In this document: positions 1 through 64,000 of the stretch, piece by piece | Layout: every line of letters starts with the position of its first letter | How positions within the stretch are numbered: the first letter of the stretch is position 1 | Origin: an uncultured Fibrobacter sp. | Lineage (GTDB): Bacteria; Fibrobacterota; Fibrobacteria; Fibrobacterales; Fibrobacteraceae | NCBI GenBank assembly: GCA_946414075.1 | Contig: CAMKNA010000008.1 | Location: 7,687 to 71,686 of the forward strand | Length of the DNA stretch: 64,000 nt | Direction: 5' to 3' | The notes under the pieces: model-generated | The model's database searches: none | Told to the model about the DNA's origin: nothing | What the model saw: only the letters and a program-made list of their open reading frames with translations | Made by a program: the position numbers and the translations under genes

Positions 1-1318
1 CAAGGCCCAGAGGAACAACCCGCTTTCTGTGCGTGACCTGCTCCAGGCCATCCGTATCGCTCCTGCCCATGTGTTCGAGCCGCTCATCGCAGAGAAGGGC
101 TTGGACGAAGTGAAGAAGCTCACCATGGACAAGAATCCCGTGGTCTCCGGCCCCTACAACATCATGTCGGCCGACCCGAACAAGATTATCCTTCTGCGTC
201 GTGACGACTACTGGGGCAATGCCGCCTTGCACGATGGCAAGCTTCCCGCTCCCAAGTATGTGGTCCACCCGATCTACAAGAGCAACGATGCCAACACTAT
301 CGCTCTCACCACGGGTAACCTGGATGCTTCCATGAGCTTCGTGACCCGCATTTGGCGCAAGCGTGGCGTGCATACCTGGTTCAACGAGCCGCCTTACTTT
401 GCTCCGGGTGCCATGCCCATGCTCATGATCAACACCATGAAGGAGCCGCTCAACGACAAGCGCTTCCGCAGGGCCCTTGCCACGGCTATCGACTATACAG
501 CTATCCGCCAGTTCGCCGTGTCGAACTACACTTCCACCCTGAAGCCGGGCCTTATCATGCCCACGGACCTGGAAGGCAAGTTCATCAACGACGAAGACAC
601 CCAGAAGTACGGCGTGAACCTGGGGATTACCGACGAGAACGAGCGTCTGAATACGGTGAAGAAGATGCTTTCTGAAGCTGGCTACAAGTCTGTCTGGAAG
701 AACGACGGGACCCTTGACCACATGGAAAATGCCCGTGGCGAAAAGCTCCCCACGCTCTACATCACAAGCCCTGCCGGTTGGACCGACTGGGAAGCCATGG
801 TGACCATCGCCGTGGAAGGTATGCGTAAGGCCGGTATCGATGTGCGTGAAGGCTTTGTGGATGGCGGTCAGTACTGGCCTGCCAAGGGAACGGGTAACTT
901 CGACCTGTTGATGGACAAGCCGTCTGCCGACGTTTCTCCGTCTCTGCCCTGGAGCCGCTTCAACGAAGTCATGTCTAGCCGTGACTGGCAGCCGCTGGGT
1001 GCCTGGGCCGGCACAAACATCGGCCGTTACAACCAGCCGGGCACTCCTGAGTTCCGCCCCGAAGTGGACCAGCTCATGTCTGCCATCCCGCTGATGACCG
1101 ACCCCGAAGAAATTGCCAAAGCCTATCGCGAACTCAACAAGATTTTCATGGAAGACCAGCCTTCCATTCCGCTGGTCTACCTGCCCGAACAGTTCTACGA
1201 ATTCAGCGACCGTGTGTGGACGAACTGGCCGACCGCCGAGAATCCCTACGCTCCTCCGCAGCTCCCGTGGATTGCCTCTGGCACCAAGATTCTTTGGAAC
1301 TTAAAGCTTGCTAAATAA
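1..1318 (+). CDS. ABC transporter substrate-binding protein, family 5 (OppA fold), probably oligosaccharide-binding; 5' end lies outside the window
   Basis: Frame is open from the window edge. SGPY, PLNDKRFRRALATAID, PAGWTDW and WTNWPTAENPY motifs resemble Thermotoga-type sugar-binding family-5 SBPs. First gene of an oppABCDF-like run. Confidence 0.9.
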   Translation, partial: KAQRNNPLSVRDLLQAIRIAPAHVFEPLIAEKGLDEVKKLTMDKNPVVSGPYNIMSADPNKIILLRRDDYWGNAALHDGKLPAPKYVVHPIYKSNDANTIALTTGNLDASMSFVTRIWRKRGVHTWFNEPPYFAPGAMPMLMINTMKEPLNDKRFRRALATAIDYTAIRQFAVSNYTSTLKPGLIMPTDLEGKFINDEDTQKYGVNLGITDENERLNTVKKMLSEAGYKSVWKNDGTLDHMENARGEKLPTLYITSPAGWTDWEAMVTIAVEGMRKAGIDVREGFVDGGQYWPAKGTGNFDLLMDKPSADVSPSLPWSRFNEVMSSRDWQPLGAWAGTNIGRYNQPGTPEFRPEVDQLMSAIPLMTDPEEIAKAYRELNKIFMEDQPSIPLVYLPEQFYEFSDRVWTNWPTAENPYAPPQLPWIASGTKILWNLKLAK

Positions 1319-1329
1319 AAGGACGACAA

Positions 1330-2715
1330 ATGCTTAAACAATATCCTATGTTGCGCTATGTCCTGCAGAAGGGATTCTGGTATCTCTTGACGTTTGTTGT
1401 CGCCGTGGCGATTAACTTTACGTTGCCCCGTATGGGTGAGAACAACCCCGTGGACATCATTATGGGTAAGGCCGCCCAGGGCCTTTCGCCCGAAGAAGCC
1501 AAGCTCAAGAAAGAAGGCCTGCTCAAGGCTTTTGGTATGGCCGAGCTGGATGACCAGGGCAATGTGATTTACGACCCCGAAGTCGATGCCAATGGCCAGA
1601 TGATCACGGTCAAGGTGGCTAAGCTCGACGAGAACGGCGCCCCCGTCCTGAAGACGGTCAAGGACACCGATGCCGAAGGCAACCCGGTGATGCTTGAACG
1701 CCAGGTGGTCGATGCTGAAGGCAATCCCGTGTTCGAGGAAAAGCCGGTGCTCGACGAGAAGGGCAAGCCCGTGATGGAAAAGGATCCCAAGACCAAGAAG
1801 AAGGTGGCCAAGGTGGAACAGGTGCCTGTCATGGAACAGTACCAGTCCGAACACCAGGACACCGTCATGGTGGACGAGGTGGTGAAAAAGGCCGACCCTC
1901 GCCTTGCTTCTGGATTCTCCCAGTTCCTGGTCTACATCAGGAATGTTTTCAAGGGTGACCTGGGTATCTCCTATAGCCAGTACCCGAAGCCGGTGGTGGA
2001 CATCATCAAGGAATCCGTTCCTTGGACGCTTCTCATCCAGGCGCCGACCATTATCCTTGGCTGGATTATCGGTAACCTGCTGGGTGCCTTCGCTGCCTAC
2101 AAGCGCGGCATCTTCGACAAGGTGTTCTTCCCCTGCGCCATGTTCCTGAACGGTGTGCCGTACTTCGTGTTCGGTATGCTCCTGGTGGCCATGTTCTCCA
2201 TCACGCTCGGCTGGTTCCCGGCTATGGGTGCTTACAGCTCCGACATTCCGGAACTCACCTTCTCCTGGACCTGCATCAAGAGCGTCGCTTGGTACTACAT
2301 CCTCCCGTTCTTCAGCTGCTTCCCGATTCTTCTTTCGGGTCAGGCAACGGGTATGCGCTCCATGTCGATTTATGAACTCGGTACTGACTACATGAAGTAC
2401 GCCAAGTGGCTCGGTCTTCGCGAAGGCAAGATCATCAGCTACGTGTTCCGTAACGCTATGCTCCCGCAGCTCACCGGTCTTGCCCAGTCCCTGGGTGCCA
2501 TGGTGGGTGGCGCACTCATTACCGAAATGATCTTCTCTTATCCGGGCCTCGGTATGGCTATGCTCAACGCCATCCAGAAGAACGACTACGCAACGATTCA
2601 GGGTTGTACGCTCATGATTTCGACCTGCGTGCTCGTGGCTAACTACGCCGTTGACGTGCTCATCGCCGTGTTCGATCCGCGCGTGAAGGCCGGTCTCCAA
2701 ATGGGAGGTAAGTAA
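1330..2715 (+). CDS. ABC permease (OppB-like) with a long repetitive extracytoplasmic insertion
   Basis: INFTLPRMGENNP N-terminus, GDLGISY, EAA-loop equivalent DYMKYAKWLGL, TEMIFSYPGLG. SD AAGGA at 1319. Confidence 0.92.
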   Translation: MLKQYPMLRYVLQKGFWYLLTFVVAVAINFTLPRMGENNPVDIIMGKAAQGLSPEEAKLKKEGLLKAFGMAELDDQGNVIYDPEVDANGQMITVKVAKLDENGAPVLKTVKDTDAEGNPVMLERQVVDAEGNPVFEEKPVLDEKGKPVMEKDPKTKKKVAKVEQVPVMEQYQSEHQDTVMVDEVVKKADPRLASGFSQFLVYIRNVFKGDLGISYSQYPKPVVDIIKESVPWTLLIQAPTIILGWIIGNLLGAFAAYKRGIFDKVFFPCAMFLNGVPYFVFGMLLVAMFSITLGWFPAMGAYSSDIPELTFSWTCIKSVAWYYILPFFSCFPILLSGQATGMRSMSIYELGTDYMKYAKWLGLREGKIISYVFRNAMLPQLTGLAQSLGAMVGGALITEMIFSYPGLGMAMLNAIQKNDYATIQGCTLMISTCVLVANYAVDVLIAVFDPRVKAGLQMGGK

Positions 2716-2717
2716 TT

Positions 2718-3563
2718 ATGTTGAAACTCTTAAGAAACCTTCTCAAGTCCCCGATGTTCGTCATCGGTATCTCGATCTTCGTGCTCACGCTCCTGATCGC
2801 ACTCTTTGGACCGATCTTCTACAGCGTCGATACTCACGCCCGTGACATTCTCGCTGGTCCGTATGCAGGTTCTTCTTCTGAACACCTGCTCGGTACAGAC
2901 CACCTTGGTCGTGACTATGTGTCCCTGTTGATCGCTGGCCTCCGCAGCTCTCTCTATGTGGGCTTTGTGGCCGGTATCATCGCTACCACGATCGGTGTGC
3001 TTATCGGTCTGTTCGGCGGTTTCCGCGGCGGATGGATTGACGAAGTGCTGAACATGCTCACCAACATCTTCATCGTGATTCCGCAGTTCGTGATTCTCGT
3101 GCTTATCAGCTCTGCTGTTAAGGACGGTCGTTCCCTGACGCTGATTGGTCTTATCATCGGCCTTACGGCTTGGAGCTGGTCTGCCCGTGCGGTGCGTGCC
3201 CAGGCTTCTTCGCTGCGTAGCCGTGACCATATCTCCCTTGCCAAGATTAACGGCGCAAGCACCCTGAACATCGTGATTAAGCATGTGCTTCCGTACCTGC
3301 TCTCCTATGTGTTCATGGTGTTCATTATGCAGGTGTCCTCCGGTATCCTTTCCGAAGCCTCCATCTCCATGATTGGCCTTGGTCCTCTGGATTCCACTTC
3401 CTTGGGCATCATCCTGAACCAGGCGAAGGACAACGGCGCCCTTTCCGATGGTATCTGGATTGCCTTCTTGCCTGCCACCATCATCATTACCTTGACGGTG
3501 TTTGCGTTGTTCCTGATTAATACTTCCATGGAAGGCGTCTTTAACCCGCGTCTTCGCAAGTAG
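2718..3563 (+). CDS. ABC permease (OppC-like)
   Basis: HLLGTDHLGRD motif, EAA region DHISLAKINGAS, multiple TM helices. Confidence 0.93.
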   Translation: MLKLLRNLLKSPMFVIGISIFVLTLLIALFGPIFYSVDTHARDILAGPYAGSSSEHLLGTDHLGRDYVSLLIAGLRSSLYVGFVAGIIATTIGVLIGLFGGFRGGWIDEVLNMLTNIFIVIPQFVILVLISSAVKDGRSLTLIGLIIGLTAWSWSARAVRAQASSLRSRDHISLAKINGASTLNIVIKHVLPYLLSYVFMVFIMQVSSGILSEASISMIGLGPLDSTSLGIILNQAKDNGALSDGIWIAFLPATIIITLTVFALFLINTSMEGVFNPRLRK

Positions 3564-3575
3564 GAGGTTCAAAAA

Positions 3576-4577
3576 ATGTCTGAAAATGTATTTGAAGTCG
3601 ATAACCTGAGCCTCTACTACTTGGGCCGCTTTGGCGACAAGACCCATGCGGTGACCAATGTCAGCTTCTCCATGAAGCAGGGCGAAATCCTGGGCATTGC
3701 CGGTGAATCCGGCTGCGGTAAGTCCACCCTGGTGTCCGGCCTTATGGGCATGTGCATCCCGCCTCTCTATCCGGAAGGCGACGGTGATGTGCGCGTGAAG
3801 AGCGGCGACAAGATGGAATCCCTGATGAACCGCTCCATCGAGGATGTGCGTAAGAACGTGCTGGCCCAGAAGGTTTCCATGATTCCCCAGGGCGCCTTTA
3901 ACGCCCTGAACCCGGTCCGCAAGATTAAGGATATCGCCGCCGACGTGATTGGCGCCCACCAGCAGCCCGGTAAGCATTTGGACAAGAAGGAAGTCTACGA
4001 CCGCCTTTGCGAGCGCTTCGACCTGTTCGGCATGGACACCAAGCGCGTGCTGGATTCTTATCCGATTCAGCTTACCGCCGGTGAACGCCAGCGTTCCGTG
4101 ATCGGTATTTCTACGCTTTTGAACCCCCAGATGGTGATTGCCGACGAACCCACTTCCGCTCTGGATGTTTCTACCCAGAAAGAAGTGATTAAGTTGATCT
4201 TTGACCTTTTGGACAAGGGCATCTTTAGCACCATGATTTTCATTACCCACGAACTTCCGCTGCTGTACCATGTGGCCGACAATATCGCTATCATGTACGC
4301 CGGTGAATTCGTGGAGAAGGGCACTGCAGAACAGGTGGTGAAGGACCCCCGTCACCCCTACACCCAGGCTCTGATGGGCGCTATGCTCAGTACCGAGGCC
4401 AGCCAGCGTAACCGCCATCCGGTGGCTATCGAAGGTGCACCTCCGAGCCTGCGTAACAAGATTACGGGTTGCCGTTTTGCCGACCGTTGCAAAAAGGCAT
4501 GTCCCGACTGCAAGAAGAATACCCAGAACCTCCGCGTTGTCGGTGGTCGTGATGTGAGGTGCGATTATGCTGAGTGA
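3576..4577 (+). CDS. ABC ATP-binding subunit (OppD-like) with C-terminal Cys cluster
   Basis: Walker A GESGCGKS, Walker B IADEPT, HPYT, C-terminal CRFADRC..C..C; SD GGAGG. Confidence 0.93.
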   Translation: MSENVFEVDNLSLYYLGRFGDKTHAVTNVSFSMKQGEILGIAGESGCGKSTLVSGLMGMCIPPLYPEGDGDVRVKSGDKMESLMNRSIEDVRKNVLAQKVSMIPQGAFNALNPVRKIKDIAADVIGAHQQPGKHLDKKEVYDRLCERFDLFGMDTKRVLDSYPIQLTAGERQRSVIGISTLLNPQMVIADEPTSALDVSTQKEVIKLIFDLLDKGIFSTMIFITHELPLLYHVADNIAIMYAGEFVEKGTAEQVVKDPRHPYTQALMGAMLSTEASQRNRHPVAIEGAPPSLRNKITGCRFADRCKKACPDCKKNTQNLRVVGGRDVRCDYAE

Positions 4578-5376
4578 TAAGCCTGTTGTATTTTCTGCCA
4601 AGCGCATTAGCAAGGACTTTGGCGCCGGCAAGACCTTGAAGACCGCCGTGAAGGATGTTTCCTTCGACATCTATGACGAAGAATTCATCTCTATCGTGGG
4701 CGGCTCCGGTTGCGGCAAGTCCGTGCTCGCCAAGATCATGCTCGGCCTCTACGAACCCACCCGCGGCCAGTTCCTTTACAGGGATCACAAGATCAAGAAC
4801 CTGAAGGACCACTGGAACGAGGTTCAGTTTGTGTTCCAGGACCCGTTTGGATGCTTCAACCAGTTCTTTACGATTCGTAGCCAGCTGGAAGATGCCCTGA
4901 ACGTGCTCAAGAAGAAGCCCTCCAAGGAAGAAGTCCGCCGCCGCGTGGACGAAGGCCTGATGGCTGTGAACGTGAAGCCCGAAGATATCGAAGGCAAGTA
5001 CCCGTTCGAACTTTCCGGCGGTCAGATGCAGCGTATGCTCTTGGCCCGTATCTTCGCTCTCCGTCCGAAGGTCTTGATCGCTGACGAAGCCACCTCCATG
5101 GTGGACGCCTGCGTGCGTGCCAACATCCTCGATTACCTCCGCAAGTTGAAAGACGAGCTGAAGATGACCGTGGTGTTCGTGACCCACGATATCGGCCTTG
5201 CCAACTATGTTTCGGACCGTATCTTCATTATGCACGACGGTAAGATTGTGAACCAGGGTACTCCGGCAGAAGTGCTGGACAACACCACTGAGCCGCATAC
5301 GCTCCGCCTGCTGGACGACATCCCGGAAGTCCACAAGACCGAATGGATCAAGAACAGCCATCGTTCTAAGAAGTAG
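4567..5376 (+). CDS. ABC ATP-binding subunit (OppF-like)
   Basis: GGSGCGKS, LSGGQ, LIADE, THD; overlaps the previous gene by 11 bp. Confidence 0.92.
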   Translation: MLSDKPVVFSAKRISKDFGAGKTLKTAVKDVSFDIYDEEFISIVGGSGCGKSVLAKIMLGLYEPTRGQFLYRDHKIKNLKDHWNEVQFVFQDPFGCFNQFFTIRSQLEDALNVLKKKPSKEEVRRRVDEGLMAVNVKPEDIEGKYPFELSGGQMQRMLLARIFALRPKVLIADEATSMVDACVRANILDYLRKLKDELKMTVVFVTHDIGLANYVSDRIFIMHDGKIVNQGTPAEVLDNTTEPHTLRLLDDIPEVHKTEWIKNSHRSKK

Positions 5377-5391
5377 CGATTGTTTTCGAAC

Positions 5392-5420
5392 ATCATCCTG
5401 GAGCGTAGCGACGGGATCCA
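5392..5420 (+). repeat. REP-like palindromic element (CGTC/GTCA class)
   Basis: ATCATCCTGGAGCGTAGCGACGGGATCCA, similar to 56454-56486. Confidence 0.65.
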
Positions 5421-5451
5421 TGCTGTTCGTTAAGCTGTCGAAAAAATATTG

Positions 5452-5481
5452 AAAAGCCGTAGCTTTCGCTGCGGTTTTTTT
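5452..5481 (+). terminator. Intrinsic terminator of the ABC operon
   Basis: AAAAGCCGTAGC-TTTC-GCTGCGGTTTTTTT hairpin plus U tract. Confidence 0.85.
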
Positions 5482-5550
5482 GTCAAGAAATGTAAACTTT
5501 TTTAGAAAAAAAGAGTATTTTTATTAGGGTGTTTTAAAGGGAGGTTGGAA

Positions 5551-6870
5551 ATGAAACAGATTCTATGGACATCGGTACTGTCCTTGATGGTTGCTGCTTG
5601 CCTCACGGCTTGCGGTGATTCGTCCAGCGGCTCGTCTTACGATATCCCCAGCTACAAGAGCGCGAAGGACCTGCCCGGTTCCTGTGCTATGGAAGTCGCC
5701 CAGGTGGATACTGCCTACTACGCCTGTTTCGAGAACAAGTGGGTGCCGGTGACGGATAGCGCTACCATTAAACAGCTCAAGGACGATCTGGACGAAAAGG
5801 AAATAAAGAAGATGCTTGAAGAACTTGAGGACCTGCAGGCCAATAGTTCTAGCTCTACCAAGAAAAAGAAGAAATCGACCAGTAGTTCCTCTGGCACAAA
5901 AAAGACCAATGGCAGCAGCGCTAGTGGCAGCAATGGTGGTAGCGATGACGACGAAGGCATCGACGACGAAGATGCCTGCGAAGACTGCAATTTTGACGAT
6001 GACGACGATGATGACGATGGTAGTGGTGACGGCGATGAAGACATGAGTTCCAGCAGTGAGGAAGAGGAAGTCATCGACTGCATTGGCAAGACAGCAAAGG
6101 CCGCAGATAAGCAGATCATGAGCGTCACCGTCGATGGCAAGAAGCGCACCTTCATTATGCATGTGCCTAGCGCCTACAAGGGCGACAAGGCTGTGCCGCT
6201 GGTTGTGGACTATCATCCCATTGGGGGATCCGGTGAAAAGCAGATGAGCGACACAAAATATAAGTCACAGACAGACCCCGAAGGTGTGATTACGCTTTAT
6301 CCCGATGGTACCAGCAAACCGGGTGGAATGGGCCCTGGCTGGAATGTTGGTCCTTGTTGCTCCAACGATGATGATACCACATTCACTCGCGAAATGATTA
6401 ATATGGTCGAAGAAATCGCCTGTATCGACCCCAAGCGCGTGTATGCAACCGGCTTTCATATTGGCGGAGGCATGGCACACCATGTGGCGTGCTTTATGGC
6501 AGATGTTTTTGCCGCCGTGGCTCCGGCAGCCATGGACCTGAACAAGACCAATAGCGCCAAGTGTAATCCCGCTCGCCCTATCTCTATCATCATGTTCCGC
6601 GGAAAGAAAGACAATGTCTGCAAGTACATAGGTGGCGATAGTGAATTCAACGACGGCTTGAATTTCTTGGGTGCTGAAGATAACTTCAGGTTCTGGGCCG
6701 AAAAGAACGGATGCACGGGCTCACCGACGACTAATTCCGACGGTTGCATGGAATACTCCAAATGCAAGGGCGGTACGAAGGTTGTGCTTTGCGCCAAGGA
6801 AGATGGCGGCACCGAACAGGGTGACGCCAAAATCGGCTGGCCGTTCCTGAAGCAGTTCAAACTGCCGTAA
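5551..6870 (+). CDS. Lipoprotein with acidic linker and C-terminal LpqC/PHB-depolymerase/CE1-like alpha/beta-hydrolase domain, catalytic residues apparently substituted
   Basis: Lipobox LTAC; poly-K/poly-D linker; PLVVDYH, WNVGPCC, IDPKRVYATGFHIGGGM, FAAVAPAA. SD GGAGG before ATG 5551. Confidence 0.85.
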   Translation: MKQILWTSVLSLMVAACLTACGDSSSGSSYDIPSYKSAKDLPGSCAMEVAQVDTAYYACFENKWVPVTDSATIKQLKDDLDEKEIKKMLEELEDLQANSSSSTKKKKKSTSSSSGTKKTNGSSASGSNGGSDDDEGIDDEDACEDCNFDDDDDDDDGSGDGDEDMSSSSEEEEVIDCIGKTAKAADKQIMSVTVDGKKRTFIMHVPSAYKGDKAVPLVVDYHPIGGSGEKQMSDTKYKSQTDPEGVITLYPDGTSKPGGMGPGWNVGPCCSNDDDTTFTREMINMVEEIACIDPKRVYATGFHIGGGMAHHVACFMADVFAAVAPAAMDLNKTNSAKCNPARPISIIMFRGKKDNVCKYIGGDSEFNDGLNFLGAEDNFRFWAEKNGCTGSPTTNSDGCMEYSKCKGGTKVVLCAKEDGGTEQGDAKIGWPFLKQFKLP

Positions 6871-6918
6871 CAGGGCCTGATGCTGCGGCTTGTTTCTTGC
6901 TGAAAACAGTAAATATCC

Positions 6919-6946
6919 AAAAAAGCCCCCTTTGCGGGGCTTTTTT
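6919..6946 (+). terminator. Intrinsic terminator (potentially bidirectional)
   Basis: AAAAAAGCCCC-CTTTGC-GGGGCTTTTTT. Confidence 0.8.
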
Positions 6947-6961
6947 ACATATATTCAGGGT

Positions 6962-8734
6962 ATGAATATTCATAAGAATGCTATGGCCAAAGTTTGTGCG
7001 GTGGCTTTTGCCGCCGTCCCGTTTTATTTGACCCCTGCCTCTGCGGGGCCTCTGATGAACCAGCTGGGCTACGCCCCTGAAGCCGAGAAGCAGGTGGTGA
7101 TTCCCGGTAACGACGCCAACGGTCTGGAAGTCCGAGACCTGAAGGGGAAAACCGTTTTGAAGCTGAAGGCCCCAAATGTGGGTGAGTGGGAGTACAGTGG
7201 CGAAGAGACCCAGGTGTTCGATATTTCTGCAGTAAAGGCTCCTGGCACCTACCGCCTGTTCCGCAATGGTGAGTACCTGGGGAACCCCATTACGGTGGGC
7301 AAGAATGTCTACGAAGGCGTTACCAAGGCGAGCCTCAAGTGGTTCTATTACCAGCGGGCCAGCATGCCCCTGGAAGCTCCTTACGCTGACAAGTGGGTCC
7401 GTGCGGCGGGCCACATGGACGATAAGGTTATCGTCTACGGTACCGACAAGGCCACAGGCGGAAAGGGGGCTGGTAAGGTCATCAAGTCCCCTCGCGGGTG
7501 GTACGACGCCGGCGACTATGGCAAGTACATCGTGAATTCGGGCATTACGGTGTGGACTCTCCTGGATCTGTACGAGAAGTTCCCCAAGTTTGCCGATACG
7601 CTGAGCTGGGATGTGCCGAGGGAATTCCCGAAGCTGCCCCTGCTCTTGGAAGAGGTCCGCTATAACCTGGACTGGATGCTCACTATGCAGGACAAGGACG
7701 GCGGTATCTTCCATAAGGTTTCGACCCTGAAGTTCTGCGGGAGTGTTTCTCCTGAGAAGGATACGGCTCCCCGCTATGCTGTTTTGAAGAGCGTTACGGC
7801 AGCTCTGGACTTTGCGGGCGTGATGGCCCAGGCCAGCGTGGTATACCGGAGTTTTGACAAGGCCTATGCCGACAAGATGCTCAAGGCGGCTGAGAATGCC
7901 TACGCCTGGGCAAAGAAGAACCCTGAGATGTTCTACAAGCAGCCTGCCGATGTGCAGACGGGCAGTTACGCCCCAGGTAACGAAGACGGAAAGGACGAGT
8001 TCCGCTTTGCTGCTGCGGAGCTTTACAATGCGAAGGTGGTCGCCGGCGCAGACCCGAAAACGGACAAGGCCGCTGCCGCCTACTTGCAAGACCTGAAGGA
8101 AAATCCCTTTACGCCTAATGGCGCCTGGTGGGGTGACATGAATATGATTTCTGCCTTCCGTGTAGCGCACGCGCCCAAGGTGTTTGGCGATTCCCTTGCA
8201 GAGGCCGCCAAGAAGGTGGTGTTGAACGAGGCTAACAACTTGCGCGCTGTGGGCGATACCAGTGCTTACCGCCTGCCCGCATTCCCCTGGAGTTGGAACT
8301 GGGGCAGCAACAGCGCCATGGCAAATAATGGCATTGTGCTGGTTCAGGCCTACCTTTTGACGGGCGACAAGAGTTACCTGGATGGCGCGCAGCAGTGCCT
8401 GGATTACTTGCTGGGCAAGAATCCCATGGACATGACTTATGTGACGGGATTTGGTTACAGGAGCCCCCGCAATCCGCATCATCGCCCCAGCGAATCGGAT
8501 TTCGTGGATGACCCGGTGCCTGGCATGCTGGTAGGCGGGCCTCACCTGGGTAAGCAGGATATCGATTTGGACGGCACGCAGCATTGGAAGTGCCCGAACT
8601 ATGCTTCTGCCGACAAGCCTGCTCTGGCCTACTTGGATGACCGCTGCAGCTACGCGACCAACGAGGTGGCTATCAACTGGAATGCGCCCCTGGCTTTTTT
8701 GGCGGGCGCCCTCCAGGCGATTTATAATAAGTAA
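6962..8734 (+). CDS. GH9 endoglucanase with N-terminal Ig-like domain and signal peptide
   Basis: NQLGY, GWYDAGDYGKY, PHHRPS, YATNEVAINWNAP catalytic motifs. Start placed at 6962 because the ORF-track extension overlaps the terminator. Confidence 0.95.
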   Translation: MNIHKNAMAKVCAVAFAAVPFYLTPASAGPLMNQLGYAPEAEKQVVIPGNDANGLEVRDLKGKTVLKLKAPNVGEWEYSGEETQVFDISAVKAPGTYRLFRNGEYLGNPITVGKNVYEGVTKASLKWFYYQRASMPLEAPYADKWVRAAGHMDDKVIVYGTDKATGGKGAGKVIKSPRGWYDAGDYGKYIVNSGITVWTLLDLYEKFPKFADTLSWDVPREFPKLPLLLEEVRYNLDWMLTMQDKDGGIFHKVSTLKFCGSVSPEKDTAPRYAVLKSVTAALDFAGVMAQASVVYRSFDKAYADKMLKAAENAYAWAKKNPEMFYKQPADVQTGSYAPGNEDGKDEFRFAAAELYNAKVVAGADPKTDKAAAAYLQDLKENPFTPNGAWWGDMNMISAFRVAHAPKVFGDSLAEAAKKVVLNEANNLRAVGDTSAYRLPAFPWSWNWGSNSAMANNGIVLVQAYLLTGDKSYLDGAQQCLDYLLGKNPMDMTYVTGFGYRSPRNPHHRPSESDFVDDPVPGMLVGGPHLGKQDIDLDGTQHWKCPNYASADKPALAYLDDRCSYATNEVAINWNAPLAFLAGALQAIYNK

Positions 8735-8744
8735 TTTTCCTTTT

Positions 8745-9284
8745 ATGGAAGAACAAATCGACATCCTGAACCCTGACGGCAGTCCGACGGGGTATTCCTG
8801 CGGGCGTACAGAGGTTCACGCCAAAGGACTTTGGCACCGCACGGTCCACATTTGGGCATTCGATGGAAAGGGCCGCGTGCTTTTCCAGCTTCGCAGCCAC
8901 CTGAAGGAGAACAACCCGAACCTTCTGGACACTAGTTGCGCGGGCCATATCTCTGCCGGAGACGGAAGCCAGAATGCGGCTATTCGTGAACTAGGAGAAG
9001 AGCTGGGCCTCACCAAGAAAAAAGAAGACTTGGAATACCTTTTTGAATCCACCCACGAAAGCGTGTTGAACGGCGGAACCTATTTTGACAACGAATACTA
9101 TGATGTGTACAAAATAACGCTTGCCGATGAGGAAGCGGCCCATCTGGTGCCGCAGCCTGGCGAGGTGGATGATTTCGTGTGGATGACGGTGGGGGAATTC
9201 TTGGAGTTGCATGGCGCCCACCCCGAAAGGTTCGTAAGCCATCCGAAGGATTACAACTGGCTTGCAAGTATTGCTAAATTATAG
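8745..9284 (+). CDS. NUDIX hydrolase (IDI-like subfamily)
   Basis: HAKGLWHRTVHIW, GHISAGD..AAIRELGEELGL Nudix box. Confidence 0.9.
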   Translation: MEEQIDILNPDGSPTGYSCGRTEVHAKGLWHRTVHIWAFDGKGRVLFQLRSHLKENNPNLLDTSCAGHISAGDGSQNAAIRELGEELGLTKKKEDLEYLFESTHESVLNGGTYFDNEYYDVYKITLADEEAAHLVPQPGEVDDFVWMTVGEFLELHGAHPERFVSHPKDYNWLASIAKL

Positions 9285-9287
9285 CCC

Positions 9288-10154
9288 ATGATGTACAAGA
9301 AGGTGGCAGTTGTTGTGGAAGGCGGCGGCATGCGCGGCGCCTACACAGGGGGCATTCTGGATGTCTTCAACGAGCTGGGACTACGCTTTGGCGGTGCCTG
9401 CGGCACCTCTGCCGGCGTGACCCACCTGTGCAGTTTCTTGTCGGAACAGATTGGCCGTAACTTCCGCATCGATACAGTGCATTCCAAGTCCAGCAAGTAC
9501 ATGGGCTGGGGAAACCTGATTCGCACCGGTGAGTTTTTTGAGGTGGACTACTGTTACCGTCAGATCCCCTACGAGATTGACCCCTTCGACATGGAAAGGT
9601 TTGCCGAGGCCTGCCAGGCCACGGAGTTTTACGCCTGCAGCTCGAACCTGGAAACGGGTGGCGCGGAATACCTGCGGGTTATGGATTATCGCGAAGAGCA
9701 CGACATGAATGTGATTCGTGCCTCGGCATCGCTCCCGCTGATGAGCCACATCGTTGAGCTGGACGGCATGAAACTTTTAGACGGCGGTGTCGCTGACAGC
9801 ATTCCTTTCGAGATTATGGAGAAGAAGGGTTTCGAGAAAATCGTAATCCTGTTGACCCAGCCAGAAGGGTTCCGCAAGAAGCCCAATTCCATGATTCCCT
9901 TGTTCAAGCTGTTCTACCGCAAGTACCCGAAGTTCATCGAGGCGGCGGCCAATAGGCACGAGCGTTACAACGCCTGCCTGGACCTGATTGCCGAAAAGGA
10001 AAAAGCGGGGAAGGTATTTGTGTTCCGGCCCAGCGAGGCCATGCACATTTCCCGCTTGGAAAAGGACAAGTCCAAGCTGGTGGAGCTGTACAATCTGGGC
10101 CGTAAGGATGTGAACGCCCGCATGGACGCCCTGCTGAACTTCTTGGAAAAGTAA
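9288..10154 (+). CDS. Patatin-like phospholipase family protein
   Basis: EGGGMRG, GTSAG, DGG motifs. Confidence 0.93.
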   Translation: MMYKKVAVVVEGGGMRGAYTGGILDVFNELGLRFGGACGTSAGVTHLCSFLSEQIGRNFRIDTVHSKSSKYMGWGNLIRTGEFFEVDYCYRQIPYEIDPFDMERFAEACQATEFYACSSNLETGGAEYLRVMDYREEHDMNVIRASASLPLMSHIVELDGMKLLDGGVADSIPFEIMEKKGFEKIVILLTQPEGFRKKPNSMIPLFKLFYRKYPKFIEAAANRHERYNACLDLIAEKEKAGKVFVFRPSEAMHISRLEKDKSKLVELYNLGRKDVNARMDALLNFLEK

Positions 10155-10163
10155 TTCGATTTT

Positions 10164-10400
10164 ATGTCCATCGCAGAGAAAGGCCGGCGCTACCGCCATT
10201 ACAAGAAAGAGACCATGGTTTACACTGTGGTGGAGATTGCCCTGGACTGCGAGACGGTGGAGCCCCTGGTGGTGTACCGCAGCGAATACGAGACGCCCGG
10301 CCACCCCAAGGGAACGCTTTGGGTCCGCCGTAAGGCCGACTTTGAAAGTACGGTGACGCTGCCTGACGGCCGCATCGTGGAGCGGTTCACTCTTTTGTAA
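10164..10400 (+). CDS. DUF1653 family small protein
   Basis: YRHYK..Y.V..A.D.ET.E.LVVY..LWVR..F..RF pattern. Confidence 0.85.
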   Translation: MSIAEKGRRYRHYKKETMVYTVVEIALDCETVEPLVVYRSEYETPGHPKGTLWVRRKADFESTVTLPDGRIVERFTLL

Positions 10401-10427
10401 TAAAGGCTCGCGCCGTCATTATCCTGA

Positions 10428-11918
10428 TTACGGCAGCATCTTGCCGGTTTCGAGATAGCGGTTGTGCATCTCGAAGGCCCGGCTCAGCGCAAGGGGCATG
10501 TGCACGCCCTTGGCGTGCTTTAGGCTGTATTCCAGGAAGTCGGTGAGCGGTTCCTTGAAATCGGGATGGGCGCAGTTCTTGATGATGAGTCGTGCGCGCT
10601 CTTCAGAAGCGAGCCCGCGCAAGTCCGCAAGGCCCTGCTCTGTCACGAAAATCTGGGTGTCGTGCTCCGTCTGGTCTACATGGCTCACATAGGGCACGAT
10701 GCTGGAAATGGCGCCGCCCTTGGCCACCGACGGTGTCAAGAAGAATCCCAGCGCGCAGTTCCTAGCAAAGTCGGCGGCGCCGCCGATGCCGTTCATCATG
10801 GAAGACCCGCACACCAGAGAGCTGTTCACATTTCCAAAAATATCCGCTTCCAGAGCGGTGTTCATGGAGATGACGCCAATACGGCGGATGACATCGGGAC
10901 TGTTGCTCACTTCTTGCTGCCGGATGATAAAATGCTTTTTCCATTCCGCTGCATTATGGATAAACTCGTCTTGTGCGCCTTGGGAAAGCGTTAGAGCTGT
11001 TCCCGAGGCAATACCCAGCTTGCCTTTTTTAAGCAGGGGGATGACCGCTTCTTGGATGACTTCAGTAAAGATGTCGATCTGGCCCAAGCGTTCGTCGTTT
11101 GCCATGGCGGTAAGAACGGCGTTTGCCACCTTGCCTACGCCGCTCTGGTAGGCCATGCCCTTAGGGAGTCTGCCTTTGGATTCTTCGAAGCGGATAAAGT
11201 CCAGGATACGTTCAGCGATGTTGGTGGATACGCTGTCGGGCTCTACGAAAGGTGTCACCTCGTCGAAGCCGTCGTTCTCTACGATGGCCACCACCTTGTT
11301 CGGGTCGATCTTTACAAGGTCGGCGCCCACGCGGTCCCCTGCGCTGTAGATGGGGAGCGGTTTCGCGTGGGGCGGAAGTTCCGGCAGGGCGATGTCGTGG
11401 ATGCCCATGTAGCTGTCTCCCAGACGGGTGTTCAGTTCCAGGATAATCTTTTTAGCCCGTTCCAGGTAGCAGACGGAATTTCCGCCGGAGGTAGAAAGGC
11501 AGACGTGGCCGTCGGGCAGAATGGCGCTTACCTCGATGATGGCGACGCCCGGCGTAGGCACAGCGCCGGTGCGCACCAGGTAACCCATCTTTCCCAGGTG
11601 GGCGTCGATGTAGCGGATGGAACCGTCGTTGATAGACTTGCGGAGGCTTGGATTGCTCTGGTAGGGCATGCGCAGGTCGATGGCGCCTGCACGGGCCAGT
11701 GCGCCATCGCAGCTGTCGCCGGTGGAAGCTCCCGAGAACAGGGACACCTTGAAGGGCTTGCCTTCGCCATGGAGCTTTTCGGCTCGCGCCGCCAGGGCCA
11801 GGGGAACCGCCTTGGGGTAGCCTGCCAGTGTGAATCCTGAAACGCCTAGAATATCGCCGTCTTCGATCATTGCCGCGGCGTCGGCCGCTGAACACTTTCT
11901 GCTTGCAATCCAGTCCAT
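10428..11918 (-). CDS. Acetyl-CoA hydrolase / succinate CoA-transferase family
   Basis: SGFTLAGYPKAVP, QSGVG, EVIQE, NGIGGAADFARN, VTEQGLADLRG. Confidence 0.93.
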   Translation of the reverse strand: MDWIASRKCSAADAAAMIEDGDILGVSGFTLAGYPKAVPLALAARAEKLHGEGKPFKVSLFSGASTGDSCDGALARAGAIDLRMPYQSNPSLRKSINDGSIRYIDAHLGKMGYLVRTGAVPTPGVAIIEVSAILPDGHVCLSTSGGNSVCYLERAKKIILELNTRLGDSYMGIHDIALPELPPHAKPLPIYSAGDRVGADLVKIDPNKVVAIVENDGFDEVTPFVEPDSVSTNIAERILDFIRFEESKGRLPKGMAYQSGVGKVANAVLTAMANDERLGQIDIFTEVIQEAVIPLLKKGKLGIASGTALTLSQGAQDEFIHNAAEWKKHFIIRQQEVSNSPDVIRRIGVISMNTALEADIFGNVNSSLVCGSSMMNGIGGAADFARNCALGFFLTPSVAKGGAISSIVPYVSHVDQTEHDTQIFVTEQGLADLRGLASEERARLIIKNCAHPDFKEPLTDFLEYSLKHAKGVHMPLALSRAFEMHNRYLETGKMLP

Positions 11919-11949
11919 GACATAAAAGTAGATAATCTATATTCTTGTC

Positions 11950-12372
11950 GTGATACACTTTCTCAAGTACAACATCATCGGAGTGTTGAACACGCTTATC
12001 ACCCTTGCGGTGGTCTGGGTTTTACACCAGATGCTGGACTGGAATGTGGAGCTTTCCAACTTTCTCGGGTTTGTTGCCGGCGGTTGCAATAGCTACCTGT
12101 GCAACCGCGTCTGGAATTTCAAGAGCCACAACAAGAAGCGCAGCGAAGTCGTCCGCTTTGTAGTGGTGTTCCTGGTCTCTTATGGTGTGAACCTGTTGGT
12201 GCTGGAGGCGACCGCCTATATGCTTGCAAGCGCCGCCTGGTGCGCAGGCTTTACCACATGGATTTCGCAGTTCATGAAACCCACCTACTTTGCCAACATC
12301 GTGGCCAATGTGGTGTATGTGCTGGTAAGCTTTACGCTTTACAAGAAGTGGGTGTTCAAGAATAATTCTTGA
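11950..12372 (+). CDS. GtrA family membrane protein (putative Und-P-sugar flippase)
   Basis: FLKYNIIGVLNT, SYLCNRVWNFKS, KKWVF; four TM segments; GTG start. Confidence 0.88.
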   Translation: MIHFLKYNIIGVLNTLITLAVVWVLHQMLDWNVELSNFLGFVAGGCNSYLCNRVWNFKSHNKKRSEVVRFVVVFLVSYGVNLLVLEATAYMLASAAWCAGFTTWISQFMKPTYFANIVANVVYVLVSFTLYKKWVFKNNS

Positions 12373-13315
12373 ACCAATCGGCAAAGGCCTTGATGCCTGT
12401 ATCTAGATCGGTATTGGCTGTATAGCCGACTTCCTTTTCTAGCGCGACCGTATCGGCCCAGGTGACTTCTACATCGCCCGGTTGCATGGGCATGTAAATC
12501 TTTTCGGCGGTCTTTCCAAGGTGCTTCTCGAGAGTCTGCACAAAGTCCAGTAGGTTCACCGGGTTGCCGTGCCCGATGTTGTAAAGCTTGTTCTCGTCTT
12601 TTCCGACACCGGATTCGTAGACACGGACCACGCCTTGGGCGATATCGTCGATGTAGGTGAAGTCCCGCATCATGTTGCCGTTGTTGAAAATCTTGATGGG
12701 CTTGTCGTGCAAGATGGCATCGGCAAACAGCCAGGGCGCCATGTCGGGCCTGCCCCAGGGGCCGTAGACGGTAAAGAACCGAAGCCCCGTGGCGTTAATC
12801 TTGTAAAGGTGGTGGTAGGTTTCCGCCATCAGTTCATTGCTACGCTTGGTGGCGGCGTACAGGCTAGAAGGCATGCAGACCGGGTCTTCGGTAGCAAAGG
12901 GCGTCTTGGTGTTGCGCCCGTAGACGCTGCTGGAAGAAGCGTAGGTCAGGTGCTCCACCGGGTTGAACCGGCAGCCTTCCAAGATGTTCAGGAATCCAGT
13001 GATGTTGCTGTCGATGTAGGCCTGCGGGTTTACCAGGCTGTAGCGGACGCCTGCCTGGGCCCCCAGATGGATGACGCCGTCGAAATGTTCCCGCTCAAAG
13101 AGTCCCTTGACGGCGGCGGCATCGGCAAGGTCCATCTTTTCGAACCGGAAGTCTTCGTGGTCTAGACGTTTTAGGCGGTCTTGCTTGAGACTTACCTGGT
13201 AGTAGTCGTTCAGGTTGTCGATGCCCACCACCTGATAGCCCTTGGCTAAGAGGATCAATGAAACTTCACAACCGATAAAGCCCGCGGCACCTGTAACCAG
13301 GATTTTTTTAGACAT
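12356..13315 (-). CDS. NAD-dependent epimerase (UDP-glucuronate 4-epimerase-like)
   Basis: TGAAGFIG, AQAGVRYS, YAATK, GLRFFTVYGPWGRPDMA. Confidence 0.93.
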   Translation of the reverse strand: MSKKILVTGAAGFIGCEVSLILLAKGYQVVGIDNLNDYYQVSLKQDRLKRLDHEDFRFEKMDLADAAAVKGLFEREHFDGVIHLGAQAGVRYSLVNPQAYIDSNITGFLNILEGCRFNPVEHLTYASSSSVYGRNTKTPFATEDPVCMPSSLYAATKRSNELMAETYHHLYKINATGLRFFTVYGPWGRPDMAPWLFADAILHDKPIKIFNNGNMMRDFTYIDDIAQGVVRVYESGVGKDENKLYNIGHGNPVNLLDFVQTLEKHLGKTAEKIYMPMQPGDVEVTWADTVALEKEVGYTANTDLDTGIKAFADWFKNYS

Positions 13316-13347
13316 CGCGCAAACCTCTAATTACTTTTCAAAGATAA

Positions 13348-13376
13348 AAAAAGACGGTCACGAAGACCGCCTTTTT
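13348..13376 (-). terminator. Intrinsic terminator after the OmpA-family gene
   Basis: AAAAAGACGGTC-ACGAA-GACCGCCTTTTT. Confidence 0.75.
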
Positions 13377-13393
13377 ACTTCAAAGGGATTTGT

Positions 13394-15691
13394 TTACTTC
13401 TCGAAAGGAACCAGTTCCACGCGGCGGTTCTGCTTGCGGCCGTGCTTGCTGCCGTTGCTGGCGATGGGCTTTTCGCTACCGTAGCCAACGGCACGGAGAC
13501 GGCTGGAGTCGACGCCTTGCTGGATGAAGTAATCCACCACGGCCTGGGCGCGTGCCTGGGAAAGTTCCTTGTTCTTTTCTTCCTTGCCCACATTGTCGGT
13601 GTGGCCCTGGACTTCCAGGTTAGAAGAAGGAATCTGCTTCAGGAGAGCCACAATGTCGTTCAGGGTGCCGTAGCTGTCCTTGGTGAACTTGGTGGAGTTG
13701 GTCTGGAACTGGATGCCCTGTTTCAGCTTGTTCAGGTCCTGCTTCTTGTCAAGCGGGCAACCCTTGGCATCCACCTTCACGCCTTCGAGGGTGTAGGGGC
13801 ACTTGTCCAGATGGTCGGGCACGCCGTCATGGTCGATGTCCATGGGGCAGCCTGTGCTATCCACAGAGATATCCTTTTCGGTGTTGGGACACTTGTCCAG
13901 GCCGTCGAACACGCCGTCCTTGTCGGTGTCAATGGGGCAGCCGGTGCTATCTACGACGGTGCCTTCCTTGGTGTTGGGGCACTTGTCCAGGTCGTCGGCT
14001 ACGCCGTCCTTGTCGAAGTCGGAGACACAGCCCGTGCTGTCTACAGAAGAACCTTCTGGAGTGTTGGGGCACTTGTCCAGAGCGTCGGGTACGCCATCCT
14101 TGTCGGCATCGGCGGTACAACCGGTGCTGTCAACGGGCATGCCGGCCTTGGTGTTGGGGCACTTGTCCTGGGCGTCGGGCACGCCATCGCCGTCGCGGTC
14201 GCCTTCGCAACCATCGGCGTTCACTTCGGCGCCTTCAGTGGTTCCCGGGCACTTGTCCAGAGCGTCGGGCACGCCGTCCTTGTCGCTGTCGGCGGCACAG
14301 CCGGTGCTATCCACAGGTATGCCGGCCTTGGTGTTGGGGCAGCGGTCGTCGGCATCGGGAATGCCGTCCTTGTCAAAGTCGCTTTCGCATCCGGTGGCGT
14401 CAATCTGGCGGCCTTCCTTAGTATTGGGGCACTTGTCCAGACCGTCAGGCACGCCATCCTTGTCGGTGTCCATGGGGCAACCCACGGAATCCACCGTTAC
14501 GCCGGCAGCCGTGTTCGGGCAGTTGTCGATTCCGTCAGGCACGCCGTCCTTGTCGGTATCCAGGGGGCAACCCACGGAATCCACCTTCACGCCAGCCAAA
14601 GTATGCAGGCACTTGTCCTTGGAATCGGACACGCCATCCTTGTCCTCGTCCTTCTTCTTGGTTGCCTTTTTGGCGTCAAAGTGCCAGGTGAGGGAAGCCG
14701 TGCCGGCGTAGAGCGGTGTCGGTGTATAGTAGTAGGTGCTGATCTTGCCATCTTCGTCTGCGTACTTGAGTTTGTAATCCTTGCTGTGCTCCATTTCCTT
14801 GTCGCCGTCGAAGGTGAAGTTCCTGAGAGCGCGGACGGCTACATCAAGACCCATGGCGAAGTCGATGTTGAAGGGCAGGTGGAGACGGATACCGGGCGTC
14901 AGCAACATGGGGTCCACAAGGGGGCTGCGGGGGTAGCCGGTCTCTTCGACGCGGAATTCGCCAGAGAATTCCACAAAGAAATCAAGCAGGTCCATGGGCA
15001 TCACATTGACGCCGGTGGCATAGACAAAGGTGACCGGCAGGTCGTGGTCCATGGTATAGACAATTCCGCCATTGCCGTTCCAACGGACGGGGATGCCTAT
15101 ATTGACCAGGTCCATGGTAAGGATCAGGTTGGCCCCCATGCCAAACGCATTGGAGGTGAAGGGGTGTGTTACGCCCTTGCTGTTCAGGTACCAGGCATGA
15201 CGGGGACGCACACCGGCCGACTCCTCGCCGGAGGGGACATAGGCGTCGACCTGGATAGCCGTGGAGAATACGGACTTGTCGTTGCCAAAGGCCATGCGCA
15301 CCTTGAACCAGACATTCAAATCGCCGCGGCTCGTAGTCCACATGTTGCTGGCACCGGAGGGACCATCAGATTCGCCATGTTCGTAGTAGAGTGGCAGGGA
15401 CATACCCAAGTCCACCATGCTGTAAAGACCGACAGAGGCGTTGATGTTGCCGGAAAGGGAAGGGGCTAGGTCGGAGAACCCATAAGTCTTGCCGTTTGGT
15501 GCCGTATAGTTACCGCCACGGCTCAAGGACCAGGCGTCAAGGGCGATGTTACCGCCTGTACCGATGGAGAATCCGAGCTGGCCGTGGGTCTTGGTGTTAT
15601 ACTGGTGAATACCATCAGAGCCACCCTGGATGCCCGCCTGCGCAAACGCAAGGCTACAAGCGAGAAATGACAGAGTTATTATCTTTTTCAT
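13394..15691 (-). CDS. OmpA family protein: N-terminal barrel-like region, ten thrombospondin type-3 repeats, C-terminal OmpA peptidoglycan-binding domain
   Basis: Signal peptide; 10 x 30-aa DxDxDGVxDxxDxCP..GC repeats; GHTDN..N..LS..RA..V and NRRVE. Confidence 0.93.
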   Translation of the reverse strand: MKKIITLSFLACSLAFAQAGIQGGSDGIHQYNTKTHGQLGFSIGTGGNIALDAWSLSRGGNYTAPNGKTYGFSDLAPSLSGNINASVGLYSMVDLGMSLPLYYEHGESDGPSGASNMWTTSRGDLNVWFKVRMAFGNDKSVFSTAIQVDAYVPSGEESAGVRPRHAWYLNSKGVTHPFTSNAFGMGANLILTMDLVNIGIPVRWNGNGGIVYTMDHDLPVTFVYATGVNVMPMDLLDFFVEFSGEFRVEETGYPRSPLVDPMLLTPGIRLHLPFNIDFAMGLDVAVRALRNFTFDGDKEMEHSKDYKLKYADEDGKISTYYYTPTPLYAGTASLTWHFDAKKATKKKDEDKDGVSDSKDKCLHTLAGVKVDSVGCPLDTDKDGVPDGIDNCPNTAAGVTVDSVGCPMDTDKDGVPDGLDKCPNTKEGRQIDATGCESDFDKDGIPDADDRCPNTKAGIPVDSTGCAADSDKDGVPDALDKCPGTTEGAEVNADGCEGDRDGDGVPDAQDKCPNTKAGMPVDSTGCTADADKDGVPDALDKCPNTPEGSSVDSTGCVSDFDKDGVADDLDKCPNTKEGTVVDSTGCPIDTDKDGVFDGLDKCPNTEKDISVDSTGCPMDIDHDGVPDHLDKCPYTLEGVKVDAKGCPLDKKQDLNKLKQGIQFQTNSTKFTKDSYGTLNDIVALLKQIPSSNLEVQGHTDNVGKEEKNKELSQARAQAVVDYFIQQGVDSSRLRAVGYGSEKPIASNGSKHGRKQNRRVELVPFEK
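13755..14655 (-). repeat. Ten degenerate 90-bp coding repeats (TSP3)
   Basis: Recurrent GGGCACTTGTCC..ACGCCGTCCTTGTC with 90-bp period. Confidence 0.9.
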
Positions 15692-15766
15692 GAATAATCC
15701 CCTAGAATTGTAACTTTACGAAAATAATAGCAACTTAAGGGGAATTACGGGAATCAAAACTAGGTC

Positions 15767-16519
15767 ATGACGGATAAATTGCCGATTCTTTCCATAGAAA
15801 ACTTGCGTAGGGACTTCAAGATGGGCTCTGAGACGGTTCACGCCTTGCGGGGAGTGTCCTTCGACATCTATCCCGGGGAATTCGTGACCATTATGGGAAC
15901 CAGCGGTTCGGGCAAGTCCACCATGCTGAACATATTGGGCTGCATGGACAAGCCTACCTCGGGCCACTATATTCTGGACAGCCAGCACACCGAAAGGCTC
16001 TCCCGAGACGCCCTGGCCCGCATCCGTGGCCAAAAAATCGGATTTGTCTTCCAGAACTACAACCTGCTTTCCCGCACCACCGCCATCGAGAATGTGGAAC
16101 TGCCCCTGCTTTACAATTCGGGAGTGTCTTCGGCGGAACGGCACCGCCGGGCGTTGGACGCGCTGGAGATGGTAGGCCTGGCCGACCGCATGAACCACCT
16201 GCCCAGCCAGCTTTCCGGTGGGCAGCAGCAGCGGGTGGCCATCGCTCGGGCCCTGGTAAACGACCCGGTGATTATTTTGGCCGACGAAGCCACGGGTAAT
16301 CTGGATACCCGGACCAGCTACGAAATCATGATGATTTTCCAGGAGCTTCACAGGCAGGGGAAAACCATCGCCTTCGTGACCCACGAACCCGACATTGCCA
16401 CTTTCAGCGAGCGGACCATCACCTTGCGGGACGGGCTGCTAAAAAAAGACGAAACTCACGAGATGCAAGACGCGAAGGCCGCTTTTGAGGCCTTGCCACC
16501 GCCGGAAACGTATGACTAA
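15767..16519 (+). CDS. ABC ATP-binding protein, MacB/LolD type
   Basis: [43 protein letters not shown]. Confidence 0.92.
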
Positions 16520-16529
16520 TGTGTAATTT

Positions 16530-17735
16530 ATGAACCCGCTTACCTTAGCAAAGATTGCCCTCCGGGCCCTGCTGCGTAACCGCATGCGCACCTTCCTCTC
16601 GGTGCTGGGTATCGTCATTGGCGTGGCGGCGGTCATTACCATGGTGGCCATGGGCGAAGGTTCCAGGCAGTCTATCAAGGAACAGATGACCAGCATGGGT
16701 ACCAACGCCATCATCATCATGCCCAACTGGAACAGGCGTGGCGGTGTGCAGGCGGAATCTTCCGAGATGCTGGAGGAAAAGGACCTGAATGCCATCCGGG
16801 AAAACGCCACCTACATCAATGGCGTATCCCCCATGATTACCGTGAGCGGCCAGGCCATTGTGGGGAACAACAATTCTCCCACTACCCTGAGCGGCATCTC
16901 CGCCGACTACCTCAAGATTCGCAACTACGAGATTGAGGACGGCGTGATGTTCGACGATGCCACGGACCGCATGGCCAAAGTCTGCGTTATAGGCCAGACG
17001 GTGGTGCAGAACCTCTTTGCTGGCGAGAATCCCATCGGCAAGACCATCCGCTACAAGAGCATCCCGCTGAAGGTTATCGGCACCCTGAAATCCAAGGGCT
17101 CCGGAGACTTTGGGCAAGACAACGACGATGTGATCTTTACGCCCTACCAGACCGTAATGCGCAGGTTTTCGGCCACCACCAACATCCGGCAGATCTACGC
17201 CAACTCCATCGGCGAAGGCTATGCCGAAAAGGCTACCGAAGAAATCATGAACATTTTGAAGGAACGCCGGAACTGGACCAAGCCCACGGACCCCTTCAGA
17301 GTCTTTACCCAAGAAGAGATGATCGAGATGGTCACTAGTACCTCGGACATGTTGGCCCTGGTCCTGACGGTCATCGCCGGCATTAGCCTGTTTGTAGGCG
17401 GCATAGGCATCATGAACATCATGTATGTGTCTGTCACGGAGCGCACCAAGGAAATTGGGCTCCGCATGGCCATAGGCGCCCGTGGGCGCGACATCTTGAT
17501 GCAGTTCCTGTTTGAGTCGGTGACCATTAGCCTTATGGGCGGGCTTATCGGCATCATTATCGGGGTGGCCGCCTCACAAATTGTAAAAACCGTCATGGGG
17601 TGGCCCATGATCGTGTCGTTTACCAGCGTGGTCATCAGTTTTGCCGTATGCTTTGCCACGGGGGTCTTTTTCGGGTGGTACCCGGCACGCAAGGCCAGCC
17701 GCCTTGACCCGATAGAGGCGTTGAGGTACGAGTAG
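16530..17735 (+). CDS. ABC permease, MacB/FtsX type
   Basis: LGIVIGVAAVI, GGIGIMNIMYVSVTERTKEIGLRMAIGA, PARKASRLDPIEALRYE. Confidence 0.94.
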   Translation: MNPLTLAKIALRALLRNRMRTFLSVLGIVIGVAAVITMVAMGEGSRQSIKEQMTSMGTNAIIIMPNWNRRGGVQAESSEMLEEKDLNAIRENATYINGVSPMITVSGQAIVGNNNSPTTLSGISADYLKIRNYEIEDGVMFDDATDRMAKVCVIGQTVVQNLFAGENPIGKTIRYKSIPLKVIGTLKSKGSGDFGQDNDDVIFTPYQTVMRRFSATTNIRQIYANSIGEGYAEKATEEIMNILKERRNWTKPTDPFRVFTQEEMIEMVTSTSDMLALVLTVIAGISLFVGGIGIMNIMYVSVTERTKEIGLRMAIGARGRDILMQFLFESVTISLMGGLIGIIIGVAASQIVKTVMGWPMIVSFTSVVISFAVCFATGVFFGWYPARKASRLDPIEALRYE

Positions 17736-17770
17736 CCCCCTTTGCCATTTTTGTTTACTATCTTAAAAGT

Positions 17771-18397
17771 ATGAACCTGCTCGAATTTCTAAAACCGATG
17801 CCGGTCGTGGGCATTCTCCGCGACATTCCTCAGGGGGCCGAAGAGGCCTGCGTAGAAACCGCCGCCAGGTGCGGACTCAAGGCCATCGAGGTGACCATGA
17901 ACACCGCTGGCGCCACCAGCATTATCAAGAAGCTCAAGGACTGCGCCGGGTCTTATGAAATTCTCGTAGGGGCGGGCACGGTTCGCCACGAAAGCGACCT
18001 GGAAAAGGCCGTGGCCGCCGGTGCCGAGTTTATCGTGACGCCCAACACCCGCAAAGAGATTGTGCGGCTGTCCAATACGGCAGGAATCCCCATTATTCCC
18101 GGAGCCCTTTCCCCTACCGAAGTGCAGAAAGCCTACGACCTAGGTGCCGCCGCCGTGAAGGTTTTTCCCGTGAACTGCGTAGGTGGACCGGAATACATCA
18201 AGGCGCTGCGCGGGCCCTTCCGGGACATTCCCCTGATGGCCTGCGGCGGCGTGAACCCGCAGAACGCCAAGGCCTACATGGAGGCGGGCGCGAACCTGAT
18301 TTCCTTTGGCGGGAGCATCTTCAACCCCACACTCATGGCAAGCGGCAACTGGGACGAAATAGAAATTCGCCTGACAGCGCTGCTGCAGGCGATATAG
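17771..18397 (+). CDS. eda: KDPG/KHG aldolase
   Basis: IEVTMN, VGAGTV, FIVTP, VKVFP, GPFRDIPLMACGGV. Confidence 0.88.
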   Translation: MNLLEFLKPMPVVGILRDIPQGAEEACVETAARCGLKAIEVTMNTAGATSIIKKLKDCAGSYEILVGAGTVRHESDLEKAVAAGAEFIVTPNTRKEIVRLSNTAGIPIIPGALSPTEVQKAYDLGAAAVKVFPVNCVGGPEYIKALRGPFRDIPLMACGGVNPQNAKAYMEAGANLISFGGSIFNPTLMASGNWDEIEIRLTALLQAI

Positions 18398-18426
18398 TTG
18401 CCGCTCAAAGAAAACTAAGCAAACAA

Positions 18427-18455
18427 AAAAGGCTCGGTCGTTGACCGAGTCTTTT
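18427..18455. terminator. Bidirectional terminator between eda and the FISUMP array
   Basis: AAAAGGCTCGGTC-GTT-GACCGAGTCTTTT between convergent genes. Confidence 0.85.
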
Positions 18456-18474
18456 GAATTTTCAGGGATGAAGG

Positions 18475-20229
18475 TTAGTCCTTTACGCAGCGGACGAGGT
18501 ATGTGTTATCAGTGCCCCAAAAATCGCCTGTATATGATGTTGATGTGATGGGGTATGATGCGTCTGTCCCCTGGTAAATGTAAGGATAAGCATCTTTTTG
18601 GTAATACGATGCCACACGCGACATCGTAGAACTATATGTTGTGGAAGTCCAGTAGGTGATTAAATTAATCGAAGATGGAGCCTTCAGGTTCATTCCCGAC
18701 AGATTCTTTCCGTTATAAACCCCCTCTGCGTTCAGAGCAAGCTTGTTGGCAATTTTATATTTAGGATCAGTATCTATTTCGAAATTCTGCCTTACCGTGT
18801 AAAATAGGTTTCCCCATTCCGTTACTGTTGGTAGACGCCATCCCGTACCCGCAGCCTCGCATACCGCCTTGGCTTGAGCCCAAGTGTATATTCTTCCATA
18901 AGTGGGACATCCCGTTGCATCGCTTGAAGAATAGCACGATTCGCTGTTTGGAGCATACCGCATATTCTCGGTCATCCAGGTCAGGTTTCCAATTTTAATC
19001 GCTTTGTAGGTAACGCCGCCAAGTGTGAAACCTGTTGCAGGTGTTGCGAGGTTTTCAACATAGGCCTTCCAGGGGCTGTTGGCGTAAGTGTTCCCATCGC
19101 AGTTGCCGAAGTCACCTACCTGGGCAATGGAGAATTCGTTGGTGTAGGTGCCCGCCGTATCGCCGCCGACGGCCTCTACAAAGATCAGGTTTGCCGCCTT
19201 GATCACTTTTTCGGCATCGACTTCCTTTACCACGGGTTCAAAGTCTTCCCAGGGTACATTGATAATTTTTACCTTGTTCTTTGTAGCAGGGACGCTGGCC
19301 TTTATGAACCCAGTCTCACCCTTTACCAACAAAGCCATGTCCTTTTCGGAACTGTAGGTAAGGCACAGGCCCATGCTAGGTCCGAGATTCTTGTTGGCAG
19401 TGGGAATGCCGAACGCCATGCCAACGGAAGGTCTGTAATAGCTGGCGGAGACAGCTTCTGCCTTTGTCAGCTTGACGGTGGCGGTTCCCTTGACTTGGAA
19501 ATCGTCCCTGTACAAGTCGTCCGTTGTTAATGCACCGCCGATCCAACTGTTGTCGCCATCGTAGCGCTCCAGGGTGCCGGTGGCTTCGGAGCCAGTTGGC
19601 TTGTTAAAGATTACAAGGGTGTTTCCACCGCTAAAGTATGTTAAGCTGACATTGGGCCAAGGCTTCCACACATTATTTGTGTTGCCGCCTGTGAGGGGCA
19701 AGCCGCTTACATAGACGGAGTCGCCGCAGTCGTAGACCATCACGTCGAAGCCGGAGTTCTTGAGCTTGCAGCGGTCGGTGTCCCATACGGCGTCCTTGCC
19801 GTTGGTGCTGGAGCCGGGCTCGCCCTTTTCGCCGGTCTTGCCCTTATGGCCGTCTTCGCCCTTGGAGCCGGTTGCGCCCTGCTTGCCGTAATTGAGCGTG
19901 GCAACGGAGTCGCCGTTGCAGATGATCTTGACGCCGGTGCCGTCTTCCAGCTCTTCGGAGGAGCAGCCGGGCTTGGCGGAACTGCCTGCGCTTGCATTGG
20001 AAATGTTCACCCATTCCTTGGCGGAGCAGATGTAGAGGTCGTTAGTAGAACTGACCAGGGCGAAGTAGCCCTCGCTAGATTCTTCGCATTCTGGGAACTC
20101 TTCCTGGCTTGCATAAGCCTGGGTGGTGACCGGGTCGTTGTCGGTAACATTGTCGCCGCAGGCCATCAGCAGGGCGAGAGACGAGAGGCTAGAGATGAGA
20201 GATAGAGTCTTCATGTTAAACCTTTTCAT
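18475..20229 (-). CDS. FISUMP (Fib_succ_major) domain lipoprotein with short collagen-like segment, copy 3
   Basis: Lipobox LMAC; Gly-X-Y run; YKAIKIGNLTWMTENM, YGRIYTW, GWRLPT..EW, VRCVKD. Confidence 0.88.
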   Translation of the reverse strand: MKRFNMKTLSLISSLSSLALLMACGDNVTDNDPVTTQAYASQEEFPECEESSEGYFALVSSTNDLYICSAKEWVNISNASAGSSAKPGCSSEELEDGTGVKIICNGDSVATLNYGKQGATGSKGEDGHKGKTGEKGEPGSSTNGKDAVWDTDRCKLKNSGFDVMVYDCGDSVYVSGLPLTGGNTNNVWKPWPNVSLTYFSGGNTLVIFNKPTGSEATGTLERYDGDNSWIGGALTTDDLYRDDFQVKGTATVKLTKAEAVSASYYRPSVGMAFGIPTANKNLGPSMGLCLTYSSEKDMALLVKGETGFIKASVPATKNKVKIINVPWEDFEPVVKEVDAEKVIKAANLIFVEAVGGDTAGTYTNEFSIAQVGDFGNCDGNTYANSPWKAYVENLATPATGFTLGGVTYKAIKIGNLTWMTENMRYAPNSESCYSSSDATGCPTYGRIYTWAQAKAVCEAAGTGWRLPTVTEWGNLFYTVRQNFEIDTDPKYKIANKLALNAEGVYNGKNLSGMNLKAPSSINLITYWTSTTYSSTMSRVASYYQKDAYPYIYQGTDASYPITSTSYTGDFWGTDNTYLVRCVKD

Positions 20230-20232
20230 GTG

Positions 20233-22104
20233 TTAGTCCTCCCCGTTGTCCTTGACGCAGCGGACGACGCGGTAGCGAGTTTTAGTCCCAAAGGTAAAAC
20301 TATTGGCGCCTGCATAAACATAGTAGACTCTGGCATTCTCTGCGTCATATTCTGCAGGAATCCATGAGTAGAAGCGGGTGCCTAGGCCCGTTGATGTTGT
20401 CCCATCAAAATACCCGCTACCCCTAAAGGAAGTGCCTAGTAGGTTTAGACCGCCGTTGTTCCCTGTGAATCCCGTAGAGTCCAAAATGGCGAGACGCGCA
20501 AGTTTCGGGAACCGATCGTAGTCAACAAGGATGTTCAGAAGAGTATCGAAATCGTCCTCGGTAGGCAAGCGCCAGCCCTCGGGACAGATTCCCTGGACCT
20601 TTTCGGGCAATGATAACGGAGGATCGCAGTAATTGGTGTTTGAACACTTTATTTTTGGGTCGGCTTTTGCTAGGGAATCATAATCGATAGCCGCCAGCCA
20701 GCTATAGAGCTTGCCACCATACAAATCCTTGTCTGCTTGGTTGGGGTATTCGGCAACTAGGCCGCTCACATAACCCGCTGATTCATCGTCGGGGTCTACC
20801 AGAACCTTGTAGTCATAGTCCAGGTTCTCGGTAAACCAGGTCCGGTCGCCAATAGTGACGGTATTGTAGGTCTTCTTGTCGCGGGGGTCCTTGACTGTTC
20901 CCTTTTTGGGGTTAATCTCCTTTAGCTTCGCCTTGACCTGGCTGATGGTAGTGCCGTCACACTTGCCGTAGGCGCCAAATTCGTAGATGGCATATTTGTT
21001 CTCGTATTTGCCTTCGTCTAAGCTTCCCACGATCTTGATATATGCTACTGCCAGGTTATGGATGATTTCGTCTAATTCAACATTCTCGTCATCGGGCTGG
21101 AATGCGCTAAAAAGCACATCCACCGTAGTCTCCTTGGAAGAGGCCTTGAGTGCTGCTCGAGCTATTTTTTGCGGTGTTGAAGCATCGCGAATAATCAGTT
21201 CCATGTCCTTTTGGGCTTCGTATGTCAGGCAGAAACCGCCCCAAGTATTGGCATCCTGAATAGGTGACATTAGGAACATTGCATAAATCATGGGCTCTAG
21301 TGGTTGCGTGCTACTGTAGGTGGTGGCGCCTTTTTTGACCTCGAGTGTCGCCTTGCCCGCAATGGCGAAATTTTTAAAGAGCTCCTGGGCTGATATCGCG
21401 TCGCCATTTGTCCAGGATTTGTCTCCCTCCCAACGTTCAATTTTGCCTTCAGATTGTCCTGATACTGTTAAATGCTTGGTATAAATGGTGGCGATGTTGG
21501 AGTTTCCTACATTCTTGAGATACTGATCTCCGCTCAAGGCATTCCAGGTCTTGAGATTTGCCTTGTCTGCCGCTGTAAACGACTTGACATAGACGGAGTC
21601 GCCGCAGTCATAGATTACATAGTCGAATCCGGAATTCATGACGGCGCAGTCGTTTTCGCCAAGGGTCAGGTCCTTGCCGTTGGAGCCGCTTCCGCTTTTA
21701 CCCGGTTCGCCCTTGAGACCGACGGATCCATCGCCTGCATCGGAACCCTTGTCGCCCTTCTTGCCGTTCAAGACAACGCCTACGGAGTCGCCGCCGCAGA
21801 CCACCTTGAAACCAGAATTGTCAGAAAGCTCTTCGGTGGAGCAGATGAACTTGCCGTTGTCGACCAAGGAAGCCGCTTCGCTGCGGATGTTTTTCCAGGC
21901 ATTGTCGGTGCAGAAGTAGACTTCTTTCTTGGAGGGGACGGTGGCGAACAGGCCGCTAGATGCGTCGTCGCATTCGGGGAGATCCGCCTTGGAATCGTAA
22001 GATTCCGCCTTGATCACGCTGTCGTTGGTGACATCGTCACCGCAGGCGGCGAAGAGAACCAGGGAGGCTGCTAAGCAAATTTTTTTCATATCAGACTTTT
22101 TCAT
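20233..22104 (-). CDS. FISUMP domain lipoprotein with collagen-like segment, copy 2
   Basis: Lipobox FAAC; DPRDKKTYNTVTIG..WFTENL, GICPEGWRLP, VRCVKD. Confidence 0.9.
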   Translation of the reverse strand: MKKSDMKKICLAASLVLFAACGDDVTNDSVIKAESYDSKADLPECDDASSGLFATVPSKKEVYFCTDNAWKNIRSEAASLVDNGKFICSTEELSDNSGFKVVCGGDSVGVVLNGKKGDKGSDAGDGSVGLKGEPGKSGSGSNGKDLTLGENDCAVMNSGFDYVIYDCGDSVYVKSFTAADKANLKTWNALSGDQYLKNVGNSNIATIYTKHLTVSGQSEGKIERWEGDKSWTNGDAISAQELFKNFAIAGKATLEVKKGATTYSSTQPLEPMIYAMFLMSPIQDANTWGGFCLTYEAQKDMELIIRDASTPQKIARAALKASSKETTVDVLFSAFQPDDENVELDEIIHNLAVAYIKIVGSLDEGKYENKYAIYEFGAYGKCDGTTISQVKAKLKEINPKKGTVKDPRDKKTYNTVTIGDRTWFTENLDYDYKVLVDPDDESAGYVSGLVAEYPNQADKDLYGGKLYSWLAAIDYDSLAKADPKIKCSNTNYCDPPLSLPEKVQGICPEGWRLPTEDDFDTLLNILVDYDRFPKLARLAILDSTGFTGNNGGLNLLGTSFRGSGYFDGTTSTGLGTRFYSWIPAEYDAENARVYYVYAGANSFTFGTKTRYRVVRCVKDNGED

Positions 22105-22116
22105 GTGTTGTTCCTC

Positions 22117-24006
22117 CTACTTCTCGTCCTGGATGCAGCGGACGGAGACGCCCAGATACTTTTCAACATTGTCGTCGGGGTAGATGGTCCAAGCGAGTTC
22201 TTCGTTGGTTGTTGGGTACACGGCCATGACCATGGCGAGCATCCCGCTGGTTTCAGAGGAGGACCATGCGTAGAAATAGGGCTCTTTTTCAATGGTATTG
22301 AAATCGCCGTCTTTGGTGATACCAGTTTGTGTGGCGTTGAACCCTAGCCAGTTACCGTCTTCGGCCTTGCCGGACAGTGCCTTGCCAGCGATATTTCGGG
22401 TATAGGCGTAGTCTTTGTTGTATCCCGCATTCTTGTACAGGGTGTCGATTTCTGCCGGCCTGGGCAGGTGCCAGCCCTCGGGGCAGATTCCCCTGACCGG
22501 CTTGGTTGCACCGCACGCCACATACGGGTTTGTATACCCACATCCGTTGGCGACTTCCGTGTCCTTCAGGTACTTGCCGGCGCTGTCCATGGCTGCAGCC
22601 CAGGTGTACAGGCAGCCCTTAGCGGCAAGTTCAGCCTTGTCATCGGGACAGTTGCTCAGGTACACATCGTTGTCGTCACCGTCCTTGACCACATAGGGGC
22701 TGCGCAGGTTTTCCGCCATCCAGACCTGCTTACCGATGGTGATGGTCCTGTACTTGTAGGTAATCTTGTCTTTCACATCGCTGACGGTACCCGTCTTGCC
22801 CTTGTTCTTGAGAACGGCATCGCTGACCTTGGCGTAGGTGGGGCCGCCACAGCGGCCGTAGGCACCGAATTCGAAGATGGAGAAGGTGTTGGTGTAGAGG
22901 CCTTTTTTAGAACCGTTTACCGCCATGATGATAATGTTGTAGGCGTTTTTCACAACTTCATCGAGCTTTACGCCTTCCTGGTCGGGGGTGAAGTCGCTGA
23001 TAAGGATGTCTGCCGTGGTCTCCGTTTTGGAGGTGGCCTTTAGGGTGGCGCGGGCGGAAATCGAGTAGGTGTCATTCACGATGACGACATCCATGGGCGT
23101 TTCGGACTCGTATGTGAGACAGAAGCCGCCCCATCCGCGCAAATCCATCGTGTAGTCGAGCACGGCCCTGACTCCCACGAAGGGTTCTACAGGGAGAAAC
23201 GATGATTTTAGGTTGTCCTCTTGTGCCCTGAGGGTGGCTGTACCATGGATGGAGAAGTTCCTTTCGAGATCGTCATCTGTTATGTTCGAGAAACCATCCC
23301 AGTTATCGCCTTGCCAGCGTACCAGCTTGCCAACGCTTTTGGCCGCGTCGCCAGAAGGTACATAGGTGGTGAATAAATAGCCTATATAGTTGTAGTCGCG
23401 GTCGTGGAAGTCGCCGTGACTGAGTGCTTCAAGGGCATTCCAGGTCCTGATGTTCGCCTGGAAGCCGTCCATGTCCTCGGCGTAGGTGAAGTCGCCGCAC
23501 CGGTAGAACACGAAGGCCTTGGTGCCGGCATCGACAATCCTACAGTCGGTGGAATCCAGCTTCAGGTCTTTGCCGTCAGTGTATCCGGTGGCGTCGGACC
23601 CGCTAGGGCCTTTTTCGCCGGGTCCGCCGGGCTTGCCGGGGTTGCCGGTTTCACCCTTTTCGCCGTTTATCAGGGTGGCGATGGTTTTGCCCATGCATAC
23701 GACGGCGACGCCTGCATCGTCATCCAGCTCTTTAGTAGTGCAGCCGGAATTGTTCTCGTTGGCCTGGATGTTCTTGACGACGTTCACCCATTCGTAGGTA
23801 GCGCCCACCTTGGTGCAGGCGAAAATGGCGTTTTTGGAAGTGTCGTTGGCGAGCATGCCGGTGTAGGAAGCGTCGCACTTTGGCAGGGAATCCGAGGCGA
23901 AACTGTCCGCCTTGAGGATGTCGGTATTGGTGGTCTCGTCACCACAGGCGGTCATCAGGGCCGTAAATCCTGCGGCGAGGCTTAACGCCAGGAGCCGTTT
24001 CTTCAT
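22117..24006 (-). CDS. FISUMP domain lipoprotein with collagen-like segment, copy 1
   Basis: Lipobox MTAC; YRTITIGKQVWMAENL, GICPEGWHLP, SVRCIQD; SD AAGGAG. Confidence 0.9.
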   Translation of the reverse strand: MKKRLLALSLAAGFTALMTACGDETTNTDILKADSFASDSLPKCDASYTGMLANDTSKNAIFACTKVGATYEWVNVVKNIQANENNSGCTTKELDDDAGVAVVCMGKTIATLINGEKGETGNPGKPGGPGEKGPSGSDATGYTDGKDLKLDSTDCRIVDAGTKAFVFYRCGDFTYAEDMDGFQANIRTWNALEALSHGDFHDRDYNYIGYLFTTYVPSGDAAKSVGKLVRWQGDNWDGFSNITDDDLERNFSIHGTATLRAQEDNLKSSFLPVEPFVGVRAVLDYTMDLRGWGGFCLTYESETPMDVVIVNDTYSISARATLKATSKTETTADILISDFTPDQEGVKLDEVVKNAYNIIIMAVNGSKKGLYTNTFSIFEFGAYGRCGGPTYAKVSDAVLKNKGKTGTVSDVKDKITYKYRTITIGKQVWMAENLRSPYVVKDGDDNDVYLSNCPDDKAELAAKGCLYTWAAAMDSAGKYLKDTEVANGCGYTNPYVACGATKPVRGICPEGWHLPRPAEIDTLYKNAGYNKDYAYTRNIAGKALSGKAEDGNWLGFNATQTGITKDGDFNTIEKEPYFYAWSSSETSGMLAMVMAVYPTTNEELAWTIYPDDNVEKYLGVSVRCIQDEK

Positions 24007-24192
24007 GTTGTTCTCCTTGTTTTGGACCGGTGGTCGTCTCCCCTCGGGGGCCCCAGTCTTGTTTTTGCGGGAAATGTAGTAATAGGGGGCCGGGGAGTGG
24101 TGGCCATGGTTACGGAAAATGCGGGAAAAGTGATGGAGTGCACAGAAACGAAAGTCTGGGCCCCGGACTGGCCAAAGAGCCGCAGGATGGTG

Positions 24193-24210
24193 TGTAAACT
24201 AAAGTTTACA
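24193..24210. promoter_or_regulatory. Perfect 18-bp palindrome TGTAAACT-AA-AGTTTACA, candidate operator
   Basis: Intergenic, upstream of the FISUMP array; same TGTAAA-N6-TTTACA geometry as 63676-63693. Confidence 0.6.
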
Positions 24211-24219
24211 AAATGTCTG

Positions 24220-25089
24220 CTACTTTCGGGCGGCGTGCATTTTCTGCTTGCAGTCGTACATGGAAGCGTCGGCGCTGTGGAGCATCTCGTCCATGTCCTT
24301 GTACACCTCGCCGGAGTAGGCGATGCCGTAGGCGAAGGAGACCTTCTGGTCTACAATGGTAATGTCGCCTACCGCCTGCTGCATGCGTTCTGCACAAATC
24401 AGGGCGCCCGGCCTGTCGGTGTCGGGGCAGAGCACCATGAACTCGTCGCCGCCCATGCGGAACAGCACATCGGATTCTCGGAGCAAGTCCTTGCAGGCCT
24501 TGACCACGGAGCGGAGCAGCAGGTCGCCAGCCTGGTGGCCGAACTTGTCGTTTACCGTCTTGAGCCCGTTCAGGTCAAAGTAGATTAGGGAGAAATGGGT
24601 GCCGTAGCGCTTGCTGCGGGAGAACCATTCCCGCAGGGTGTTGATGGCGTGCCTGCGGTTGTAGCTCTGGGTCAGGTCGTCGGTGAGGGAGATGTCGCGC
24701 AGGTACTTGAGGGTGCGGCAAAGCCTAATATGCACATTAATGCGGGCCAGCAGAATTTCGGTGGGAGAAAGCTTGCTTACAAAGTCCGAGGCCCCAGCAT
24801 GGAAACCCTTGGTGATGCTTTCGGGGTCTTCCCTGCTGGTAAGGAATATGATGGGCAGGTCGTCTAGGGCGTGGCCTTCGCGAATGCGCAGGCAGACTTC
24901 GTAGCCGTTCAGGCTGGGCATGTTGATGTCCAGGAGCACCAGGTCGAACTTGCCCTTTTCCAGCAGCGCCAGGGCCTCTTCGCCGGAGGTGGCGGAAACG
25001 ACGCTGTAGCCCACCTGGGTCAGGAGCTCCCGGTTCTTTTCCAGGATCTCGGTGCTGTCGTCAACGATGAGGATCTTTTCTTCTATCAT
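24220..25089 (-). CDS. Response regulator diguanylate cyclase (REC-GGDEF)
   Basis: ILIVDD..LLDINMP receiver; D.LT..YNRR, DLNGLKTVNDKFGH..GD, RMGGDEF. Confidence 0.95.
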   Translation of the reverse strand: MIEEKILIVDDSTEILEKNRELLTQVGYSVVSATSGEEALALLEKGKFDLVLLDINMPSLNGYEVCLRIREGHALDDLPIIFLTSREDPESITKGFHAGASDFVSKLSPTEILLARINVHIRLCRTLKYLRDISLTDDLTQSYNRRHAINTLREWFSRSKRYGTHFSLIYFDLNGLKTVNDKFGHQAGDLLLRSVVKACKDLLRESDVLFRMGGDEFMVLCPDTDRPGALICAERMQQAVGDITIVDQKVSFAYGIAYSGEVYKDMDEMLHSADASMYDCKQKMHAARK

Positions 25090-25098
25090 GCACTCCCC

Positions 25099-25917
25099 CT
25101 ATAGAAATTCCAGCGGTGGCGCCTTTTCGACCAGGCCCAGCTTCTCGGCGTACCCGAAAAAGGTCTCCAGGGACTTTTTTCGCTCGTCCGTAAAACGATA
25201 ATCTATAATTTTATAGTAGTCCAGTACCGTCTTTTTGTCCAGATTTGCAGGAAATCTGGAAATCCAGCGTTCCAGGGCGGTGGCGGGGTCGGCGCGGAAG
25301 GCGTTCAGGCTCTTTTCCGTTTCTTCCAGGTAGCTTTCCAGGACGGGGCGCAGCTCTGGTTTTAACGCCGACTTTTCGATAATCCAGGCCCCGAACACAA
25401 AGGGCATGCCCTGCCAGTCCTGCCAAAGGGTGCCCAGGTCGTAGCTGTAGGGGAACCGGTGCCGTTCCGTCTCTTCTAGCGCCAGGTCCCCAATTAAAAG
25501 GCAAGCGTCGTCGGAGGGGTCGGCGGCAAGCCCTTGGGCAAACTGCGTTTTGACCTGGTAGCGTTCCTGGAGAAGGATTTTCAGCAGGGCCACGGATGTC
25601 TGGCTCTGGGAGGTGAGCCGCACCGTCTTGCCGTCGAGACCTTCGATGGGGAACCTGGAAAAGAGCTTTACGGAGCGGACCTCGAAGGAGCACGATGTGC
25701 AGAATTTCGGGGAGAGGACGAAAGCCCCGGGTTTTTGGGCAAAAGTAATGGAGGATGCCGGCGACAGGTGGATAGAGCCTTCCCTAAGGCCCCTGCTGTG
25801 CTCGCTGGGCGGACCGTCTACGAAGCGTATGCGGGGGAACTCGTGCTTGCGACCTAAAAAGCCGTGAAAGAATGGCGCACAGACCAGAAAAGGAATTCGA
25901 CCCACCAATAAATCCAT
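25099..25917 (-). CDS. mqnA: Chorismate dehydratase (futalosine menaquinone pathway)
   Basis: VGRIPFL, VRSVKLFS, SQTSVALLKIL, LLIGDLAL, DLGTLW..GMPFVFGAW. Confidence 0.85.
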   Translation of the reverse strand: MDLLVGRIPFLVCAPFFHGFLGRKHEFPRIRFVDGPPSEHSRGLREGSIHLSPASSITFAQKPGAFVLSPKFCTSCSFEVRSVKLFSRFPIEGLDGKTVRLTSQSQTSVALLKILLQERYQVKTQFAQGLAADPSDDACLLIGDLALEETERHRFPYSYDLGTLWQDWQGMPFVFGAWIIEKSALKPELRPVLESYLEETEKSLNAFRADPATALERWISRFPANLDKKTVLDYYKIIDYRFTDERKKSLETFFGYAEKLGLVEKAPPLEFL

Positions 25918-25999
25918 GAAAAAAAATTAACTTTTGCCCGTGGCATTTTGTAGACCACAAAACAATAAACCGAAAATAAAAGATAATGGCTAAGGAATA

Positions 26000-26290
26000 A
26001 TGGCTGTATTTCACGTGAAAAAGACGTCCCTGGGTGAAGACAAGACCAGTCTCGTGTTCAAGGGCAAGATTATCGAAGGGCCCATCAGCAAGGGCATGAC
26101 CATGGAAATCCCGATAACCGGCGAGACTGTGATCAGGATGAAGGTTTACGATGTCGTCCAGTTCGAGAAGCAGAAGGACGAAGACAAGAAGGTGGGCCTG
26201 GTGGTGGACTTTTACAACCTGCCCGACGACCTGGAAGTGGTCCAGGACCTGAACATTGCCGACGAAGACCTGAACGTCGTGAACGACTAA
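26000..26290 (+). CDS. Small hypothetical protein (beta-rich)
   Basis: SD AAGGA and host-like codon usage; no confident family. Confidence 0.75.
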   Translation: MAVFHVKKTSLGEDKTSLVFKGKIIEGPISKGMTMEIPITGETVIRMKVYDVVQFEKQKDEDKKVGLVVDFYNLPDDLEVVQDLNIADEDLNVVND

Positions 26291-26332
26291 TTTATGCCGT
26301 CAATTCCGGCGGCTTAACCAACAGAGCAAAAG

Positions 26333-27409
26333 ATGAAAAAAGAAAGGCTACGGGGAGTGAATTTGGGTGGCTGGTTCAGTCAAGTCGACTGTATCGAAGA
26401 AAAGGATCCCGTAGGTTTTCCGGGGCTGGTGCCCCATATCAAGACATTTCTCGGGGTAGAAGATTTCAAGCGCATCCGAGGGGCGGGGTTCAACCATGTG
26501 CGCCTTCCGGTGGACTACTTCAACCTGTTCGAGACCGACGACGCCAGCAAGCCTAACGAAGAAGTGTTCGGGCTGCTGGACAAGGCGCTGGCCGAAATTC
26601 AGGCAGCGGACCTGGATGTTATCCTGGACTTGCACAAGTGTCCGGGACACGACTTCCACCTGGGGTGCTCTACGGAACAGGCTTTCTTTGCCGACCCTGT
26701 GGCCCGTAAGAAGACCTGCGACATCTGGGCCTACATGGCCGAACGCTACAGCGGTGAGTCCCGTGTGATGATGGAACTGTTGAACGAGCCTGCCGGTAGC
26801 GACTCTGGGGTTTGGGACAAAGTAAAAGACGAGATTTTCTGGGCTATCCGCAAGCACGCTCCCAAGAACACCATTGTGGTTGGCAGCAACAAGTGGAATA
26901 GTGCCAGTGAATTCAAATTCCTGACTCCCATGGACGACGACAACGCCATCTACAGTTTCCACACCTATACACCGGTGACATTCACTCATCAGGGCGCGGC
27001 TTGGATCAGCGATCCCTTCTTCAAGATTGAGCGGCCCTGGCCGGGTGACTACGCGGCTCCCCAGGGGGATGCCGAAACCCGCCTGAATGTGGAATACGGC
27101 CTGTGGGACAAGGCCCGCTTGCAGGCGAGCATCCAGAACGCCTTGGATTTCCGCGCCAAGTACGACTTGCCCGTGGCGTGCAACGAGTTTGGCGTGTATG
27201 TGCAGGTGCCCCGTCAGTACCAGCTGGCTTGGATGCGGGACTTCTTGGAGATCCTCCGGGAAGCGGATGTGGGCTACAGCTACTGGAACTACAAGAACCT
27301 GGATTTCGGTCTGGTGTCCAAGGGTGAGTCGCTGCATGACGGACTTGCGCAGTACAACAATCCTGAACGGCTCGATACAGAGCTGATGGACATGCTTGCC
27401 CGCGGGTAA
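26333..27409 (+). CDS. GH5 glycoside hydrolase, cellodextrinase-like, no signal peptide
   Basis: GVNLGGW, GFNHVRLP, LDLH, ELLNEP (acid/base), FHTY, NEFG (nucleophile), YWNY. Confidence 0.93.
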   Translation: MKKERLRGVNLGGWFSQVDCIEEKDPVGFPGLVPHIKTFLGVEDFKRIRGAGFNHVRLPVDYFNLFETDDASKPNEEVFGLLDKALAEIQAADLDVILDLHKCPGHDFHLGCSTEQAFFADPVARKKTCDIWAYMAERYSGESRVMMELLNEPAGSDSGVWDKVKDEIFWAIRKHAPKNTIVVGSNKWNSASEFKFLTPMDDDNAIYSFHTYTPVTFTHQGAAWISDPFFKIERPWPGDYAAPQGDAETRLNVEYGLWDKARLQASIQNALDFRAKYDLPVACNEFGVYVQVPRQYQLAWMRDFLEILREADVGYSYWNYKNLDFGLVSKGESLHDGLAQYNNPERLDTELMDMLARG

Positions 27410-27415
27410 GCGCAA

Positions 27416-27874
27416 CTAGATTTCTACAAGGATTCCGGCCTGGATGTAGGCATAGCCTTTGCCTACATGATCCAGGAACTGGTAGCCGCCCATGACCAGG
27501 ATAGAGGAATAATCTCCATTCTTGATATCAAGCCCGCCGCCAGTTCGCCAGAAAAACTGGTGGTCGCTTCCGATAAGGTAACCAAGGTCTCCCGTGGCCA
27601 CGGGCAAAATCTGGCTCCCGATGGGGAGACGCACCCAGAGGCTTGCGCTGACGGGAACCAGGCCCACATTGTCGATTTCCTGGTAGCCGCTGCCGATGCC
27701 GACGAACAGCATCTGGTCGATGGGGTACCACAGGTGGCCATAGATGTTCAGGTTGAACTTGGAAAGCTCGCTGACATGGTTGACGACGCCGGCCTGTACA
27801 TCCATGGTAAAGGCGTCCGCCGGTATGACGGTGAATGCTAGGGCAAACAGGATGGCGGTCAGGATGCGTTTCAT
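27416..27874 (-). CDS. Exported protein, probable small outer-membrane beta-barrel
   Basis: Signal peptide, alternating aromatic/Gly strands. Confidence 0.7.
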   Translation of the reverse strand: MKRILTAILFALAFTVIPADAFTMDVQAGVVNHVSELSKFNLNIYGHLWYPIDQMLFVGIGSGYQEIDNVGLVPVSASLWVRLPIGSQILPVATGDLGYLIGSDHQFFWRTGGGLDIKNGDYSSILVMGGYQFLDHVGKGYAYIQAGILVEI

Positions 27875-27928
27875 ATTGTTGTAGTTAAATGTAGTTTAAA
27901 ATAAGGATAGAGATTTTCACACTGCTTT

Positions 27929-29080
27929 TTACTCGTCGCTTCTCGCTTCCCTTGCCCAGCCACCGGATTTTTCACGGCAGAAGGAAAGGAAGAAGCCCTT
28001 GAGCATGGCCATGTTCATGGTCAAGAAATAGTAGGCACCTGGAATCACTTTGAAAAGTCCAATCAGCAAGAAGGCAAGCAGTATGCCAAGGGAAACCCGG
28101 TAGGCGCTATAATGCCAGGCCAGGGGAATGTTCACCAGGAACAGCAAGACAAATATGTGGGGCGAGAACCAGCGCAGAATCTTGTGTGAAAAGAACAGGT
28201 AGCTGCGCAGGGGCCTGAAGGGGTTCAGGAGCGGTAGGTAGGAAAGCAGGTAGTTGAAGTTGGCACGCCCGATACGGACCTTGCGCCTGTATTCGCCGGT
28301 GGTCTCCTTGGACGTCTGCTCGGTGCCGATGGCGCTGGAAATGAAGGTGCTGTAGTAGCCCTTCTGCAGAATTTTCGTGGTGACGAAGAAGTCGTCCATG
28401 ACGCTTTTCTTGGTAGGCAGGTCGGTGTAGAGTTCCCTGCGGATGGCGTACAGGGCTCCGTTTCCGCCGATGAGCAGGTCCATCATGCCTTCGAACTTCT
28501 TGATTTCGGATTCCAGGTCCCAGTAGGCGCTTTCGCCACGGCCCAGTTCGGAGCCGCTCTTGTCGGTGAGAATCAGGTGTCCGCAGGCGCAACCGTTCTT
28601 CTTGTCGCTAAATGGGTCGATAAGCTTACGGATGACATTGGGAAAAAGGATGGTGTTGGCGTCGCAGAAAAGGAGAATTTCTCCGGTGGCATGCTTGTGC
28701 AGCCGGTTCAGCATGGCCGCCTTGCCCGCATTTTGGGGTGCCCTGACGAGGGTGATGCCCTGGTTGCTGTAACGCTCCACAATTTCGGCGGTCTTGTCCT
28801 GCGAGCCGTCGTCGCCAATAAGGATTTCCAGCTTGTCTTTGGGGTAGTCCAGTTCCAGGAGATTCTGGATTTTGCGCTCGATGACGGCTTCTTCGTTGTA
28901 AGCCGAAATAAGGATGGAGACTTTGGGCAGCTCGCCGCCATTGTCAACCCTGTTTCCCTTACGCTTGAATATTTCGCTTACGAAGGGCAAGGTGATGGGG
29001 AACAGCACATAGCAGTGGAAAAGCAGGAACAGCAGTACCCAGTAGGCGACTTGCAAATAGAGAAAAGTCTGCTCGTTCAT
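27929..29080 (-). CDS. Glycosyltransferase family 2 (membrane-anchored)
   Basis: SAYNEE, DDGSQD, CDAN, GALYAIRR, DDF, RRKVRI. Confidence 0.92.
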   Translation of the reverse strand: MNEQTFLYLQVAYWVLLFLLFHCYVLFPITLPFVSEIFKRKGNRVDNGGELPKVSILISAYNEEAVIERKIQNLLELDYPKDKLEILIGDDGSQDKTAEIVERYSNQGITLVRAPQNAGKAAMLNRLHKHATGEILLFCDANTILFPNVIRKLIDPFSDKKNGCACGHLILTDKSGSELGRGESAYWDLESEIKKFEGMMDLLIGGNGALYAIRRELYTDLPTKKSVMDDFFVTTKILQKGYYSTFISSAIGTEQTSKETTGEYRRKVRIGRANFNYLLSYLPLLNPFRPLRSYLFFSHKILRWFSPHIFVLLFLVNIPLAWHYSAYRVSLGILLAFLLIGLFKVIPGAYYFLTMNMAMLKGFFLSFCREKSGGWAREARSDE

Positions 29081-29538
29081 CGTTCAACCCATTCTTTTTC
29101 TTTTTCCAGGAACTTGTCCAGTAGCATCAGCATTTCCTGGGGCGACATGGAATCCGTCACGGTCAATATAGAAAGCCCCTTGGGTGCTATTAGGACAAAT
29201 GATGGGAGTACATTCAGTTCCCATATATCGGAAAAGCACTTCTTGGTGGTTTCCTTTTTTCCATCGCAGACGATAGGGGCTTCGGAATCCACATCCAGTT
29301 TTACGGGATAGAATTTCTTGTTTAGGGTAGACGCCACCGATGGGTTCATGTATACATTCTTGTCCATGACACGGCAGGGGACGCACCAGTCGGCGTACAT
29401 GTCCACAAAGATGAGTCTGGGCTCTGTCTTTGCCTTTTCCAGGGCGGTAGAGTAATCCATCCATTGGACCAGGGATTGGGCGGTGGCGCCAAACAGAAGT
29501 GTTGCCGAGAATAGCAGGCTGGCCAGGAGTCGGAACAT
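29077..29538 (-). CDS. Exported thioredoxin-fold protein
   Basis: Signal peptide, YADWCVPC. Confidence 0.88.
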   Translation of the reverse strand: MFRLLASLLFSATLLFGATAQSLVQWMDYSTALEKAKTEPRLIFVDMYADWCVPCRVMDKNVYMNPSVASTLNKKFYPVKLDVDSEAPIVCDGKKETTKKCFSDIWELNVLPSFVLIAPKGLSILTVTDSMSPQEMLMLLDKFLEKEKEWVER

Positions 29539-29541
29539 GGG

Positions 29542-29898
29542 CTACTCCTCCCTGTGCCTATGCCTGGGTTCGGCGTTGGCCTTGCTGGTCTCGATTAGGG
29601 TGTCCAGACGCGCGATGACTGCCTTTTGAAAAGGGACCCACATGTCCCTATCGTCGAGAATGGCGTTTGCCTTCTTGAGAAAGCGTTCCCTGTTGTAGCC
29701 GGCGCTGTCCAGGATGGCCTTCCGGTGGAGTCGGGCCTTGGGAGAGTCGCTACCGTACATCTGTTCCACAATCAGCAGTTCTGTGTAGGTGTTCACGAAC
29801 TTCTGGTCTACGGTGGGTTCCTTTTTTTCACAACCCGCCTGCAGGCATGCCAGTGCCGCCAGTGCCAAAATCCAGAAGGTGCGCTTGATGGTGGACAT
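29542..29898 (-). CDS. Small lipoprotein (possibly DUF4296-like)
   Basis: Lipobox QAGC; position within the operon. Confidence 0.7.
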   Translation of the reverse strand: MSTIKRTFWILALAALACLQAGCEKKEPTVDQKFVNTYTELLIVEQMYGSDSPKARLHRKAILDSAGYNRERFLKKANAILDDRDMWVPFQKAVIARLDTLIETSKANAEPRHRHREE

Positions 29899-29904
29899 GG
29901 TTGC

Positions 29905-30828
29905 CTATGGAGTTTCTTCTTCCAGGGCGTTTTCAAAAAGGCCCTCTACATATTCGGCCTTGCTGAATGGTACCAACTGGTCGATGCGCTCGCCCATGCC
30001 GATCCAGCGGATGGGAATCTGTAGTGAACTGGCAATGGAAAGGACCGCGCCGCCACGGGCCGTACCGTCGAGCTTGGTGACCACCAGGCCGGTAAGGGGG
30101 AAGCTCTGGTTGAAAATCTTTGTCTGGTTGATGGTGTTTTGGCCGGTGTTGCCATCGATAACGAGCCACATGTCGTGGGGCATCTCGGGGCTTACCTTCT
30201 TGATGACGCGGACTATCTTCTTGAGTTCTTCCATCAGGTAGTCCTTGTTGTGCAGGCGCCCGGCGGTATCGATGAGCACCACATCGCAGCCCCGGGCCAC
30301 GGCCGCATTGCAGGCGTCGAACGCCACCGCTGCCGGGTCGGAACCTTCCTGGTGCTTAACGAATTCGGCTCCGCTACGCTGGGCCCAGGTTTCAAGCTGG
30401 TCGATGGCTGCGGCACGGAAGGTGTCGCATGCGGCGATCATCACCTTCTTGCCTTCGTCTTTTAGGCGGGCGGCCAACTTGCCGATGGTGGTCGTCTTTC
30501 CGGCACCGTTTACGCCGATGACCAACACTACATGGGGCTTGCCCTTAAGTTCAAAAGGCGGCGGATCTTTCAGGAGCCGTTCCGCTTCGCTCCGCATTAT
30601 GTCGAGCACTTGTTCGGTGGTAAGCGACTTGCCCAGGGCCTGTTCGCGGAGGGCGTCCGTCAAAAGGAACGCGGCTTCCACGCCCACATCGGCTTTGATG
30701 AGATGCTCTTCTAGCTCTTCCAGGGTTTCGTCAGTGATCTTCCCGGCGCCTACGATTCCCTTGAGCTCGCCCACCAGGGCGTCGCGGGTTTTGGCAAGGC
30801 CGCTCTTGATGGCAGAAAAAAATCCCAT
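29905..30828 (-). CDS. ftsY: SRP receptor FtsY (no acidic A-domain)
   Basis: [37 protein letters not shown]. Confidence 0.97.
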
Positions 30829-31409
30829 TATACCAGGCTCTCGACCTTGTCGACCAGGCCGTACGCCTTGGCCTCTTCGGCGCTCATGAAGTTGTCTCGT
30901 TCCGTGTCCTTGTCGATTTCTTCTTGGGTGTGTCCCGTGGTTTCGGCAAGGATCTTGCCAGTGATGTTCCTGATCCGGAGCATTTCTTCGGCCTGAATCT
31001 GGATATCGCTTGCGGGGGCCACGATTTCGCCGTGGATGAGCGGCTGGTGTATCATGATGCGGGCGTTGGGCCAGGCTACTCGTTTGCCCTTGGTTCCAGA
31101 AGTCAGGAGGACCGCACCCATGGAGGCGGCCTGTCCGCAGCAGACGGTCACCACATCACTTTTGATGGCATTCATGGCGTCGTAGATGGCAAGACCGCTG
31201 GAAATGACTCCACCCGGGCTGTTGATGAAAAAGATGATGTCTTCGTGGTTCAGGGAATCCAGGTACAGAAGCTCTTTCACGATGCGTTCGGCGCTTTCGT
31301 CATCGACGCCTCCCCACAGGAAAATGCGGCGTTTGGAAGTCAGGTATTCTTCCGCCTTCTTTAAAAAATCCGGGGTCGCTTGTTCCTTTTTGTCTTTACA
31401 TTCGGCCAT
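30828..31409 (-). CDS. clpP: ATP-dependent Clp protease proteolytic subunit
   Basis: [37 protein letters not shown] coupling to ftsY. Confidence 0.96.
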
Positions 31410-31479
31410 AAGAGATTCCTTTGTATTTACGGGGATAATTTAGAAAAAAAGCGTACTGCATTTTTGCTATCTTTGAGCC

Positions 31480-32244
31480 ATGTTCGGCAAGAAACAGAAG
31501 TATTTGGCGGGGCTTATCGATTCGGAAGTCCTGTCTGCCATTGAGTCGGATTCCATGCACCCCGTGTTCCTGGACCTGCAGGCCTGTTCGGCGCTGGAAA
31601 TCCGTTATGACTTTTTTGAGCCTTCATGCTGGGATGGGCTTTCGGCACGGGTCCGCAAGCTCGCTCCCCATGCTCTGCAGATAGGGACCATCCGTCTTAA
31701 GCGGGATGGCGGAATTTTTCAGGACGCCAGTGCCGGGGAACGCCTGCCTTTGTGGAAGTCCCTTCTGGAGTCGGAGCAGGTACCGGACTGGCTGGACTTG
31801 GAGCAGGACTGTCTCTATGATTACGAGGCCCTGTCCTCCCTTGCGGACGGCCGGGATGTGAAGATTCTTATCTCCCAGCACAATTTTTTCAGGGTGCCCA
31901 CCGCCATGGAACTGCGGGATTTTGCTCGTGATGTCTCCCGTCTGGGGGCGGAAGGGCTGAAAATTGCCGCCATGTGCAATTCCGAAGATGATTGCGAACG
32001 CCTCTACGAATTTACGCAGCGAAATTCCGGTGACTTTGACCTGTTTGCCGCCTTCGGCATGGGTGATTTCGGACGGGTAAGTCGCGTCTGGTCCCTAAAA
32101 GAGGGCGCGAACCTGACATACGGGGCCATAGGCCGTGCCGCCGCTCCCGGACAAATTTGCATCCCCGAGATGTCCGAGGCGTTGGAAAAACTGCCGGAAA
32201 TCCATTCTAAGTTCGAAATGGCTGCGTTTTTAAACGGGAAATGA
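31480..32244 (+). CDS. aroD: Type I 3-dehydroquinate dehydratase
   Basis: EIRYD, TIR..DGG, DLE, ISQHNF, KIA, FGMG..G.VSR, AAPGQ. Confidence 0.88.
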   Translation: MFGKKQKYLAGLIDSEVLSAIESDSMHPVFLDLQACSALEIRYDFFEPSCWDGLSARVRKLAPHALQIGTIRLKRDGGIFQDASAGERLPLWKSLLESEQVPDWLDLEQDCLYDYEALSSLADGRDVKILISQHNFFRVPTAMELRDFARDVSRLGAEGLKIAAMCNSEDDCERLYEFTQRNSGDFDLFAAFGMGDFGRVSRVWSLKEGANLTYGAIGRAAAPGQICIPEMSEALEKLPEIHSKFEMAAFLNGK

Positions 32245-32328
32245 GACTTTTCCTTTTTTTATCCTTATTTTTTGGCAAAAGGGACTTAAATTTTCTAAAT
32301 ATCTATTTTGTACATCGAGGATAACGAT

Positions 32329-32793
32329 ATGCGTCTTTCTGAACGGTTTGTAGATAATTGCATTTTGATTAACTCTCCTTGCGAAACCAAGGAAGCCATT
32401 CTGAACGAACTGGTTGACACTCTTTGCAGCGCTTATAAGCTGGAACATCGCGACGAAATTTTTGAGGCTGTCTGGAACCGCGAGAAGACCCGCTCCACGG
32501 GTATCGGATGTGGCTTGGCTGTGCCCCACGCGAAGATCGACTATGTGGACCGCATGTGCATGGTGGCCGCCACTGTGGCGGGTGGTCTGGATTTCGAGTC
32601 CTTCGACGGGGAGCCTGTCTACCTGCTGATTCTCATTGTGAGTCCCGGCAACACCGTCGGGCCTCACCTGAAGGCCTTGTCTTCCGTAAGCCGGCTTTTG
32701 GCCGATGGCAATGTGCGCAAGGAGCTGATAGCTGCCAAGACTCCGGCGGAGTTCCTGGCCATCCTTCGCAGCGCCGAGGACAAGTATTTGTAG
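32329..32793 (+). CDS. Stand-alone PTS EIIA (Fru/Ntr family)
   Basis: REKTRSTGIGCGLAVPHAK, DFESFDGEPV, HLKALS; SD GAGG. Confidence 0.92.
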   Translation: MRLSERFVDNCILINSPCETKEAILNELVDTLCSAYKLEHRDEIFEAVWNREKTRSTGIGCGLAVPHAKIDYVDRMCMVAATVAGGLDFESFDGEPVYLLILIVSPGNTVGPHLKALSSVSRLLADGNVRKELIAAKTPAEFLAILRSAEDKYL

Positions 32794-32804
32794 GGCGCCG
32801 CCCC

Positions 32805-32833
32805 TTGACAAGGCCCAAGCCGTTTTATATATT
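32805..32833 (+). promoter_or_regulatory. Sigma70-type promoter of tRNA-Val
   Basis: TTGACA (32805-10), 17-bp spacer, TATATT (32828-33). Confidence 0.85.
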
Positions 32834-32845
32834 TGCTCGCACCTC

Positions 32846-32920
32846 GGACGGTTAGCTCAGTTGGTTTAGAGCGCTGCTTTCACACGGCAGAGGTCACTGG
32901 TTCAAATCCAGTACCGTCCA
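32846..32920 (+). tRNA. tRNA-Val(CAC), CCA not encoded
   Basis: Acceptor GGACGGT/ACCGTCC, D-arm GCTC..GAGC, anticodon stem CTGCT/GGCAG with loop TTCACAC, T-loop TTCAAAT. Confidence 0.96.
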
Positions 32921-32924
32921 CTCG

Positions 32925-32952
32925 AAAGGCTCTGCTTCGGCAGGGCCTTTTT
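32925..32952. terminator. Terminator after tRNA-Val (possibly bidirectional)
   Basis: AAAGGCTCTGC-TTCG-GCAGGGCCTTTTT. Confidence 0.88.
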
Positions 32953-32972
32953 GTTTTTGACATTGGGCGGGG

Positions 32973-34016
32973 TTAGACCTGCGAGAAGAACAGGTCCGAA
33001 AGGGCCGCCCTGAACTGGTTGATGCGGTCGGCGCTTGGTTCCCGGTGGGGCCAGGTGAAGTTGCTCAGGAGTACCGCCGCCGCTCCCCTCTCGGGGTCGG
33101 CCACGATGCTCGCTCCGGTGAAGCCGGTCTTGCCGAATGTGCGAGGGGAGCGGTACTTGCCCATGAAACGCTCGGCGTTCAGTTCCCAACCTAGGGCCGT
33201 CTCGGCGCCTACTTCGGGGGCGAAGGCGTTTCGGCTGACCATGTCGAGAAGTCCAGCGGGAGCGACGGTCCGGCCCTGGAAGACTCCATCATTCAGCACC
33301 ATCTGGACAAAACGGAGTAGGTCGGGTACGGTGCTGAACATGCCGGCGGAACCCACCGGGAAAAGCTTCCGCAGGACCCAGGCGCTCTCGTCGTGGATTT
33401 CGCCCTGGATGGTGCGGCCCCGGAATGCACATTCTTCCGTAGGCATGATCTGTTCCTTGGGGAACCGTTCCAGAGGGTCCCAGCCGGAGCGTTCCATGCC
33501 CAGGGGGGTAAAGAAAGTTTCGTGCCCCAATTCCTGGAGGGACTTGCCGGTGAGACGGTTCAGCACGATCCCGAGGAGCACGCTGGCGGGGTTCCCGTAG
33601 TTGAAGGCCTTGCCCGGCGCAATCTGGAACTGGTAGCTGTACAGGGCCTCGAGAATCCCTTCGGGCGGGAGCGTCCGGAGGGTCTTCATGGGCACCCGAT
33701 AGTCCAGGCTGTGGGTCAGCAGGTGGAAGATGCGAATGTCGTCCCGGTAGTTTGTCTTAAGTTCCGGAATGAAATCTGTGACCTTGGTGTCCACATCCAG
33801 CTTGCCCTGTAGAATGGCGCAGAGGGCCAGGGTCGAAGTGGGGCAGACCTTGGTCAGCGAAGCGATGTCGAAGATGGTATCCGCACTAGTATCCAGCGTG
33901 GCGATATGATAGGAGCCATCAGGTAAAACGAATCCCGCCACCGCCTTGCTGAAGACGCCTTGTGCTTGGCCTTGCCGCAACAAATTATGGATAGTCTCTT
34001 CTTGAAACAATCGCAA
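32973..34016 (-). CDS. Serine hydrolase, beta-lactamase/class C-like family
   Basis: FDIASLTK (SxxK), LLTH, FNYGN, GKTGFTG; TTG start is uncertain. Confidence 0.88.
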   Translation of the reverse strand: MRLFQEETIHNLLRQGQAQGVFSKAVAGFVLPDGSYHIATLDTSADTIFDIASLTKVCPTSTLALCAILQGKLDVDTKVTDFIPELKTNYRDDIRIFHLLTHSLDYRVPMKTLRTLPPEGILEALYSYQFQIAPGKAFNYGNPASVLLGIVLNRLTGKSLQELGHETFFTPLGMERSGWDPLERFPKEQIMPTEECAFRGRTIQGEIHDESAWVLRKLFPVGSAGMFSTVPDLLRFVQMVLNDGVFQGRTVAPAGLLDMVSRNAFAPEVGAETALGWELNAERFMGKYRSPRTFGKTGFTGASIVADPERGAAAVLLSNFTWPHREPSADRINQFRAALSDLFFSQV

Positions 34017-34036
34017 ATTCCTTCTTAAATTTTATT

Positions 34037-34131
34037 GAGTTAGAAACAAGCAGGACAAGGCACGAGCTCCCGTAGCGTACTAAAGCGTACGTGAGGGAGC
34101 GAGTAACGCAGTAATGCGTAGTTTATAACTC
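34037..34131. repeat. About 95-bp palindromic MITE-like element overlapping the lysA stop codon
   Basis: Terminal inverted repeats GAGTTAGAAAC / GTTTATAACTC (10/11); internal hairpin GCTCCC-GTA-GCGTAC-TAAAGC-GTACGT-GA-GGGAGC. Confidence 0.55.
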
Positions 34132-35382
34132 GATAATTCTATCGTTTTGCAATAGCTGTTCGAACGACTGACGCTCGCGGATAACCTTCAGTTCACCCTT
34201 GGTGTACATGGTCTCGGCGGCATAGCGGCGGCTGTTGTAGTTGCTGCTCATGGCGGCCCCGTAGGCACCGGCGTCGTGGAGGATCAGCAGGTCGCCCACC
34301 TTGGCCTTGGGGAGCTTGCGGGTCACCACGAATCCGCCCTCTTCCTGGGTGAACACATCGCCGGATTCGCAGAGCGGGCCTGCCACGATGGCGTCCACCG
34401 TTTCGTCAAGATGGCGACCGTCACGGGCGATGATGGAAATGCCGTGGTAGCTGCCGTAGAAGCTGGGGCGTACCAGGTCGGTAAAGCCGGCATCTAGCAG
34501 GTAGAACAGGTTGTCGCCCTGCTTTTTCACGGCGCGGATTTCGGCCATCAGGTAGCCGCTCTCGGCCACCAGGTAGCGCCCGGGTTCCACTTCTAGATGT
34601 ACCTCGTGGCCGATGCTCTGCTGGATACGCTTGCGGGCGTTGTCCCACAGATCAAAGTAGGCCTTCATGTCGATGCGGTTGCCCTTGTCTTCCTCATGGT
34701 AGGGAATGGGGAGGCCGCCCCCTGCGCTGATGGTGCGAACATGGCTACCCAGGCGGCGGCTAGCGTCTACCATGGCGTCGCAAACTTGGGAAAGGTGCTC
34801 GAAGTCGGAGCCGGAACCGATATGCATGTGCAGTCCCGTAATCCACATGCCGTTATTCTGGGCAAGCTTGATGCAGTCCTTGATCTGCTCGTGCCATACG
34901 CCGTGCTTGCTCAGGGGGCCGCCGGTGTTCACCTTGCTGGAGTGGCCGTGGCCAAAGCCTGGGTTCACGCGGAGGGTCAGTTCCGACTTCACGCCGAAAT
35001 CGGCCAGCTGCTGGATCATGTCGGGGGAGCCCACATTCACCGCGATGTTGTGTTCCTTCACCAGTTCGAGAGCGTCACGGTCAAAGATGTCGGCGGTATA
35101 GACGATTTCGGGAGCCTTGCCCTTTTGCTGGCCGCCCTTGAAGCCCGCCTTGAGGGCGCGGACGATTTCGCCTGCGGAGACGGCATCGACTACGCCGCCC
35201 AGCTTACGAACAAGCGAAACGATGGAGAGGTTCGGGCATGCCTTCTGGGCAAAGCGGACCGTATCGAAAACCTGGGTTTCTTTGACTCGCTTTTCGATGG
35301 TCTCGCGGTCGTAAATCCAGAGGGGGGTGCCGTACTGTTCAGCGGCCTTTACAAAAACTTCTTCGGGGATAGTGTAATTCAT
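34123..35382 (-). CDS. lysA: Diaminopimelate decarboxylase
   Basis: GTPLWIYD, FAQKAC (PLP Lys), HMHIGS, EPGRYLV, GPLCESGD, GAYG..MSSNYN. Start set at MNYTIP. Confidence 0.96.
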   Translation of the reverse strand: MNYTIPEEVFVKAAEQYGTPLWIYDRETIEKRVKETQVFDTVRFAQKACPNLSIVSLVRKLGGVVDAVSAGEIVRALKAGFKGGQQKGKAPEIVYTADIFDRDALELVKEHNIAVNVGSPDMIQQLADFGVKSELTLRVNPGFGHGHSSKVNTGGPLSKHGVWHEQIKDCIKLAQNNGMWITGLHMHIGSGSDFEHLSQVCDAMVDASRRLGSHVRTISAGGGLPIPYHEEDKGNRIDMKAYFDLWDNARKRIQQSIGHEVHLEVEPGRYLVAESGYLMAEIRAVKKQGDNLFYLLDAGFTDLVRPSFYGSYHGISIIARDGRHLDETVDAIVAGPLCESGDVFTQEEGGFVVTRKLPKAKVGDLLILHDAGAYGAAMSSNYNSRRYAAETMYTKGELKVIRERQSFEQLLQNDRIIEL

Positions 35383-35402
35383 GGGGAGAAAGATAGAAAA
35401 TG

Positions 35403-35433
35403 AAAAACGCCGAGCGACATGCCCGGCGTTTTT
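35403..35433 (-). terminator. Intrinsic terminator after the CBM48 gene
   Basis: AAAAACGCCGAGC-GACAT-GCCCGGCGTTTTT. Confidence 0.8.
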
Positions 35434-35454
35434 GCGATATTTCAATAGGCGCAA

Positions 35455-35853
35455 TTAGACGTTCTTGATCTTGTTGTCGCCTTCGTCCCAGTACTGACCG
35501 TCGCACACGAACTTGTACTCGTACTGGCCAGCGTCCAGGGCCACCTTGCCAATCCAGAGACCGGTCTTCTTGTCCTTCTTGAGCATATCCTTGTCGATAG
35601 CCCAGTTGTTGAAGGAACCGGCGACGGAAACGGTAGTGGCCAGGGGGCAGTTGGCTTCGAACACCACGGTTACTTTCTTGGAAGCCTTGGGGGCAGCCTT
35701 CTTGGCGGGGGCCTTAGCGGCAGCCTTCTTTTCGGCGGCGGGCTTGGTAGCCTTAGGAGCAGCCTTGGTGGCGGCCTTCTTGGCCGGAGCGGCCTTTACG
35801 GCAGCCTTCTTGGCGGCGGGGGCCTTTGTTGTTTTTGCAGTAGCTTTTGCCAT
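35455..35853 (-). CDS. Lys/Ala/Pro-rich histone-like tail fused to a glycogen-binding CBM48 (AMPK-beta type) domain
   Basis: Residues 1-60 are PAKKAA-type repeats; then VAGSFNNW and GQYEYKFVCDGQYW; SD AAGGAG; own terminator. Confidence 0.88.
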   Translation of the reverse strand: MAKATAKTTKAPAAKKAAVKAAPAKKAATKAAPKATKPAAEKKAAAKAPAKKAAPKASKKVTVVFEANCPLATTVSVAGSFNNWAIDKDMLKKDKKTGLWIGKVALDAGQYEYKFVCDGQYWDEGDNKIKNV

Positions 35854-36045
35854 GATAATCTCCTTTACTTAGTCCGGGCCCAAAGATAGTAAAAAAAAGT
35901 TTAACTGTCTAATAAAAAATGAAATTATTTGAAAAACGCTGGTTTACGGGTGACCAATTGCTGAAATTAGGCGAAAAAACGGCTTTGACATGGTGAGGAA
36001 AACTATCTATTTTGGTGCGTAAATAAAATAAAGGAGCAAATTCAA

Positions 36046-37416
36046 ATGAAAAAGAGCTTAACACTCATGCTTGCCGCGACATCCGCATTTTTCTTTGCCT
36101 GCGGCGATGATGGCAGTTCGGACAACGGAACCGGTAGCGGCAGCGTTACTGTCGAGGAGTCTGGAACTATCATTGTTGATACCCTGAAAAAGACCACTAT
36201 CGTTGTAACGGAGGAGTCCGAAGATGCGTGCGTCAACGAGGGCGCCGGTGTCTACACATGGAAAACTGTGGATATGGGCCTGGATTCTAGTTTTTCGAAG
36301 TATGAATTCGTAGGTGACACCCTGGTGATGTACGATTGCGATTATATGGATGGGGAGGGCGATCTTGGGGGATGCGAGAATGCCGGCCAGATGATGGTTG
36401 GAGGCGATGCTCCCAAGCTGGACGGTACTTGGAAAGCGATTTTCTGCATGTATGATTCCGAAGAATCCGAAACACACTGTTTCAAACGCTGTGAGGATAT
36501 TCCTGGAGGTAGGCTCACCGAGAAAGAAGCCGCGGCTTTGAATCCCCAGGAACTGGACTCGAGCCTGATAGATCGCATGAATTGCCTTACCCAAATGGAA
36601 CTAACCCAGTATGGTCTCGACGAGGAAACGGTCAAGATTTCGGGCAACTCGATTTCGGCCAAGGTAACCCTTTATTATGATGATGAAGAATTCGATGATT
36701 ACATGAATTCCATGTTTATGACCAGTTTATACAGGAGTCTGACAAATGGCAGGGCGGTGATTCCCAGCCCAGACCTCCTGACCGTAGAGGATTCTTCTGG
36801 TGTGGCAGAGTATCTCAGTTTGTCCAACATAGAAGTGACAAAACAGAACAAGAACAGCGTCACTTTTAAGATTGCGGATCAAACGGTCTCGGTGAGTGTC
36901 GATGAATACAATCTCTCTGAAAGATTTGAATTTGCCATGACCATTTCCGTAAATGGGAAAAGCTGTGCGCTGCAGGAAGAAGAAGGCGAAGTGTCCAAGC
37001 GCGAATGCAATGTGGAATACGAGAAATTTTTAGAAATGAGCCCGTATAAGGATGCTTCCGGCAATGAGTTTGTTATTGCCTATGAATACGAAAAGTCCAA
37101 TGAAGATGAATTCGAAGAATGTTCTGAAGCATTGATGGATTCCTTGTACGCATCCATCATGAAAAATGAAGGTGGCTCTATGGGTGACGATAATTGTGGG
37201 AACATTATCCAGGAATATTATGTTTGCACTGCGGCAGGATCGATATCCAACTGCAATTATTCTGGCTATCAGGAATGTTTGGCGGCCTTAACCGATGAGA
37301 ACGAAATGGTGTCGTCTTTCCCGAAAAAGGCAGTGTCTTCTCGTGAACAGGCCAAGAAGAAATTTCTCAAGGTTTCTCGTAAGTTCGCGCGCATGATAAA
37401 GAAACTCGCCGAATAA
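36046..37416 (+). CDS. Acidic Cys-rich lipoprotein of unknown function with basic C-terminal tail
   Basis: Lipobox FFAC-GDD; SD AAGGAG. Confidence 0.85.
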   Translation: MKKSLTLMLAATSAFFFACGDDGSSDNGTGSGSVTVEESGTIIVDTLKKTTIVVTEESEDACVNEGAGVYTWKTVDMGLDSSFSKYEFVGDTLVMYDCDYMDGEGDLGGCENAGQMMVGGDAPKLDGTWKAIFCMYDSEESETHCFKRCEDIPGGRLTEKEAAALNPQELDSSLIDRMNCLTQMELTQYGLDEETVKISGNSISAKVTLYYDDEEFDDYMNSMFMTSLYRSLTNGRAVIPSPDLLTVEDSSGVAEYLSLSNIEVTKQNKNSVTFKIADQTVSVSVDEYNLSERFEFAMTISVNGKSCALQEEEGEVSKRECNVEYEKFLEMSPYKDASGNEFVIAYEYEKSNEDEFEECSEALMDSLYASIMKNEGGSMGDDNCGNIIQEYYVCTAAGSISNCNYSGYQECLAALTDENEMVSSFPKKAVSSREQAKKKFLKVSRKFARMIKKLAE

Positions 37417-37434
37417 AAAAGAAAAGGGCTTGTT

Positions 37435-39003
37435 ATGAGTATTTCGATGCAAGATGTGATGAAGCAGTCCGGCGTGGCTTTCGGTACTAGCGGTGCCCGC
37501 GGCTTGGTGACTGCCATGACGGACCGTGTGTGCTATGTGTATGCCCGCTCCTTTATCAAGTACTGTGAGACTAGCTACAAGTGTGAGCACACCATTGCCA
37601 TTGCCGGAGATCTGCGGCCCAGTACGGAGCGCATTTTGAAGGCTCTGGTGAAGGCGGGCGAGGACAGCGCCTGGAAGGTGGTCTATTGCGGTCGCATCCC
37701 GAGCCCGGCCATTGCGCTGTACGGCATTGACAAGGCTCTCCCCACCATCATGGTGACGGGGAGCCATATTCCGGCGGACCGTAATGGCATCAAGTTTAAC
37801 CACCCCCAGGGTGAGATTTCCAAGAAGGACGAACAGGGGATTGTTTCCCAGTCCATAGATTTTGACGAATCGATTTTTGACGATGCCGGAATGCTGAAGT
37901 CGGCACCGGAGTTGCCGGCTGTGGAGGTGGAAGCCGAGAAGAACTATGTGAATCGCTATCCTGCGTTTTTCGGGAGCAAGGCCCTTTCGGGGCTTACCAT
38001 CGGCGTGTACCAGCATTCCGCCGTGGGCCGCGATATCGTGGTGAAGGTCCTGGAAAGCCTGGGTGCCACCGTGAAGCCCTTCGCCAGGAGCGAGACTTTT
38101 ATTCCGGTGGATACCGAAGCCATCCGTAAGGAAGACGAGGACTTGGCCCGGGACTTTGCCCATAAGGATTTTGTGGACGCCATCTTCAGTACCGACGGGG
38201 ATTCCGACCGCCCGCTCTTGGCAGACGATACCGGCATGTGGCTCAGGGGCGACGTGCTGGGCATCCTGGCTGCCCAGGCGCTGGGTATCCAGCGCATTGC
38301 AACTCCGGTGAGTTGCAACACATCGCTTGAAAAGTCTGGCAGCTTTGAGAAGATCTGCCGCACCCGTATCGGCAGCCCCTATGTGATTGCCGGCATGGAA
38401 AGCCTGGTGGATGTCTCTGACAAGTCCGTGTCTGTGGCGGGTTACGAGGCCAACGGCGGCTTCTTACTGCAGACGGACCTGACCCGGGAATTTGTGGAAC
38501 GCGACAGCAGTGGTAACGAGACGCGCACGACCCGCACTCTCCCGGCGCTCCCCACCCGCGATGCCCTGCTCCCGATGCTCGCCGTGATGGTGCGTGTCCG
38601 GGAAGAACGGATGTGCGTGGTGGACCTGCTGAAGAAGCTTCCCAGGCGTTTTACGCTCAGCGACCGTCTCAAGGAATTCCCCACCGAGATTTCAAAGGCA
38701 AAGCTTGCCGAAATTCGGGAACAGAAGCTGGGCCAAAAGTTGTTCGGCGCCCTTACCGCAAAGCCAAGCCGTTTTGCAAAGCCCGATGCCAATGGTAACA
38801 TGCCCGCCCCTTTCCACGGCGATATCGTCTCCATCGACGAGACCGACGGTTACCGCATGGAGTTCGATTCCGGCGATATTGTGCACTTGCGCCCCAGCGG
38901 TAACGCCCCGGAGTTCCGGTGCTATGTGGAAACGGGCGACAAGGAACGCTCCGCTGAACTCCTGGCTGGCTGCATGAAAATCATGGAAGGTTGGCGGAAA
39001 TAG
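37435..39003 (+). CDS. Phosphomannomutase / phosphoglucomutase
   Basis: FGTSGARG, TGSHIP, DGDSDR, GYEANGG, RPSGNAPE. Confidence 0.94.
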   Translation: MSISMQDVMKQSGVAFGTSGARGLVTAMTDRVCYVYARSFIKYCETSYKCEHTIAIAGDLRPSTERILKALVKAGEDSAWKVVYCGRIPSPAIALYGIDKALPTIMVTGSHIPADRNGIKFNHPQGEISKKDEQGIVSQSIDFDESIFDDAGMLKSAPELPAVEVEAEKNYVNRYPAFFGSKALSGLTIGVYQHSAVGRDIVVKVLESLGATVKPFARSETFIPVDTEAIRKEDEDLARDFAHKDFVDAIFSTDGDSDRPLLADDTGMWLRGDVLGILAAQALGIQRIATPVSCNTSLEKSGSFEKICRTRIGSPYVIAGMESLVDVSDKSVSVAGYEANGGFLLQTDLTREFVERDSSGNETRTTRTLPALPTRDALLPMLAVMVRVREERMCVVDLLKKLPRRFTLSDRLKEFPTEISKAKLAEIREQKLGQKLFGALTAKPSRFAKPDANGNMPAPFHGDIVSIDETDGYRMEFDSGDIVHLRPSGNAPEFRCYVETGDKERSAELLAGCMKIMEGWRK

Positions 39004-39060
39004 AAAAAAATGCTAATTTAAAGGCATCATGGATCACTCTAATGATTCAGAAGGAGTTAT

Positions 39061-40236
39061 ATGAACCTGACACGCTATTCTTTTGGACTTGCTGCATGCG
39101 CAATTCTCGTAGCCTGCGGAAGCAATGCTCCGCAGCCTGCAGTGGAACCCGCTGAACCTGCAGCCGCCCCCGCTCCCCAGGTTTCCCTGGATAGCGCCGT
39201 GGACCGCTACAGCTATGCCTTGGGCATGGATTTGGGTAAGGCCATAGCCAATATAAATGTGCCAGTCAAGATGGATGTGCTGATGCTTGCCATCCAGGAC
39301 GAAGTGGATCCTGCCCGCAAGGCGCTCCTGTCTGATTCCGCTTCGGAATCTGCCTTGCAGGACCTGCTGCTCCGTATGCAGAAGCAGAAGGAAGACGACG
39401 AGAAGGCCGCCGCCGCCAAGGCCCTGGAAGACCAGGCCGCGTTCCTGGCCAAGAACATCCAGGATTCTACGGTGAAGGTCACGCCCAAGGGCGTTCAGTA
39501 CCGCGTGCTCAAGGCCGGTACGGGCATTTCCCCCAAGGTGACGGACAAGGTCCAGGTGCACTACATCGGTGCCTTGCTGGATGGGACCCAGTTTGACAAT
39601 AGTGTCAAGCGTGGCGAACCTTTGGAATTCCCCGTGGGCGCTGTCATCGAAGGCTGGCAGGACTTGCTCCAGGCTATGAAGGAAGGCGACAAGGTGAAGG
39701 CCTGGATTCCTAGCGCTCTCGCCTATGGCGAAGCTGGCGTTCCGCCTACCATTCCTGGAAACGCCCTGTTGATTTTTGAAGTGGAGCTTCTGAAGGTCTA
39801 TGCGGAAGTGCCGCCTGCTGCTGAAGCTGATTCTGCGGCGGTTCCTGCCGACAGTGCCACTGCTGCTCCTGCTGATCCTGCCAAGGCTGCCGCTCCTGCG
39901 GATACTACCGCCAAGGCCGAAGCCAAGCCTGCCGCAGCCGCTCCTGCCGACACGACGAAGGCTGCGCCTTCTAAGGCCGCCCCTGCTGCCGCCAAGCCCG
40001 AAGCTAAGGCAGAAGCCAAGCCTGCCGCAGAAGCTGCTCCTGCCGCTAGCGCTACCGCCCCTGCTCCAGAAGCCAAGCCTGCCGCAGAAGCCGCCCCTGC
40101 TGCCGCCAAGCCCGAAGCTAAGGCAGAAGCCAAGCCCGCTGCTGCCGCTCCTGCCGCAAAGGCTGCTCCCGCTGCTAAACCCGCTGCAGCACCGGCAAAA
40201 GCCGCTCCTGCCGCCAAACCGGCTGCCAAGCAATAA
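39061..40236 (+). CDS. FKBP-type peptidyl-prolyl isomerase lipoprotein (FkpA/Mip-like) with long Ala/Pro/Lys tail
   Basis: Lipobox LVAC; SYALG; VHYIG..DGTQFDNS, VIEGW, IPSALAYG, LIFEVELL. Confidence 0.93.
   Translation: MNLTRYSFGLAACAILVACGSNAPQPAVEPAEPAAAPAPQVSLDSAVDRYSYALGMDLGKAIANINVPVKMDVLMLAIQDEVDPARKALLSDSASESALQDLLLRMQKQKEDDEKAAAAKALEDQAAFLAKNIQDSTVKVTPKGVQYRVLKAGTGISPKVTDKVQVHYIGALLDGTQFDNSVKRGEPLEFPVGAVIEGWQDLLQAMKEGDKVKAWIPSALAYGEAGVPPTIPGNALLIFEVELLKVYAEVPPAAEADSAAVPADSATAAPADPAKAAAPADTTAKAEAKPAAAAPADTTKAAPSKAAPAAAKPEAKAEAKPAAEAAPAASATAPAPEAKPAAEAAPAAAKPEAKAEAKPAAAAPAAKAAPAAKPAAAPAKAAPAAKPAAKQ
39976..40136 (+). repeat. 47-bp exact direct repeat in the FKBP tail (39976-40022 and 40090-40136)
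   Basis: GCCGCCCCTGCTGCCGCCAAGCCCGAAGCTAAGGCAGAAGCCAAGCC twice, 114 bp apart. Confidence 0.85.
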
Positions 40237-40258
40237 ACGGTCGTAGGCAAGTTTTAGT

Positions 40259-40285
40259 AAAGGCGCAGGTCACCCTGCGTCTTTT
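40259..40285 (+). terminator. Intrinsic terminator
   Basis: AAAGGCGCAGG-TCAC-CCTGCGTCTTTT. Confidence 0.8.
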
Positions 40286-40316
40286 GTTATAGGTGAGATT
40301 TATTATCTTTTGAATC

Positions 40317-41675
40317 ATGAGCAATACTGTGTCCGATTTCTATTCCCAGCATTTCGAAGTTTCCGGGTTCATCCGGGAAGTCTTCGGCTATATGGACCGG
40401 TTCAAGGGCCAGCTCTTTGTACTGAAGATTGAAGACGGCCTTATGGACCACCCGCTGTTCCCTGTGCTCATGCGGGACATCGCCCTGTTGCACAAGGCGG
40501 GAATCCGAATCATTATCGTGCCGGGAACCAGGAACAGCATTGACGCCCAGCTGAAGGCTTGGGAAATCGAGTCCAAGTTTGAAGGTGGGGTGCGGCTTAC
40601 CAGTGAAGAGGCCCTGCCGCTGATTGAGCAGGCGTCTCTGGGCGTTGCCCAGCGGATTATGAGCCACCTGACGGCCAGCGGCCTGAGCGGTATCCAGGGA
40701 AACTGGGTGCTGGCCCGGAGCCTTGGTGTTATCGATGGGGTGGACTACATGCGGACCGGCCGGATTGAACGGATTCAGCGGGATATCCTGGAGCAGCTTC
40801 TGAACGAGAAGTTCGTACCCATCATTCCCCCCATTGGCTGGAACAAGCTGGGGCAGGCCTACAACATTAGCTCTACCGAACTGGCTACGGAACTCTGCAA
40901 GTACATGCAGGTGGGCAAGCTGTTCTTTATCGGTAGCGAAAACGGTATCAAGCTGGATGGCCTTGCCACAGGCAAGAATACCAACTATTTGGAACCTACG
41001 GATAGTGGCGTGATTTCGGCCCTGGATGTGGACCAGGCTAAGGAACTGCTGGAACTGAATGCCGAAAAGCTGAACTTTGCCCAGAAGGATTATTTGCAGA
41101 ATGCCATCAACGCCTGTGAGGCGGGAGCGAACCGTGTTCACCTGCTGAGCGGTGAGTTCCAGGGCAGCGTACTGCAAGAAGTATTTAGTGCCCGGGGTGA
41201 CGGTACCATGGTGTACGCCAACCAGTATTCCAGTATCCGGCCCGCCAACATGGAAGACATTCCCGACATTCTGCGGATTATGCAGGACTATATCGCGAAG
41301 GGCTACCTTGTGCCCCGGACTCAGGAGAGCATTTCCGAAAAGCTCAAGGATTATGTGGTGTACAGCATCGACAACAGCATCCACGGCTGCGGCGCCCTCC
41401 ACGAATTCGAGAACGGTATGGCCGAAGTGGCCGCCATCGCCGTGGCTGCCAACTATCGCAAGTCCGGCATCGGGGACGCTATCGTGCGGCACCTGATCTC
41501 TGTGGGCCGCATGAAGGGCTACAAGAAGCTGTTCCTGCTGACCACCCAGGCTTTGGACTGGTTCTATCCCTTTGGATTTGAGGACGGCTCCGTAGAGGAT
41601 TTGCCCAAGAGCAAGCGGGAACATTACAACGCCAAGCGGAAGTCGCGTATCTTGATTATGCCGCTGGAAAAATGA
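40317..41675 (+). CDS. argA: Amino-acid N-acetyltransferase (N-acetylglutamate synthase)
   Basis: N-terminal AAK domain (GVDY..TG) plus C-terminal GNAT domain (GCGAL, YRKSGIG, LTTQ..WF, RKSRI). Confidence 0.92.
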   Translation: MSNTVSDFYSQHFEVSGFIREVFGYMDRFKGQLFVLKIEDGLMDHPLFPVLMRDIALLHKAGIRIIIVPGTRNSIDAQLKAWEIESKFEGGVRLTSEEALPLIEQASLGVAQRIMSHLTASGLSGIQGNWVLARSLGVIDGVDYMRTGRIERIQRDILEQLLNEKFVPIIPPIGWNKLGQAYNISSTELATELCKYMQVGKLFFIGSENGIKLDGLATGKNTNYLEPTDSGVISALDVDQAKELLELNAEKLNFAQKDYLQNAINACEAGANRVHLLSGEFQGSVLQEVFSARGDGTMVYANQYSSIRPANMEDIPDILRIMQDYIAKGYLVPRTQESISEKLKDYVVYSIDNSIHGCGALHEFENGMAEVAAIAVAANYRKSGIGDAIVRHLISVGRMKGYKKLFLLTTQALDWFYPFGFEDGSVEDLPKSKREHYNAKRKSRILIMPLEK

Positions 41676-42265
41676 TGAACACTCTTGAAGCCATAAAAAC
41701 CCGTCGAAGCACTCGCAAGTTCAAGGCGCTGCCTGTTGAAAAAGAAAAGCTGCAGACAATCGTCGAAGCTGGTCGTTTTGGGCCCACCGGTGGCAATGCT
41801 CAGACGAACCACTTCTTCGTGATTTCGGATGCTGCGGTGGTTGCGAAACTCAAGGAGCTTGTGCAGGCTGCGTTTGCGAAGATGGAACTCCGCGAAGACT
41901 TGTACAAGAGTCTCAAGAATTCCATTACGCTTTCGCGCAAGGGGAACTATTCCTTCTGTTATACGGCGCCTGTACTTATCGTGGTGGCGAACAAGAAGGA
42001 ATACGGCAACAACATGGCCGATGTGGCCTGCGCCGTGGAGAACATGATGCTTGCTGCCAACGAGCTTGACTTAGGCAGTTGCTACATCAATCAGCTCAAG
42101 TGGCTGAACGAGGACCCGACGATTCTCGAGTACTTGCGCGGCTTTGGCCTGCGTGAAGACGAGCGCGTGTACGCTTCTGTTGCCATCGGTTATGCTGATA
42201 CCGAGACCGGGCTCCCGAACAGGAATGAATCTCCCCGTACCGGCAACGAAGTGGTGTTTGTGTAA
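41672..42265 (+). CDS. Nitroreductase family protein
   Basis: IKTRRSTRKF, PTGGNAQ, NMMLAA..LGSCYI. Confidence 0.92.
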   Translation: MMNTLEAIKTRRSTRKFKALPVEKEKLQTIVEAGRFGPTGGNAQTNHFFVISDAAVVAKLKELVQAAFAKMELREDLYKSLKNSITLSRKGNYSFCYTAPVLIVVANKKEYGNNMADVACAVENMMLAANELDLGSCYINQLKWLNEDPTILEYLRGFGLREDERVYASVAIGYADTETGLPNRNESPRTGNEVVFV

Positions 42266-42277
42266 AAGGATAGTAAG

Positions 42278-42844
42278 ATGAATTTGAAGATGATGGAAGA
42301 TGGTTTCCGGATGATTCTCACCGGCATGGGCGAGAACCCGGACCGCGAAGGCCTTGTGGAAACGCCCCGCCGTGTGGCGAAGATGTATGCCGAACTGATG
42401 ACGGGGCTTTCTGGCGAGATGCGGGCCGAAGACATCTTGAAGACTCGATTTCACGAGAAGTACGATGAGATGATTATCGTTCCGGACATCGAGTTTGCTA
42501 GCATGTGCGAACATCATTTTCTGCCGTTTACGGGAAAGGCCCATGTGGCCTATATCCCGGGAGACTGTGTGGTAGGTCTTTCCAAGATTCCGCGCGTGGT
42601 GGAATACTATGCCCGTTTCCCGCAGATCCAGGAACGCATGACCCGTCAGATTGCGGAACTTATCCAGAAGGAACTGAACCCGCGTGGAGTGGCGGTTGTG
42701 CTTGAAGCGTCTCACATGTGCATGACCATGCGCGGTGTGAAAAAGCCTGGAGCTACCATGGTCACGACCCAGCTTTTAGGCCGTTTCAAGACCGACGAGA
42801 AGACCCGTGCCGAGTTCATGTCTAGGATTTACGCCCCGCGGTAG
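42278..42844 (+). CDS. folE: GTP cyclohydrolase I
   Basis: [41 protein letters not shown]. Confidence 0.97.
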
Positions 42845-42883
42845 TTTTTGTATAATTATTTGTGGAGGGAATGGAGTCGTCTT

Positions 42884-44113
42884 ATGAACGCTGCAATTTT
42901 GACTAACGAATTTCCACCGGAAATCTATGGCGGTGCAGGTATCCATGTCAAGTTCCTGACCCAGGAGCTGGCAAAGCTTTGCCATATCGAGGCGCGCTGT
43001 TTTGGTACGCAGAATGTGGATGAGAACAACATCCATGCGCTAGGCTTTTCCCGCAAGCTGGGGCTGAACCCTGAAGACGACCGGTTCCAGAAGATTTTCA
43101 AGCCGTTGGATATCAACCTCCAGTGGGCGGCCGCTCTCAAGGATATAGATGTGATCCACTGCCATACATGGTACAGCCATTTTGGCGGTGTGCTGGCCAG
43201 CCGGCTTTTACAGTGCCCGCTGATACTTACTACCCATTCCCTGGAACCCCACCGTCCGTGGAAGGCTGAACAGCTGGGCGATGGCGGTTACGCCATGAGT
43301 TGCTGGATTGAACGCACGGCCTACGAGGCTGCCGACGGCGTGATTGCGGTAAGCCAGGGCATGAAGCAGGATGTGATGAAGCTTTATGGTGTTCCTGAGG
43401 ACCGTGTGAAGGTGATTTACAACGGCATCGACCCGGACTTCTACGCGCCGACCTTCAACGAAGCCGTTCTTGAAAAATGGGGTGTGGACCCGAAGCGCCC
43501 CTATGTGCTGTTTGTGGGCCGCATTACCCGCCAGAAGGGCATCAGTCAGCTGATCCAGGCAATCCCGCAGATTGACAAGTCTGCCCAGGTGGTGCTTTGC
43601 GCGGGCGCTCCCGACACCATCGAACTTGCCGATGAATGCAAGGCCCTTATCGAGAATGTGCAGAAGACCCGCGATGGCGTGGTTTGGATTCAGGAGGCGG
43701 TCCCTCACGAGGAACTCCGCGTGCTTTATAGCCACGCGACTGTATTTGCCACACCTTCGCTCTACGAACCTTTTGGCATTATCAACCTGGAAGCCATGAG
43801 CTGCGGTACCCCTGTGGTGGGTAGCGCTGTGGGCGGCATCCCCGAAATCATCGTGGATGGCGAGACCGGATTCCTGGTGCCCCTGAAGCATGTCTCCGAA
43901 ACGGACTTTGACCCGGCGGACCCCAAGGCATTCCAGTCGGACTTTGCAAGTAAGCTGAACAAGATTCTCGAGAATCCTGAGCTGGCGAAGAAGATGGGCG
44001 AGGTGAGCCGCAAGCGGGCCATCGATGTGTTCAGCTGGAAGTCCATTGCCAAGCAGACCTACGACTTCTATGCCGAATGCATCGAGCGCTACAAGCGCGA
44101 AGGCAAACGGTAG
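42884..44113 (+). CDS. glgA: GT4 glycogen-synthase-like enzyme of the actinobacterial GlgA/GlgM type
   Basis: EFPPEIYGGAGIHV, HCHTWY, HSLEPHRPWKAEQLG.GGY..S.W.E, FVGRITRQKG, YEPFGIINLEAM. Confidence 0.88.
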   Translation: MNAAILTNEFPPEIYGGAGIHVKFLTQELAKLCHIEARCFGTQNVDENNIHALGFSRKLGLNPEDDRFQKIFKPLDINLQWAAALKDIDVIHCHTWYSHFGGVLASRLLQCPLILTTHSLEPHRPWKAEQLGDGGYAMSCWIERTAYEAADGVIAVSQGMKQDVMKLYGVPEDRVKVIYNGIDPDFYAPTFNEAVLEKWGVDPKRPYVLFVGRITRQKGISQLIQAIPQIDKSAQVVLCAGAPDTIELADECKALIENVQKTRDGVVWIQEAVPHEELRVLYSHATVFATPSLYEPFGIINLEAMSCGTPVVGSAVGGIPEIIVDGETGFLVPLKHVSETDFDPADPKAFQSDFASKLNKILENPELAKKMGEVSRKRAIDVFSWKSIAKQTYDFYAECIERYKREGKR

Positions 44114-44124
44114 TTGTCCGAAAA

Positions 44125-44148
44125 ATCATCCCGATGCATATCGGGATC
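44125..44148. repeat. REP-like palindrome between convergent genes
   Basis: ATCATCCCGAT-GCAT-ATCGGGATC. Confidence 0.55.
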
Positions 44149-44154
44149 AGCTTT

Positions 44155-46011
44155 TTATTTGTGAGAAATAATCTCTTCCACAATCCCGTCAACGGTTAAA
44201 AGCTCCGGCAGTACAATCTGTCGGCTTGCATCTCCGGCGGGGTAAATGGCGTAGGCGGGCACGCCTGACTTTTCCATGCTCTGCAGCAGGGCGTTCACTT
44301 CCGGCGTTTCGCGGGTCCAGTCGGCCTTGACCAGGGCGACATTCAGGCTGTCCATGGCGCGGATAAAGTCGTCATCGTCAAGGACGGCGGCTTCGTTGGC
44401 CTTGCAGGTGAGACACCAGTCGGCGGTTACATCTATGAATACGGTGCGTTTTGCCTTGGCAAATTCTTCGATGAGCGTGGGGCTGTAGCGGAACCACCCG
44501 TCTTCGGTCATCTTTTCTTGTAGGCGTGCATTGAAGGCTGCTGTGGCGGCCTTCTCGTATTCGGGAGAAATGCCTGCAAACCAGAGCGAGAACAGGGCGA
44601 CTGCGCTGAGAATAATTACAGCAACTTCGCGAATGAAGGCAGTTCCCGGTTTTGCGAATTTCCCAAGCAGTACGGAACAGACGATACTTGCGATAGCGAT
44701 AGCCGCGAAAAGTTCCACGCCTGTAATTCCCGCCTGCTCGCTTACAATCCAGAAAAGCCAACCCACAGAGGCGAGCAGCAAGATTCCCATCACGCGTTGC
44801 AGATGCACCATCCATACGCCGGGTTTCGGGAATACTTTGAGGATACTGGGGAAGGCGCTGACCAACATGTAGGGGAGGGCAAGACCCAGTCCTGCGGCAG
44901 TAAAGAACAGGAATAATATGGGCGTGGTCTGTGCGAAGGCGAATCCCATGGCTGTTCCCAGGAGGGGCGCGGAGCAGGGGGTGCTCAGAAGCACCAGTAG
45001 GGCCCCTGTGAAGAAGGCGCCTGCAATTCCAGCCTTCTGTCCAGCCGCATCCATTTTGGTGGTGGCAATCCACGGAAGCCAAATTTCAAAGACTCCGAAA
45101 AAGCTCATGGCGAATGCAGTCAATATGACTACCATGAAGGCGATAAAGCCTGCGCTCTGGAACTGCATCCCCCAACCCGCGGACCCGCCGCCGGCCTTGA
45201 CGGCGGCGACAACGGCGGCTAGCACCCAGAAACTCGCCAGGATCCCCGCCGTTGTGGCTCCTCCCAGGGCGAGGAGCCGTCCGCGGATTTCTCCCGCCTG
45301 TCTGATAAGGCCGAACAGCTTGAGTGAAAGCACCGGCAGCACGCAGGGCATTAGGTTCAGGATTATCCCGCCGGCAAAGGCGAAGAAGAGCAGGAGGGCG
45401 ATACCTGCAGAAGGCGCGTCGGTTCTTTCTTTACCCTTATTTATTTCCAGGTCGTTTTTTTTTATGTCGGCCTTCGGGGTTGATGTGCCGATAGCACCTT
45501 CATTTGCTTGGCTGTCCAGCGAAATGGTTTTGCTTGCCGGCGCTAGACAGATGGAATTGTCGCAGGCTTGGTAATTGAATGTGACCGTGGTTCCCAGGCT
45601 GTCGTAGCTCGAGCCATCTACGCCCTTTACGGGAACTCTGACGCTGAATGTTCCGCGGAAGGTCCAAATTTCCAGTTCAAGAGCCTCGTTGTATTCCTTG
45701 ATAGGTTCGGGCCATTCGGGTTCGCCGAATTCAATACCTTCTGCCTTGACCACTACGGACGAGGGCTTCAAGAATTCATCGGTGACTTTGTTTGCATTTA
45801 CATGCCACTTGTCGGGAACGGTTACGGTTACGGTCAGGACCCCATTATCCTTTAATGCCCCTGCCGAATATTCCATTTCCATTTTTGGTGGCGGCATGGA
45901 GTTCATATTGAATTCTTGGGCGATGGCCGCCGTGGCGAGCAGCAACAGTAGGCAACAACATTTTGCAAAAAGGTAACAGTTGTTTGAATCTTGACAACAG
46001 TTGTTTGCCAT
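44155..46011 (-). CDS. dsbD: Thiol:disulfide interchange protein DsbD family
   Basis: YQACDNSIC (alpha), LNLMPCVLP and STPCSAP (beta), ADWCLTC (gamma). Start is 46011 or 46047. Confidence 0.92.
   Translation of the reverse strand: MANNCCQDSNNCYLFAKCCCLLLLLATAAIAQEFNMNSMPPPKMEMEYSAGALKDNGVLTVTVTVPDKWHVNANKVTDEFLKPSSVVVKAEGIEFGEPEWPEPIKEYNEALELEIWTFRGTFSVRVPVKGVDGSSYDSLGTTVTFNYQACDNSICLAPASKTISLDSQANEGAIGTSTPKADIKKNDLEINKGKERTDAPSAGIALLLFFAFAGGIILNLMPCVLPVLSLKLFGLIRQAGEIRGRLLALGGATTAGILASFWVLAAVVAAVKAGGGSAGWGMQFQSAGFIAFMVVILTAFAMSFFGVFEIWLPWIATTKMDAAGQKAGIAGAFFTGALLVLLSTPCSAPLLGTAMGFAFAQTTPILFLFFTAAGLGLALPYMLVSAFPSILKVFPKPGVWMVHLQRVMGILLLASVGWLFWIVSEQAGITGVELFAAIAIASIVCSVLLGKFAKPGTAFIREVAVIILSAVALFSLWFAGISPEYEKAATAAFNARLQEKMTEDGWFRYSPTLIEEFAKAKRTVFIDVTADWCLTCKANEAAVLDDDDFIRAMDSLNVALVKADWTRETPEVNALLQSMEKSGVPAYAIYPAGDASRQIVLPELLTVDGIVEEIISHK
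45954..46007. repeat. Direct repeats with 21-bp period (AACAGTTGTTTG twice plus one degenerate copy)
   Basis: Copies at 45975-86 and 45996-46007; AACAACATTTTG at 45954-65. Confidence 0.7.
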
Positions 46012-46073
46012 TTTTTCAAAAATTCGTTTTTTAAAGTCTAATTTCATAAATTTGCGCCGTCAAAAAAAGACGG

Positions 46074-46616
46074 ATGGGGACAATGATGCAAATGGACACT
46101 CAAAAAGATAAAAAAGCGGACAAATGGGTAAACGAGGTGTGGAATACATATTCCCCACAAATTTACAATTTATGCAGGATGAACTGCGACGATAAAGAGG
46201 ATGCAAAGGATGTTTTTCAGAATGTTGCGTTGCGCTTTTGTCAAAATGCCAAAAAAATTAAGTATAGGGATTCCGTTTATCCCTGGTTGTTTCAGGTTTT
46301 TAAAAATTGCTTTTATGACTATGTGAGATTCAGGCAAAGGTTGTCTCCCTTTTCTAGGGTTGCGGATACCGTGGGCGACTATACGGCTCTACCGGCGGAA
46401 AAGTCTGTCTTTTACAAGGCTGGAAATCAGGAGAACGATGAACTGAACAGGGCTGTGGGCACTCTTTCCACCAGGGATAGGGAGCTGATAGACATGATTT
46501 TTCAAAAGGGGCTGTCGACGAACGAACTGAGCGCCCATTATGGAGTCTCATTCAATGCCATTATCAAAAGAAGACATTCGGCTATAAAAAGGGCTAAAAA
46601 AGCATTGTTAGGGTAA
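46074..46616 (+). CDS. ECF-type RNA polymerase sigma factor
   Basis: Region 2 DAKDVFQNV..WLFQVFKNCFYDYVR; region 4 LSTRDRE..GLSTNELS. Exact start uncertain. Confidence 0.85.
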   Translation: MGTMMQMDTQKDKKADKWVNEVWNTYSPQIYNLCRMNCDDKEDAKDVFQNVALRFCQNAKKIKYRDSVYPWLFQVFKNCFYDYVRFRQRLSPFSRVADTVGDYTALPAEKSVFYKAGNQENDELNRAVGTLSTRDRELIDMIFQKGLSTNELSAHYGVSFNAIIKRRHSAIKRAKKALLG

Positions 46617-46635
46617 ATCTTTTTTGTAATTTTGG

Positions 46636-48648
46636 ATGGTGTTGGTAATACGGATTCTTTTTGTCTCGTTGATTTTGGCTAGCGTCGCCTTGGCCGATGG
46701 GTGGAAGGTTTTTTCACAACCGTCGCCAGTGTATGCCGCCATTCCCTACGATTCGGGCTATGTCCTTGCCACAGGTGGTGGCATACAGTTTGAAACGCCA
46801 AGGGTTCGGCGGCTTTTTACTTCTGCCGATGGCCTTGGGGCGACCTCTTTTTCTGCCGTAGTCGAAACATCTTCTAAAATCTACGGGATATCGGAATATG
46901 GCCTGATTGCCGCCTATGACAAGAACGCATCTCGCTGGAATGTCGTAAACCGTTCCTATTTGAACAAAATGGTGAAGGTTGTTCCAGGGCAGGCCGTAGC
47001 AGAAAAGAACAGTATGGTTGTCGCCTTTGAAGACAGGCTTGCCTTTTTTGACATGGAACAAAATGGATATCTGCTGACAATTGACAAGATAGGGACGATA
47101 TCCTTGATAAATGAGCATCCCGAAAAAATTTCCATTGTCCAAGATACCTTGTTTGTTTTGTTGGGAAAAGATATCTATTGTCGAAAAATGGATTGGGATA
47201 ACATGACGGGAGACATGCGCCTGGCAGACCCGTCATCATGGACTAGAAAATCTGGGGAGAAAAACGAAAAGCAGTATTTTGGGAATCAAATATCCGATTT
47301 TTCCAAGATCAATCGCAAGACGACATTTGGTAATTTTACTTTGAACAGTGTCTATGAGATGACTTCCGTTCCAAAGGGAGGAATAGTGGCGGCAACATCC
47401 CATGGACGGATGGCGTATAGTGATGGAAATTCCTGGCGGAATAGTACGCCCATTTGGAATGGTATTGGCAGCCTTACGGGGTCCTATGATAATCGGATGA
47501 AAATTCTTTCTTCTCTTGACGACGGCCTGCTTTTGGCCCATGTGTGGGGAAGGGGACTGTTCTTGTTCAAGGACAACGGGTACACTCTCTTTAAGGCGTT
47601 TACTCCGCAAAGCGAGAACAGTTGTCTTGACGAGTACCTGAATGATTATACCGTGGCGGTTGGAACCACCGTCGCTCCGGACAGTTCTGGATTTTTGATT
47701 GCCACATCTGAAAAAAAAGGTTATGGGCTTGTCTACATTACAAGATCCGGCGAAATCAGTTGTATGTCCGGAGTGGGCAGTTCGCCGGTTGCTGGGACCC
47801 TGGTAGCAAAGACTGATTCCAAAACGGGGGATTGGCTTGTGTATGTCTCTTCCAGAGAGGGATTCTTTGTATCTCTGGCGGGGTCCCTGGATGTGTTTAG
47901 GATCCCTCCTCCCCTCAAAAACGGCGGAAGATTGTCTGTGTCCGAACGAAAGAACTACGAGATTCCAAGCAAAAGGGCTCCACTGGATTTTGCCTTCGAT
48001 AAGGACGATGGTGCCCTGTGGATGGTTTCTGTAAGTGACTTCGTCTATATGGACGAAGACAGGGATACTCTTATTTCCCCCAGTTCAACGAAGGGCCTGA
48101 TGGGGGTGGAATACTCATCTATGGAAAGCGATGTCCAGGGCAATATCTGGCTTGGAACGGCTGGTCAGGGAGTTTTTCGGTTGACAAAGCGCAACAAGTC
48201 CAAGGATACTCTCGCCGTAGAGCGCTTTACGGTGGAGAATGGTTTGATGAGCGACAGGGTTCATGACCTGACGATTGATCCTGTTCTGGGAATGGTCTGG
48301 TTTGCCCATGATGGTGGCGTAACCCGCTATACCCGCAAGGATTTGAGAAATGCAGAAAAGATGATGACGGCGGATGCTCCCGCCGAAGTCAAGGCCTATC
48401 CGAATCCTTTCCGGCCCAAGCGGGGGCAGCGCCTAGTTATTGACAATATCTCGGAAGATTCCTTTGTGAGCGTCTATAATCGGGGCGGTTCGCTGGTAAG
48501 GTCGTTCTACGACAATGATGTTCTGGGTGGCCGTGTGGAATGGGACGGAACCGACAAGACCGGGAAATTGGTGGCTCCTGGAGTTTACCACTATCTGGTG
48601 CGAAAAGGTTCCAAGAAAAAGACGGGAAAAATCATTATAATTCATTAG
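46636..48648 (+). CDS. PorZ-like exported beta-propeller protein with C-terminal Ig-like/FlgD domain
   Basis: ATGGG, T.ADGL, DVQGNIWLGT..GV, FTVENGL.SD.V, KAYPNPF, EWDG..GKLVAPGVY. Confidence 0.75.
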   Translation: MVLVIRILFVSLILASVALADGWKVFSQPSPVYAAIPYDSGYVLATGGGIQFETPRVRRLFTSADGLGATSFSAVVETSSKIYGISEYGLIAAYDKNASRWNVVNRSYLNKMVKVVPGQAVAEKNSMVVAFEDRLAFFDMEQNGYLLTIDKIGTISLINEHPEKISIVQDTLFVLLGKDIYCRKMDWDNMTGDMRLADPSSWTRKSGEKNEKQYFGNQISDFSKINRKTTFGNFTLNSVYEMTSVPKGGIVAATSHGRMAYSDGNSWRNSTPIWNGIGSLTGSYDNRMKILSSLDDGLLLAHVWGRGLFLFKDNGYTLFKAFTPQSENSCLDEYLNDYTVAVGTTVAPDSSGFLIATSEKKGYGLVYITRSGEISCMSGVGSSPVAGTLVAKTDSKTGDWLVYVSSREGFFVSLAGSLDVFRIPPPLKNGGRLSVSERKNYEIPSKRAPLDFAFDKDDGALWMVSVSDFVYMDEDRDTLISPSSTKGLMGVEYSSMESDVQGNIWLGTAGQGVFRLTKRNKSKDTLAVERFTVENGLMSDRVHDLTIDPVLGMVWFAHDGGVTRYTRKDLRNAEKMMTADAPAEVKAYPNPFRPKRGQRLVIDNISEDSFVSVYNRGGSLVRSFYDNDVLGGRVEWDGTDKTGKLVAPGVYHYLVRKGSKKKTGKIIIIH

Positions 48649-48674
48649 TGTCTTTTGACAAGGAAATTCTGATA

Positions 48675-49193
48675 ATGAAGAATAGGCGGAATTTTATTGG
48701 TGTTTTTCTGGGGGCGGGGTTGCTGTGTCTCGGCAGCGTGGTCTTTGTATCGTGCGCTGGGCAGCGGCAGGGGCTTGTTTGCGAAGAGATTGAATACCGC
48801 CTGAATAATATGTCCTATTCTCCGGACCAGCGGTACTATATGGAAGAAGAACTTCGGTCTTGCCGTGAGGAAGAAGCGAAAAAGAAAGGGGAAGGTGCAG
48901 AATCCAGAAAAAGTATTTACGAAAGGTTCGCCTCCCAGGATTCGACAAGAAAAGTACATACGGAAGGCGATTCGCTTTCTGGTGAGGAATCCCCCGACAT
49001 TCCCGTATCTGAGCTGCTAAAGGATTCTTCGGGCAAGGAAACGACTTCCATCTATGACCGGTATGGCTCTGAAAATCCAGAGACAGAACAGGATTCGTCA
49101 AGTGTTTCTCCGGCTGATAGCACTGCTGTTTCAGACAGCACGACAAGCGGGGTTTCATCTGACAGCACGGCAAGCGAGGCCCCGCAGGAATAA
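48675..49193 (+). CDS. Lipoprotein of unknown function with Ser/Asp-rich tail
   Basis: Lipobox FVSC; TAATG coupling to the next gene. Confidence 0.75.
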   Translation: MKNRRNFIGVFLGAGLLCLGSVVFVSCAGQRQGLVCEEIEYRLNNMSYSPDQRYYMEEELRSCREEEAKKKGEGAESRKSIYERFASQDSTRKVHTEGDSLSGEESPDIPVSELLKDSSGKETTSIYDRYGSENPETEQDSSSVSPADSTAVSDSTTSGVSSDSTASEAPQE

Positions 49194-50476
49194 TGGTTAC
49201 GGTACGCACACTTGCGGGCGCCGAGTTTTCGCCCGACCTTCCGGGACGCCTGCTGAAGATTGCCCACGACATCCGTGATGCAGGCGGCCGCGCCTTTCTG
49301 GTGGGCGGCTGGGTCCGTGACGCCCTGCTTGGGAAAGCTTGCCGGGACTACGATATCGAAGTTTACGATATGGCCCAGGATGCCCTGGTGCCGCTCCTTT
49401 CGAAATATGGCCGCACCAATTTGGTGGGCAAGGCCTTTGGCGTCATCCATTTGGCCATGAAGGGTCTTTCGCTGGACTTTTCCTTTCCGCGAACTGAAAA
49501 TAAGGTGGGCTATGGCCATCGCGGGTTCGTGGTGCATACCGACGAGAAACTCAGTTTCAGGGAGGCGGCTCTCCGTAGGGACTTTACCATCAATGCCATG
49601 GGCATGGAACTGCCAGAACTTGCGCTTTGCGATCCCTATGGCGGTATGGATGACCTGAAGGCCCATGTGCTTCGGCATGTGAGTGAAGCCTTTGCCGAAG
49701 ATTCCCTGCGCATCTTACGGGGCGTACAGTTTGCCAGCCGTTTTGAGCTGATCCTGGCGCCTGAAACGGCGGAGCTTTGCAGGAGTCTCTCCCTAGAAGA
49801 CCTTTCCAAGGAACGGATTTACGAGGAATTTAAGAAGTGGCTCCTGAAACCGGGTAGGCCTTCCCTTGGCCTGCGGGCCTTTCTGGAAATGGACTTGCTG
49901 CGTTTTTTCCCCGAGGTAAAGCCCCTGGGCGGCAGTTTCGAGAATCTGGGGCAGTTCCTGGACAATGTTTCTGCGAAGGCGGTGGGAGAAAGTGAAGACT
50001 CCCGAATGACCCTTGCCTTCAGCGCCCTGCTTTCGGGGAATTCCTGTGGCGAAGATTGGACAAAATTTCTTGAGGGCATGACCAGCGAGGTGAAAATCCT
50101 TCGGAATGTTCCCAGGTTGTTGAAACATGCCGCTGCGATTACGCCCAATGCGTCGTTTCCTGAGGACCCTTTTATTAGACGGCTGTCTGTGGCCTTGGAC
50201 GGCTTGCGGGAATGCTGTGTCTTTATGGCGTCTAATCCGCAATATCCCGAAGATTTGCGCATGATTTTTGTGAATCGCCTAAAGACCCGCGCCCTTGAAT
50301 TGGGTGTGTACGAAAAGGCCCCGGAGCCTCTTCTTACGGGGCGTTTCTTGATGTCTCTAGGGCTAAAACCTGGTAAGCAGTTCGGTGAACTGATTCGCGA
50401 AAGTTTCGAGCTTCAGCTAGACGGAAAATTGCAAGACGCGGAACAGGCCGAGGCCTGGGCTAGGTCGAAAGTTTAG
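49193..50476 (+). CDS. cca: tRNA nucleotidyltransferase (class II CCA-adding/poly(A) polymerase family)
   Basis: VGGWVRD..DYDIE, RRDFTINA, DPYGG, EDSLRILR, SKERI..E. Confidence 0.85.
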   Translation: MVTVRTLAGAEFSPDLPGRLLKIAHDIRDAGGRAFLVGGWVRDALLGKACRDYDIEVYDMAQDALVPLLSKYGRTNLVGKAFGVIHLAMKGLSLDFSFPRTENKVGYGHRGFVVHTDEKLSFREAALRRDFTINAMGMELPELALCDPYGGMDDLKAHVLRHVSEAFAEDSLRILRGVQFASRFELILAPETAELCRSLSLEDLSKERIYEEFKKWLLKPGRPSLGLRAFLEMDLLRFFPEVKPLGGSFENLGQFLDNVSAKAVGESEDSRMTLAFSALLSGNSCGEDWTKFLEGMTSEVKILRNVPRLLKHAAAITPNASFPEDPFIRRLSVALDGLRECCVFMASNPQYPEDLRMIFVNRLKTRALELGVYEKAPEPLLTGRFLMSLGLKPGKQFGELIRESFELQLDGKLQDAEQAEAWARSKV

Positions 50477-51812
50477 CGAGCATTTCGGGAACCTGCGTCA
50501 ATACATTCAGTAGCGCTAAGATAAGGGCCACGGAAAGGAAAAGGTTTCTGTGCTTTTCAGAGATTATCTTCGAGAATAGGCATAGGATGATGAAAGCCAG
50601 TATCCAGTCGGTTACGAAGAAGACCCTTTCGCCGGATGCGTAGATTGTGGGCGAGAAGAACATCATGGCCTCGCAAAGGATGGCCACGACAAAGAGAAAC
50701 AAACCCCTTGCTCCGAGATGCCTGTGGATTAAAAACAGGGTGAAGGACGCCGCCCCAAGCCACCAGACCATGGCGGCGAAATTCAGGGCCGTGGCGTTTA
50801 CGATGCTGGGGAATACTTCGGGTCGTATGGCGGGGTCAATGTAGCTGATTCCCGTGTCGGCCAGTGCGGTGATGCCTGCCAGCGGCATGATGGCGACCAC
50901 TGAAAATAGGGCCGTTGCCACGATGGTGGGCTTGCTCTTGGGATTTGCCGAAAGGAGAGCAGCAATCCAGATGAGGACTAGGAAGATCTTTCCTTCGTTG
51001 GCAAGGGAAGATAGTATCCATTGGACCGAAATGAAGGCGTGCTCCCCGAAGGAAAGGTTTTTAAATGTGGGGAACCAGGTTTCGGTTTCGGCGGCGATCC
51101 TTAAGGTGTTTCCCGGGGCCGCAAGGACCACGGCAAAGGTGGCGAGAAGCACAATCGTCTCCACGGCCAGACCCGTGGGAATTTTTTTCGAGACGACTTT
51201 CTGGACGGCGATGGCCCCGATGAAGTAGGCCAGCAGGAAAAAGCCAATCTGTTCGATGGAGGAGACGGCAAATAGTCCGAAAGGAATGGAAGCGAGAATC
51301 CTTTTTGTGGAGAGAATGCCATCTGTAAAGTAGTCAAGAGTCAGGTAGATGCAGGCGAGGGCGCTGACCAGTGCCCAGGTATAGAATACGGAGCCGTTGA
51401 CCCAGATGGCGGCGTGTCCGCAGGTGACAATGTCCATTAGGAGAAATCCCGAGCAGGTCAGGAGAAAGAGCCTAAGGTCGTTCCAGGTCGGTGTCGCGCC
51501 CCCAACGCCGGGATAGAACTTCTTCACAATCAGGAACACGAGAGTCGGGAGCGCCGTGACCATGAAGGCGTTTACCACTCGCCAGAACCAGATTCCCAGA
51601 GTGAATGTGATGTAGATGGCGGTCTCTCCGCCGATGCGGCCTGTCCAAGTCAGGTAGCGTTCCTTGAGGTAGTCTAGGAACGACATGCTTCTGACGCAGC
51701 TGTCAAAGAAGGCGTCGTCGCCGTCGGAATAATGGATCTTGCAGAAGACGGCAAAAGCGGCAAGGAAAATGATTCCTGGCGGAATGAAAGTTTTAAATCT
51801 TGCCCAAGACAT
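50460..51812 (-). CDS. Polytopic membrane protein, DUF6056/GT-C-like
   Basis: DGDD loop, RYLTWTGR, APGN..R, more than 10 TM helices; follows a GT2 gene. Confidence 0.72.
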   Translation of the reverse strand: MSWARFKTFIPPGIIFLAAFAVFCKIHYSDGDDAFFDSCVRSMSFLDYLKERYLTWTGRIGGETAIYITFTLGIWFWRVVNAFMVTALPTLVFLIVKKFYPGVGGATPTWNDLRLFLLTCSGFLLMDIVTCGHAAIWVNGSVFYTWALVSALACIYLTLDYFTDGILSTKRILASIPFGLFAVSSIEQIGFFLLAYFIGAIAVQKVVSKKIPTGLAVETIVLLATFAVVLAAPGNTLRIAAETETWFPTFKNLSFGEHAFISVQWILSSLANEGKIFLVLIWIAALLSANPKSKPTIVATALFSVVAIMPLAGITALADTGISYIDPAIRPEVFPSIVNATALNFAAMVWWLGAASFTLFLIHRHLGARGLFLFVVAILCEAMMFFSPTIYASGERVFFVTDWILAFIILCLFSKIISEKHRNLFLSVALILALLNVLTQVPEMLAKLST

Positions 51813-51821
51813 TGGAATGCC

Positions 51822-52928
51822 CTATTTCCACTTGAACAGCCCTAGTAGCCCGAAGGGGACGGCGAACACATTGATGGGCACTTGCATGATTTCGGTAACG
51901 GGCAGGGCCAACAGGAGCCGCTTGGAATGGAGCTTCACGGCGGCGCATGTCAAGAAAAATAAATCGCATAGCACCTTCACGCCCATGGGGATGGCAAACC
52001 AGGCGATGGGGAAGTCCGCAAAGGCTACCAGGAAGGGGCTTACGAGGAGCCATACTAAAAATGTGTAGATGAGTGAGAGCCCCAGGGTGTACAGGTGGCT
52101 GTCGTACTTGGTGCCGTTGCTGCTCCAGCGCGCCCGCTGGAAGAACAGGGCCTTCAGGGAGTCCACCGGTGCCGTGTCTATGAGGGCGTCGGCGCTCAGG
52201 TTGTAGCAGAACTGCACTCCTGGCTCCTTGATCATCTTGTGGATGAGCATGTCGTCGTCGCCGCTGGAAAGGTTCACCAAGTCTCCGAATCCGCCTACCT
52301 TGAAGAACAGGTCCTTCTTGTAGGCAAGGCAGGCGGCACTGGCCAGCATGGGGTGGCCCAGGCTGAATCCGGCGGCCTCGATGGAGGTGTAGGCCAGGGT
52401 TTCGAGTCTCTGGTACTGATGCACGGGGCTCCAGCCGCCGGTATTGCGCTTGGGTCCCTGCACGATGGCGATGTCCCCTTCGAACCGGCCTGCCATGGAG
52501 GCAAGCCAGCGTTTGGTAGGCACGCAGTCGGCGTCCATAATCAACAGCACTTCGCCCCGGGCTTCCTTGAATCCTGCTTCTAGGGCCCGCTTCTTGGGGC
52601 TTTCCACCTTCGGGAGGTTCGGGTCTAGGTGCAGGGCGTGGAACTTGTCGGAATGGGTGGCAACGAATTCGTCCAGGATTTTTCCTGTAGAATCGGTGGA
52701 GCGGTCGTCCACGCAGATAATCTCGTATTGTCCCTCGTATTCCTGGGCGGCCAAGGCGTCCAGGGTCCGTTGCAGGAACTGTTCCTCGTTTCGCATGGGA
52801 ATGACCACGGAAACATAGGGGGTGGCGCTCCCCTTGTGACGGTGCGTGCGGATAATCCCCACGGCAAATGTGAGAATGGCTACGGCATATACCGTAGTGA
52901 GCACCGCAAGGACAATTACGCTCAGCAT
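51822..52928 (-). CDS. Glycosyltransferase family 2
   Basis: IPMRNEE, DDRSTD, DADC, SGDDD, QRARW. Start at MLSVIV; the ORF-track extension overlaps the opposite-strand gene. Confidence 0.92.
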   Translation of the reverse strand: MLSVIVLAVLTTVYAVAILTFAVGIIRTHRHKGSATPYVSVVIPMRNEEQFLQRTLDALAAQEYEGQYEIICVDDRSTDSTGKILDEFVATHSDKFHALHLDPNLPKVESPKKRALEAGFKEARGEVLLIMDADCVPTKRWLASMAGRFEGDIAIVQGPKRNTGGWSPVHQYQRLETLAYTSIEAAGFSLGHPMLASAACLAYKKDLFFKVGGFGDLVNLSSGDDDMLIHKMIKEPGVQFCYNLSADALIDTAPVDSLKALFFQRARWSSNGTKYDSHLYTLGLSLIYTFLVWLLVSPFLVAFADFPIAWFAIPMGVKVLCDLFFLTCAAVKLHSKRLLLALPVTEIMQVPINVFAVPFGLLGLFKWK

Positions 52929-52979
52929 GTCCGCAAATTTAGAAAACTTGGGTGGTCTATTTTTGTATCTTGTAGCCGT

Positions 52980-53906
52980 ATGTTCAAGAAACTTGTTGCC
53001 GCCGCTCTCGTCACGGGCTCCCTCGCTTATGCAGGGGAGTACTGGAATGTGGATCCGGGTGGCGTGACTATGAAGTTTCTTGCGTTGCAGGTATCGCCGA
53101 GAACGGCGGCCATGGCGGGAGCCGGAGTGGCAGACCCTGCACGGGCTTCCGAAGTGGCGCGGAATCCCCTGGCCATGAGTGCCGTGGAATCTCCAGAATT
53201 CGGGCTCAACCAGATTGTCTTTGACGGCATGGGTTCGGACCGCTTTATCAATGTTTATTACGGACTCCCCTTCGCTGAAAAGTTCACATTTTCTGCAGGC
53301 CTGGATTATCTCGGTTACGAGGACATCGAAGGTCGTGATGAGAACGGGATGGAGACGGGGGAGTATGGCGCCTATGCCTGGGCCGCACAGCTTGGTCTCG
53401 GTAGCCGTAATTCTGCTTTCAACTGGGGTGTGACGGCCCGCTTTGCAAGCCAGACCATCGAAGACGAAACCGCTTACGCCATCCTCGGTGACATCGGAGG
53501 CTCCTTCAAGGTGAACCGCTACATGGCTTTTGGTGCGACCCTTACCAATGCGGGCTATGTCACCGCCTACGACAGCGAAGACGAATACGCCCCCATGGCA
53601 CTCCAGGCAGGCATTACGGGAATGATTCCCGTTACGGAGCGGTGGCGTGTCCATGTTTCCGCCGACGCCTACCGCCGTGCCGACACTGAAATTCAGGGTC
53701 TATTTGGTGCCGAAATTGCCTACGCCGAAACCTTGATGCTTCGCCTGGGAACATCGGTCCGTAAAGATGAAAGCGATGATTATTCCACAGGTGTTGCCTG
53801 CGGTCTAGGTGTGATCTTTGGCATGATCGTCTTTGATTACGGATATTCTCCGCGGCTTGCCTTCGACGGCGGCAACCACCACATTGCCGTGGGTCTGCGG
53901 TTCTAA
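52980..53906 (+). CDS. PorV/PorQ family outer-membrane barrel
   Basis: Signal peptide; FL..SPR.AAMAGAG, NP, GRDENG..TG.Y, C-terminal F. Confidence 0.8.
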   Translation: MFKKLVAAALVTGSLAYAGEYWNVDPGGVTMKFLALQVSPRTAAMAGAGVADPARASEVARNPLAMSAVESPEFGLNQIVFDGMGSDRFINVYYGLPFAEKFTFSAGLDYLGYEDIEGRDENGMETGEYGAYAWAAQLGLGSRNSAFNWGVTARFASQTIEDETAYAILGDIGGSFKVNRYMAFGATLTNAGYVTAYDSEDEYAPMALQAGITGMIPVTERWRVHVSADAYRRADTEIQGLFGAEIAYAETLMLRLGTSVRKDESDDYSTGVACGLGVIFGMIVFDYGYSPRLAFDGGNHHIAVGLRF

Positions 53907-53908
53907 TT

Positions 53909-54859
53909 CTAACTCGCAATCTTCACCCGACCCTTTTGCAGTTGGTAGCATAGGCTCCCGCGGCTGATCCCCAGCTTCCGCGCTGCCTTGCACTTGTTGC
54001 CCTTGCATTGCAGCAGCGTTTCTTCGATGTCGGTGAGCGTAGGCTTTTTCTTCCGCTTTCTCAAGAAATCCGTCACATATATGGAGCAGATGTTCTTTTC
54101 GTAAAGTTTGGGCACTGAAAATTCCTGGGTCAGGATTTCGGTGAGCGATACATCGTAGGGCTTCAGCACGGAATACCGCTGCAATATGTTTTTCAGCTGG
54201 CGCACATTTCCGGGCCAGGGACAGGCCTTCAGCAGGTCCATCTCTTCGGCGGAAAGTTCGCGCTGTTGGTTGCCTGGATCGCGTCTGTCGAGACGAGCCG
54301 TCGATAGGCTCCGCGCTTCCCGCCACAAATCAGCAGCCACGACATCGAAGTCCCGCCTTGCCCGCAGGGGTGGAATCTCGATGGGGAACACATTGATACG
54401 GAAGAACAGGTCCGCACGGAAATTCCCGTCGGCGATTTCTGTTTTCAGGTTCCGGTTGGTGGCGCATATCAGCCGGAAGTTCACGGGAATGCTCTGGGCC
54501 GCTCCCACGGGAGTCACCGCCTTCTCCTGCAAAATCCGGAGCAGCTTGCTTTGGGTCTCCAGCGGGAGCTCGCCGATCTCGTCTAGGAACAGGGTGCCCC
54601 CTTCCGCAGAGCGGACAAGCCCCAGCTTCTCGTCAACCGCTCCGGTGAACGCCCCCTTGAGCGACCCTTCCAGGATACTTTCGGCAAGACTCTTCGGTAT
54701 GGAGCTGCAGTTCAGCGCCACAAAGGGTTGGTCCTTCCGCAGGCCATGATTGTGGATGAACCGAGCCGCCACCTCCTTGCCGGCGCCGGATTCCCCCTGC
54801 AGTAGCACGGGAATGTTCGAAAGGGATGCGATTTCTAGCATTTTCTGTTGGTCTTTCAT
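53909..54859 (-). CDS. Sigma54-interaction (AAA+) / Fis-HTH transcriptional regulator with no N-terminal sensor domain
   Basis: GESGAGKE, GAFTGA, LFLDEIGE, ATNRNL, FRADLFFR, WPGNVRQL, GNKCKAARKLGISR. Confidence 0.93.
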   Translation of the reverse strand: MKDQQKMLEIASLSNIPVLLQGESGAGKEVAARFIHNHGLRKDQPFVALNCSSIPKSLAESILEGSLKGAFTGAVDEKLGLVRSAEGGTLFLDEIGELPLETQSKLLRILQEKAVTPVGAAQSIPVNFRLICATNRNLKTEIADGNFRADLFFRINVFPIEIPPLRARRDFDVVAADLWREARSLSTARLDRRDPGNQQRELSAEEMDLLKACPWPGNVRQLKNILQRYSVLKPYDVSLTEILTQEFSVPKLYEKNICSIYVTDFLRKRKKKPTLTDIEETLLQCKGNKCKAARKLGISRGSLCYQLQKGRVKIAS

Positions 54860-54985
54860 GATGCCTCCGACGTAATAGACGGGGAAAAGGACCGTTTTTT
54901 GAACCTTCCCGTTGATTTTTTACATAATTGTTCTCTTTTTTACAATTTGCAAACGACTGTTGCCTCCTTTTTCTATATTTGCGCC

Positions 54986-55120
54986 CGCGATAGAAAATTC
55001 TGTCGCAGACATAGACACATCAATCAAAGTGGCTGGCCAGATGGGTAGGCTTGGGCACGACAATCGCGAGGAAAGCGGTTGCGCTCGAAGCCGAGAGGTT
55101 TGGTGGCCCGAAAGGAAAAA
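54986..55120 (+). promoter_or_regulatory. Structured 5' leader of aspartokinase; partial lysine-riboswitch-like RNA
   Basis: TATATT at 54974-79; hairpin 54987-55006; long hairpin 55031-55108 with AUGGGUA/GAGAGG internal loop ending in GCCCGAA next to the SD. Confidence 0.5.
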
Positions 55121-56443
55121 ATGAGTCAAAGAATCGTATGCAAGTTCGGCGGCAGCTCTGTCGCCGATGCCGGCCAGTTCAAGAAGATCAAGGCCATCGT
55201 TGAATCCGACAAGAACCGCAAGGTCATCGTCGTTTCCGCCCCCGGCAAGCGCAATCCTAAGGAAACCAAGCTTACCGACCTCCTCTACAGCACCTACGAC
55301 CTCGCCTCCAAGGGCCTCGACTTTTCGACCCCGTGGAACCTGATCCGTCAGCGCTATGACGAAATCTGCAACGAGCTCGGCCTGGGCGACAAGCTCACCG
55401 AAGATCTCGACAGCCTCGAGGACAAGCTGAAGAACCACCCCGAATCCGTCAGCACCGACTTCTTGGTGAGTCGTGGCGAATTCCTGTGCGCGCGCCTCAT
55501 GGCCAAGTACCTGGGCGCAAACTTCGTGGATACCTTCCCGCTGATCACCTTCGACGACAAGTACCGCATTGTCCCTAAGACCTACGAAGAAATCGCCAAG
55601 ACCCTCTCCGACGAGAACCAGCTCTATGTGCTGCCGGGCTTCTATGGTGCAAACCTCCGTGGCGAAGTCAAGACCTTCAGCCGTGGCGGCTCCGACATTA
55701 CGGGCGCTATCCTTGCCAACGGCATCGATGCCGCCAAGTACGAAAACTGGACCGACGTTTCGGGCATGCTCATGGCTGACCCGCGCATCGTCGAAAGCCC
55801 GCTGCCGATCGAATACGTGAGCTACCGCGAAATCCGCGAACTCGCCTACTCCGGCGCAAGCGTGCTCCACGACGAATCCATCGCTCCGTGCCGCGCGAAG
55901 AAGATTCCTATCAACATCCGCAACACGAACCGCCCGCAGGATCCGGGTACCATCATCGGCCCCACTCCGGAAGAAGCAAAGCTCCCGATTACGGGTGTTG
56001 CCGGCCGCAAGGGCTTCTCGATGATCTACATCGAAAAGTCCATGATGAACAAGGAAGTTGGCTTTGGCCGCCGCGTGCTCGCTGTGCTCGAAAGCGAAGG
56101 ACTCTCCTACGAACTCTGCCCGAGCGCAATCGACTCCATGAGCATCGTCGTGGATTCCAAGGCTCTCGACGCCGTGCAGGATGTGGTTCTCGAAGACATC
56201 ACGCAGCAGATGCGCCCCGACCGTATCAAGGTGTTCCCGGGTATCGCACTCATCGCTACCGTGGGTCACGGCATGACGAACAAGATCGGTGTTGCTGCAA
56301 AGCTCTTCACGGCTCTTGCAGATAACAAGGTCAATGTCCGCATCATCGACCAGGGTTCTTCGCAGATCAACATCATCACCGGTGTTGACGAAGCCGATAC
56401 CGAGAAGGCCATCAAGGCCATCTACGGCGCGTTTGTGAAGTGA
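55121..56443 (+). CDS. lysC: Aspartate kinase
   Basis: KFGGSS, VVSAPG, SRGE, TFSRGGSD, WTDVSG..ADPR, two ACT domains; SD AAGGA. Confidence 0.94.
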   Translation: MSQRIVCKFGGSSVADAGQFKKIKAIVESDKNRKVIVVSAPGKRNPKETKLTDLLYSTYDLASKGLDFSTPWNLIRQRYDEICNELGLGDKLTEDLDSLEDKLKNHPESVSTDFLVSRGEFLCARLMAKYLGANFVDTFPLITFDDKYRIVPKTYEEIAKTLSDENQLYVLPGFYGANLRGEVKTFSRGGSDITGAILANGIDAAKYENWTDVSGMLMADPRIVESPLPIEYVSYREIRELAYSGASVLHDESIAPCRAKKIPINIRNTNRPQDPGTIIGPTPEEAKLPITGVAGRKGFSMIYIEKSMMNKEVGFGRRVLAVLESEGLSYELCPSAIDSMSIVVDSKALDAVQDVVLEDITQQMRPDRIKVFPGIALIATVGHGMTNKIGVAAKLFTALADNKVNVRIIDQGSSQINIITGVDEADTEKAIKAIYGAFVK

Positions 56444-56453
56444 CGCCTGCGGC

Positions 56454-56486
56454 GTCATCCTGAGCGGCGAAGCCGCGAAGGATCCA
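56454..56486 (+). repeat. REP-like element (CGTC class)
   Basis: GTCATCCTGAGCGGCGAAGCCGCGAAGGATCCA. Confidence 0.75.
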
Positions 56487-56498
56487 GACCCAAATATT

Positions 56499-56547
56499 GA
56501 AAAACGGCCCGGTCACCCTGAAATTTGTTCAGGGTCCGGGTCGTTTT
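56499..56547. terminator. Bidirectional terminator with a REP-like hairpin (56512-56536) in its loop
   Basis: AAAACGGCCCG-[GTCACCCTGAAATTTGTTCAGGGTC]-CGGGTCGTTTT. Confidence 0.7.
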
Positions 56548-56595
56548 GTTTCTTAGAGAGGAACTTTTCCAAAAGATTTATCCTATACCGAACCC

Positions 56596-58068
56596 TTAGT
56601 GTGTCACGACAATCCGTCGAGTGGCATCGCCCTGGACCTTCAGGAAGTAGCTTCCGCCGGCAACTGCTTCCAGGGATACCGTTTCGCCCCTGGAGGCGCG
56701 CCCCGCCATCACCTTCTTGCCCTTCAGGTCAAAGACTCCGTAGGCCAGGTTGTCGCCTTCCACAACCGTGAAGCTCAGGTTCTTGTCACCCATGGCGATC
56801 TTTACGACCTTCGCGAATGCAGGCGCCTGCTTCCCTGCGGCTTCGAAGCTTGCCGGAGCAGCAGATTTCTGGAGAGCCACCACCGGTTCCTGCTTGCCGT
56901 AGGTCCCGGTCGCGAGCTTGTACAAGAAATCAAAAGCCTTGTCCTGCACACTGTCGGCAAACACGATCTCGCTGCCGTCTTCTGCGGTACGGGTGCTGTT
57001 GTAGAACTCGTGCTTGAGACCGTAACCCACCGGGTTGTAGAATTCGTGGGCCACGCCCCTTGCCGTCAGGGCAGAATCAATGGCGTAGCTTCCATAAATG
57101 GTGGGGGTCTCGATTTGGAACTTGAAGGCCTTTGCAAAGGCGCTGTACTTTTCGGGCACCGCTTCGGCAACCATCTTGTCCGGCTTGGATATGGCGTGTC
57201 CCACGTTGTAGGGCATCACGTAGTCGGAGTCGCCGTGGGCGAGGAACACCGGGACATCGCTGTTCTTCACGAGATCAATGTCGTGGATGCCGCCCCAGAG
57301 GGCCACCACGCCGTCGGCAGTGCCCCTATAGTCCCTTGCGCCATACTGATTCAGTTTGCCATAGGGAACATTTTCCTTCTTGTTGTCTTTCACAACAAAC
57401 TGCGGTTCGGAATCGATGTAAGAGGGGAAATCCCTTTTGCTCAGGGCATAGATGTTTTCAAGGGCCATCATGGCGCCTGCGCTGTTGCCCAGCACATAAA
57501 TCTTTTTGGGGCTGATTCTCAGCGCCTTTGCGTTCAGCCTCAGGTAACGGATGGCTGCATGCAGGTCCTGCACGCTCCTATAGACCGTGCGGGCGAAACT
57601 TGCGCTGTCGATGCGGAACGGATTGCCGCTGCCCGTCATGACCACGCCCTTGCGGTATTCCAGGGAGGCCGTCACAAAGCCGCGGGCGGCGAGGGAATCC
57701 GCGTAGGCAACGGATTTCTGGTCAAAGTCGTCCTTGGACGAGGCCACGAAAGCCCCGCCGTGGCAAATCACCACCGCGGCCCTGTCTGTACCGTTGTCGT
57801 TCACAGGTTCGTAGATATCCATCACGACAGGCTCCATCACCACCTGTTCCGACTCGTAGAGGTGCAGCATGTTCTTTTCCATCTTGAAACTCACCATCAA
57901 TTCGGAGAGGATATTGTAGTTGCTCTTGTCCATGGTCGGAACGTCGTAGGCGACGGTCACGGTCCTTGCGTTGCTGACTTCAAACATACGGTCTTTGTAA
58001 CGCACGCCGTCGGCGGCAAAGACACTAGTGATTCCCATGAGTGCTGCTATAATGATTTGGGTCTTCAT
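56596..58068 (-). CDS. Secreted carboxylesterase/lipase (alpha/beta hydrolase) with T9SS-CTD-like C-terminus
   Basis: HGGAF, GNSAG, HGDSD, KHEF; tail VFDLKGKKV..GSYFLKV. Start MKTQII with SD GAGG. Confidence 0.88.
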   Translation of the reverse strand: MKTQIIIAALMGITSVFAADGVRYKDRMFEVSNARTVTVAYDVPTMDKSNYNILSELMVSFKMEKNMLHLYESEQVVMEPVVMDIYEPVNDNGTDRAAVVICHGGAFVASSKDDFDQKSVAYADSLAARGFVTASLEYRKGVVMTGSGNPFRIDSASFARTVYRSVQDLHAAIRYLRLNAKALRISPKKIYVLGNSAGAMMALENIYALSKRDFPSYIDSEPQFVVKDNKKENVPYGKLNQYGARDYRGTADGVVALWGGIHDIDLVKNSDVPVFLAHGDSDYVMPYNVGHAISKPDKMVAEAVPEKYSAFAKAFKFQIETPTIYGSYAIDSALTARGVAHEFYNPVGYGLKHEFYNSTRTAEDGSEIVFADSVQDKAFDFLYKLATGTYGKQEPVVALQKSAAPASFEAAGKQAPAFAKVVKIAMGDKNLSFTVVEGDNLAYGVFDLKGKKVMAGRASRGETVSLEAVAGGSYFLKVQGDATRRIVVTH

Positions 58069-58179
58069 GATGTTATCCTCTCTTTTTAATTCTTTTATAC
58101 CCATAATATATTTTCAGAAATTCATATTGTCCAATATATTATTTCTTGGTTTTTAATCAATAAATTTGATTAAATGGGC

Positions 58180-58425
58180 CTAGAATTTGTCCCTGGGTGT
58201 TCTGATGGTCTCCTTTGGGGGACGCAGGCTAGTTTTCGGGCTTCTTGTTTTGTGTACCGTTTGCATAAGAAACTCGCATTGGACTGAGGGCTTCTTTTGA
58301 TAGTTTTGCATCGCTACGCATTCTTGTAATTGACGCTGAAGAATTGCATCTGGAGCTATAGGCGAACCACCTGCAAAAGCGAATGTTGCAGCGAACATGG
58401 CGGCGATAACGATAAACTTTTTCAT
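58180..58425 (-). CDS. Small secreted protein
   Basis: Signal peptide MKKFIVIAAMFAATFAFA; SD AAGGAG; two Cys. Confidence 0.7.
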   Translation of the reverse strand: MKKFIVIAAMFAATFAFAGGSPIAPDAILQRQLQECVAMQNYQKKPSVQCEFLMQTVHKTRSPKTSLRPPKETIRTPRDKF

Positions 58426-58570
58426 GATAAACTCCTTTGTTAAGTTTTCTTGTTCTTTACTCCCATAATATACCTTTGAAAATTCATAAAGTAAAATGCA
58501 TAATTTTAATCAAAACAATAGAAACGTTTGATTGATTGGGAATTGCGGTTCTGTTGCTCTCGCCTTGTGC

Positions 58571-58606
58571 GTCATTGCGAGGGTTCGCAGAACCCGTGGC
58601 AATCTC
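58571..58606 (+). repeat. REP-like element (CGTC class)
   Basis: GTCATTGCGAGGGTTCGCAGAACCCGTGGCAATCTC. Confidence 0.7.
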
Positions 58607-58688
58607 TGACCTTCTTTTGTCCCCCTAGACTTGACAAGTCTTTTTAGAATAACGACATTTGTATATGTGCAAAAAAAAGGAGAAGTTT

Positions 58689-58967
58689 ATGGAAATGAAG
58701 TTTTGCCAAAGTTGTGGCATGCCGCTTTCGCCAGAAGTCTTGGGCACCAACGCCGACGGTAGCAAGAACGAAGAATACTGCATCTACTGCTACAAAGACG
58801 GAGCGTTCACCAGTAACTGCACAATGGACGAGATGATTGAATTCTGCTCCAAGTTCGTGGACGAGTTCAACAAGAACACGGGCAAGAGCCTCTCCCGCGA
58901 AGAATACGAGGCAGAACTTCGCAAGTACTTCCCGACTCTCAAGCGTTGGAAATCAAACAACATTTAA
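58689..58967 (+). CDS. Putative zinc-ribbon domain protein
   Basis: FCQSCGMP, GTNADGS.NEEYC.YCY.DG.F, FPTLKRW; SD AGGAG. Confidence 0.88.
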   Translation: MEMKFCQSCGMPLSPEVLGTNADGSKNEEYCIYCYKDGAFTSNCTMDEMIEFCSKFVDEFNKNTGKSLSREEYEAELRKYFPTLKRWKSNNI

Positions 58968-58972
58968 ACGCC

Positions 58973-59551
58973 ATGCGTTTCGCCCTGTTTTTCGCTCTTC
59001 TTCTCGCAGCTCTTTCTTTCATGGCTTGCGGCCAGTCTTTTACCGACCCCCGTGACGGCCAGGCATATAAGATTGTGCAACTCGGTAATGTGACCTGGTT
59101 TGCTCAAAACCTGAATTACGAAATCGATGGTAGCGTTTGCCCAGAGGGTGACAGCCGCAACTGTGATAGATATGGTCGGCTCTACACCTGGGAGGTTGCG
59201 CAAAACGTTTGCCCCGAGGGTTGGATGCTCCCTGACAGCCTGGACCTTGCAAAGCTTGTGGAACAGGCGGGTGGTGAGTCTCAGGCTGGCGATGCCCTCA
59301 AGGCTAAGGATGGTTGGTTCAAGAAGGGGAATGGCTCCGATGCGTTCGGTTTTAAGGCGCTTCCAGCTGGCTTTCGCAATGTAGAAGGCGCTTACGATGG
59401 TATTGGGGGTTATGCCTATTTCTGGAGTGCGGCAGTCTCGTCGGACGATCTTGCCTACTACCTGTTTCTGGATTTTTCTAGTAAATCCGCAGGCATGAAC
59501 GCTTTTGGCAAGGGGGATTTCCGTTCTGTCCGGTGCATCCAAAAGCCGTAA
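58973..59551 (+). CDS. Single-domain FISUMP lipoprotein
   Basis: Lipobox FMAC; FTDPRDGQAY, WFAQNLNY, YGRLYTW, CPEGW, FKALPAG, SVRCI. Confidence 0.9.
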   Translation: MRFALFFALLLAALSFMACGQSFTDPRDGQAYKIVQLGNVTWFAQNLNYEIDGSVCPEGDSRNCDRYGRLYTWEVAQNVCPEGWMLPDSLDLAKLVEQAGGESQAGDALKAKDGWFKKGNGSDAFGFKALPAGFRNVEGAYDGIGGYAYFWSAAVSSDDLAYYLFLDFSSKSAGMNAFGKGDFRSVRCIQKP

Positions 59552-59571
59552 AGGGCTATATTTACCCTACC

Positions 59572-60426
59572 ATGATCCACACCTTTTTTGCGCGGCTCTT
59601 CTCCTATGTTCTCTTTGGGGCGTTGCTCCTGTTGAACTGGAAGCGTTCTACGGTTCGTGCAAATTACGAGGTGGCCCGCAGGTGGAATCCGTCTGCGATA
59701 AAAGAAGACTTTCCGATTTTCTATGAACGGCTGCTGTGCAATCTAGCACGACATGCGGGGGAGTTGCTTTTTTGCTTCCCCCTGTTCAAGAGGCTCCCTC
59801 GGGAGCTGGGTGCCTACCCGTACAACCTTGGGGGAATTCGTTTTGAGATTGCTCCTGAAAGTCAGTCAGTCCTTCAGGAAATGCGTCAGGGCGGAATCTT
59901 TTTGACGGCACATTACGGGAACTACGAGGCCATGGGCCCCTGGCTCTGCTGTCTTGGTATACCCCTTGCCGCAAGCTATATTCCCGTGAAGCCTGCCTTC
60001 TTGAATGGCATCTTGGAAAACAAGATTCGCGCCGTAGGCGGAAAGACCTATTCTGTCAATGCCAAGTCCCCTAGGGAATTTTTGCGCCTGTTACAAAACG
60101 GCAGGCTTTTCTGCCTGCTTGCCGACCAGGATAGCCGCATTCCAAGTGCCGAGTCCGGTACATTTCTAGGGGCGCCGGCACACATAAATCCCTTGCCAGA
60201 CTTTTTGCTGAAACACCGTCCCGAGACACCAGTTTTTATCTGCTGGATAGAAGAACCTAATTCGAAGGTAAAGCGTTTCCATGCCGAAAGGCTGAATATG
60301 GGGGAGGATCATAGCGCGTTCAACCGCTGGCTAGAAGGCCGTATCGCCGAGAGTCCATCCCTATGGTACGGCTTCACCCATCGCCGTTTTTTCAGCACCA
60401 CGCCCGAAATTTACAAACCGCAATAA
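59572..60426 (+). CDS. Lipid A late acyltransferase-like (LpxL family) protein
   Basis: TAHYGNYE, LLADQD, FLG, WYGFTHRRF. Confidence 0.8.
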   Translation: MIHTFFARLFSYVLFGALLLLNWKRSTVRANYEVARRWNPSAIKEDFPIFYERLLCNLARHAGELLFCFPLFKRLPRELGAYPYNLGGIRFEIAPESQSVLQEMRQGGIFLTAHYGNYEAMGPWLCCLGIPLAASYIPVKPAFLNGILENKIRAVGGKTYSVNAKSPREFLRLLQNGRLFCLLADQDSRIPSAESGTFLGAPAHINPLPDFLLKHRPETPVFICWIEEPNSKVKRFHAERLNMGEDHSAFNRWLEGRIAESPSLWYGFTHRRFFSTTPEIYKPQ

Positions 60427-60467
60427 AAAATCAAACCCGCAACTTTCTATTTTATAGTCACTAACCC

Positions 60468-62057
60468 ATGAACAAAGCCGCCATCATCGTCGCCGCATCC
60501 ATGCTCCTGAGCCGTGTCCTCGGGATTTTCCGCGAGATGCTTCTGGCCCATGCGGCGGGCGTGTCCCTCGAAAAGAACGCTCTTGACTTGGCGTTCATGA
60601 TTCCGGACATCTTGAACCATGTGGTGAGTACCGGTTTTCTGTCCATTATCTTCATCCCGATTTTTACGGGCTACAAGGTGGCCGGCGACGAGCGGGGAGG
60701 CTGGAAGTTCTTCAGCAACGTGCTGAATACCTTCGGTATCGCCCTGCTCATTTTGGTCGTTCCCGCCTTCATCTGGATGAAGGAGCTTCTGCAGCTTTTA
60801 ACCGTGGATGGCGCCACGCCGGAACTTATCGAGCGCGCCACTTACTATGGTCGTATCATTCTGCCCGGCCAGGTGTTCATCTTCGTGGGGAGTATCCTTG
60901 TGGCGGTGCAGCACACCCGCAAGCAGTTCCTGATTCCCTCCTTGACTGGCCTTATCTACAATGTGGCCATCGTGGGCGGGGGTGCGGCAGGAATCGCGCT
61001 CGGTAAGTACACCGGCACGGATTTCGGTCTGGAAGGTTTCGCCTGGGGCGTGCCGGTGGGCGCCTTTATCGGATTTTTCGCCCTGCAGATTTACGGCGCC
61101 CGGCGTGGCGGCGTGCACTATGAGCTCTTGGTCCAGCCCACCCATCCCGATATCGTACGCTACTTCAAGATGATGCTTCCCATGTCCCTTGGCGTAGGCT
61201 CCATGTTCGGTTTGGAATTTATCATCCGTAGTTTCGGTGCGAACTTCGGTACAGGTGGTATCTCCAGCCTCAACTACGCCTACCGTGTCATGTACACGCT
61301 GGTGGCGGTCTTCGGGTTCTCCGTCAGTGTCACGAGCTACCCCGACATGGCCCGCCTGGTCAAGGAAGGCGACATCGTAAGCCTGAACCAGAAAATCTGG
61401 AAGAGCCTTTCCCGCATGTTCTGCATCTTGATCCCGGCGGTAGTCGCCGTGTGGGCCCTCAGTTTCCCTGCGGTGCGTATCCTCTTTGAGCGTGGCGCCT
61501 TCCATCGCGAAACTACCGAAGCCATTGCCGAGATCCTCCGCTGGTACTTACCCGTGAGTCTTGGCCTTTGCCTGCAGGCTGTTTTGGTACGCAGCTTCTA
61601 TGCCTGCGAGCGCATGTGGGTGCCTACGCTTCTCAATACCGGCATCTTTGCCGCCACCATTCCCGCCTATATTGTTCTCGGCTCTCCCGAGATGGGTCTT
61701 GGCATCAAGAGCGTTCCCATTGTGGGTGCTACGGGGGCCATCCTCCAGGTCCTTGCCATGATTGTGATGTGGGCTAAGAAGAACGGAACCGACGGCATGA
61801 GGGAGGCTCTTCTCAACATGCTTCGCGCCCTGGTTGCCTTTGGAATCATGATTGGGGCTGCCATTGGTCTTGACCATGTTTCTGGCGATTTCGTTCGCAA
61901 CACGGGTTTCATTGTTCTTCTCGTCTACAGCTTCGCTGCTGGAGCATTGCTATTCGTGCTTACCTTGATTATCCAGCGCTACCTGGGTAGCAAGGATGCC
62001 AAGGACATTCTGAACGAGCTTCTGGGCAAGGTGCTGCGCAAGTTGCATCTGGCGTAA
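60468..62057 (+). CDS. murJ: Lipid II flippase MurJ/MviN
   Basis: LSRVLGIFRE, AFMIPD, FIPIF, YAYR, LFERGAF; many TM helices. Confidence 0.9.
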   Translation: MNKAAIIVAASMLLSRVLGIFREMLLAHAAGVSLEKNALDLAFMIPDILNHVVSTGFLSIIFIPIFTGYKVAGDERGGWKFFSNVLNTFGIALLILVVPAFIWMKELLQLLTVDGATPELIERATYYGRIILPGQVFIFVGSILVAVQHTRKQFLIPSLTGLIYNVAIVGGGAAGIALGKYTGTDFGLEGFAWGVPVGAFIGFFALQIYGARRGGVHYELLVQPTHPDIVRYFKMMLPMSLGVGSMFGLEFIIRSFGANFGTGGISSLNYAYRVMYTLVAVFGFSVSVTSYPDMARLVKEGDIVSLNQKIWKSLSRMFCILIPAVVAVWALSFPAVRILFERGAFHRETTEAIAEILRWYLPVSLGLCLQAVLVRSFYACERMWVPTLLNTGIFAATIPAYIVLGSPEMGLGIKSVPIVGATGAILQVLAMIVMWAKKNGTDGMREALLNMLRALVAFGIMIGAAIGLDHVSGDFVRNTGFIVLLVYSFAAGALLFVLTLIIQRYLGSKDAKDILNELLGKVLRKLHLA

Positions 62058-62088
62058 GTCTAGCTGGTCAAAATTTTTCACCGCATAA

Positions 62089-62130
62089 AATAAAAGCCCG
62101 AAACATCTGTTTCGGGCATCTGCTTTTATT
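62089..62130. terminator. Hairpin/terminator between convergent murJ and GH45
   Basis: GCCCGAAACA-TC-TGTTTCGGGC nested within AATAAAAGC..GCTTTTATT. Confidence 0.7.
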
Positions 62131-62137
62131 CGTGAGA

Positions 62138-63556
62138 TTAGAAGTTCTGGTAGTTGGGTGCGTCTGCAAGATTTGGACTGGTGTTGAGCGTAGAGGTGAA
62201 CTTGTCCACCAGGTATTGTGGGCATTCCACCTGCTTGAACAGGGTGACGGGATTGTTGGCGGTTTCGAACCAGTTCACAAACCACATGCATCCTTTGTAC
62301 AGGGTCGTGTTCCTGCTGCCAAATACGCTCTCGCATTGCTGCGTAACGCATTCCTTGAACTTGGTGACAGGGGCGTCTGCGCCAAGTCTGTTTTCGCATG
62401 TCGTGTAGAAGCCTCCCATCTGTTCGCCCAGGTCGGATTTGTTTACGCCAAGCTGCGTGCTCAAGGCGTCATATGCTCCTACACCGCCGCCGGGAATCAT
62501 GATATCGAACTGGCCGCCCGTCACATCGTGACCCACATTGGAAGACATGATGATAAGGGTTTTTCTTGCTATCAGCCCGTGTGCTTCCTTCGTTCCGTAT
62601 TTTCCTTCACCGGTGAACTGAATTTGGTAGCACTTGCCACAGGTTGTCTTTTCGTCTACGCCAGGAGCTGCGCCGAAGGCGTATGCCAGCGTGTCGTTTA
62701 CGGCTACGGGAATCATGTCTATGCAGGTATAGGCAAAGCCGCCGTTGTCACAGGCGCTAACGGTTCCCTTGAGCCAGGTGCCGTCTTCGCTCTTGGTGAA
62801 TGCGGGGATTTCTTCGCCATTGATGTTGCAGTTCCTGGCAATTCGGTAGGGGTTGGCGTTGGGATTTACCTTTTCCGGCCAGGAGCAGTGGGGCTTGCAA
62901 GCGTCCCAATAGCGTGTGGCGAATCCCTTAGTGACACCCTGGTCGTTCTCGGTTAGTTTTCCATAGCTTGCAATCGGATAACCGCTGGCATCCACTACTT
63001 CTTCCTCTTTCGACGAAGACGAAGGCGCCGGGCTAGAACCGTTGCTCGAAGAGGAATTGTTACCATCGTTGTTCCCTTGGTTGGAATTTTCGCCGTTGTT
63101 GCTGTTGCTACTGTTGCCGTCAGGGGAGGGCTGTTCGTGGCTATTGCTGCTTGTGTTTTCTGTGGGGTTTTCTTCCGGCTCGTCCTGCGGCTCCTCCTTG
63201 GCGGCTTCCTTCGCTTGCTGTACCATTTCGGGAGTGAGCAGGGTCAAGTCATTCAAGCTTATGTCGCTGATTGTGGAGCCGTTGTCCATGACGATGGTTC
63301 CCTCAGCCAGATCAAAGGTGCCGATGTCGTTTCCGTTCTGGTCCGTGACTCTCCCGTCCTTGTAGATGAGGATGTTTGATTCCCCCTGTAGCCAGTAGCA
63401 GCTATCCGTAACGGTAAAGTCCGCTATCTCGGGAAACTCGACGCATGCGCTGCCGACGCATGAACTTACGCTGTTTGTCTCGGAACTGCAGTTCCAAAAG
63501 AAGGTGGCGCATGCTGCAATGAGGAGTGCGCCGATAGCAATTTTCTTCATAATCAT
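62138..63556 (-). CDS. GH45 endoglucanase lipoprotein with Ser/Asn-rich linker
   Basis: Lipobox-like FWNC; TRYWDACKPHCSW, CGKCYQIQFTG, QFDIMIPGGGVG. Start is 63556 or 63550. Confidence 0.94.
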   Translation of the reverse strand: MIMKKIAIGALLIAACATFFWNCSSETNSVSSCVGSACVEFPEIADFTVTDSCYWLQGESNILIYKDGRVTDQNGNDIGTFDLAEGTIVMDNGSTISDISLNDLTLLTPEMVQQAKEAAKEEPQDEPEENPTENTSSNSHEQPSPDGNSSNSNNGENSNQGNNDGNNSSSSNGSSPAPSSSSKEEEVVDASGYPIASYGKLTENDQGVTKGFATRYWDACKPHCSWPEKVNPNANPYRIARNCNINGEEIPAFTKSEDGTWLKGTVSACDNGGFAYTCIDMIPVAVNDTLAYAFGAAPGVDEKTTCGKCYQIQFTGEGKYGTKEAHGLIARKTLIIMSSNVGHDVTGGQFDIMIPGGGVGAYDALSTQLGVNKSDLGEQMGGFYTTCENRLGADAPVTKFKECVTQQCESVFGSRNTTLYKGCMWFVNWFETANNPVTLFKQVECPQYLVDKFTSTLNTSPNLADAPNYQNF

Positions 63557-63675
63557 TTCCTATAACGGCCCCATCCCCAATACAAGATAGTTATGTTGGA
63601 CTTTTTTGGGGAGTACCAAAAATGAAAAAAGAATTTTAAACCCCGACGAATGTAAACTTTGTAAAATTTTTAGTT

Positions 63676-63693
63676 TGTAAAAATCTTTTTACA
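63676..63693. promoter_or_regulatory. Perfect 18-bp palindrome TGTAAAAA-TC-TTTTTACA, candidate operator
   Basis: Upstream of GH45; extra TGTAAA half-sites at 63651 and 63660. Confidence 0.6.
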
Positions 63694-64000
63694 AAAACAA
63701 TTGCGGAAATGAACACCTGAGACCCTGTTTGGACGCTTGGGTTTAGTAACTGTTGATAAATTGTTGGATTTTGAATATGATAGGTCCAAAATTGCGAAAT
63801 TTTAATAAAAAACGGCATTTTGGTAAAATATCTGTTTTGTTAATAGCGATAATGTCGATTTATTTCTCCATGTGGGAGGCGGGCCCCAAAATTCCCCATT
63901 TTCGCAAAATTTCAAAGAAAAAAGCTTGCAAATATTTCCTGATTTACTAAATTTGTGGTCCAATTTTGGCGAGTACCGCTTCCTATGCTCTCCAGATTAA

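Follow-up and report, generated by a model that had tools for sequence, protein, structure and literature searches.

A TGTAAA-N6-TTTACA motif of the order Fibrobacterales upstream of surface lipoprotein, cellulase and core genes, and its candidate binding proteins

Two palindromes and the loci around them

The window analyzed here is a stretch of 64,000 nucleotides from a Fibrobacter MAG that is 82% complete. It holds an array of FISUMP lipoprotein genes, a GH45 cellulase gene and, in the intergenic DNA near each of them, one perfect TGTAAA-N6-TTTACA 18-mer (Table 1). The gene calls, the signal-peptide classes and the mapping to the Fisuc genes of strain S85 were derived from heuristics and neighbor order. 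The initial annotation had described both palindromes, and our data confirmed that this observation is real. The 8-2-8 symmetry holds for both sites, and the dyad of site 2 is longer, at 10-2-10 (63674-63695). The inner bases had been described as self-complementary, which is correct for the 8-2-8 dyad but not for the central two bases, and the inner complementarity is not kept in the orthologues. Of the -10 boxes assigned earlier, that of the GH45 gene was found in place, while that of the FISUMP array had been put one base off, at 24074-79. The additional half-sites at 63651, 63660 and 5491 are all present, but the one at 5491 has no scoring partner among the window matches of at least 7.

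Table 1. Positions of the motif copies, putative promoters and genes in the window
Feature	Position	Strand	Remark
Three tandem Fib_succ_major (PF09603) lipoprotein genes (FISUMP)	18475..24006	-	22117-24006, 20233-22104, 18475-20229
Putative FISUMP promoter -10, TACATT	24073..24078	-	function predicted
Site 1, perfect TGTAAA-N6-TTTACA	24193..24210	none	centre 195 bp upstream of first FISUMP start
REC-GGDEF gene	24220..25089	-	stop 10 bp before site 1 start
Weaker N6 site, 10.7 bits	35888..35905	none	upstream of lipoprotein gene at 36046
AAA+/HTH_8 protein without N-terminal domain	53909..54859	-	candidate binder of the initial annotation
GH45 cellulase lipoprotein	62138..63556	-	positional counterpart of S85 Fisuc_1425
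Putative GH45 promoter -10, TATCTT	63584..63589	-	present in most loci; start-to-start distance to site 2 92-127 bp
Weak two-mismatch motif copy	63623..63640	none	centre 53 bp from site 2; closest relatives only
Two tandem half-sites, 63651-56 and 63660-65	63651..63665	+	repeat period 9-11 bp; 14-16 bp on to site 2
Site 2, perfect TGTAAA-N6-TTTACA	63676..63693	none	divergent GH45/tuf region
One-mismatch DnaA-like box	63751..63759	+	between site 2 and tuf promoter
Putative sigma70 promoter of tuf-S10 (TTGCAA, 16 bp, TAAATT)	63926..63953	+	highly conserved

Site 1 co-travels with the FISUMP gene and not with the REC-GGDEF gene: the box was found in 6 of 7 orthologous GGDEF-FISUMP loci versus 0 of 23 loci lacking FISUMP. 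This agreed with the proposed link to the FISUMP promoter, and the CTACATT form of the putative -10 is kept in all seven FISUMP loci.

The N6 dyad of site 2 occurs in all 30 orthologous GH45/tuf loci (26 perfect, 4 with one change), and its spacer bases vary among them while the half-sites stay fixed. Both tandem half-sites are likewise kept in 30 of 30 loci despite diverging flanks; they are the conserved neighbors of site 2, the weak copy being confined to close relatives. The conservation in orthologous regions supported the earlier link of site 2 to the GH45 promoter. The other flank, which the initial annotation had missed, belongs to the tuf-S10 operon, with tuf starting at 64063, beyond the window. 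Since GH45 and tuf are both constant neighbors, site 2 can be assigned to neither one. RNA contigs from a single study covered the GH45 ORF in part and did not extend into the intergenic region, so they place no transcription start.

Spread of the motif and the genes behind it

The genome contains 4 perfect N6 sites and none with a spacer of N0-5 or N7-11, where hexamer counts predict about 0.12 for each spacer. The intergenic GTAAA-N6-TTTAC was observed 9 times where 0.58 would be expected (uncorrected p 1e-8; about 3e-4 with correction for 22,500 tests). A matrix trained here and run on 2 Mb of another species gave 10 matches of at least 16 bits at N6 versus 0-4 at eleven other spacers. Across 116 genomes of the order Fibrobacterales, we counted 260 perfect sites versus 51 controls, and in 32 genomes of two families outside the order 7 sites versus 11 controls. 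The spacer is fixed at 6 bp in Fibrobacter and is 6 or 7 in one other family. In promoter DNA, TGTAAA is the top non-TATA hexamer; it is about three times rarer between convergent genes, and strong sites amount to roughly 15-25 per 2 Mb. Taken together, TGTAAA-N6-TTTACA is a genuine motif that occurs across most of the order Fibrobacterales. Our literature search, for which subscription journals were largely out of reach, found no description of it in Fibrobacter.

The sites lie in intergenic DNA that bears promoters. The genes behind them include alaS, hpf, serC, pflB, pgk, a GH9, a fibro-slime gene and OmpA, and about half of the site neighbors are housekeeping genes. Lipoprotein genes are over-represented in this genome (8 of 91 versus 10 of 579 promoters, p 0.001, and p 0.0006 when stratified by AT content and length), and in S85, where the scan covers about 2.0 of 3.84 Mb, the bias was not significant after stratification (p 0.16). 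The initial annotation had proposed a regulon linking surface lipoproteins and a cellulase. Its lipoprotein bias and the FISUMP/GH45 linkage were borne out, but its narrow scope was not; the regulon is lipoprotein-biased and broader than had been proposed.

According to published RNA-seq of S85 (PMC6204037), genes with a site are expressed at a high level, and most of them do not switch with cellulose. Their median rlog is 10.5 versus 7.8 for 38 consecutive background genes, where rlog is not length-normalized and the background is small and not promoter-matched.

Candidate binding proteins and alternative readings

The predicted binder probably carries a Fis-type HTH, and judged from sequence, an NtrC-superfamily protein is the best single guess. 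The AAA+/HTH_8 protein of the window, put forward earlier as first candidate, is unlikely to be the binder: close matches to its HTH region came from just 3 of the 72 other genomes, and the gene that is probably its counterpart in S85 has a very low expression (rlog 3.6). Our tentative lead is a single-copy REC-AAA+-Fis-HTH protein (G000:C7:19352-20794, orthologue of S85 Fisuc_0397; here called C7). Its HTH is of the Fis/NtrC/ZraR type, its sigma54 loop is the variant GSYTGS, and Fisuc_0397 has an rlog of 10.8. The genes Fisuc_0395-0397 lie directly behind the GH9 cellulase genes Fisuc_0393/0394, which bear two such sites, and C7's own operon in this genome has no clear upstream site. The protein is present in 96 of 97 genomes, so that co-occurrence does not single it out. 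Its HTH is most diverged in one genus (g9), in which the motif is not enriched, and a family without the motif holds a 51% identical homologue.

The binder survey covered six regulator families, and three further proteins were set aside. A NifA-like GAF regulator (C27, loop GALVGV) had no orthologue with that query in G039, G052, G140, G141, G144, G146, G019, G021 and G024, all of them genomes with 3-11 perfect sites, and is present in G143 and G145, which have zero. The CRP protein (C6) has a canonical recognition helix that fits a separate TGTGA-N6 motif better. For a second DnaA paralogue, the candidate oriC has canonical-type boxes and no such dyad.

It is conceivable, though doubtful, that another core DNA-binding protein, outside the six families surveyed (another EBP, XRE, LysR, GntR, LytTR, nucleoid-associated or unannotated), reads the site, perhaps in an architectural role or as a repressor. 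The spacing is flexible (N5-7; half-site periods 9-11 and 14-16), which suggests a flexible binder, but there is no positive candidate of this kind. Moreover, the sites rarely overlap predicted -10/-35 elements, which argues against steric repression.

The main rival to C7, though an unlikely binder, is a highly expressed OmpR-family response regulator (G000:C12:12075-12803, S85 Fisuc_1320). It would control envelope genes like CpxR or WalR, binding GTAAA half-sites mostly as direct repeats and more rarely as inverted pairs. CpxR binds GTAAA-N5-GTAAA, and WalR binds TGTWAH-N5-TGTWAH. These systems share with ours the GTAAA/TGTAA half-site and the envelope targets, to which the genes behind our sites lean as well, and their repeats of about 10 bp may have a counterpart here. 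Direct GTAAA repeats at period 9-11 are modestly enriched in both genomes and conserved at site 2, a tandem arrangement that would suit an OmpR-type protein better than C7. OmpR regulators occur in 60 of 60 genomes, and Fisuc_1320 (rlog 11.8) is slightly higher on cellulose. However, the strongest arrangement is still the inverted N6 pair, which is unusual for the OmpR family and lies far upstream. In addition, no convincing site precedes the regulator's own operon, and motif-free genomes have OmpR regulators as well.

It is quite improbable that the motif is a switch that responds to cellulose and serves cellulases and adhesion lipoproteins alone. Fisuc_1425/1426 belong to the cellulose-induced cluster 11, and sites stand before the genes of GH9 Fisuc_0393, fibro-slime Fisuc_1474, xylanase Fisuc_0754, licheninase Fisuc_1043 and a PL11 lyase. 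However, only 1 of 22 mapped S85 neighbors falls in cluster 11, the largest group being the constitutive cluster 1, and many neighbors are core genes.

It is very unlikely that the sites arose by chance from AT-rich sequence, form a terminator or an RNA hairpin, or belong to oriC. Intergenic DNA is AT-rich, but the motif stands above expectation and its 6-bp spacer preference was replicated in the second genome, by which chance is refuted. The folding z of -1.9 to -2.8 would suit a hairpin, but a U-tract is lacking, the spacer varies between half-sites that stay constant, and in 23 loci the same GGDEF stop is not followed by site 1. DnaA-like boxes of the one-mismatch type adjoin site 2, with 1-3 in every orthologous GH45/tuf locus. 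The skew minimum of S85 is near 2,202 kb, in another AT-rich region that has DnaA boxes and lies 17 kb from the site at 2,184.6 kb, and the GC skew in this genome keeps its sign left of site 2. A reading as back-to-back -35 elements was rejected, as no -10 lies at 16-18 bp from either site.

As the initial annotation had stated, the motif equals the TyrR box, in which the G and the C are also 14 bp apart (PMC4374768). A true TyrR regulon is nevertheless largely refuted and hardly credible: in this MAG (82% complete), six AAA+ regulators score 180-274 bits with the TyrR equivalog NF008085, whose cut-off is 576, and HTH_50 is below its cut-off. The S85 EBPs that we fetched had the AAA+ regulators of this genome as best matches. 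Among about 50 site neighbors, no aromatic-pathway gene was recognized except one sodium-dependent transporter and, in S85 only, tyrS; DAHP synthase was not found. The two systems resemble each other in consensus and spacer and in the presumed action at sigma70-type promoters. A strong box with a weaker neighbor, as in the TyrR system, may be present at site 2, where the weak copy occurs in close relatives only and the conserved neighbors are half-sites. They differ in the targets, which here are envelope, CAZyme and core genes, in the conserved isolated tandem half-sites and in the spacer of 7 in many sites of family f4.

The CcpA crevar (TGTAAA-Yx-TTTACA) has a spacer of 0-40 nt (PMC5263246). 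It shares the hexamer pair, the global carbon-related targets and an N7 example with our motif, but our motif keeps to a spacer of 6 (or 6-7). A LacI-family HTH, the kind that CcpA carries, was found in only 2 of 18 genomes of the genus, and this genome was not among them. The GacA box, TGTAAG-N6-CTTACA, has the same geometry with one base per half different, and no GerE/LuxR HTH regulator of the NarL/GacA type was found in this genome, which is 82% complete.

A proposed upstream activator and its meaning

On balance, we lean slightly towards the reading that the sites are bound by a global dimeric transcription factor of Fibrobacterales, which acts as an activator from upstream. A protein dimer would read the TGTAAA half-sites across the AT-rich spacer and, at site 2, may spread onto the neighboring half-sites. 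The sites stand far from the -10, at varying distances, which is the pattern of an enhancer-like site. Placed some 90-130 bp upstream of the -10, the bound factor would stimulate strong promoters of the sigma70 type, both those of exported and envelope proteins (FISUMP, OmpA, fibro-slime, GH9, GH45) and those of certain core genes, and may set their expression level rather than switch them on cellulose. We infer binding, the identity of the binder and the direction of control; activation is suggested by site position and expression.

If C7 is the binder, it would act in a TyrR-like manner at sigma70 promoters without being TyrR. A precedent for sigma70-acting, GAFTGA-less regulators of the NtrC family is the Caulobacter NtrC (bioRxiv 10.1101/2023.06.06.543975). 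C7 is similar in its REC-AAA+-Fis-HTH architecture and its altered sigma54 loop, and our motif likewise has a few dozen genome-wide sites. Unlike there, the C7 loop is substituted (GSYTGS or GAYTGA) rather than deleted, so sigma54 activity is possible, and the link of C7 to the motif is putative. As to classical sigma54 enhancers, a -24/-12 promoter was found downstream of 0 of 26 top sites in this genome. Some sigma54 promoters have a weak copy of the motif 83-106 bp upstream (4 of 16, in regions that are AT-richer and where control spacers are also raised), which is a weak association, and one perfect N7 site precedes such a promoter in G021. It is a bold and rather improbable extension that the Fisuc_0395-0397 two-component AAA+ regulator is a single master activator for the surface and cellulose-attack apparatus of Fibrobacter. 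It would couple this apparatus to tuf-S10 via the divergent site that GH45 and tuf share, as well as to some sigma54 promoters, and would have converged on the TyrR/crevar DNA code.

The regulation of cellulase genes in F. succinogenes has been named as a question without an answer, and its regulators were expected to be encoded at other places in the genome (PMC3079729). The order-wide site before GH45, GH9, fibro-slime, OmpA and FISUMP genes offers a bait for pull-down, together with two named candidate proteins. It also calls for caution in annotation, as the TyrR consensus can be in use where neither TyrR nor CcpA is found. The motif gives a concrete handle on the control of surface-protein genes and some cellulase genes in these cellulose-digesting bacteria.

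Distribution of the motif in Fibrobacterales

TGTAAA-N6-TTTACA is a real and conserved motif with gene associations. The two perfect 18-mers and three half-sites of the initial annotation were confirmed at their positions. Our MAG (G000; 2.31 Mb, 82% complete), in which the window spans C8:7687-71686, contains four perfect sites at a spacer of 6, and none at spacers of 0–5 or 7–11. In its promoter-type intergenic DNA, GTAAA-N6-TTTAC was observed nine times against 0.58 expected, and TGTAAA was the top over-represented hexamer once -10-like words were set aside. A matrix built from G000 gave 13 non-coding matches of at least 14 bits at N6 versus 0–6 at other spacers there, a partly circular comparison. 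G000 is syntenic with a complete 3,843,004-bp relative (G096), which we take to be F. succinogenes S85, where the tuf/GH45 order is Fisuc_1424/1425. This synteny and its Fib_succ_major genes place G000 in Fibrobacter. On 2 Mb of S85, whose sequence was left out of training, the matrix found 10 matches of at least 16 bits at N6 versus 0–4 at other spacers.

Among 116 genomes of the order Fibrobacterales there were 260 perfect sites versus 51 for the reversed control; such counts describe spread and are not a test, as kin are not independent. One genus (g9) was an exception within the order (1 versus 5), and two families outside it, of which the one checked was GC-richer, had 7 versus 11. Spacer 7 was commoner than spacer 6 in one family (f4). 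A second strong palindrome, TCCA-N3-TGGA (longer form TATTCC-N5-GGAATA), was seen 24 times against 2.5 expected in G000 intergenic regions genome-wide; it is either a repeat element or the site of another regulator.

The FISUMP and GH45/tuf sites

Fib_succ_major (FISUMP) genes are present in G000, and the intergenic sequence at site 1 does not align between species. The box was found in six of seven loci with a FISUMP gene after the REC-GGDEF gene, 96–132 bp upstream of a conserved CTACATT, and in none of the 23 loci with another gene there (best score 6.0). As the box tracks the FISUMP gene, site 1 is part of its promoter, not of the GGDEF gene end. At the seventh locus, a CRP-like box upstream of FISUMP stands in its place.

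Site 2 is flanked by GH45 on the left and tuf-S10 on the right. Its N6 dyad and two upstream half-sites are kept as an island in all 30 orthologous regions, with varying spacer bases and flanks and half-site periods of 9–11 and 14–16 bp. The distances to the -10 elements of GH45 (92–127 bp) and tuf (259–281 bp) both vary, and therefore the target is not assignable from sequence. CRP-like TGTGA-N6 boxes precede GH45 in some species (L016–L025).

On the tuf side, orthologous loci carry one to three DnaA-like boxes, and many species have a perfect DnaA box 69 bp before the tuf-S10 -10 element. These conserved boxes could mean that DnaA controls tuf, or that the locus is datA-like. Site 2 is not oriC, because the skew in S85 reaches its minimum 17 kb from it, in a separate AT-rich region. 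Both S85 dnaA genes (1.2 kb, 447.7 kb) are distant from the candidate oriC and closer to the terminus (about 224 kb).

Coordinates of sites, candidate regulators and associated features
Feature	Location	Remark
Site 1	window 24193-24210	upstream of FISUMP genes
Site 2	window 63676-63693	GH45/tuf intergenic
DnaA-like box	window 63751-63759	upstream of tuf-S10 promoter; conserved in orthologous loci L002-L030
AAA+ regulator gene	window 53909-54859	minus strand
Two TGTAAA half-sites, 20 bp apart	window 54860-54960	minus strand; upstream of AAA+ regulator gene
REC-AAA+-Fis-HTH protein	G000:C7:19352-20794	S85 Fisuc_0397
OmpR-family protein	G000:C12:12075-12803	S85 Fisuc_1320
NifA-like GAF-AAA+-HTH protein	G000:C27:28730-30259	GAFTGA loop is GALVGV
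CRP-family protein	G000:C6:8659-9369	canonical recognition helix
Two everted TTACA-N4-TGTAA repeats	G000:C18:3505-3685	between NifA-like regulator and glutamine synthetase genes
Sigma54 promoters of chaperone and sigma factor genes	G000 C3:83720, C58:827, C58:3369, C29:27826	S85 counterparts also
Paired TGATTAATCA palindromes	G000 C34:239, C50:3679, C59:2617; G096 near 879,987	upstream of several sigma54 promoters
CRP-like box	L046	upstream of FISUMP
Candidate S85 oriC	G096:C1:2,201,100-2,201,500 (L175:1100-1500)	cumulative GC skew lowest near 2,202 kb; AT-rich intergenic stretch with several degenerate DnaA boxes

Neighbouring genes and promoters

Site neighbours in G000 include many lipoproteins, an OmpA protein, a PL11 lyase, a second FISUMP, an ExbB/TolQ-like gene, hpf, a sodium-dependent transporter, and alaS and serC, the last two recognised by sequence. 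Sites occurred at 8 of 91 lipoprotein promoters versus 10 of 579 others (stratified p 0.0006), with enrichment at N6 only. The S85 trend was weaker (5/87 versus 10/656; stratified p 0.16), and many sites in another genome, G021, likewise lie upstream of lipoprotein-like genes.

According to RNA-seq data (PMC6204037), 22 mapped S85 neighbours, pgk and pflB among them, had a median rlog of 10.5 versus 7.8 for 38 consecutive genes. High values were those of GH9 Fisuc_0393 (12.1), fibro-slime Fisuc_1474 (13.3) and lipoproteins 0741 (12.3) and 0767 (12.2); only Fisuc_1425 belonged to cellulose-induced cluster 11. High expression behind the sites is suggestive only, since five sites are left out and rlog depends on gene length.

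No sigma54 promoter was found within 320 bp of any of the 26 top G000 sites. A few sigma54 promoters do have weak motif copies at 83–106 bp upstream, among them a half-site at grpE that is kept in flipped orientation. Sigma54 -24/-12 promoters precede clpB, dnaK, grpE, groES, htpG-like genes and a sigma factor gene, all identified by sequence, which suggests a sigma54-driven chaperone regulon. The paired palindromes probably serve as enhancer for another AAA+ regulator.

Candidate binding proteins and significance

We infer that a protein binds the motif and activates transcription. In the likeliest mechanism, the dyad is occupied by a dimer with Fis-type heads, which would then spread over neighbouring half-sites and, from far upstream, boost the strong sigma70-type promoters that drive exported and core genes. 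The leading, still tentative, candidate is the C7 REC-AAA+-Fis-HTH protein, which is strongly expressed, carries GSYTGS in place of GAFTGA, and occurs in 96 of 97 genomes, being most diverged in g9. The main rival, that the Fisuc_1320 orthologue of the OmpR family is the binder, is rather unlikely; in its favour, GTAAA repeats with a period of about 10 bp are enriched, and site 2 conserves them, and the evidence does not firmly separate the two. The AAA+ protein of the window, with which the initial annotation would have begun binding assays, has a fast-diverging HTH and a probable S85 counterpart that is nearly silent, which speaks against it. The NifA-like C27 protein was rejected on its presence across genomes; this protein, whose C-terminal region is strongly conserved across Fibrobacter, probably functions independently of sigma54.

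The earlier match to the TyrR box holds for the consensus sequence, which is the same (PMC4374768), and the mode of action is probably shared too. The 82% complete MAG yielded no TyrR, LacI/CcpA or GerE-type regulator. The motif belongs to neither the TyrR nor the CcpA-crevar regulons (PMC4374768, PMC5263246). Neither class I (PF00793) nor class II (PF01474) DAHP synthase was found in G000. A search of S85 for class II gave none either, although later genes of the shikimate pathway do occur there.

The literature searched gave no description of the motif in Fibrobacter. The motif is a regulatory element of this order, ordinary in kind, and it bears on the open question of how cellulase genes are controlled in F. 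succinogenes (PMC3079729).

Follow-up and report, generated by a model that had tools for sequence, protein, structure and literature searches.

A conserved Fibrobacter protein that joins a histone H1-like basic tail to an AMPK-beta-type CBM48: a candidate tether between glycogen and the nucleoid

The locus and the encoded protein

The window, that is, the whole stretch of 64,000 nucleotides analysed here, belongs to an uncultured Fibrobacter sp. (assembly GCA_946414075.1). It includes a gene for a small protein formed by a basic tail and a carbohydrate-binding module of the CBM48 type, the gene lysA, and a glucosyltransferase gene. The relevant features are the following:

35455-35853, minus strand: gene for the basic-tail + CBM48 protein, 132 aa (open reading frame, profile matches, orthologs and, weakly, metatranscriptome contigs)
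35674-35853, minus strand: H1-like Lys/Ala/Pro/Thr tail, residues 1-60, net charge +18 (composition; the charge is conserved, the sequence is not)
35458-35673, minus strand: AMPK-beta-type CBM48, residues 61-132, with the L146/G147 hairpin deleted (profile, alignment, fold)
35860-35866, minus strand: Shine-Dalgarno sequence AAAGGAG (sequence; ortholog comparison)
35883-35911, minus strand: promoter-like site TAGACA-17-TATCTT (consensus match only)
35403-35433, minus strand: intrinsic terminator-like hairpin in the gap between the basic-tail CBM48 gene and lysA (sequence prediction)
34123-35382, minus strand: lysA, diaminopimelate decarboxylase, the conserved downstream neighbour (TIGR01048 above cut-off; 34/51 loci)
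42884-44113, plus strand: GlgM/GlgA-Coryne-type glucosyltransferase, same region, not co-operonic (TIGR02149 above cut-off)

Translation of the open reading frame at 35455-35853 gives 132 residues. The first 60 of these are composed of 26 alanines, 19 lysines, six prolines and five threonines, plus one each of methionine, valine, glutamate and serine, whereas residues 61-132 have a net charge of -1. The motif PAAKKAA is found at position 12 and PAKKAA at positions 23 and 49, just as the original prediction described this region; the AAKP motif was not found in the protein. Its other statements on the protein also stood: a signal peptide is predicted to be absent since the N-terminus has no hydrophobic stretch, and the Pfam profile search revealed no catalytic domain. 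No oligomerisation domain is evident in the protein, and it has no coiled coil of the kind present in PTST. Profile searches against Pfam and NCBIfam gave no match to HC2 or hist_H1_lk, nor, at E<=0.1, to any phasin or AlgP family. Close homologs are named in the databases as 'glycogen-binding domain-containing protein [Fibrobacter sp.]'.

The strong Shine-Dalgarno sequence that had been claimed for the gene is indeed there, 6 nt ahead of the ATG, and its AGGAG core is retained in 10 of the 10 orthologs displayed. A promoter-like TAGACA...TACTA pattern recurs 5' of several orthologs, and a hairpin with a T-run is found 3' of most of them. Expression of the gene is weakly suggested by contigs of three gut metatranscriptome studies that cover it; these are assembled contigs, from which neither level nor strand can be read.

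Genomic neighbourhood

The gene had also been considered monocistronic. The predicted promoter-like site and terminator-like hairpin agree with this view; however, lysA starts only 72 nt 3' of the gene on the same strand. This neighbour was found in 34 of 51 loci, always downstream and always on the same strand, and in genera g2, g3, g5 and g6 the final codons of the CBM gene and the ATG of lysA overlap. Judging from these arrangements, monocistronic status would hold at best for Fibrobacter. A separate observation concerns the beginning of lysA itself: in loci L034, L035, L040-L043, L045, L049 and L063-L065, where its start overlaps the end of the CBM gene, a conserved hairpin followed by a T-run lies inside the first 25 codons of lysA, and at one locus the hairpin shows a two-sided change. 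It is possibly a step-down terminator internal to a coupled operon. Attenuation of lysA by lysine through the Lys-rich reading frame was set aside, since ribosomes that stall while translating the tail would uncover the hairpin and so shut lysA off, which is the wrong direction.

A GlgA/GlgM-type gene and a phosphohexomutase had been noted within 8 kb of the CBM gene. Their positions are correct, but there is no conserved operon link and the arrangement lends no support to a glycogen function. glgM co-occurs with the CBM gene in 55 of 55 genomes of the family and is never adjacent to it; in relatives where one contig holds both, they are 24-116 kb apart, therefore their proximity within the window is no evidence, and a glycogen-operon context was rejected.

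The CBM48 domain

The assignment of the C-terminal part to an AMPK-beta-type CBM48 was confirmed by both profile and fold. It is recognised by the Pfam profiles AMPK1_CBM (34.8 bits versus a cut-off of 26.8) and CBM_48 (30.6 bits versus 22.4), and its AlphaFold model (pLDDT 96) is closest to the CBM of AMPK-beta (1z0m, the top match, TM 0.79) and to SEX4 (TM 0.82-0.84). The pocket of the AMPK CBM comprises W100, K126, W133 and N150 (PMC4625611). Glycogen binding by AMPK is abolished by the substitutions W100G and K126Q, and reduced by W133L and G147R, the effect of G147R being partial (PMC6274970). According to the alignment, the equivalents of the four pocket residues are W84, K114, W122 and N127; among the loci read, those of W100, K126 and N150 are invariant and the second tryptophan is nearly so, regardless of the hairpin deletion described below.

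The Fibrobacter domain thus resembles the AMPK beta-subunit and SEX4 modules in fold (TM-score about 0.8) and in its pocket residues, but it differs from them in two respects. It belongs to a stand-alone protein, and the beta7-beta8 hairpin, which in AMPK carries L146, G147 and T148, is missing: 11-13 residues are deleted in 36 of the 50 loci read, the 35455-35853 protein included. The deletion characterises Fibrobacter and three related genera, whereas the hairpin is retained in genera g2, g5 and g7 and in the order- and class-level members. Given the modelled fold and the conserved W/K/W/N set, the CBM48 of Fibrobacter likely binds glycogen. Because the hairpin is gone, its affinity could be lower than that of AMPK; binding by the hairpin-less form may be weaker, below that of AMPK, or of altered specificity.

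Conservation within Fibrobacterota

The CBM domain gave exactly one match per genome in 55 of 55 genomes of the family. It is also present in two order-level and two class-level genomes, one of the class-level matches being an anti-sigma-like fusion and not an ortholog. The original prediction would have been undermined by a tail absent in most orthologs, and the opposite was found: a long basic tail is present in all 46 family loci read and in 4/4 order- or class-level loci, bearing in mind that a few of the 'tail' labels in this survey are false positives on anti-sigma-like fusions. Within the family, the tail varies from 34 to 131 residues and its sequence drifts freely, yet its net charge per residue stays between 0.21 and 0.35 (about +0.25). 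This near-constancy over an approximately four-fold range of length points to selection acting on charge. Farther out in the phylum, the module is preceded by no more than a short basic leader, or it forms part of anti-sigma-like membrane fusions.

Family f4 departs from this pattern. The 132-residue query had no match in any of its 12 genomes, though glgM was detected in 11 of 12 and DUF4912 in all 12; hence, glycogen makers without the basic-tail CBM48 gene seem to exist.

Other basic tails in the same genome

About a dozen open reading frames of the source genome contain Lys-rich windows, including those with short tails on adenylate kinase and HU. Long H1-type Lys/Ala/Pro tails are confined to four of them, namely an 85-residue protein that matches the HC2 profile, a 358-residue protein, the basic-tail CBM48 protein and a DUF4912 protein; none was found on the GlgB or GlgM of this genome. 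Two of these four tails therefore belong to glycogen-linked genes, which is suggestive, the pattern having been spotted post hoc. A useful control is provided by the lipoprotein-type FKBP of the window (39061-40236, plus strand), whose 141-residue Ala/Pro/Lys tail has a net charge of only +3, revealing that DNA binding is not implied by composition alone. High net tail charge, in contrast, is specific to few proteins.

The DUF4912 protein (L066:6801-7937, minus strand; G000:C2:134800-135936) carries a basic K/A/T N-terminal tail of about 120 residues, and directly downstream is a GH57 branching enzyme (L066:5169-6800); its link with glycogen is based on this adjacency, DUF4912 preceding GH57 in 8 of 9 wide loci. 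By eye, a maltokinase-like gene stands beside this pair. Considered as a possible CBM, the DUF4912 domain was modelled as an FN3-like sandwich of generic type (best Z 8.7), which does not single out a glycan-binding fold. With rough start calls, a long basic N-terminus was assigned to DUF4912 in 28 of 35 Fibrobacterota loci, whereas in Verrucomicrobiota it was missing in nine of ten loci and present in one; one locus carries a Rho_N domain. Since few DUF4912 proteins outside Fibrobacterota have such a tail, a lineage-wide habit is possible.

Two further proteins deserve mention. The 358-residue protein (L067:1997-3073, minus strand; G000:C28:20496-21572) has an H1-like tail of about 130 residues, a possible two-CxxC zinc ribbon and an acidic C-terminus, and belongs to no Pfam family. 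The adenylate kinase (L069:1831-2484, plus strand; G000:C16:4830-5483) ends in a short tail rich in lysine, alanine and cysteine.

Related CBMs in other phyla

Related modules were found in other phyla, some of them joined to different candidate nucleic-acid-binding parts. In Verrucomicrobiota, a phylum sampled by way of a Chthoniobacteraceae genome, such a CBM occurs in 96 of the 201 genomes; 15 of the 30 best loci encode a long basic tail and the remainder shorter basic leaders. Several of these tails (L088, L094, L106, L108, L109, L110 and L179) include an embedded acidic xDLF or DLPL motif that is absent in Fibrobacter, and which we take to recall the sliding-clamp-binding motif. In Bacteroidota, 28 of 30 loci encode a short, tail-less, stand-alone CBM48, while the other two join a more distant CBM to a K/A linker and a helix-hairpin-helix (HhH) domain, the latter above the Pfam cut-off in one of them. 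HhH domains of this kind may be promiscuous in Bacteroidota. The two fusions, identified by domain search, are:

L112:1462-2127, plus strand: CBM48-K/A linker-HhH fusion, Bacteroidota
L131:1144-1773, minus strand: CBM48-K/A linker-HhH fusion, Bacteroidota

In Planctomycetota, ParA-CBM48 fusions were detected in six of 30 loci (L197, L205, L206, L210, L211 and L213). The presence of other candidate nucleic-acid handles on CBM48 relatives in three phyla is what a tether model predicts. Further searches for fusion partners gave matches dominated by multi-CBM proteins, and a contig scan with a single protein query gave nine loci.

Proteins that combine an anti-sigma-like region, a transmembrane segment and a CBM48 were observed in several phyla (L044, L050-L052, L055, L056, L058, L072, L074, L075 and L171-L175). 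Judged by eye, it is possible that they are anti-sigma factors that sense alpha-glucan.

In the tree of the domain, the long-N-tail groups of Fibrobacteria and Verrucomicrobiota are separate, although the AU test, performed on 88 columns, does not reject a single clade (p 0.138). A separate origin of the long N-terminal tails in the two groups is thus only suggested.

Comparison with known granule tethers

Tethering to the nucleoid is known for granules of PHB/PHA and of polyphosphate, and glycogen is not mentioned in a 2025 review of how bacterial organelles are positioned. In PhaM from Cupriavidus necator and PhaF from Pseudomonas putida, one end of the protein holds the granule while the other, histone-like and of Lys/Ala/Pro type, contacts DNA without specificity, and both proteins work without ATP (PMC13052382). 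The Fibrobacter protein is predicted to share this two-ended design; it differs from them in that its putative cargo is glycogen, contacted through a CBM48 instead of a phasin or PhaC-binding domain, in the N-terminal position of the tail, and in that an oligomerisation domain was not seen. AlgP of P. aeruginosa requires its H1-like tail for the even spacing of polyphosphate granules (PMC9239181); in comparison, the cargo and the folded domain are other ones here, and the tail has 60 residues instead of 154 and no tandem KPAA arrays. PhaH of Caulobacter also has a granule-binding and a DNA-binding end, the latter of HhH design (PMC13052382), which is mirrored by the Bacteroidota CBM48-HhH fusions and not by the Fibrobacter protein with its basic tail. 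The varied candidate DNA handles on glycogen-type CBMs parallel those of the PHB field, where tails occur in PhaM and PhaF and HhH in PhaH. A resemblance to ParA/McdA-type systems is not apparent, as ParA is neither fused to the CBM gene nor beside it; within this 82% complete genome, the 261-residue ParA is unfused and located on another contig.

By its sequence, the protein is not a member of the PhaM, PhaF or AlgP families, and its folded part is a CBM48 with an atypical pocket. It shares its annotation with the stand-alone 'glycogen-binding domain-containing' proteins of bacteria, which include relatives of about 100 residues in many phyla, most of them with only a few basic N-terminal residues; no functional study of these proteins was found in the open-access literature. 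The gene at 35455-35853 is the sole AMPK1_CBM match in the genome, at 82% completeness. A full-text search of open-access papers found no description of a basic-tail CBM48 protein; the original prediction likewise knew of none. The architecture is real, conserved and, on that search, undescribed, and its fold and distribution are likewise established.

A possible role in glycogen positioning, and its alternatives

Fibrobacter stores glycogen, as the original prediction had stated, and cycles it (PMC4432691). The unanchored glycogen of E. coli gathers into a condensate at the old pole, where it displaces the nucleoid, is inherited unequally and skews division (PMC11042326); a problem that a tether could solve does therefore exist. 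The best explanation, although we hold it with slightly less than even confidence, is that the protein is a passive tether between glycogen and the nucleoid that works in the manner of PhaM, PhaF and AlgP. It would be a cytoplasmic, non-catalytic adaptor with two ends. From fold and pocket residues, the CBM48 end would dock onto glycogen or maltodextrin, and from its composition the disordered polycationic tail would bind nucleic acids irrespective of sequence, most likely the nucleoid; we infer both activities, and with them the role in positioning. Many copies on each glycogen particle would provide avidity and attach it to the chromosome. This attachment would restrict the merging of particles into masses at the poles and divide the store among the daughter cells, by the ATP-independent mechanism of the known tethers applied to glycogen.

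The tether proposed originally is favoured by the invariable retention of the tail in the family (46/46) and by the other handles found in three phyla. The partial loss of the pocket speaks against it, considering that 36 of 50 loci lack the hairpin and that G147R partly disrupts binding in AMPK, as do the linkage to lysA in place of glycogen genes and the result for family f4 (0/12). Binding may also be weak, the CBM being single and monovalent and the protein having no apparent domain for oligomerisation. In addition, the distribution of the DUF4912 tail would fit a habit of the lineage, and basic extensions occur on adenylate kinase, HU and the 358-residue protein. Such extensions on unrelated proteins are also compatible with another role, that of a subunit which targets or scaffolds glycogen metabolism: its CBM would recruit enzymes, or the machinery of GH57/DUF4912, to the particle, and the tail would be a lineage-typical extension for acidic partners with no role on the chromosome. 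Plant PTST is a targeting/scaffold protein of comparable kind. The widespread tail-less CBM48 proteins (28/30 Bacteroidota loci) imply that the core function needs no tail, and the DUF4912 tail is mostly restricted to the phylum (28/35 Fibrobacterota versus 1/10 Verrucomicrobiota loci). Nevertheless, long H1-type tails are rare, with four in the genome and none on GlgB or GlgM, their constant charge density over a four-fold range of length suggests binding to a polyanion, and the coiled coil of PTST is absent; we regard this role as unlikely, though a serious contender. Somewhat less likely still appears a factor on the glycogen surface with a tail for RNA or ribosomes instead of DNA, which would act as a surfactant at the condensate border or, titrated by glycogen, as a regulator of translation. 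The KPAA region of PhaF from P. aeruginosa binds RNA and activates translation (PMC12818456), which also counts against the tether; ribosomes and RNA are excluded from glycogen condensates (PMC11042326), and DNA and RNA binding are indistinguishable from tail composition. The HhH and ParA partners of related CBMs, on the contrary, point to DNA, and the granule-spacing phenotypes of AlgP and PhaF depend on the same type of tail.

The resemblance of the tail to HC2-like proteins, one of which is encoded in the same genome, raises the idea of an H1-like nucleoid-associated protein that senses maltodextrin or glycogen through its CBM; the carbon reserves would then titrate it off the chromosome or onto it, thereby adjusting compaction or transcription. 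A hairpin-less CBM of lower affinity would suit a sensor, and F. succinogenes makes maltodextrins (PMC4432691). We find this idea improbable: HU and a dedicated HC2-like protein are already encoded in the genome, and we see no allosteric route by which the CBM could act on a disordered tail, which leaves sequestration as the only workable means. Least probable of all is a domain that no longer binds alpha-glucan, the protein being a basic one with an Ig-like cap, or a tail whose partner is polyphosphate or an anionic lipid. The deleted hairpin and the linkage to lysA instead of glycogen genes would fit a degenerate domain, but the invariant pocket tryptophan, lysine and asparagine and the nearly invariant second tryptophan would not; as for polyphosphate, a search for PPK1 did not find it in the source genome or in four near-complete congeners, that is, in five Fibrobacter genomes.

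Returning to the tether, a role of this sort has been described for other storage granules and none was found for glycogen. It could also be, though this is more speculative, that the protein belongs to a wider set of glycogen-positioning devices by which bacteria would actively organise glycogen on the chromosome, formed by CBM48 with a basic tail, HhH or ParA and by DUF4912 with a basic tail or Rho_N; in this set, the 132-residue protein would be the passive tether that determines how many granules there are and how they are inherited in a major lineage of rumen cellulolytic bacteria. This two-part protein makes the positioning of bacterial glycogen a directly testable question, it is a possible tool for relocating glycogen, and it bears on how the degraders of fibre in the rumen handle their reserve carbon.
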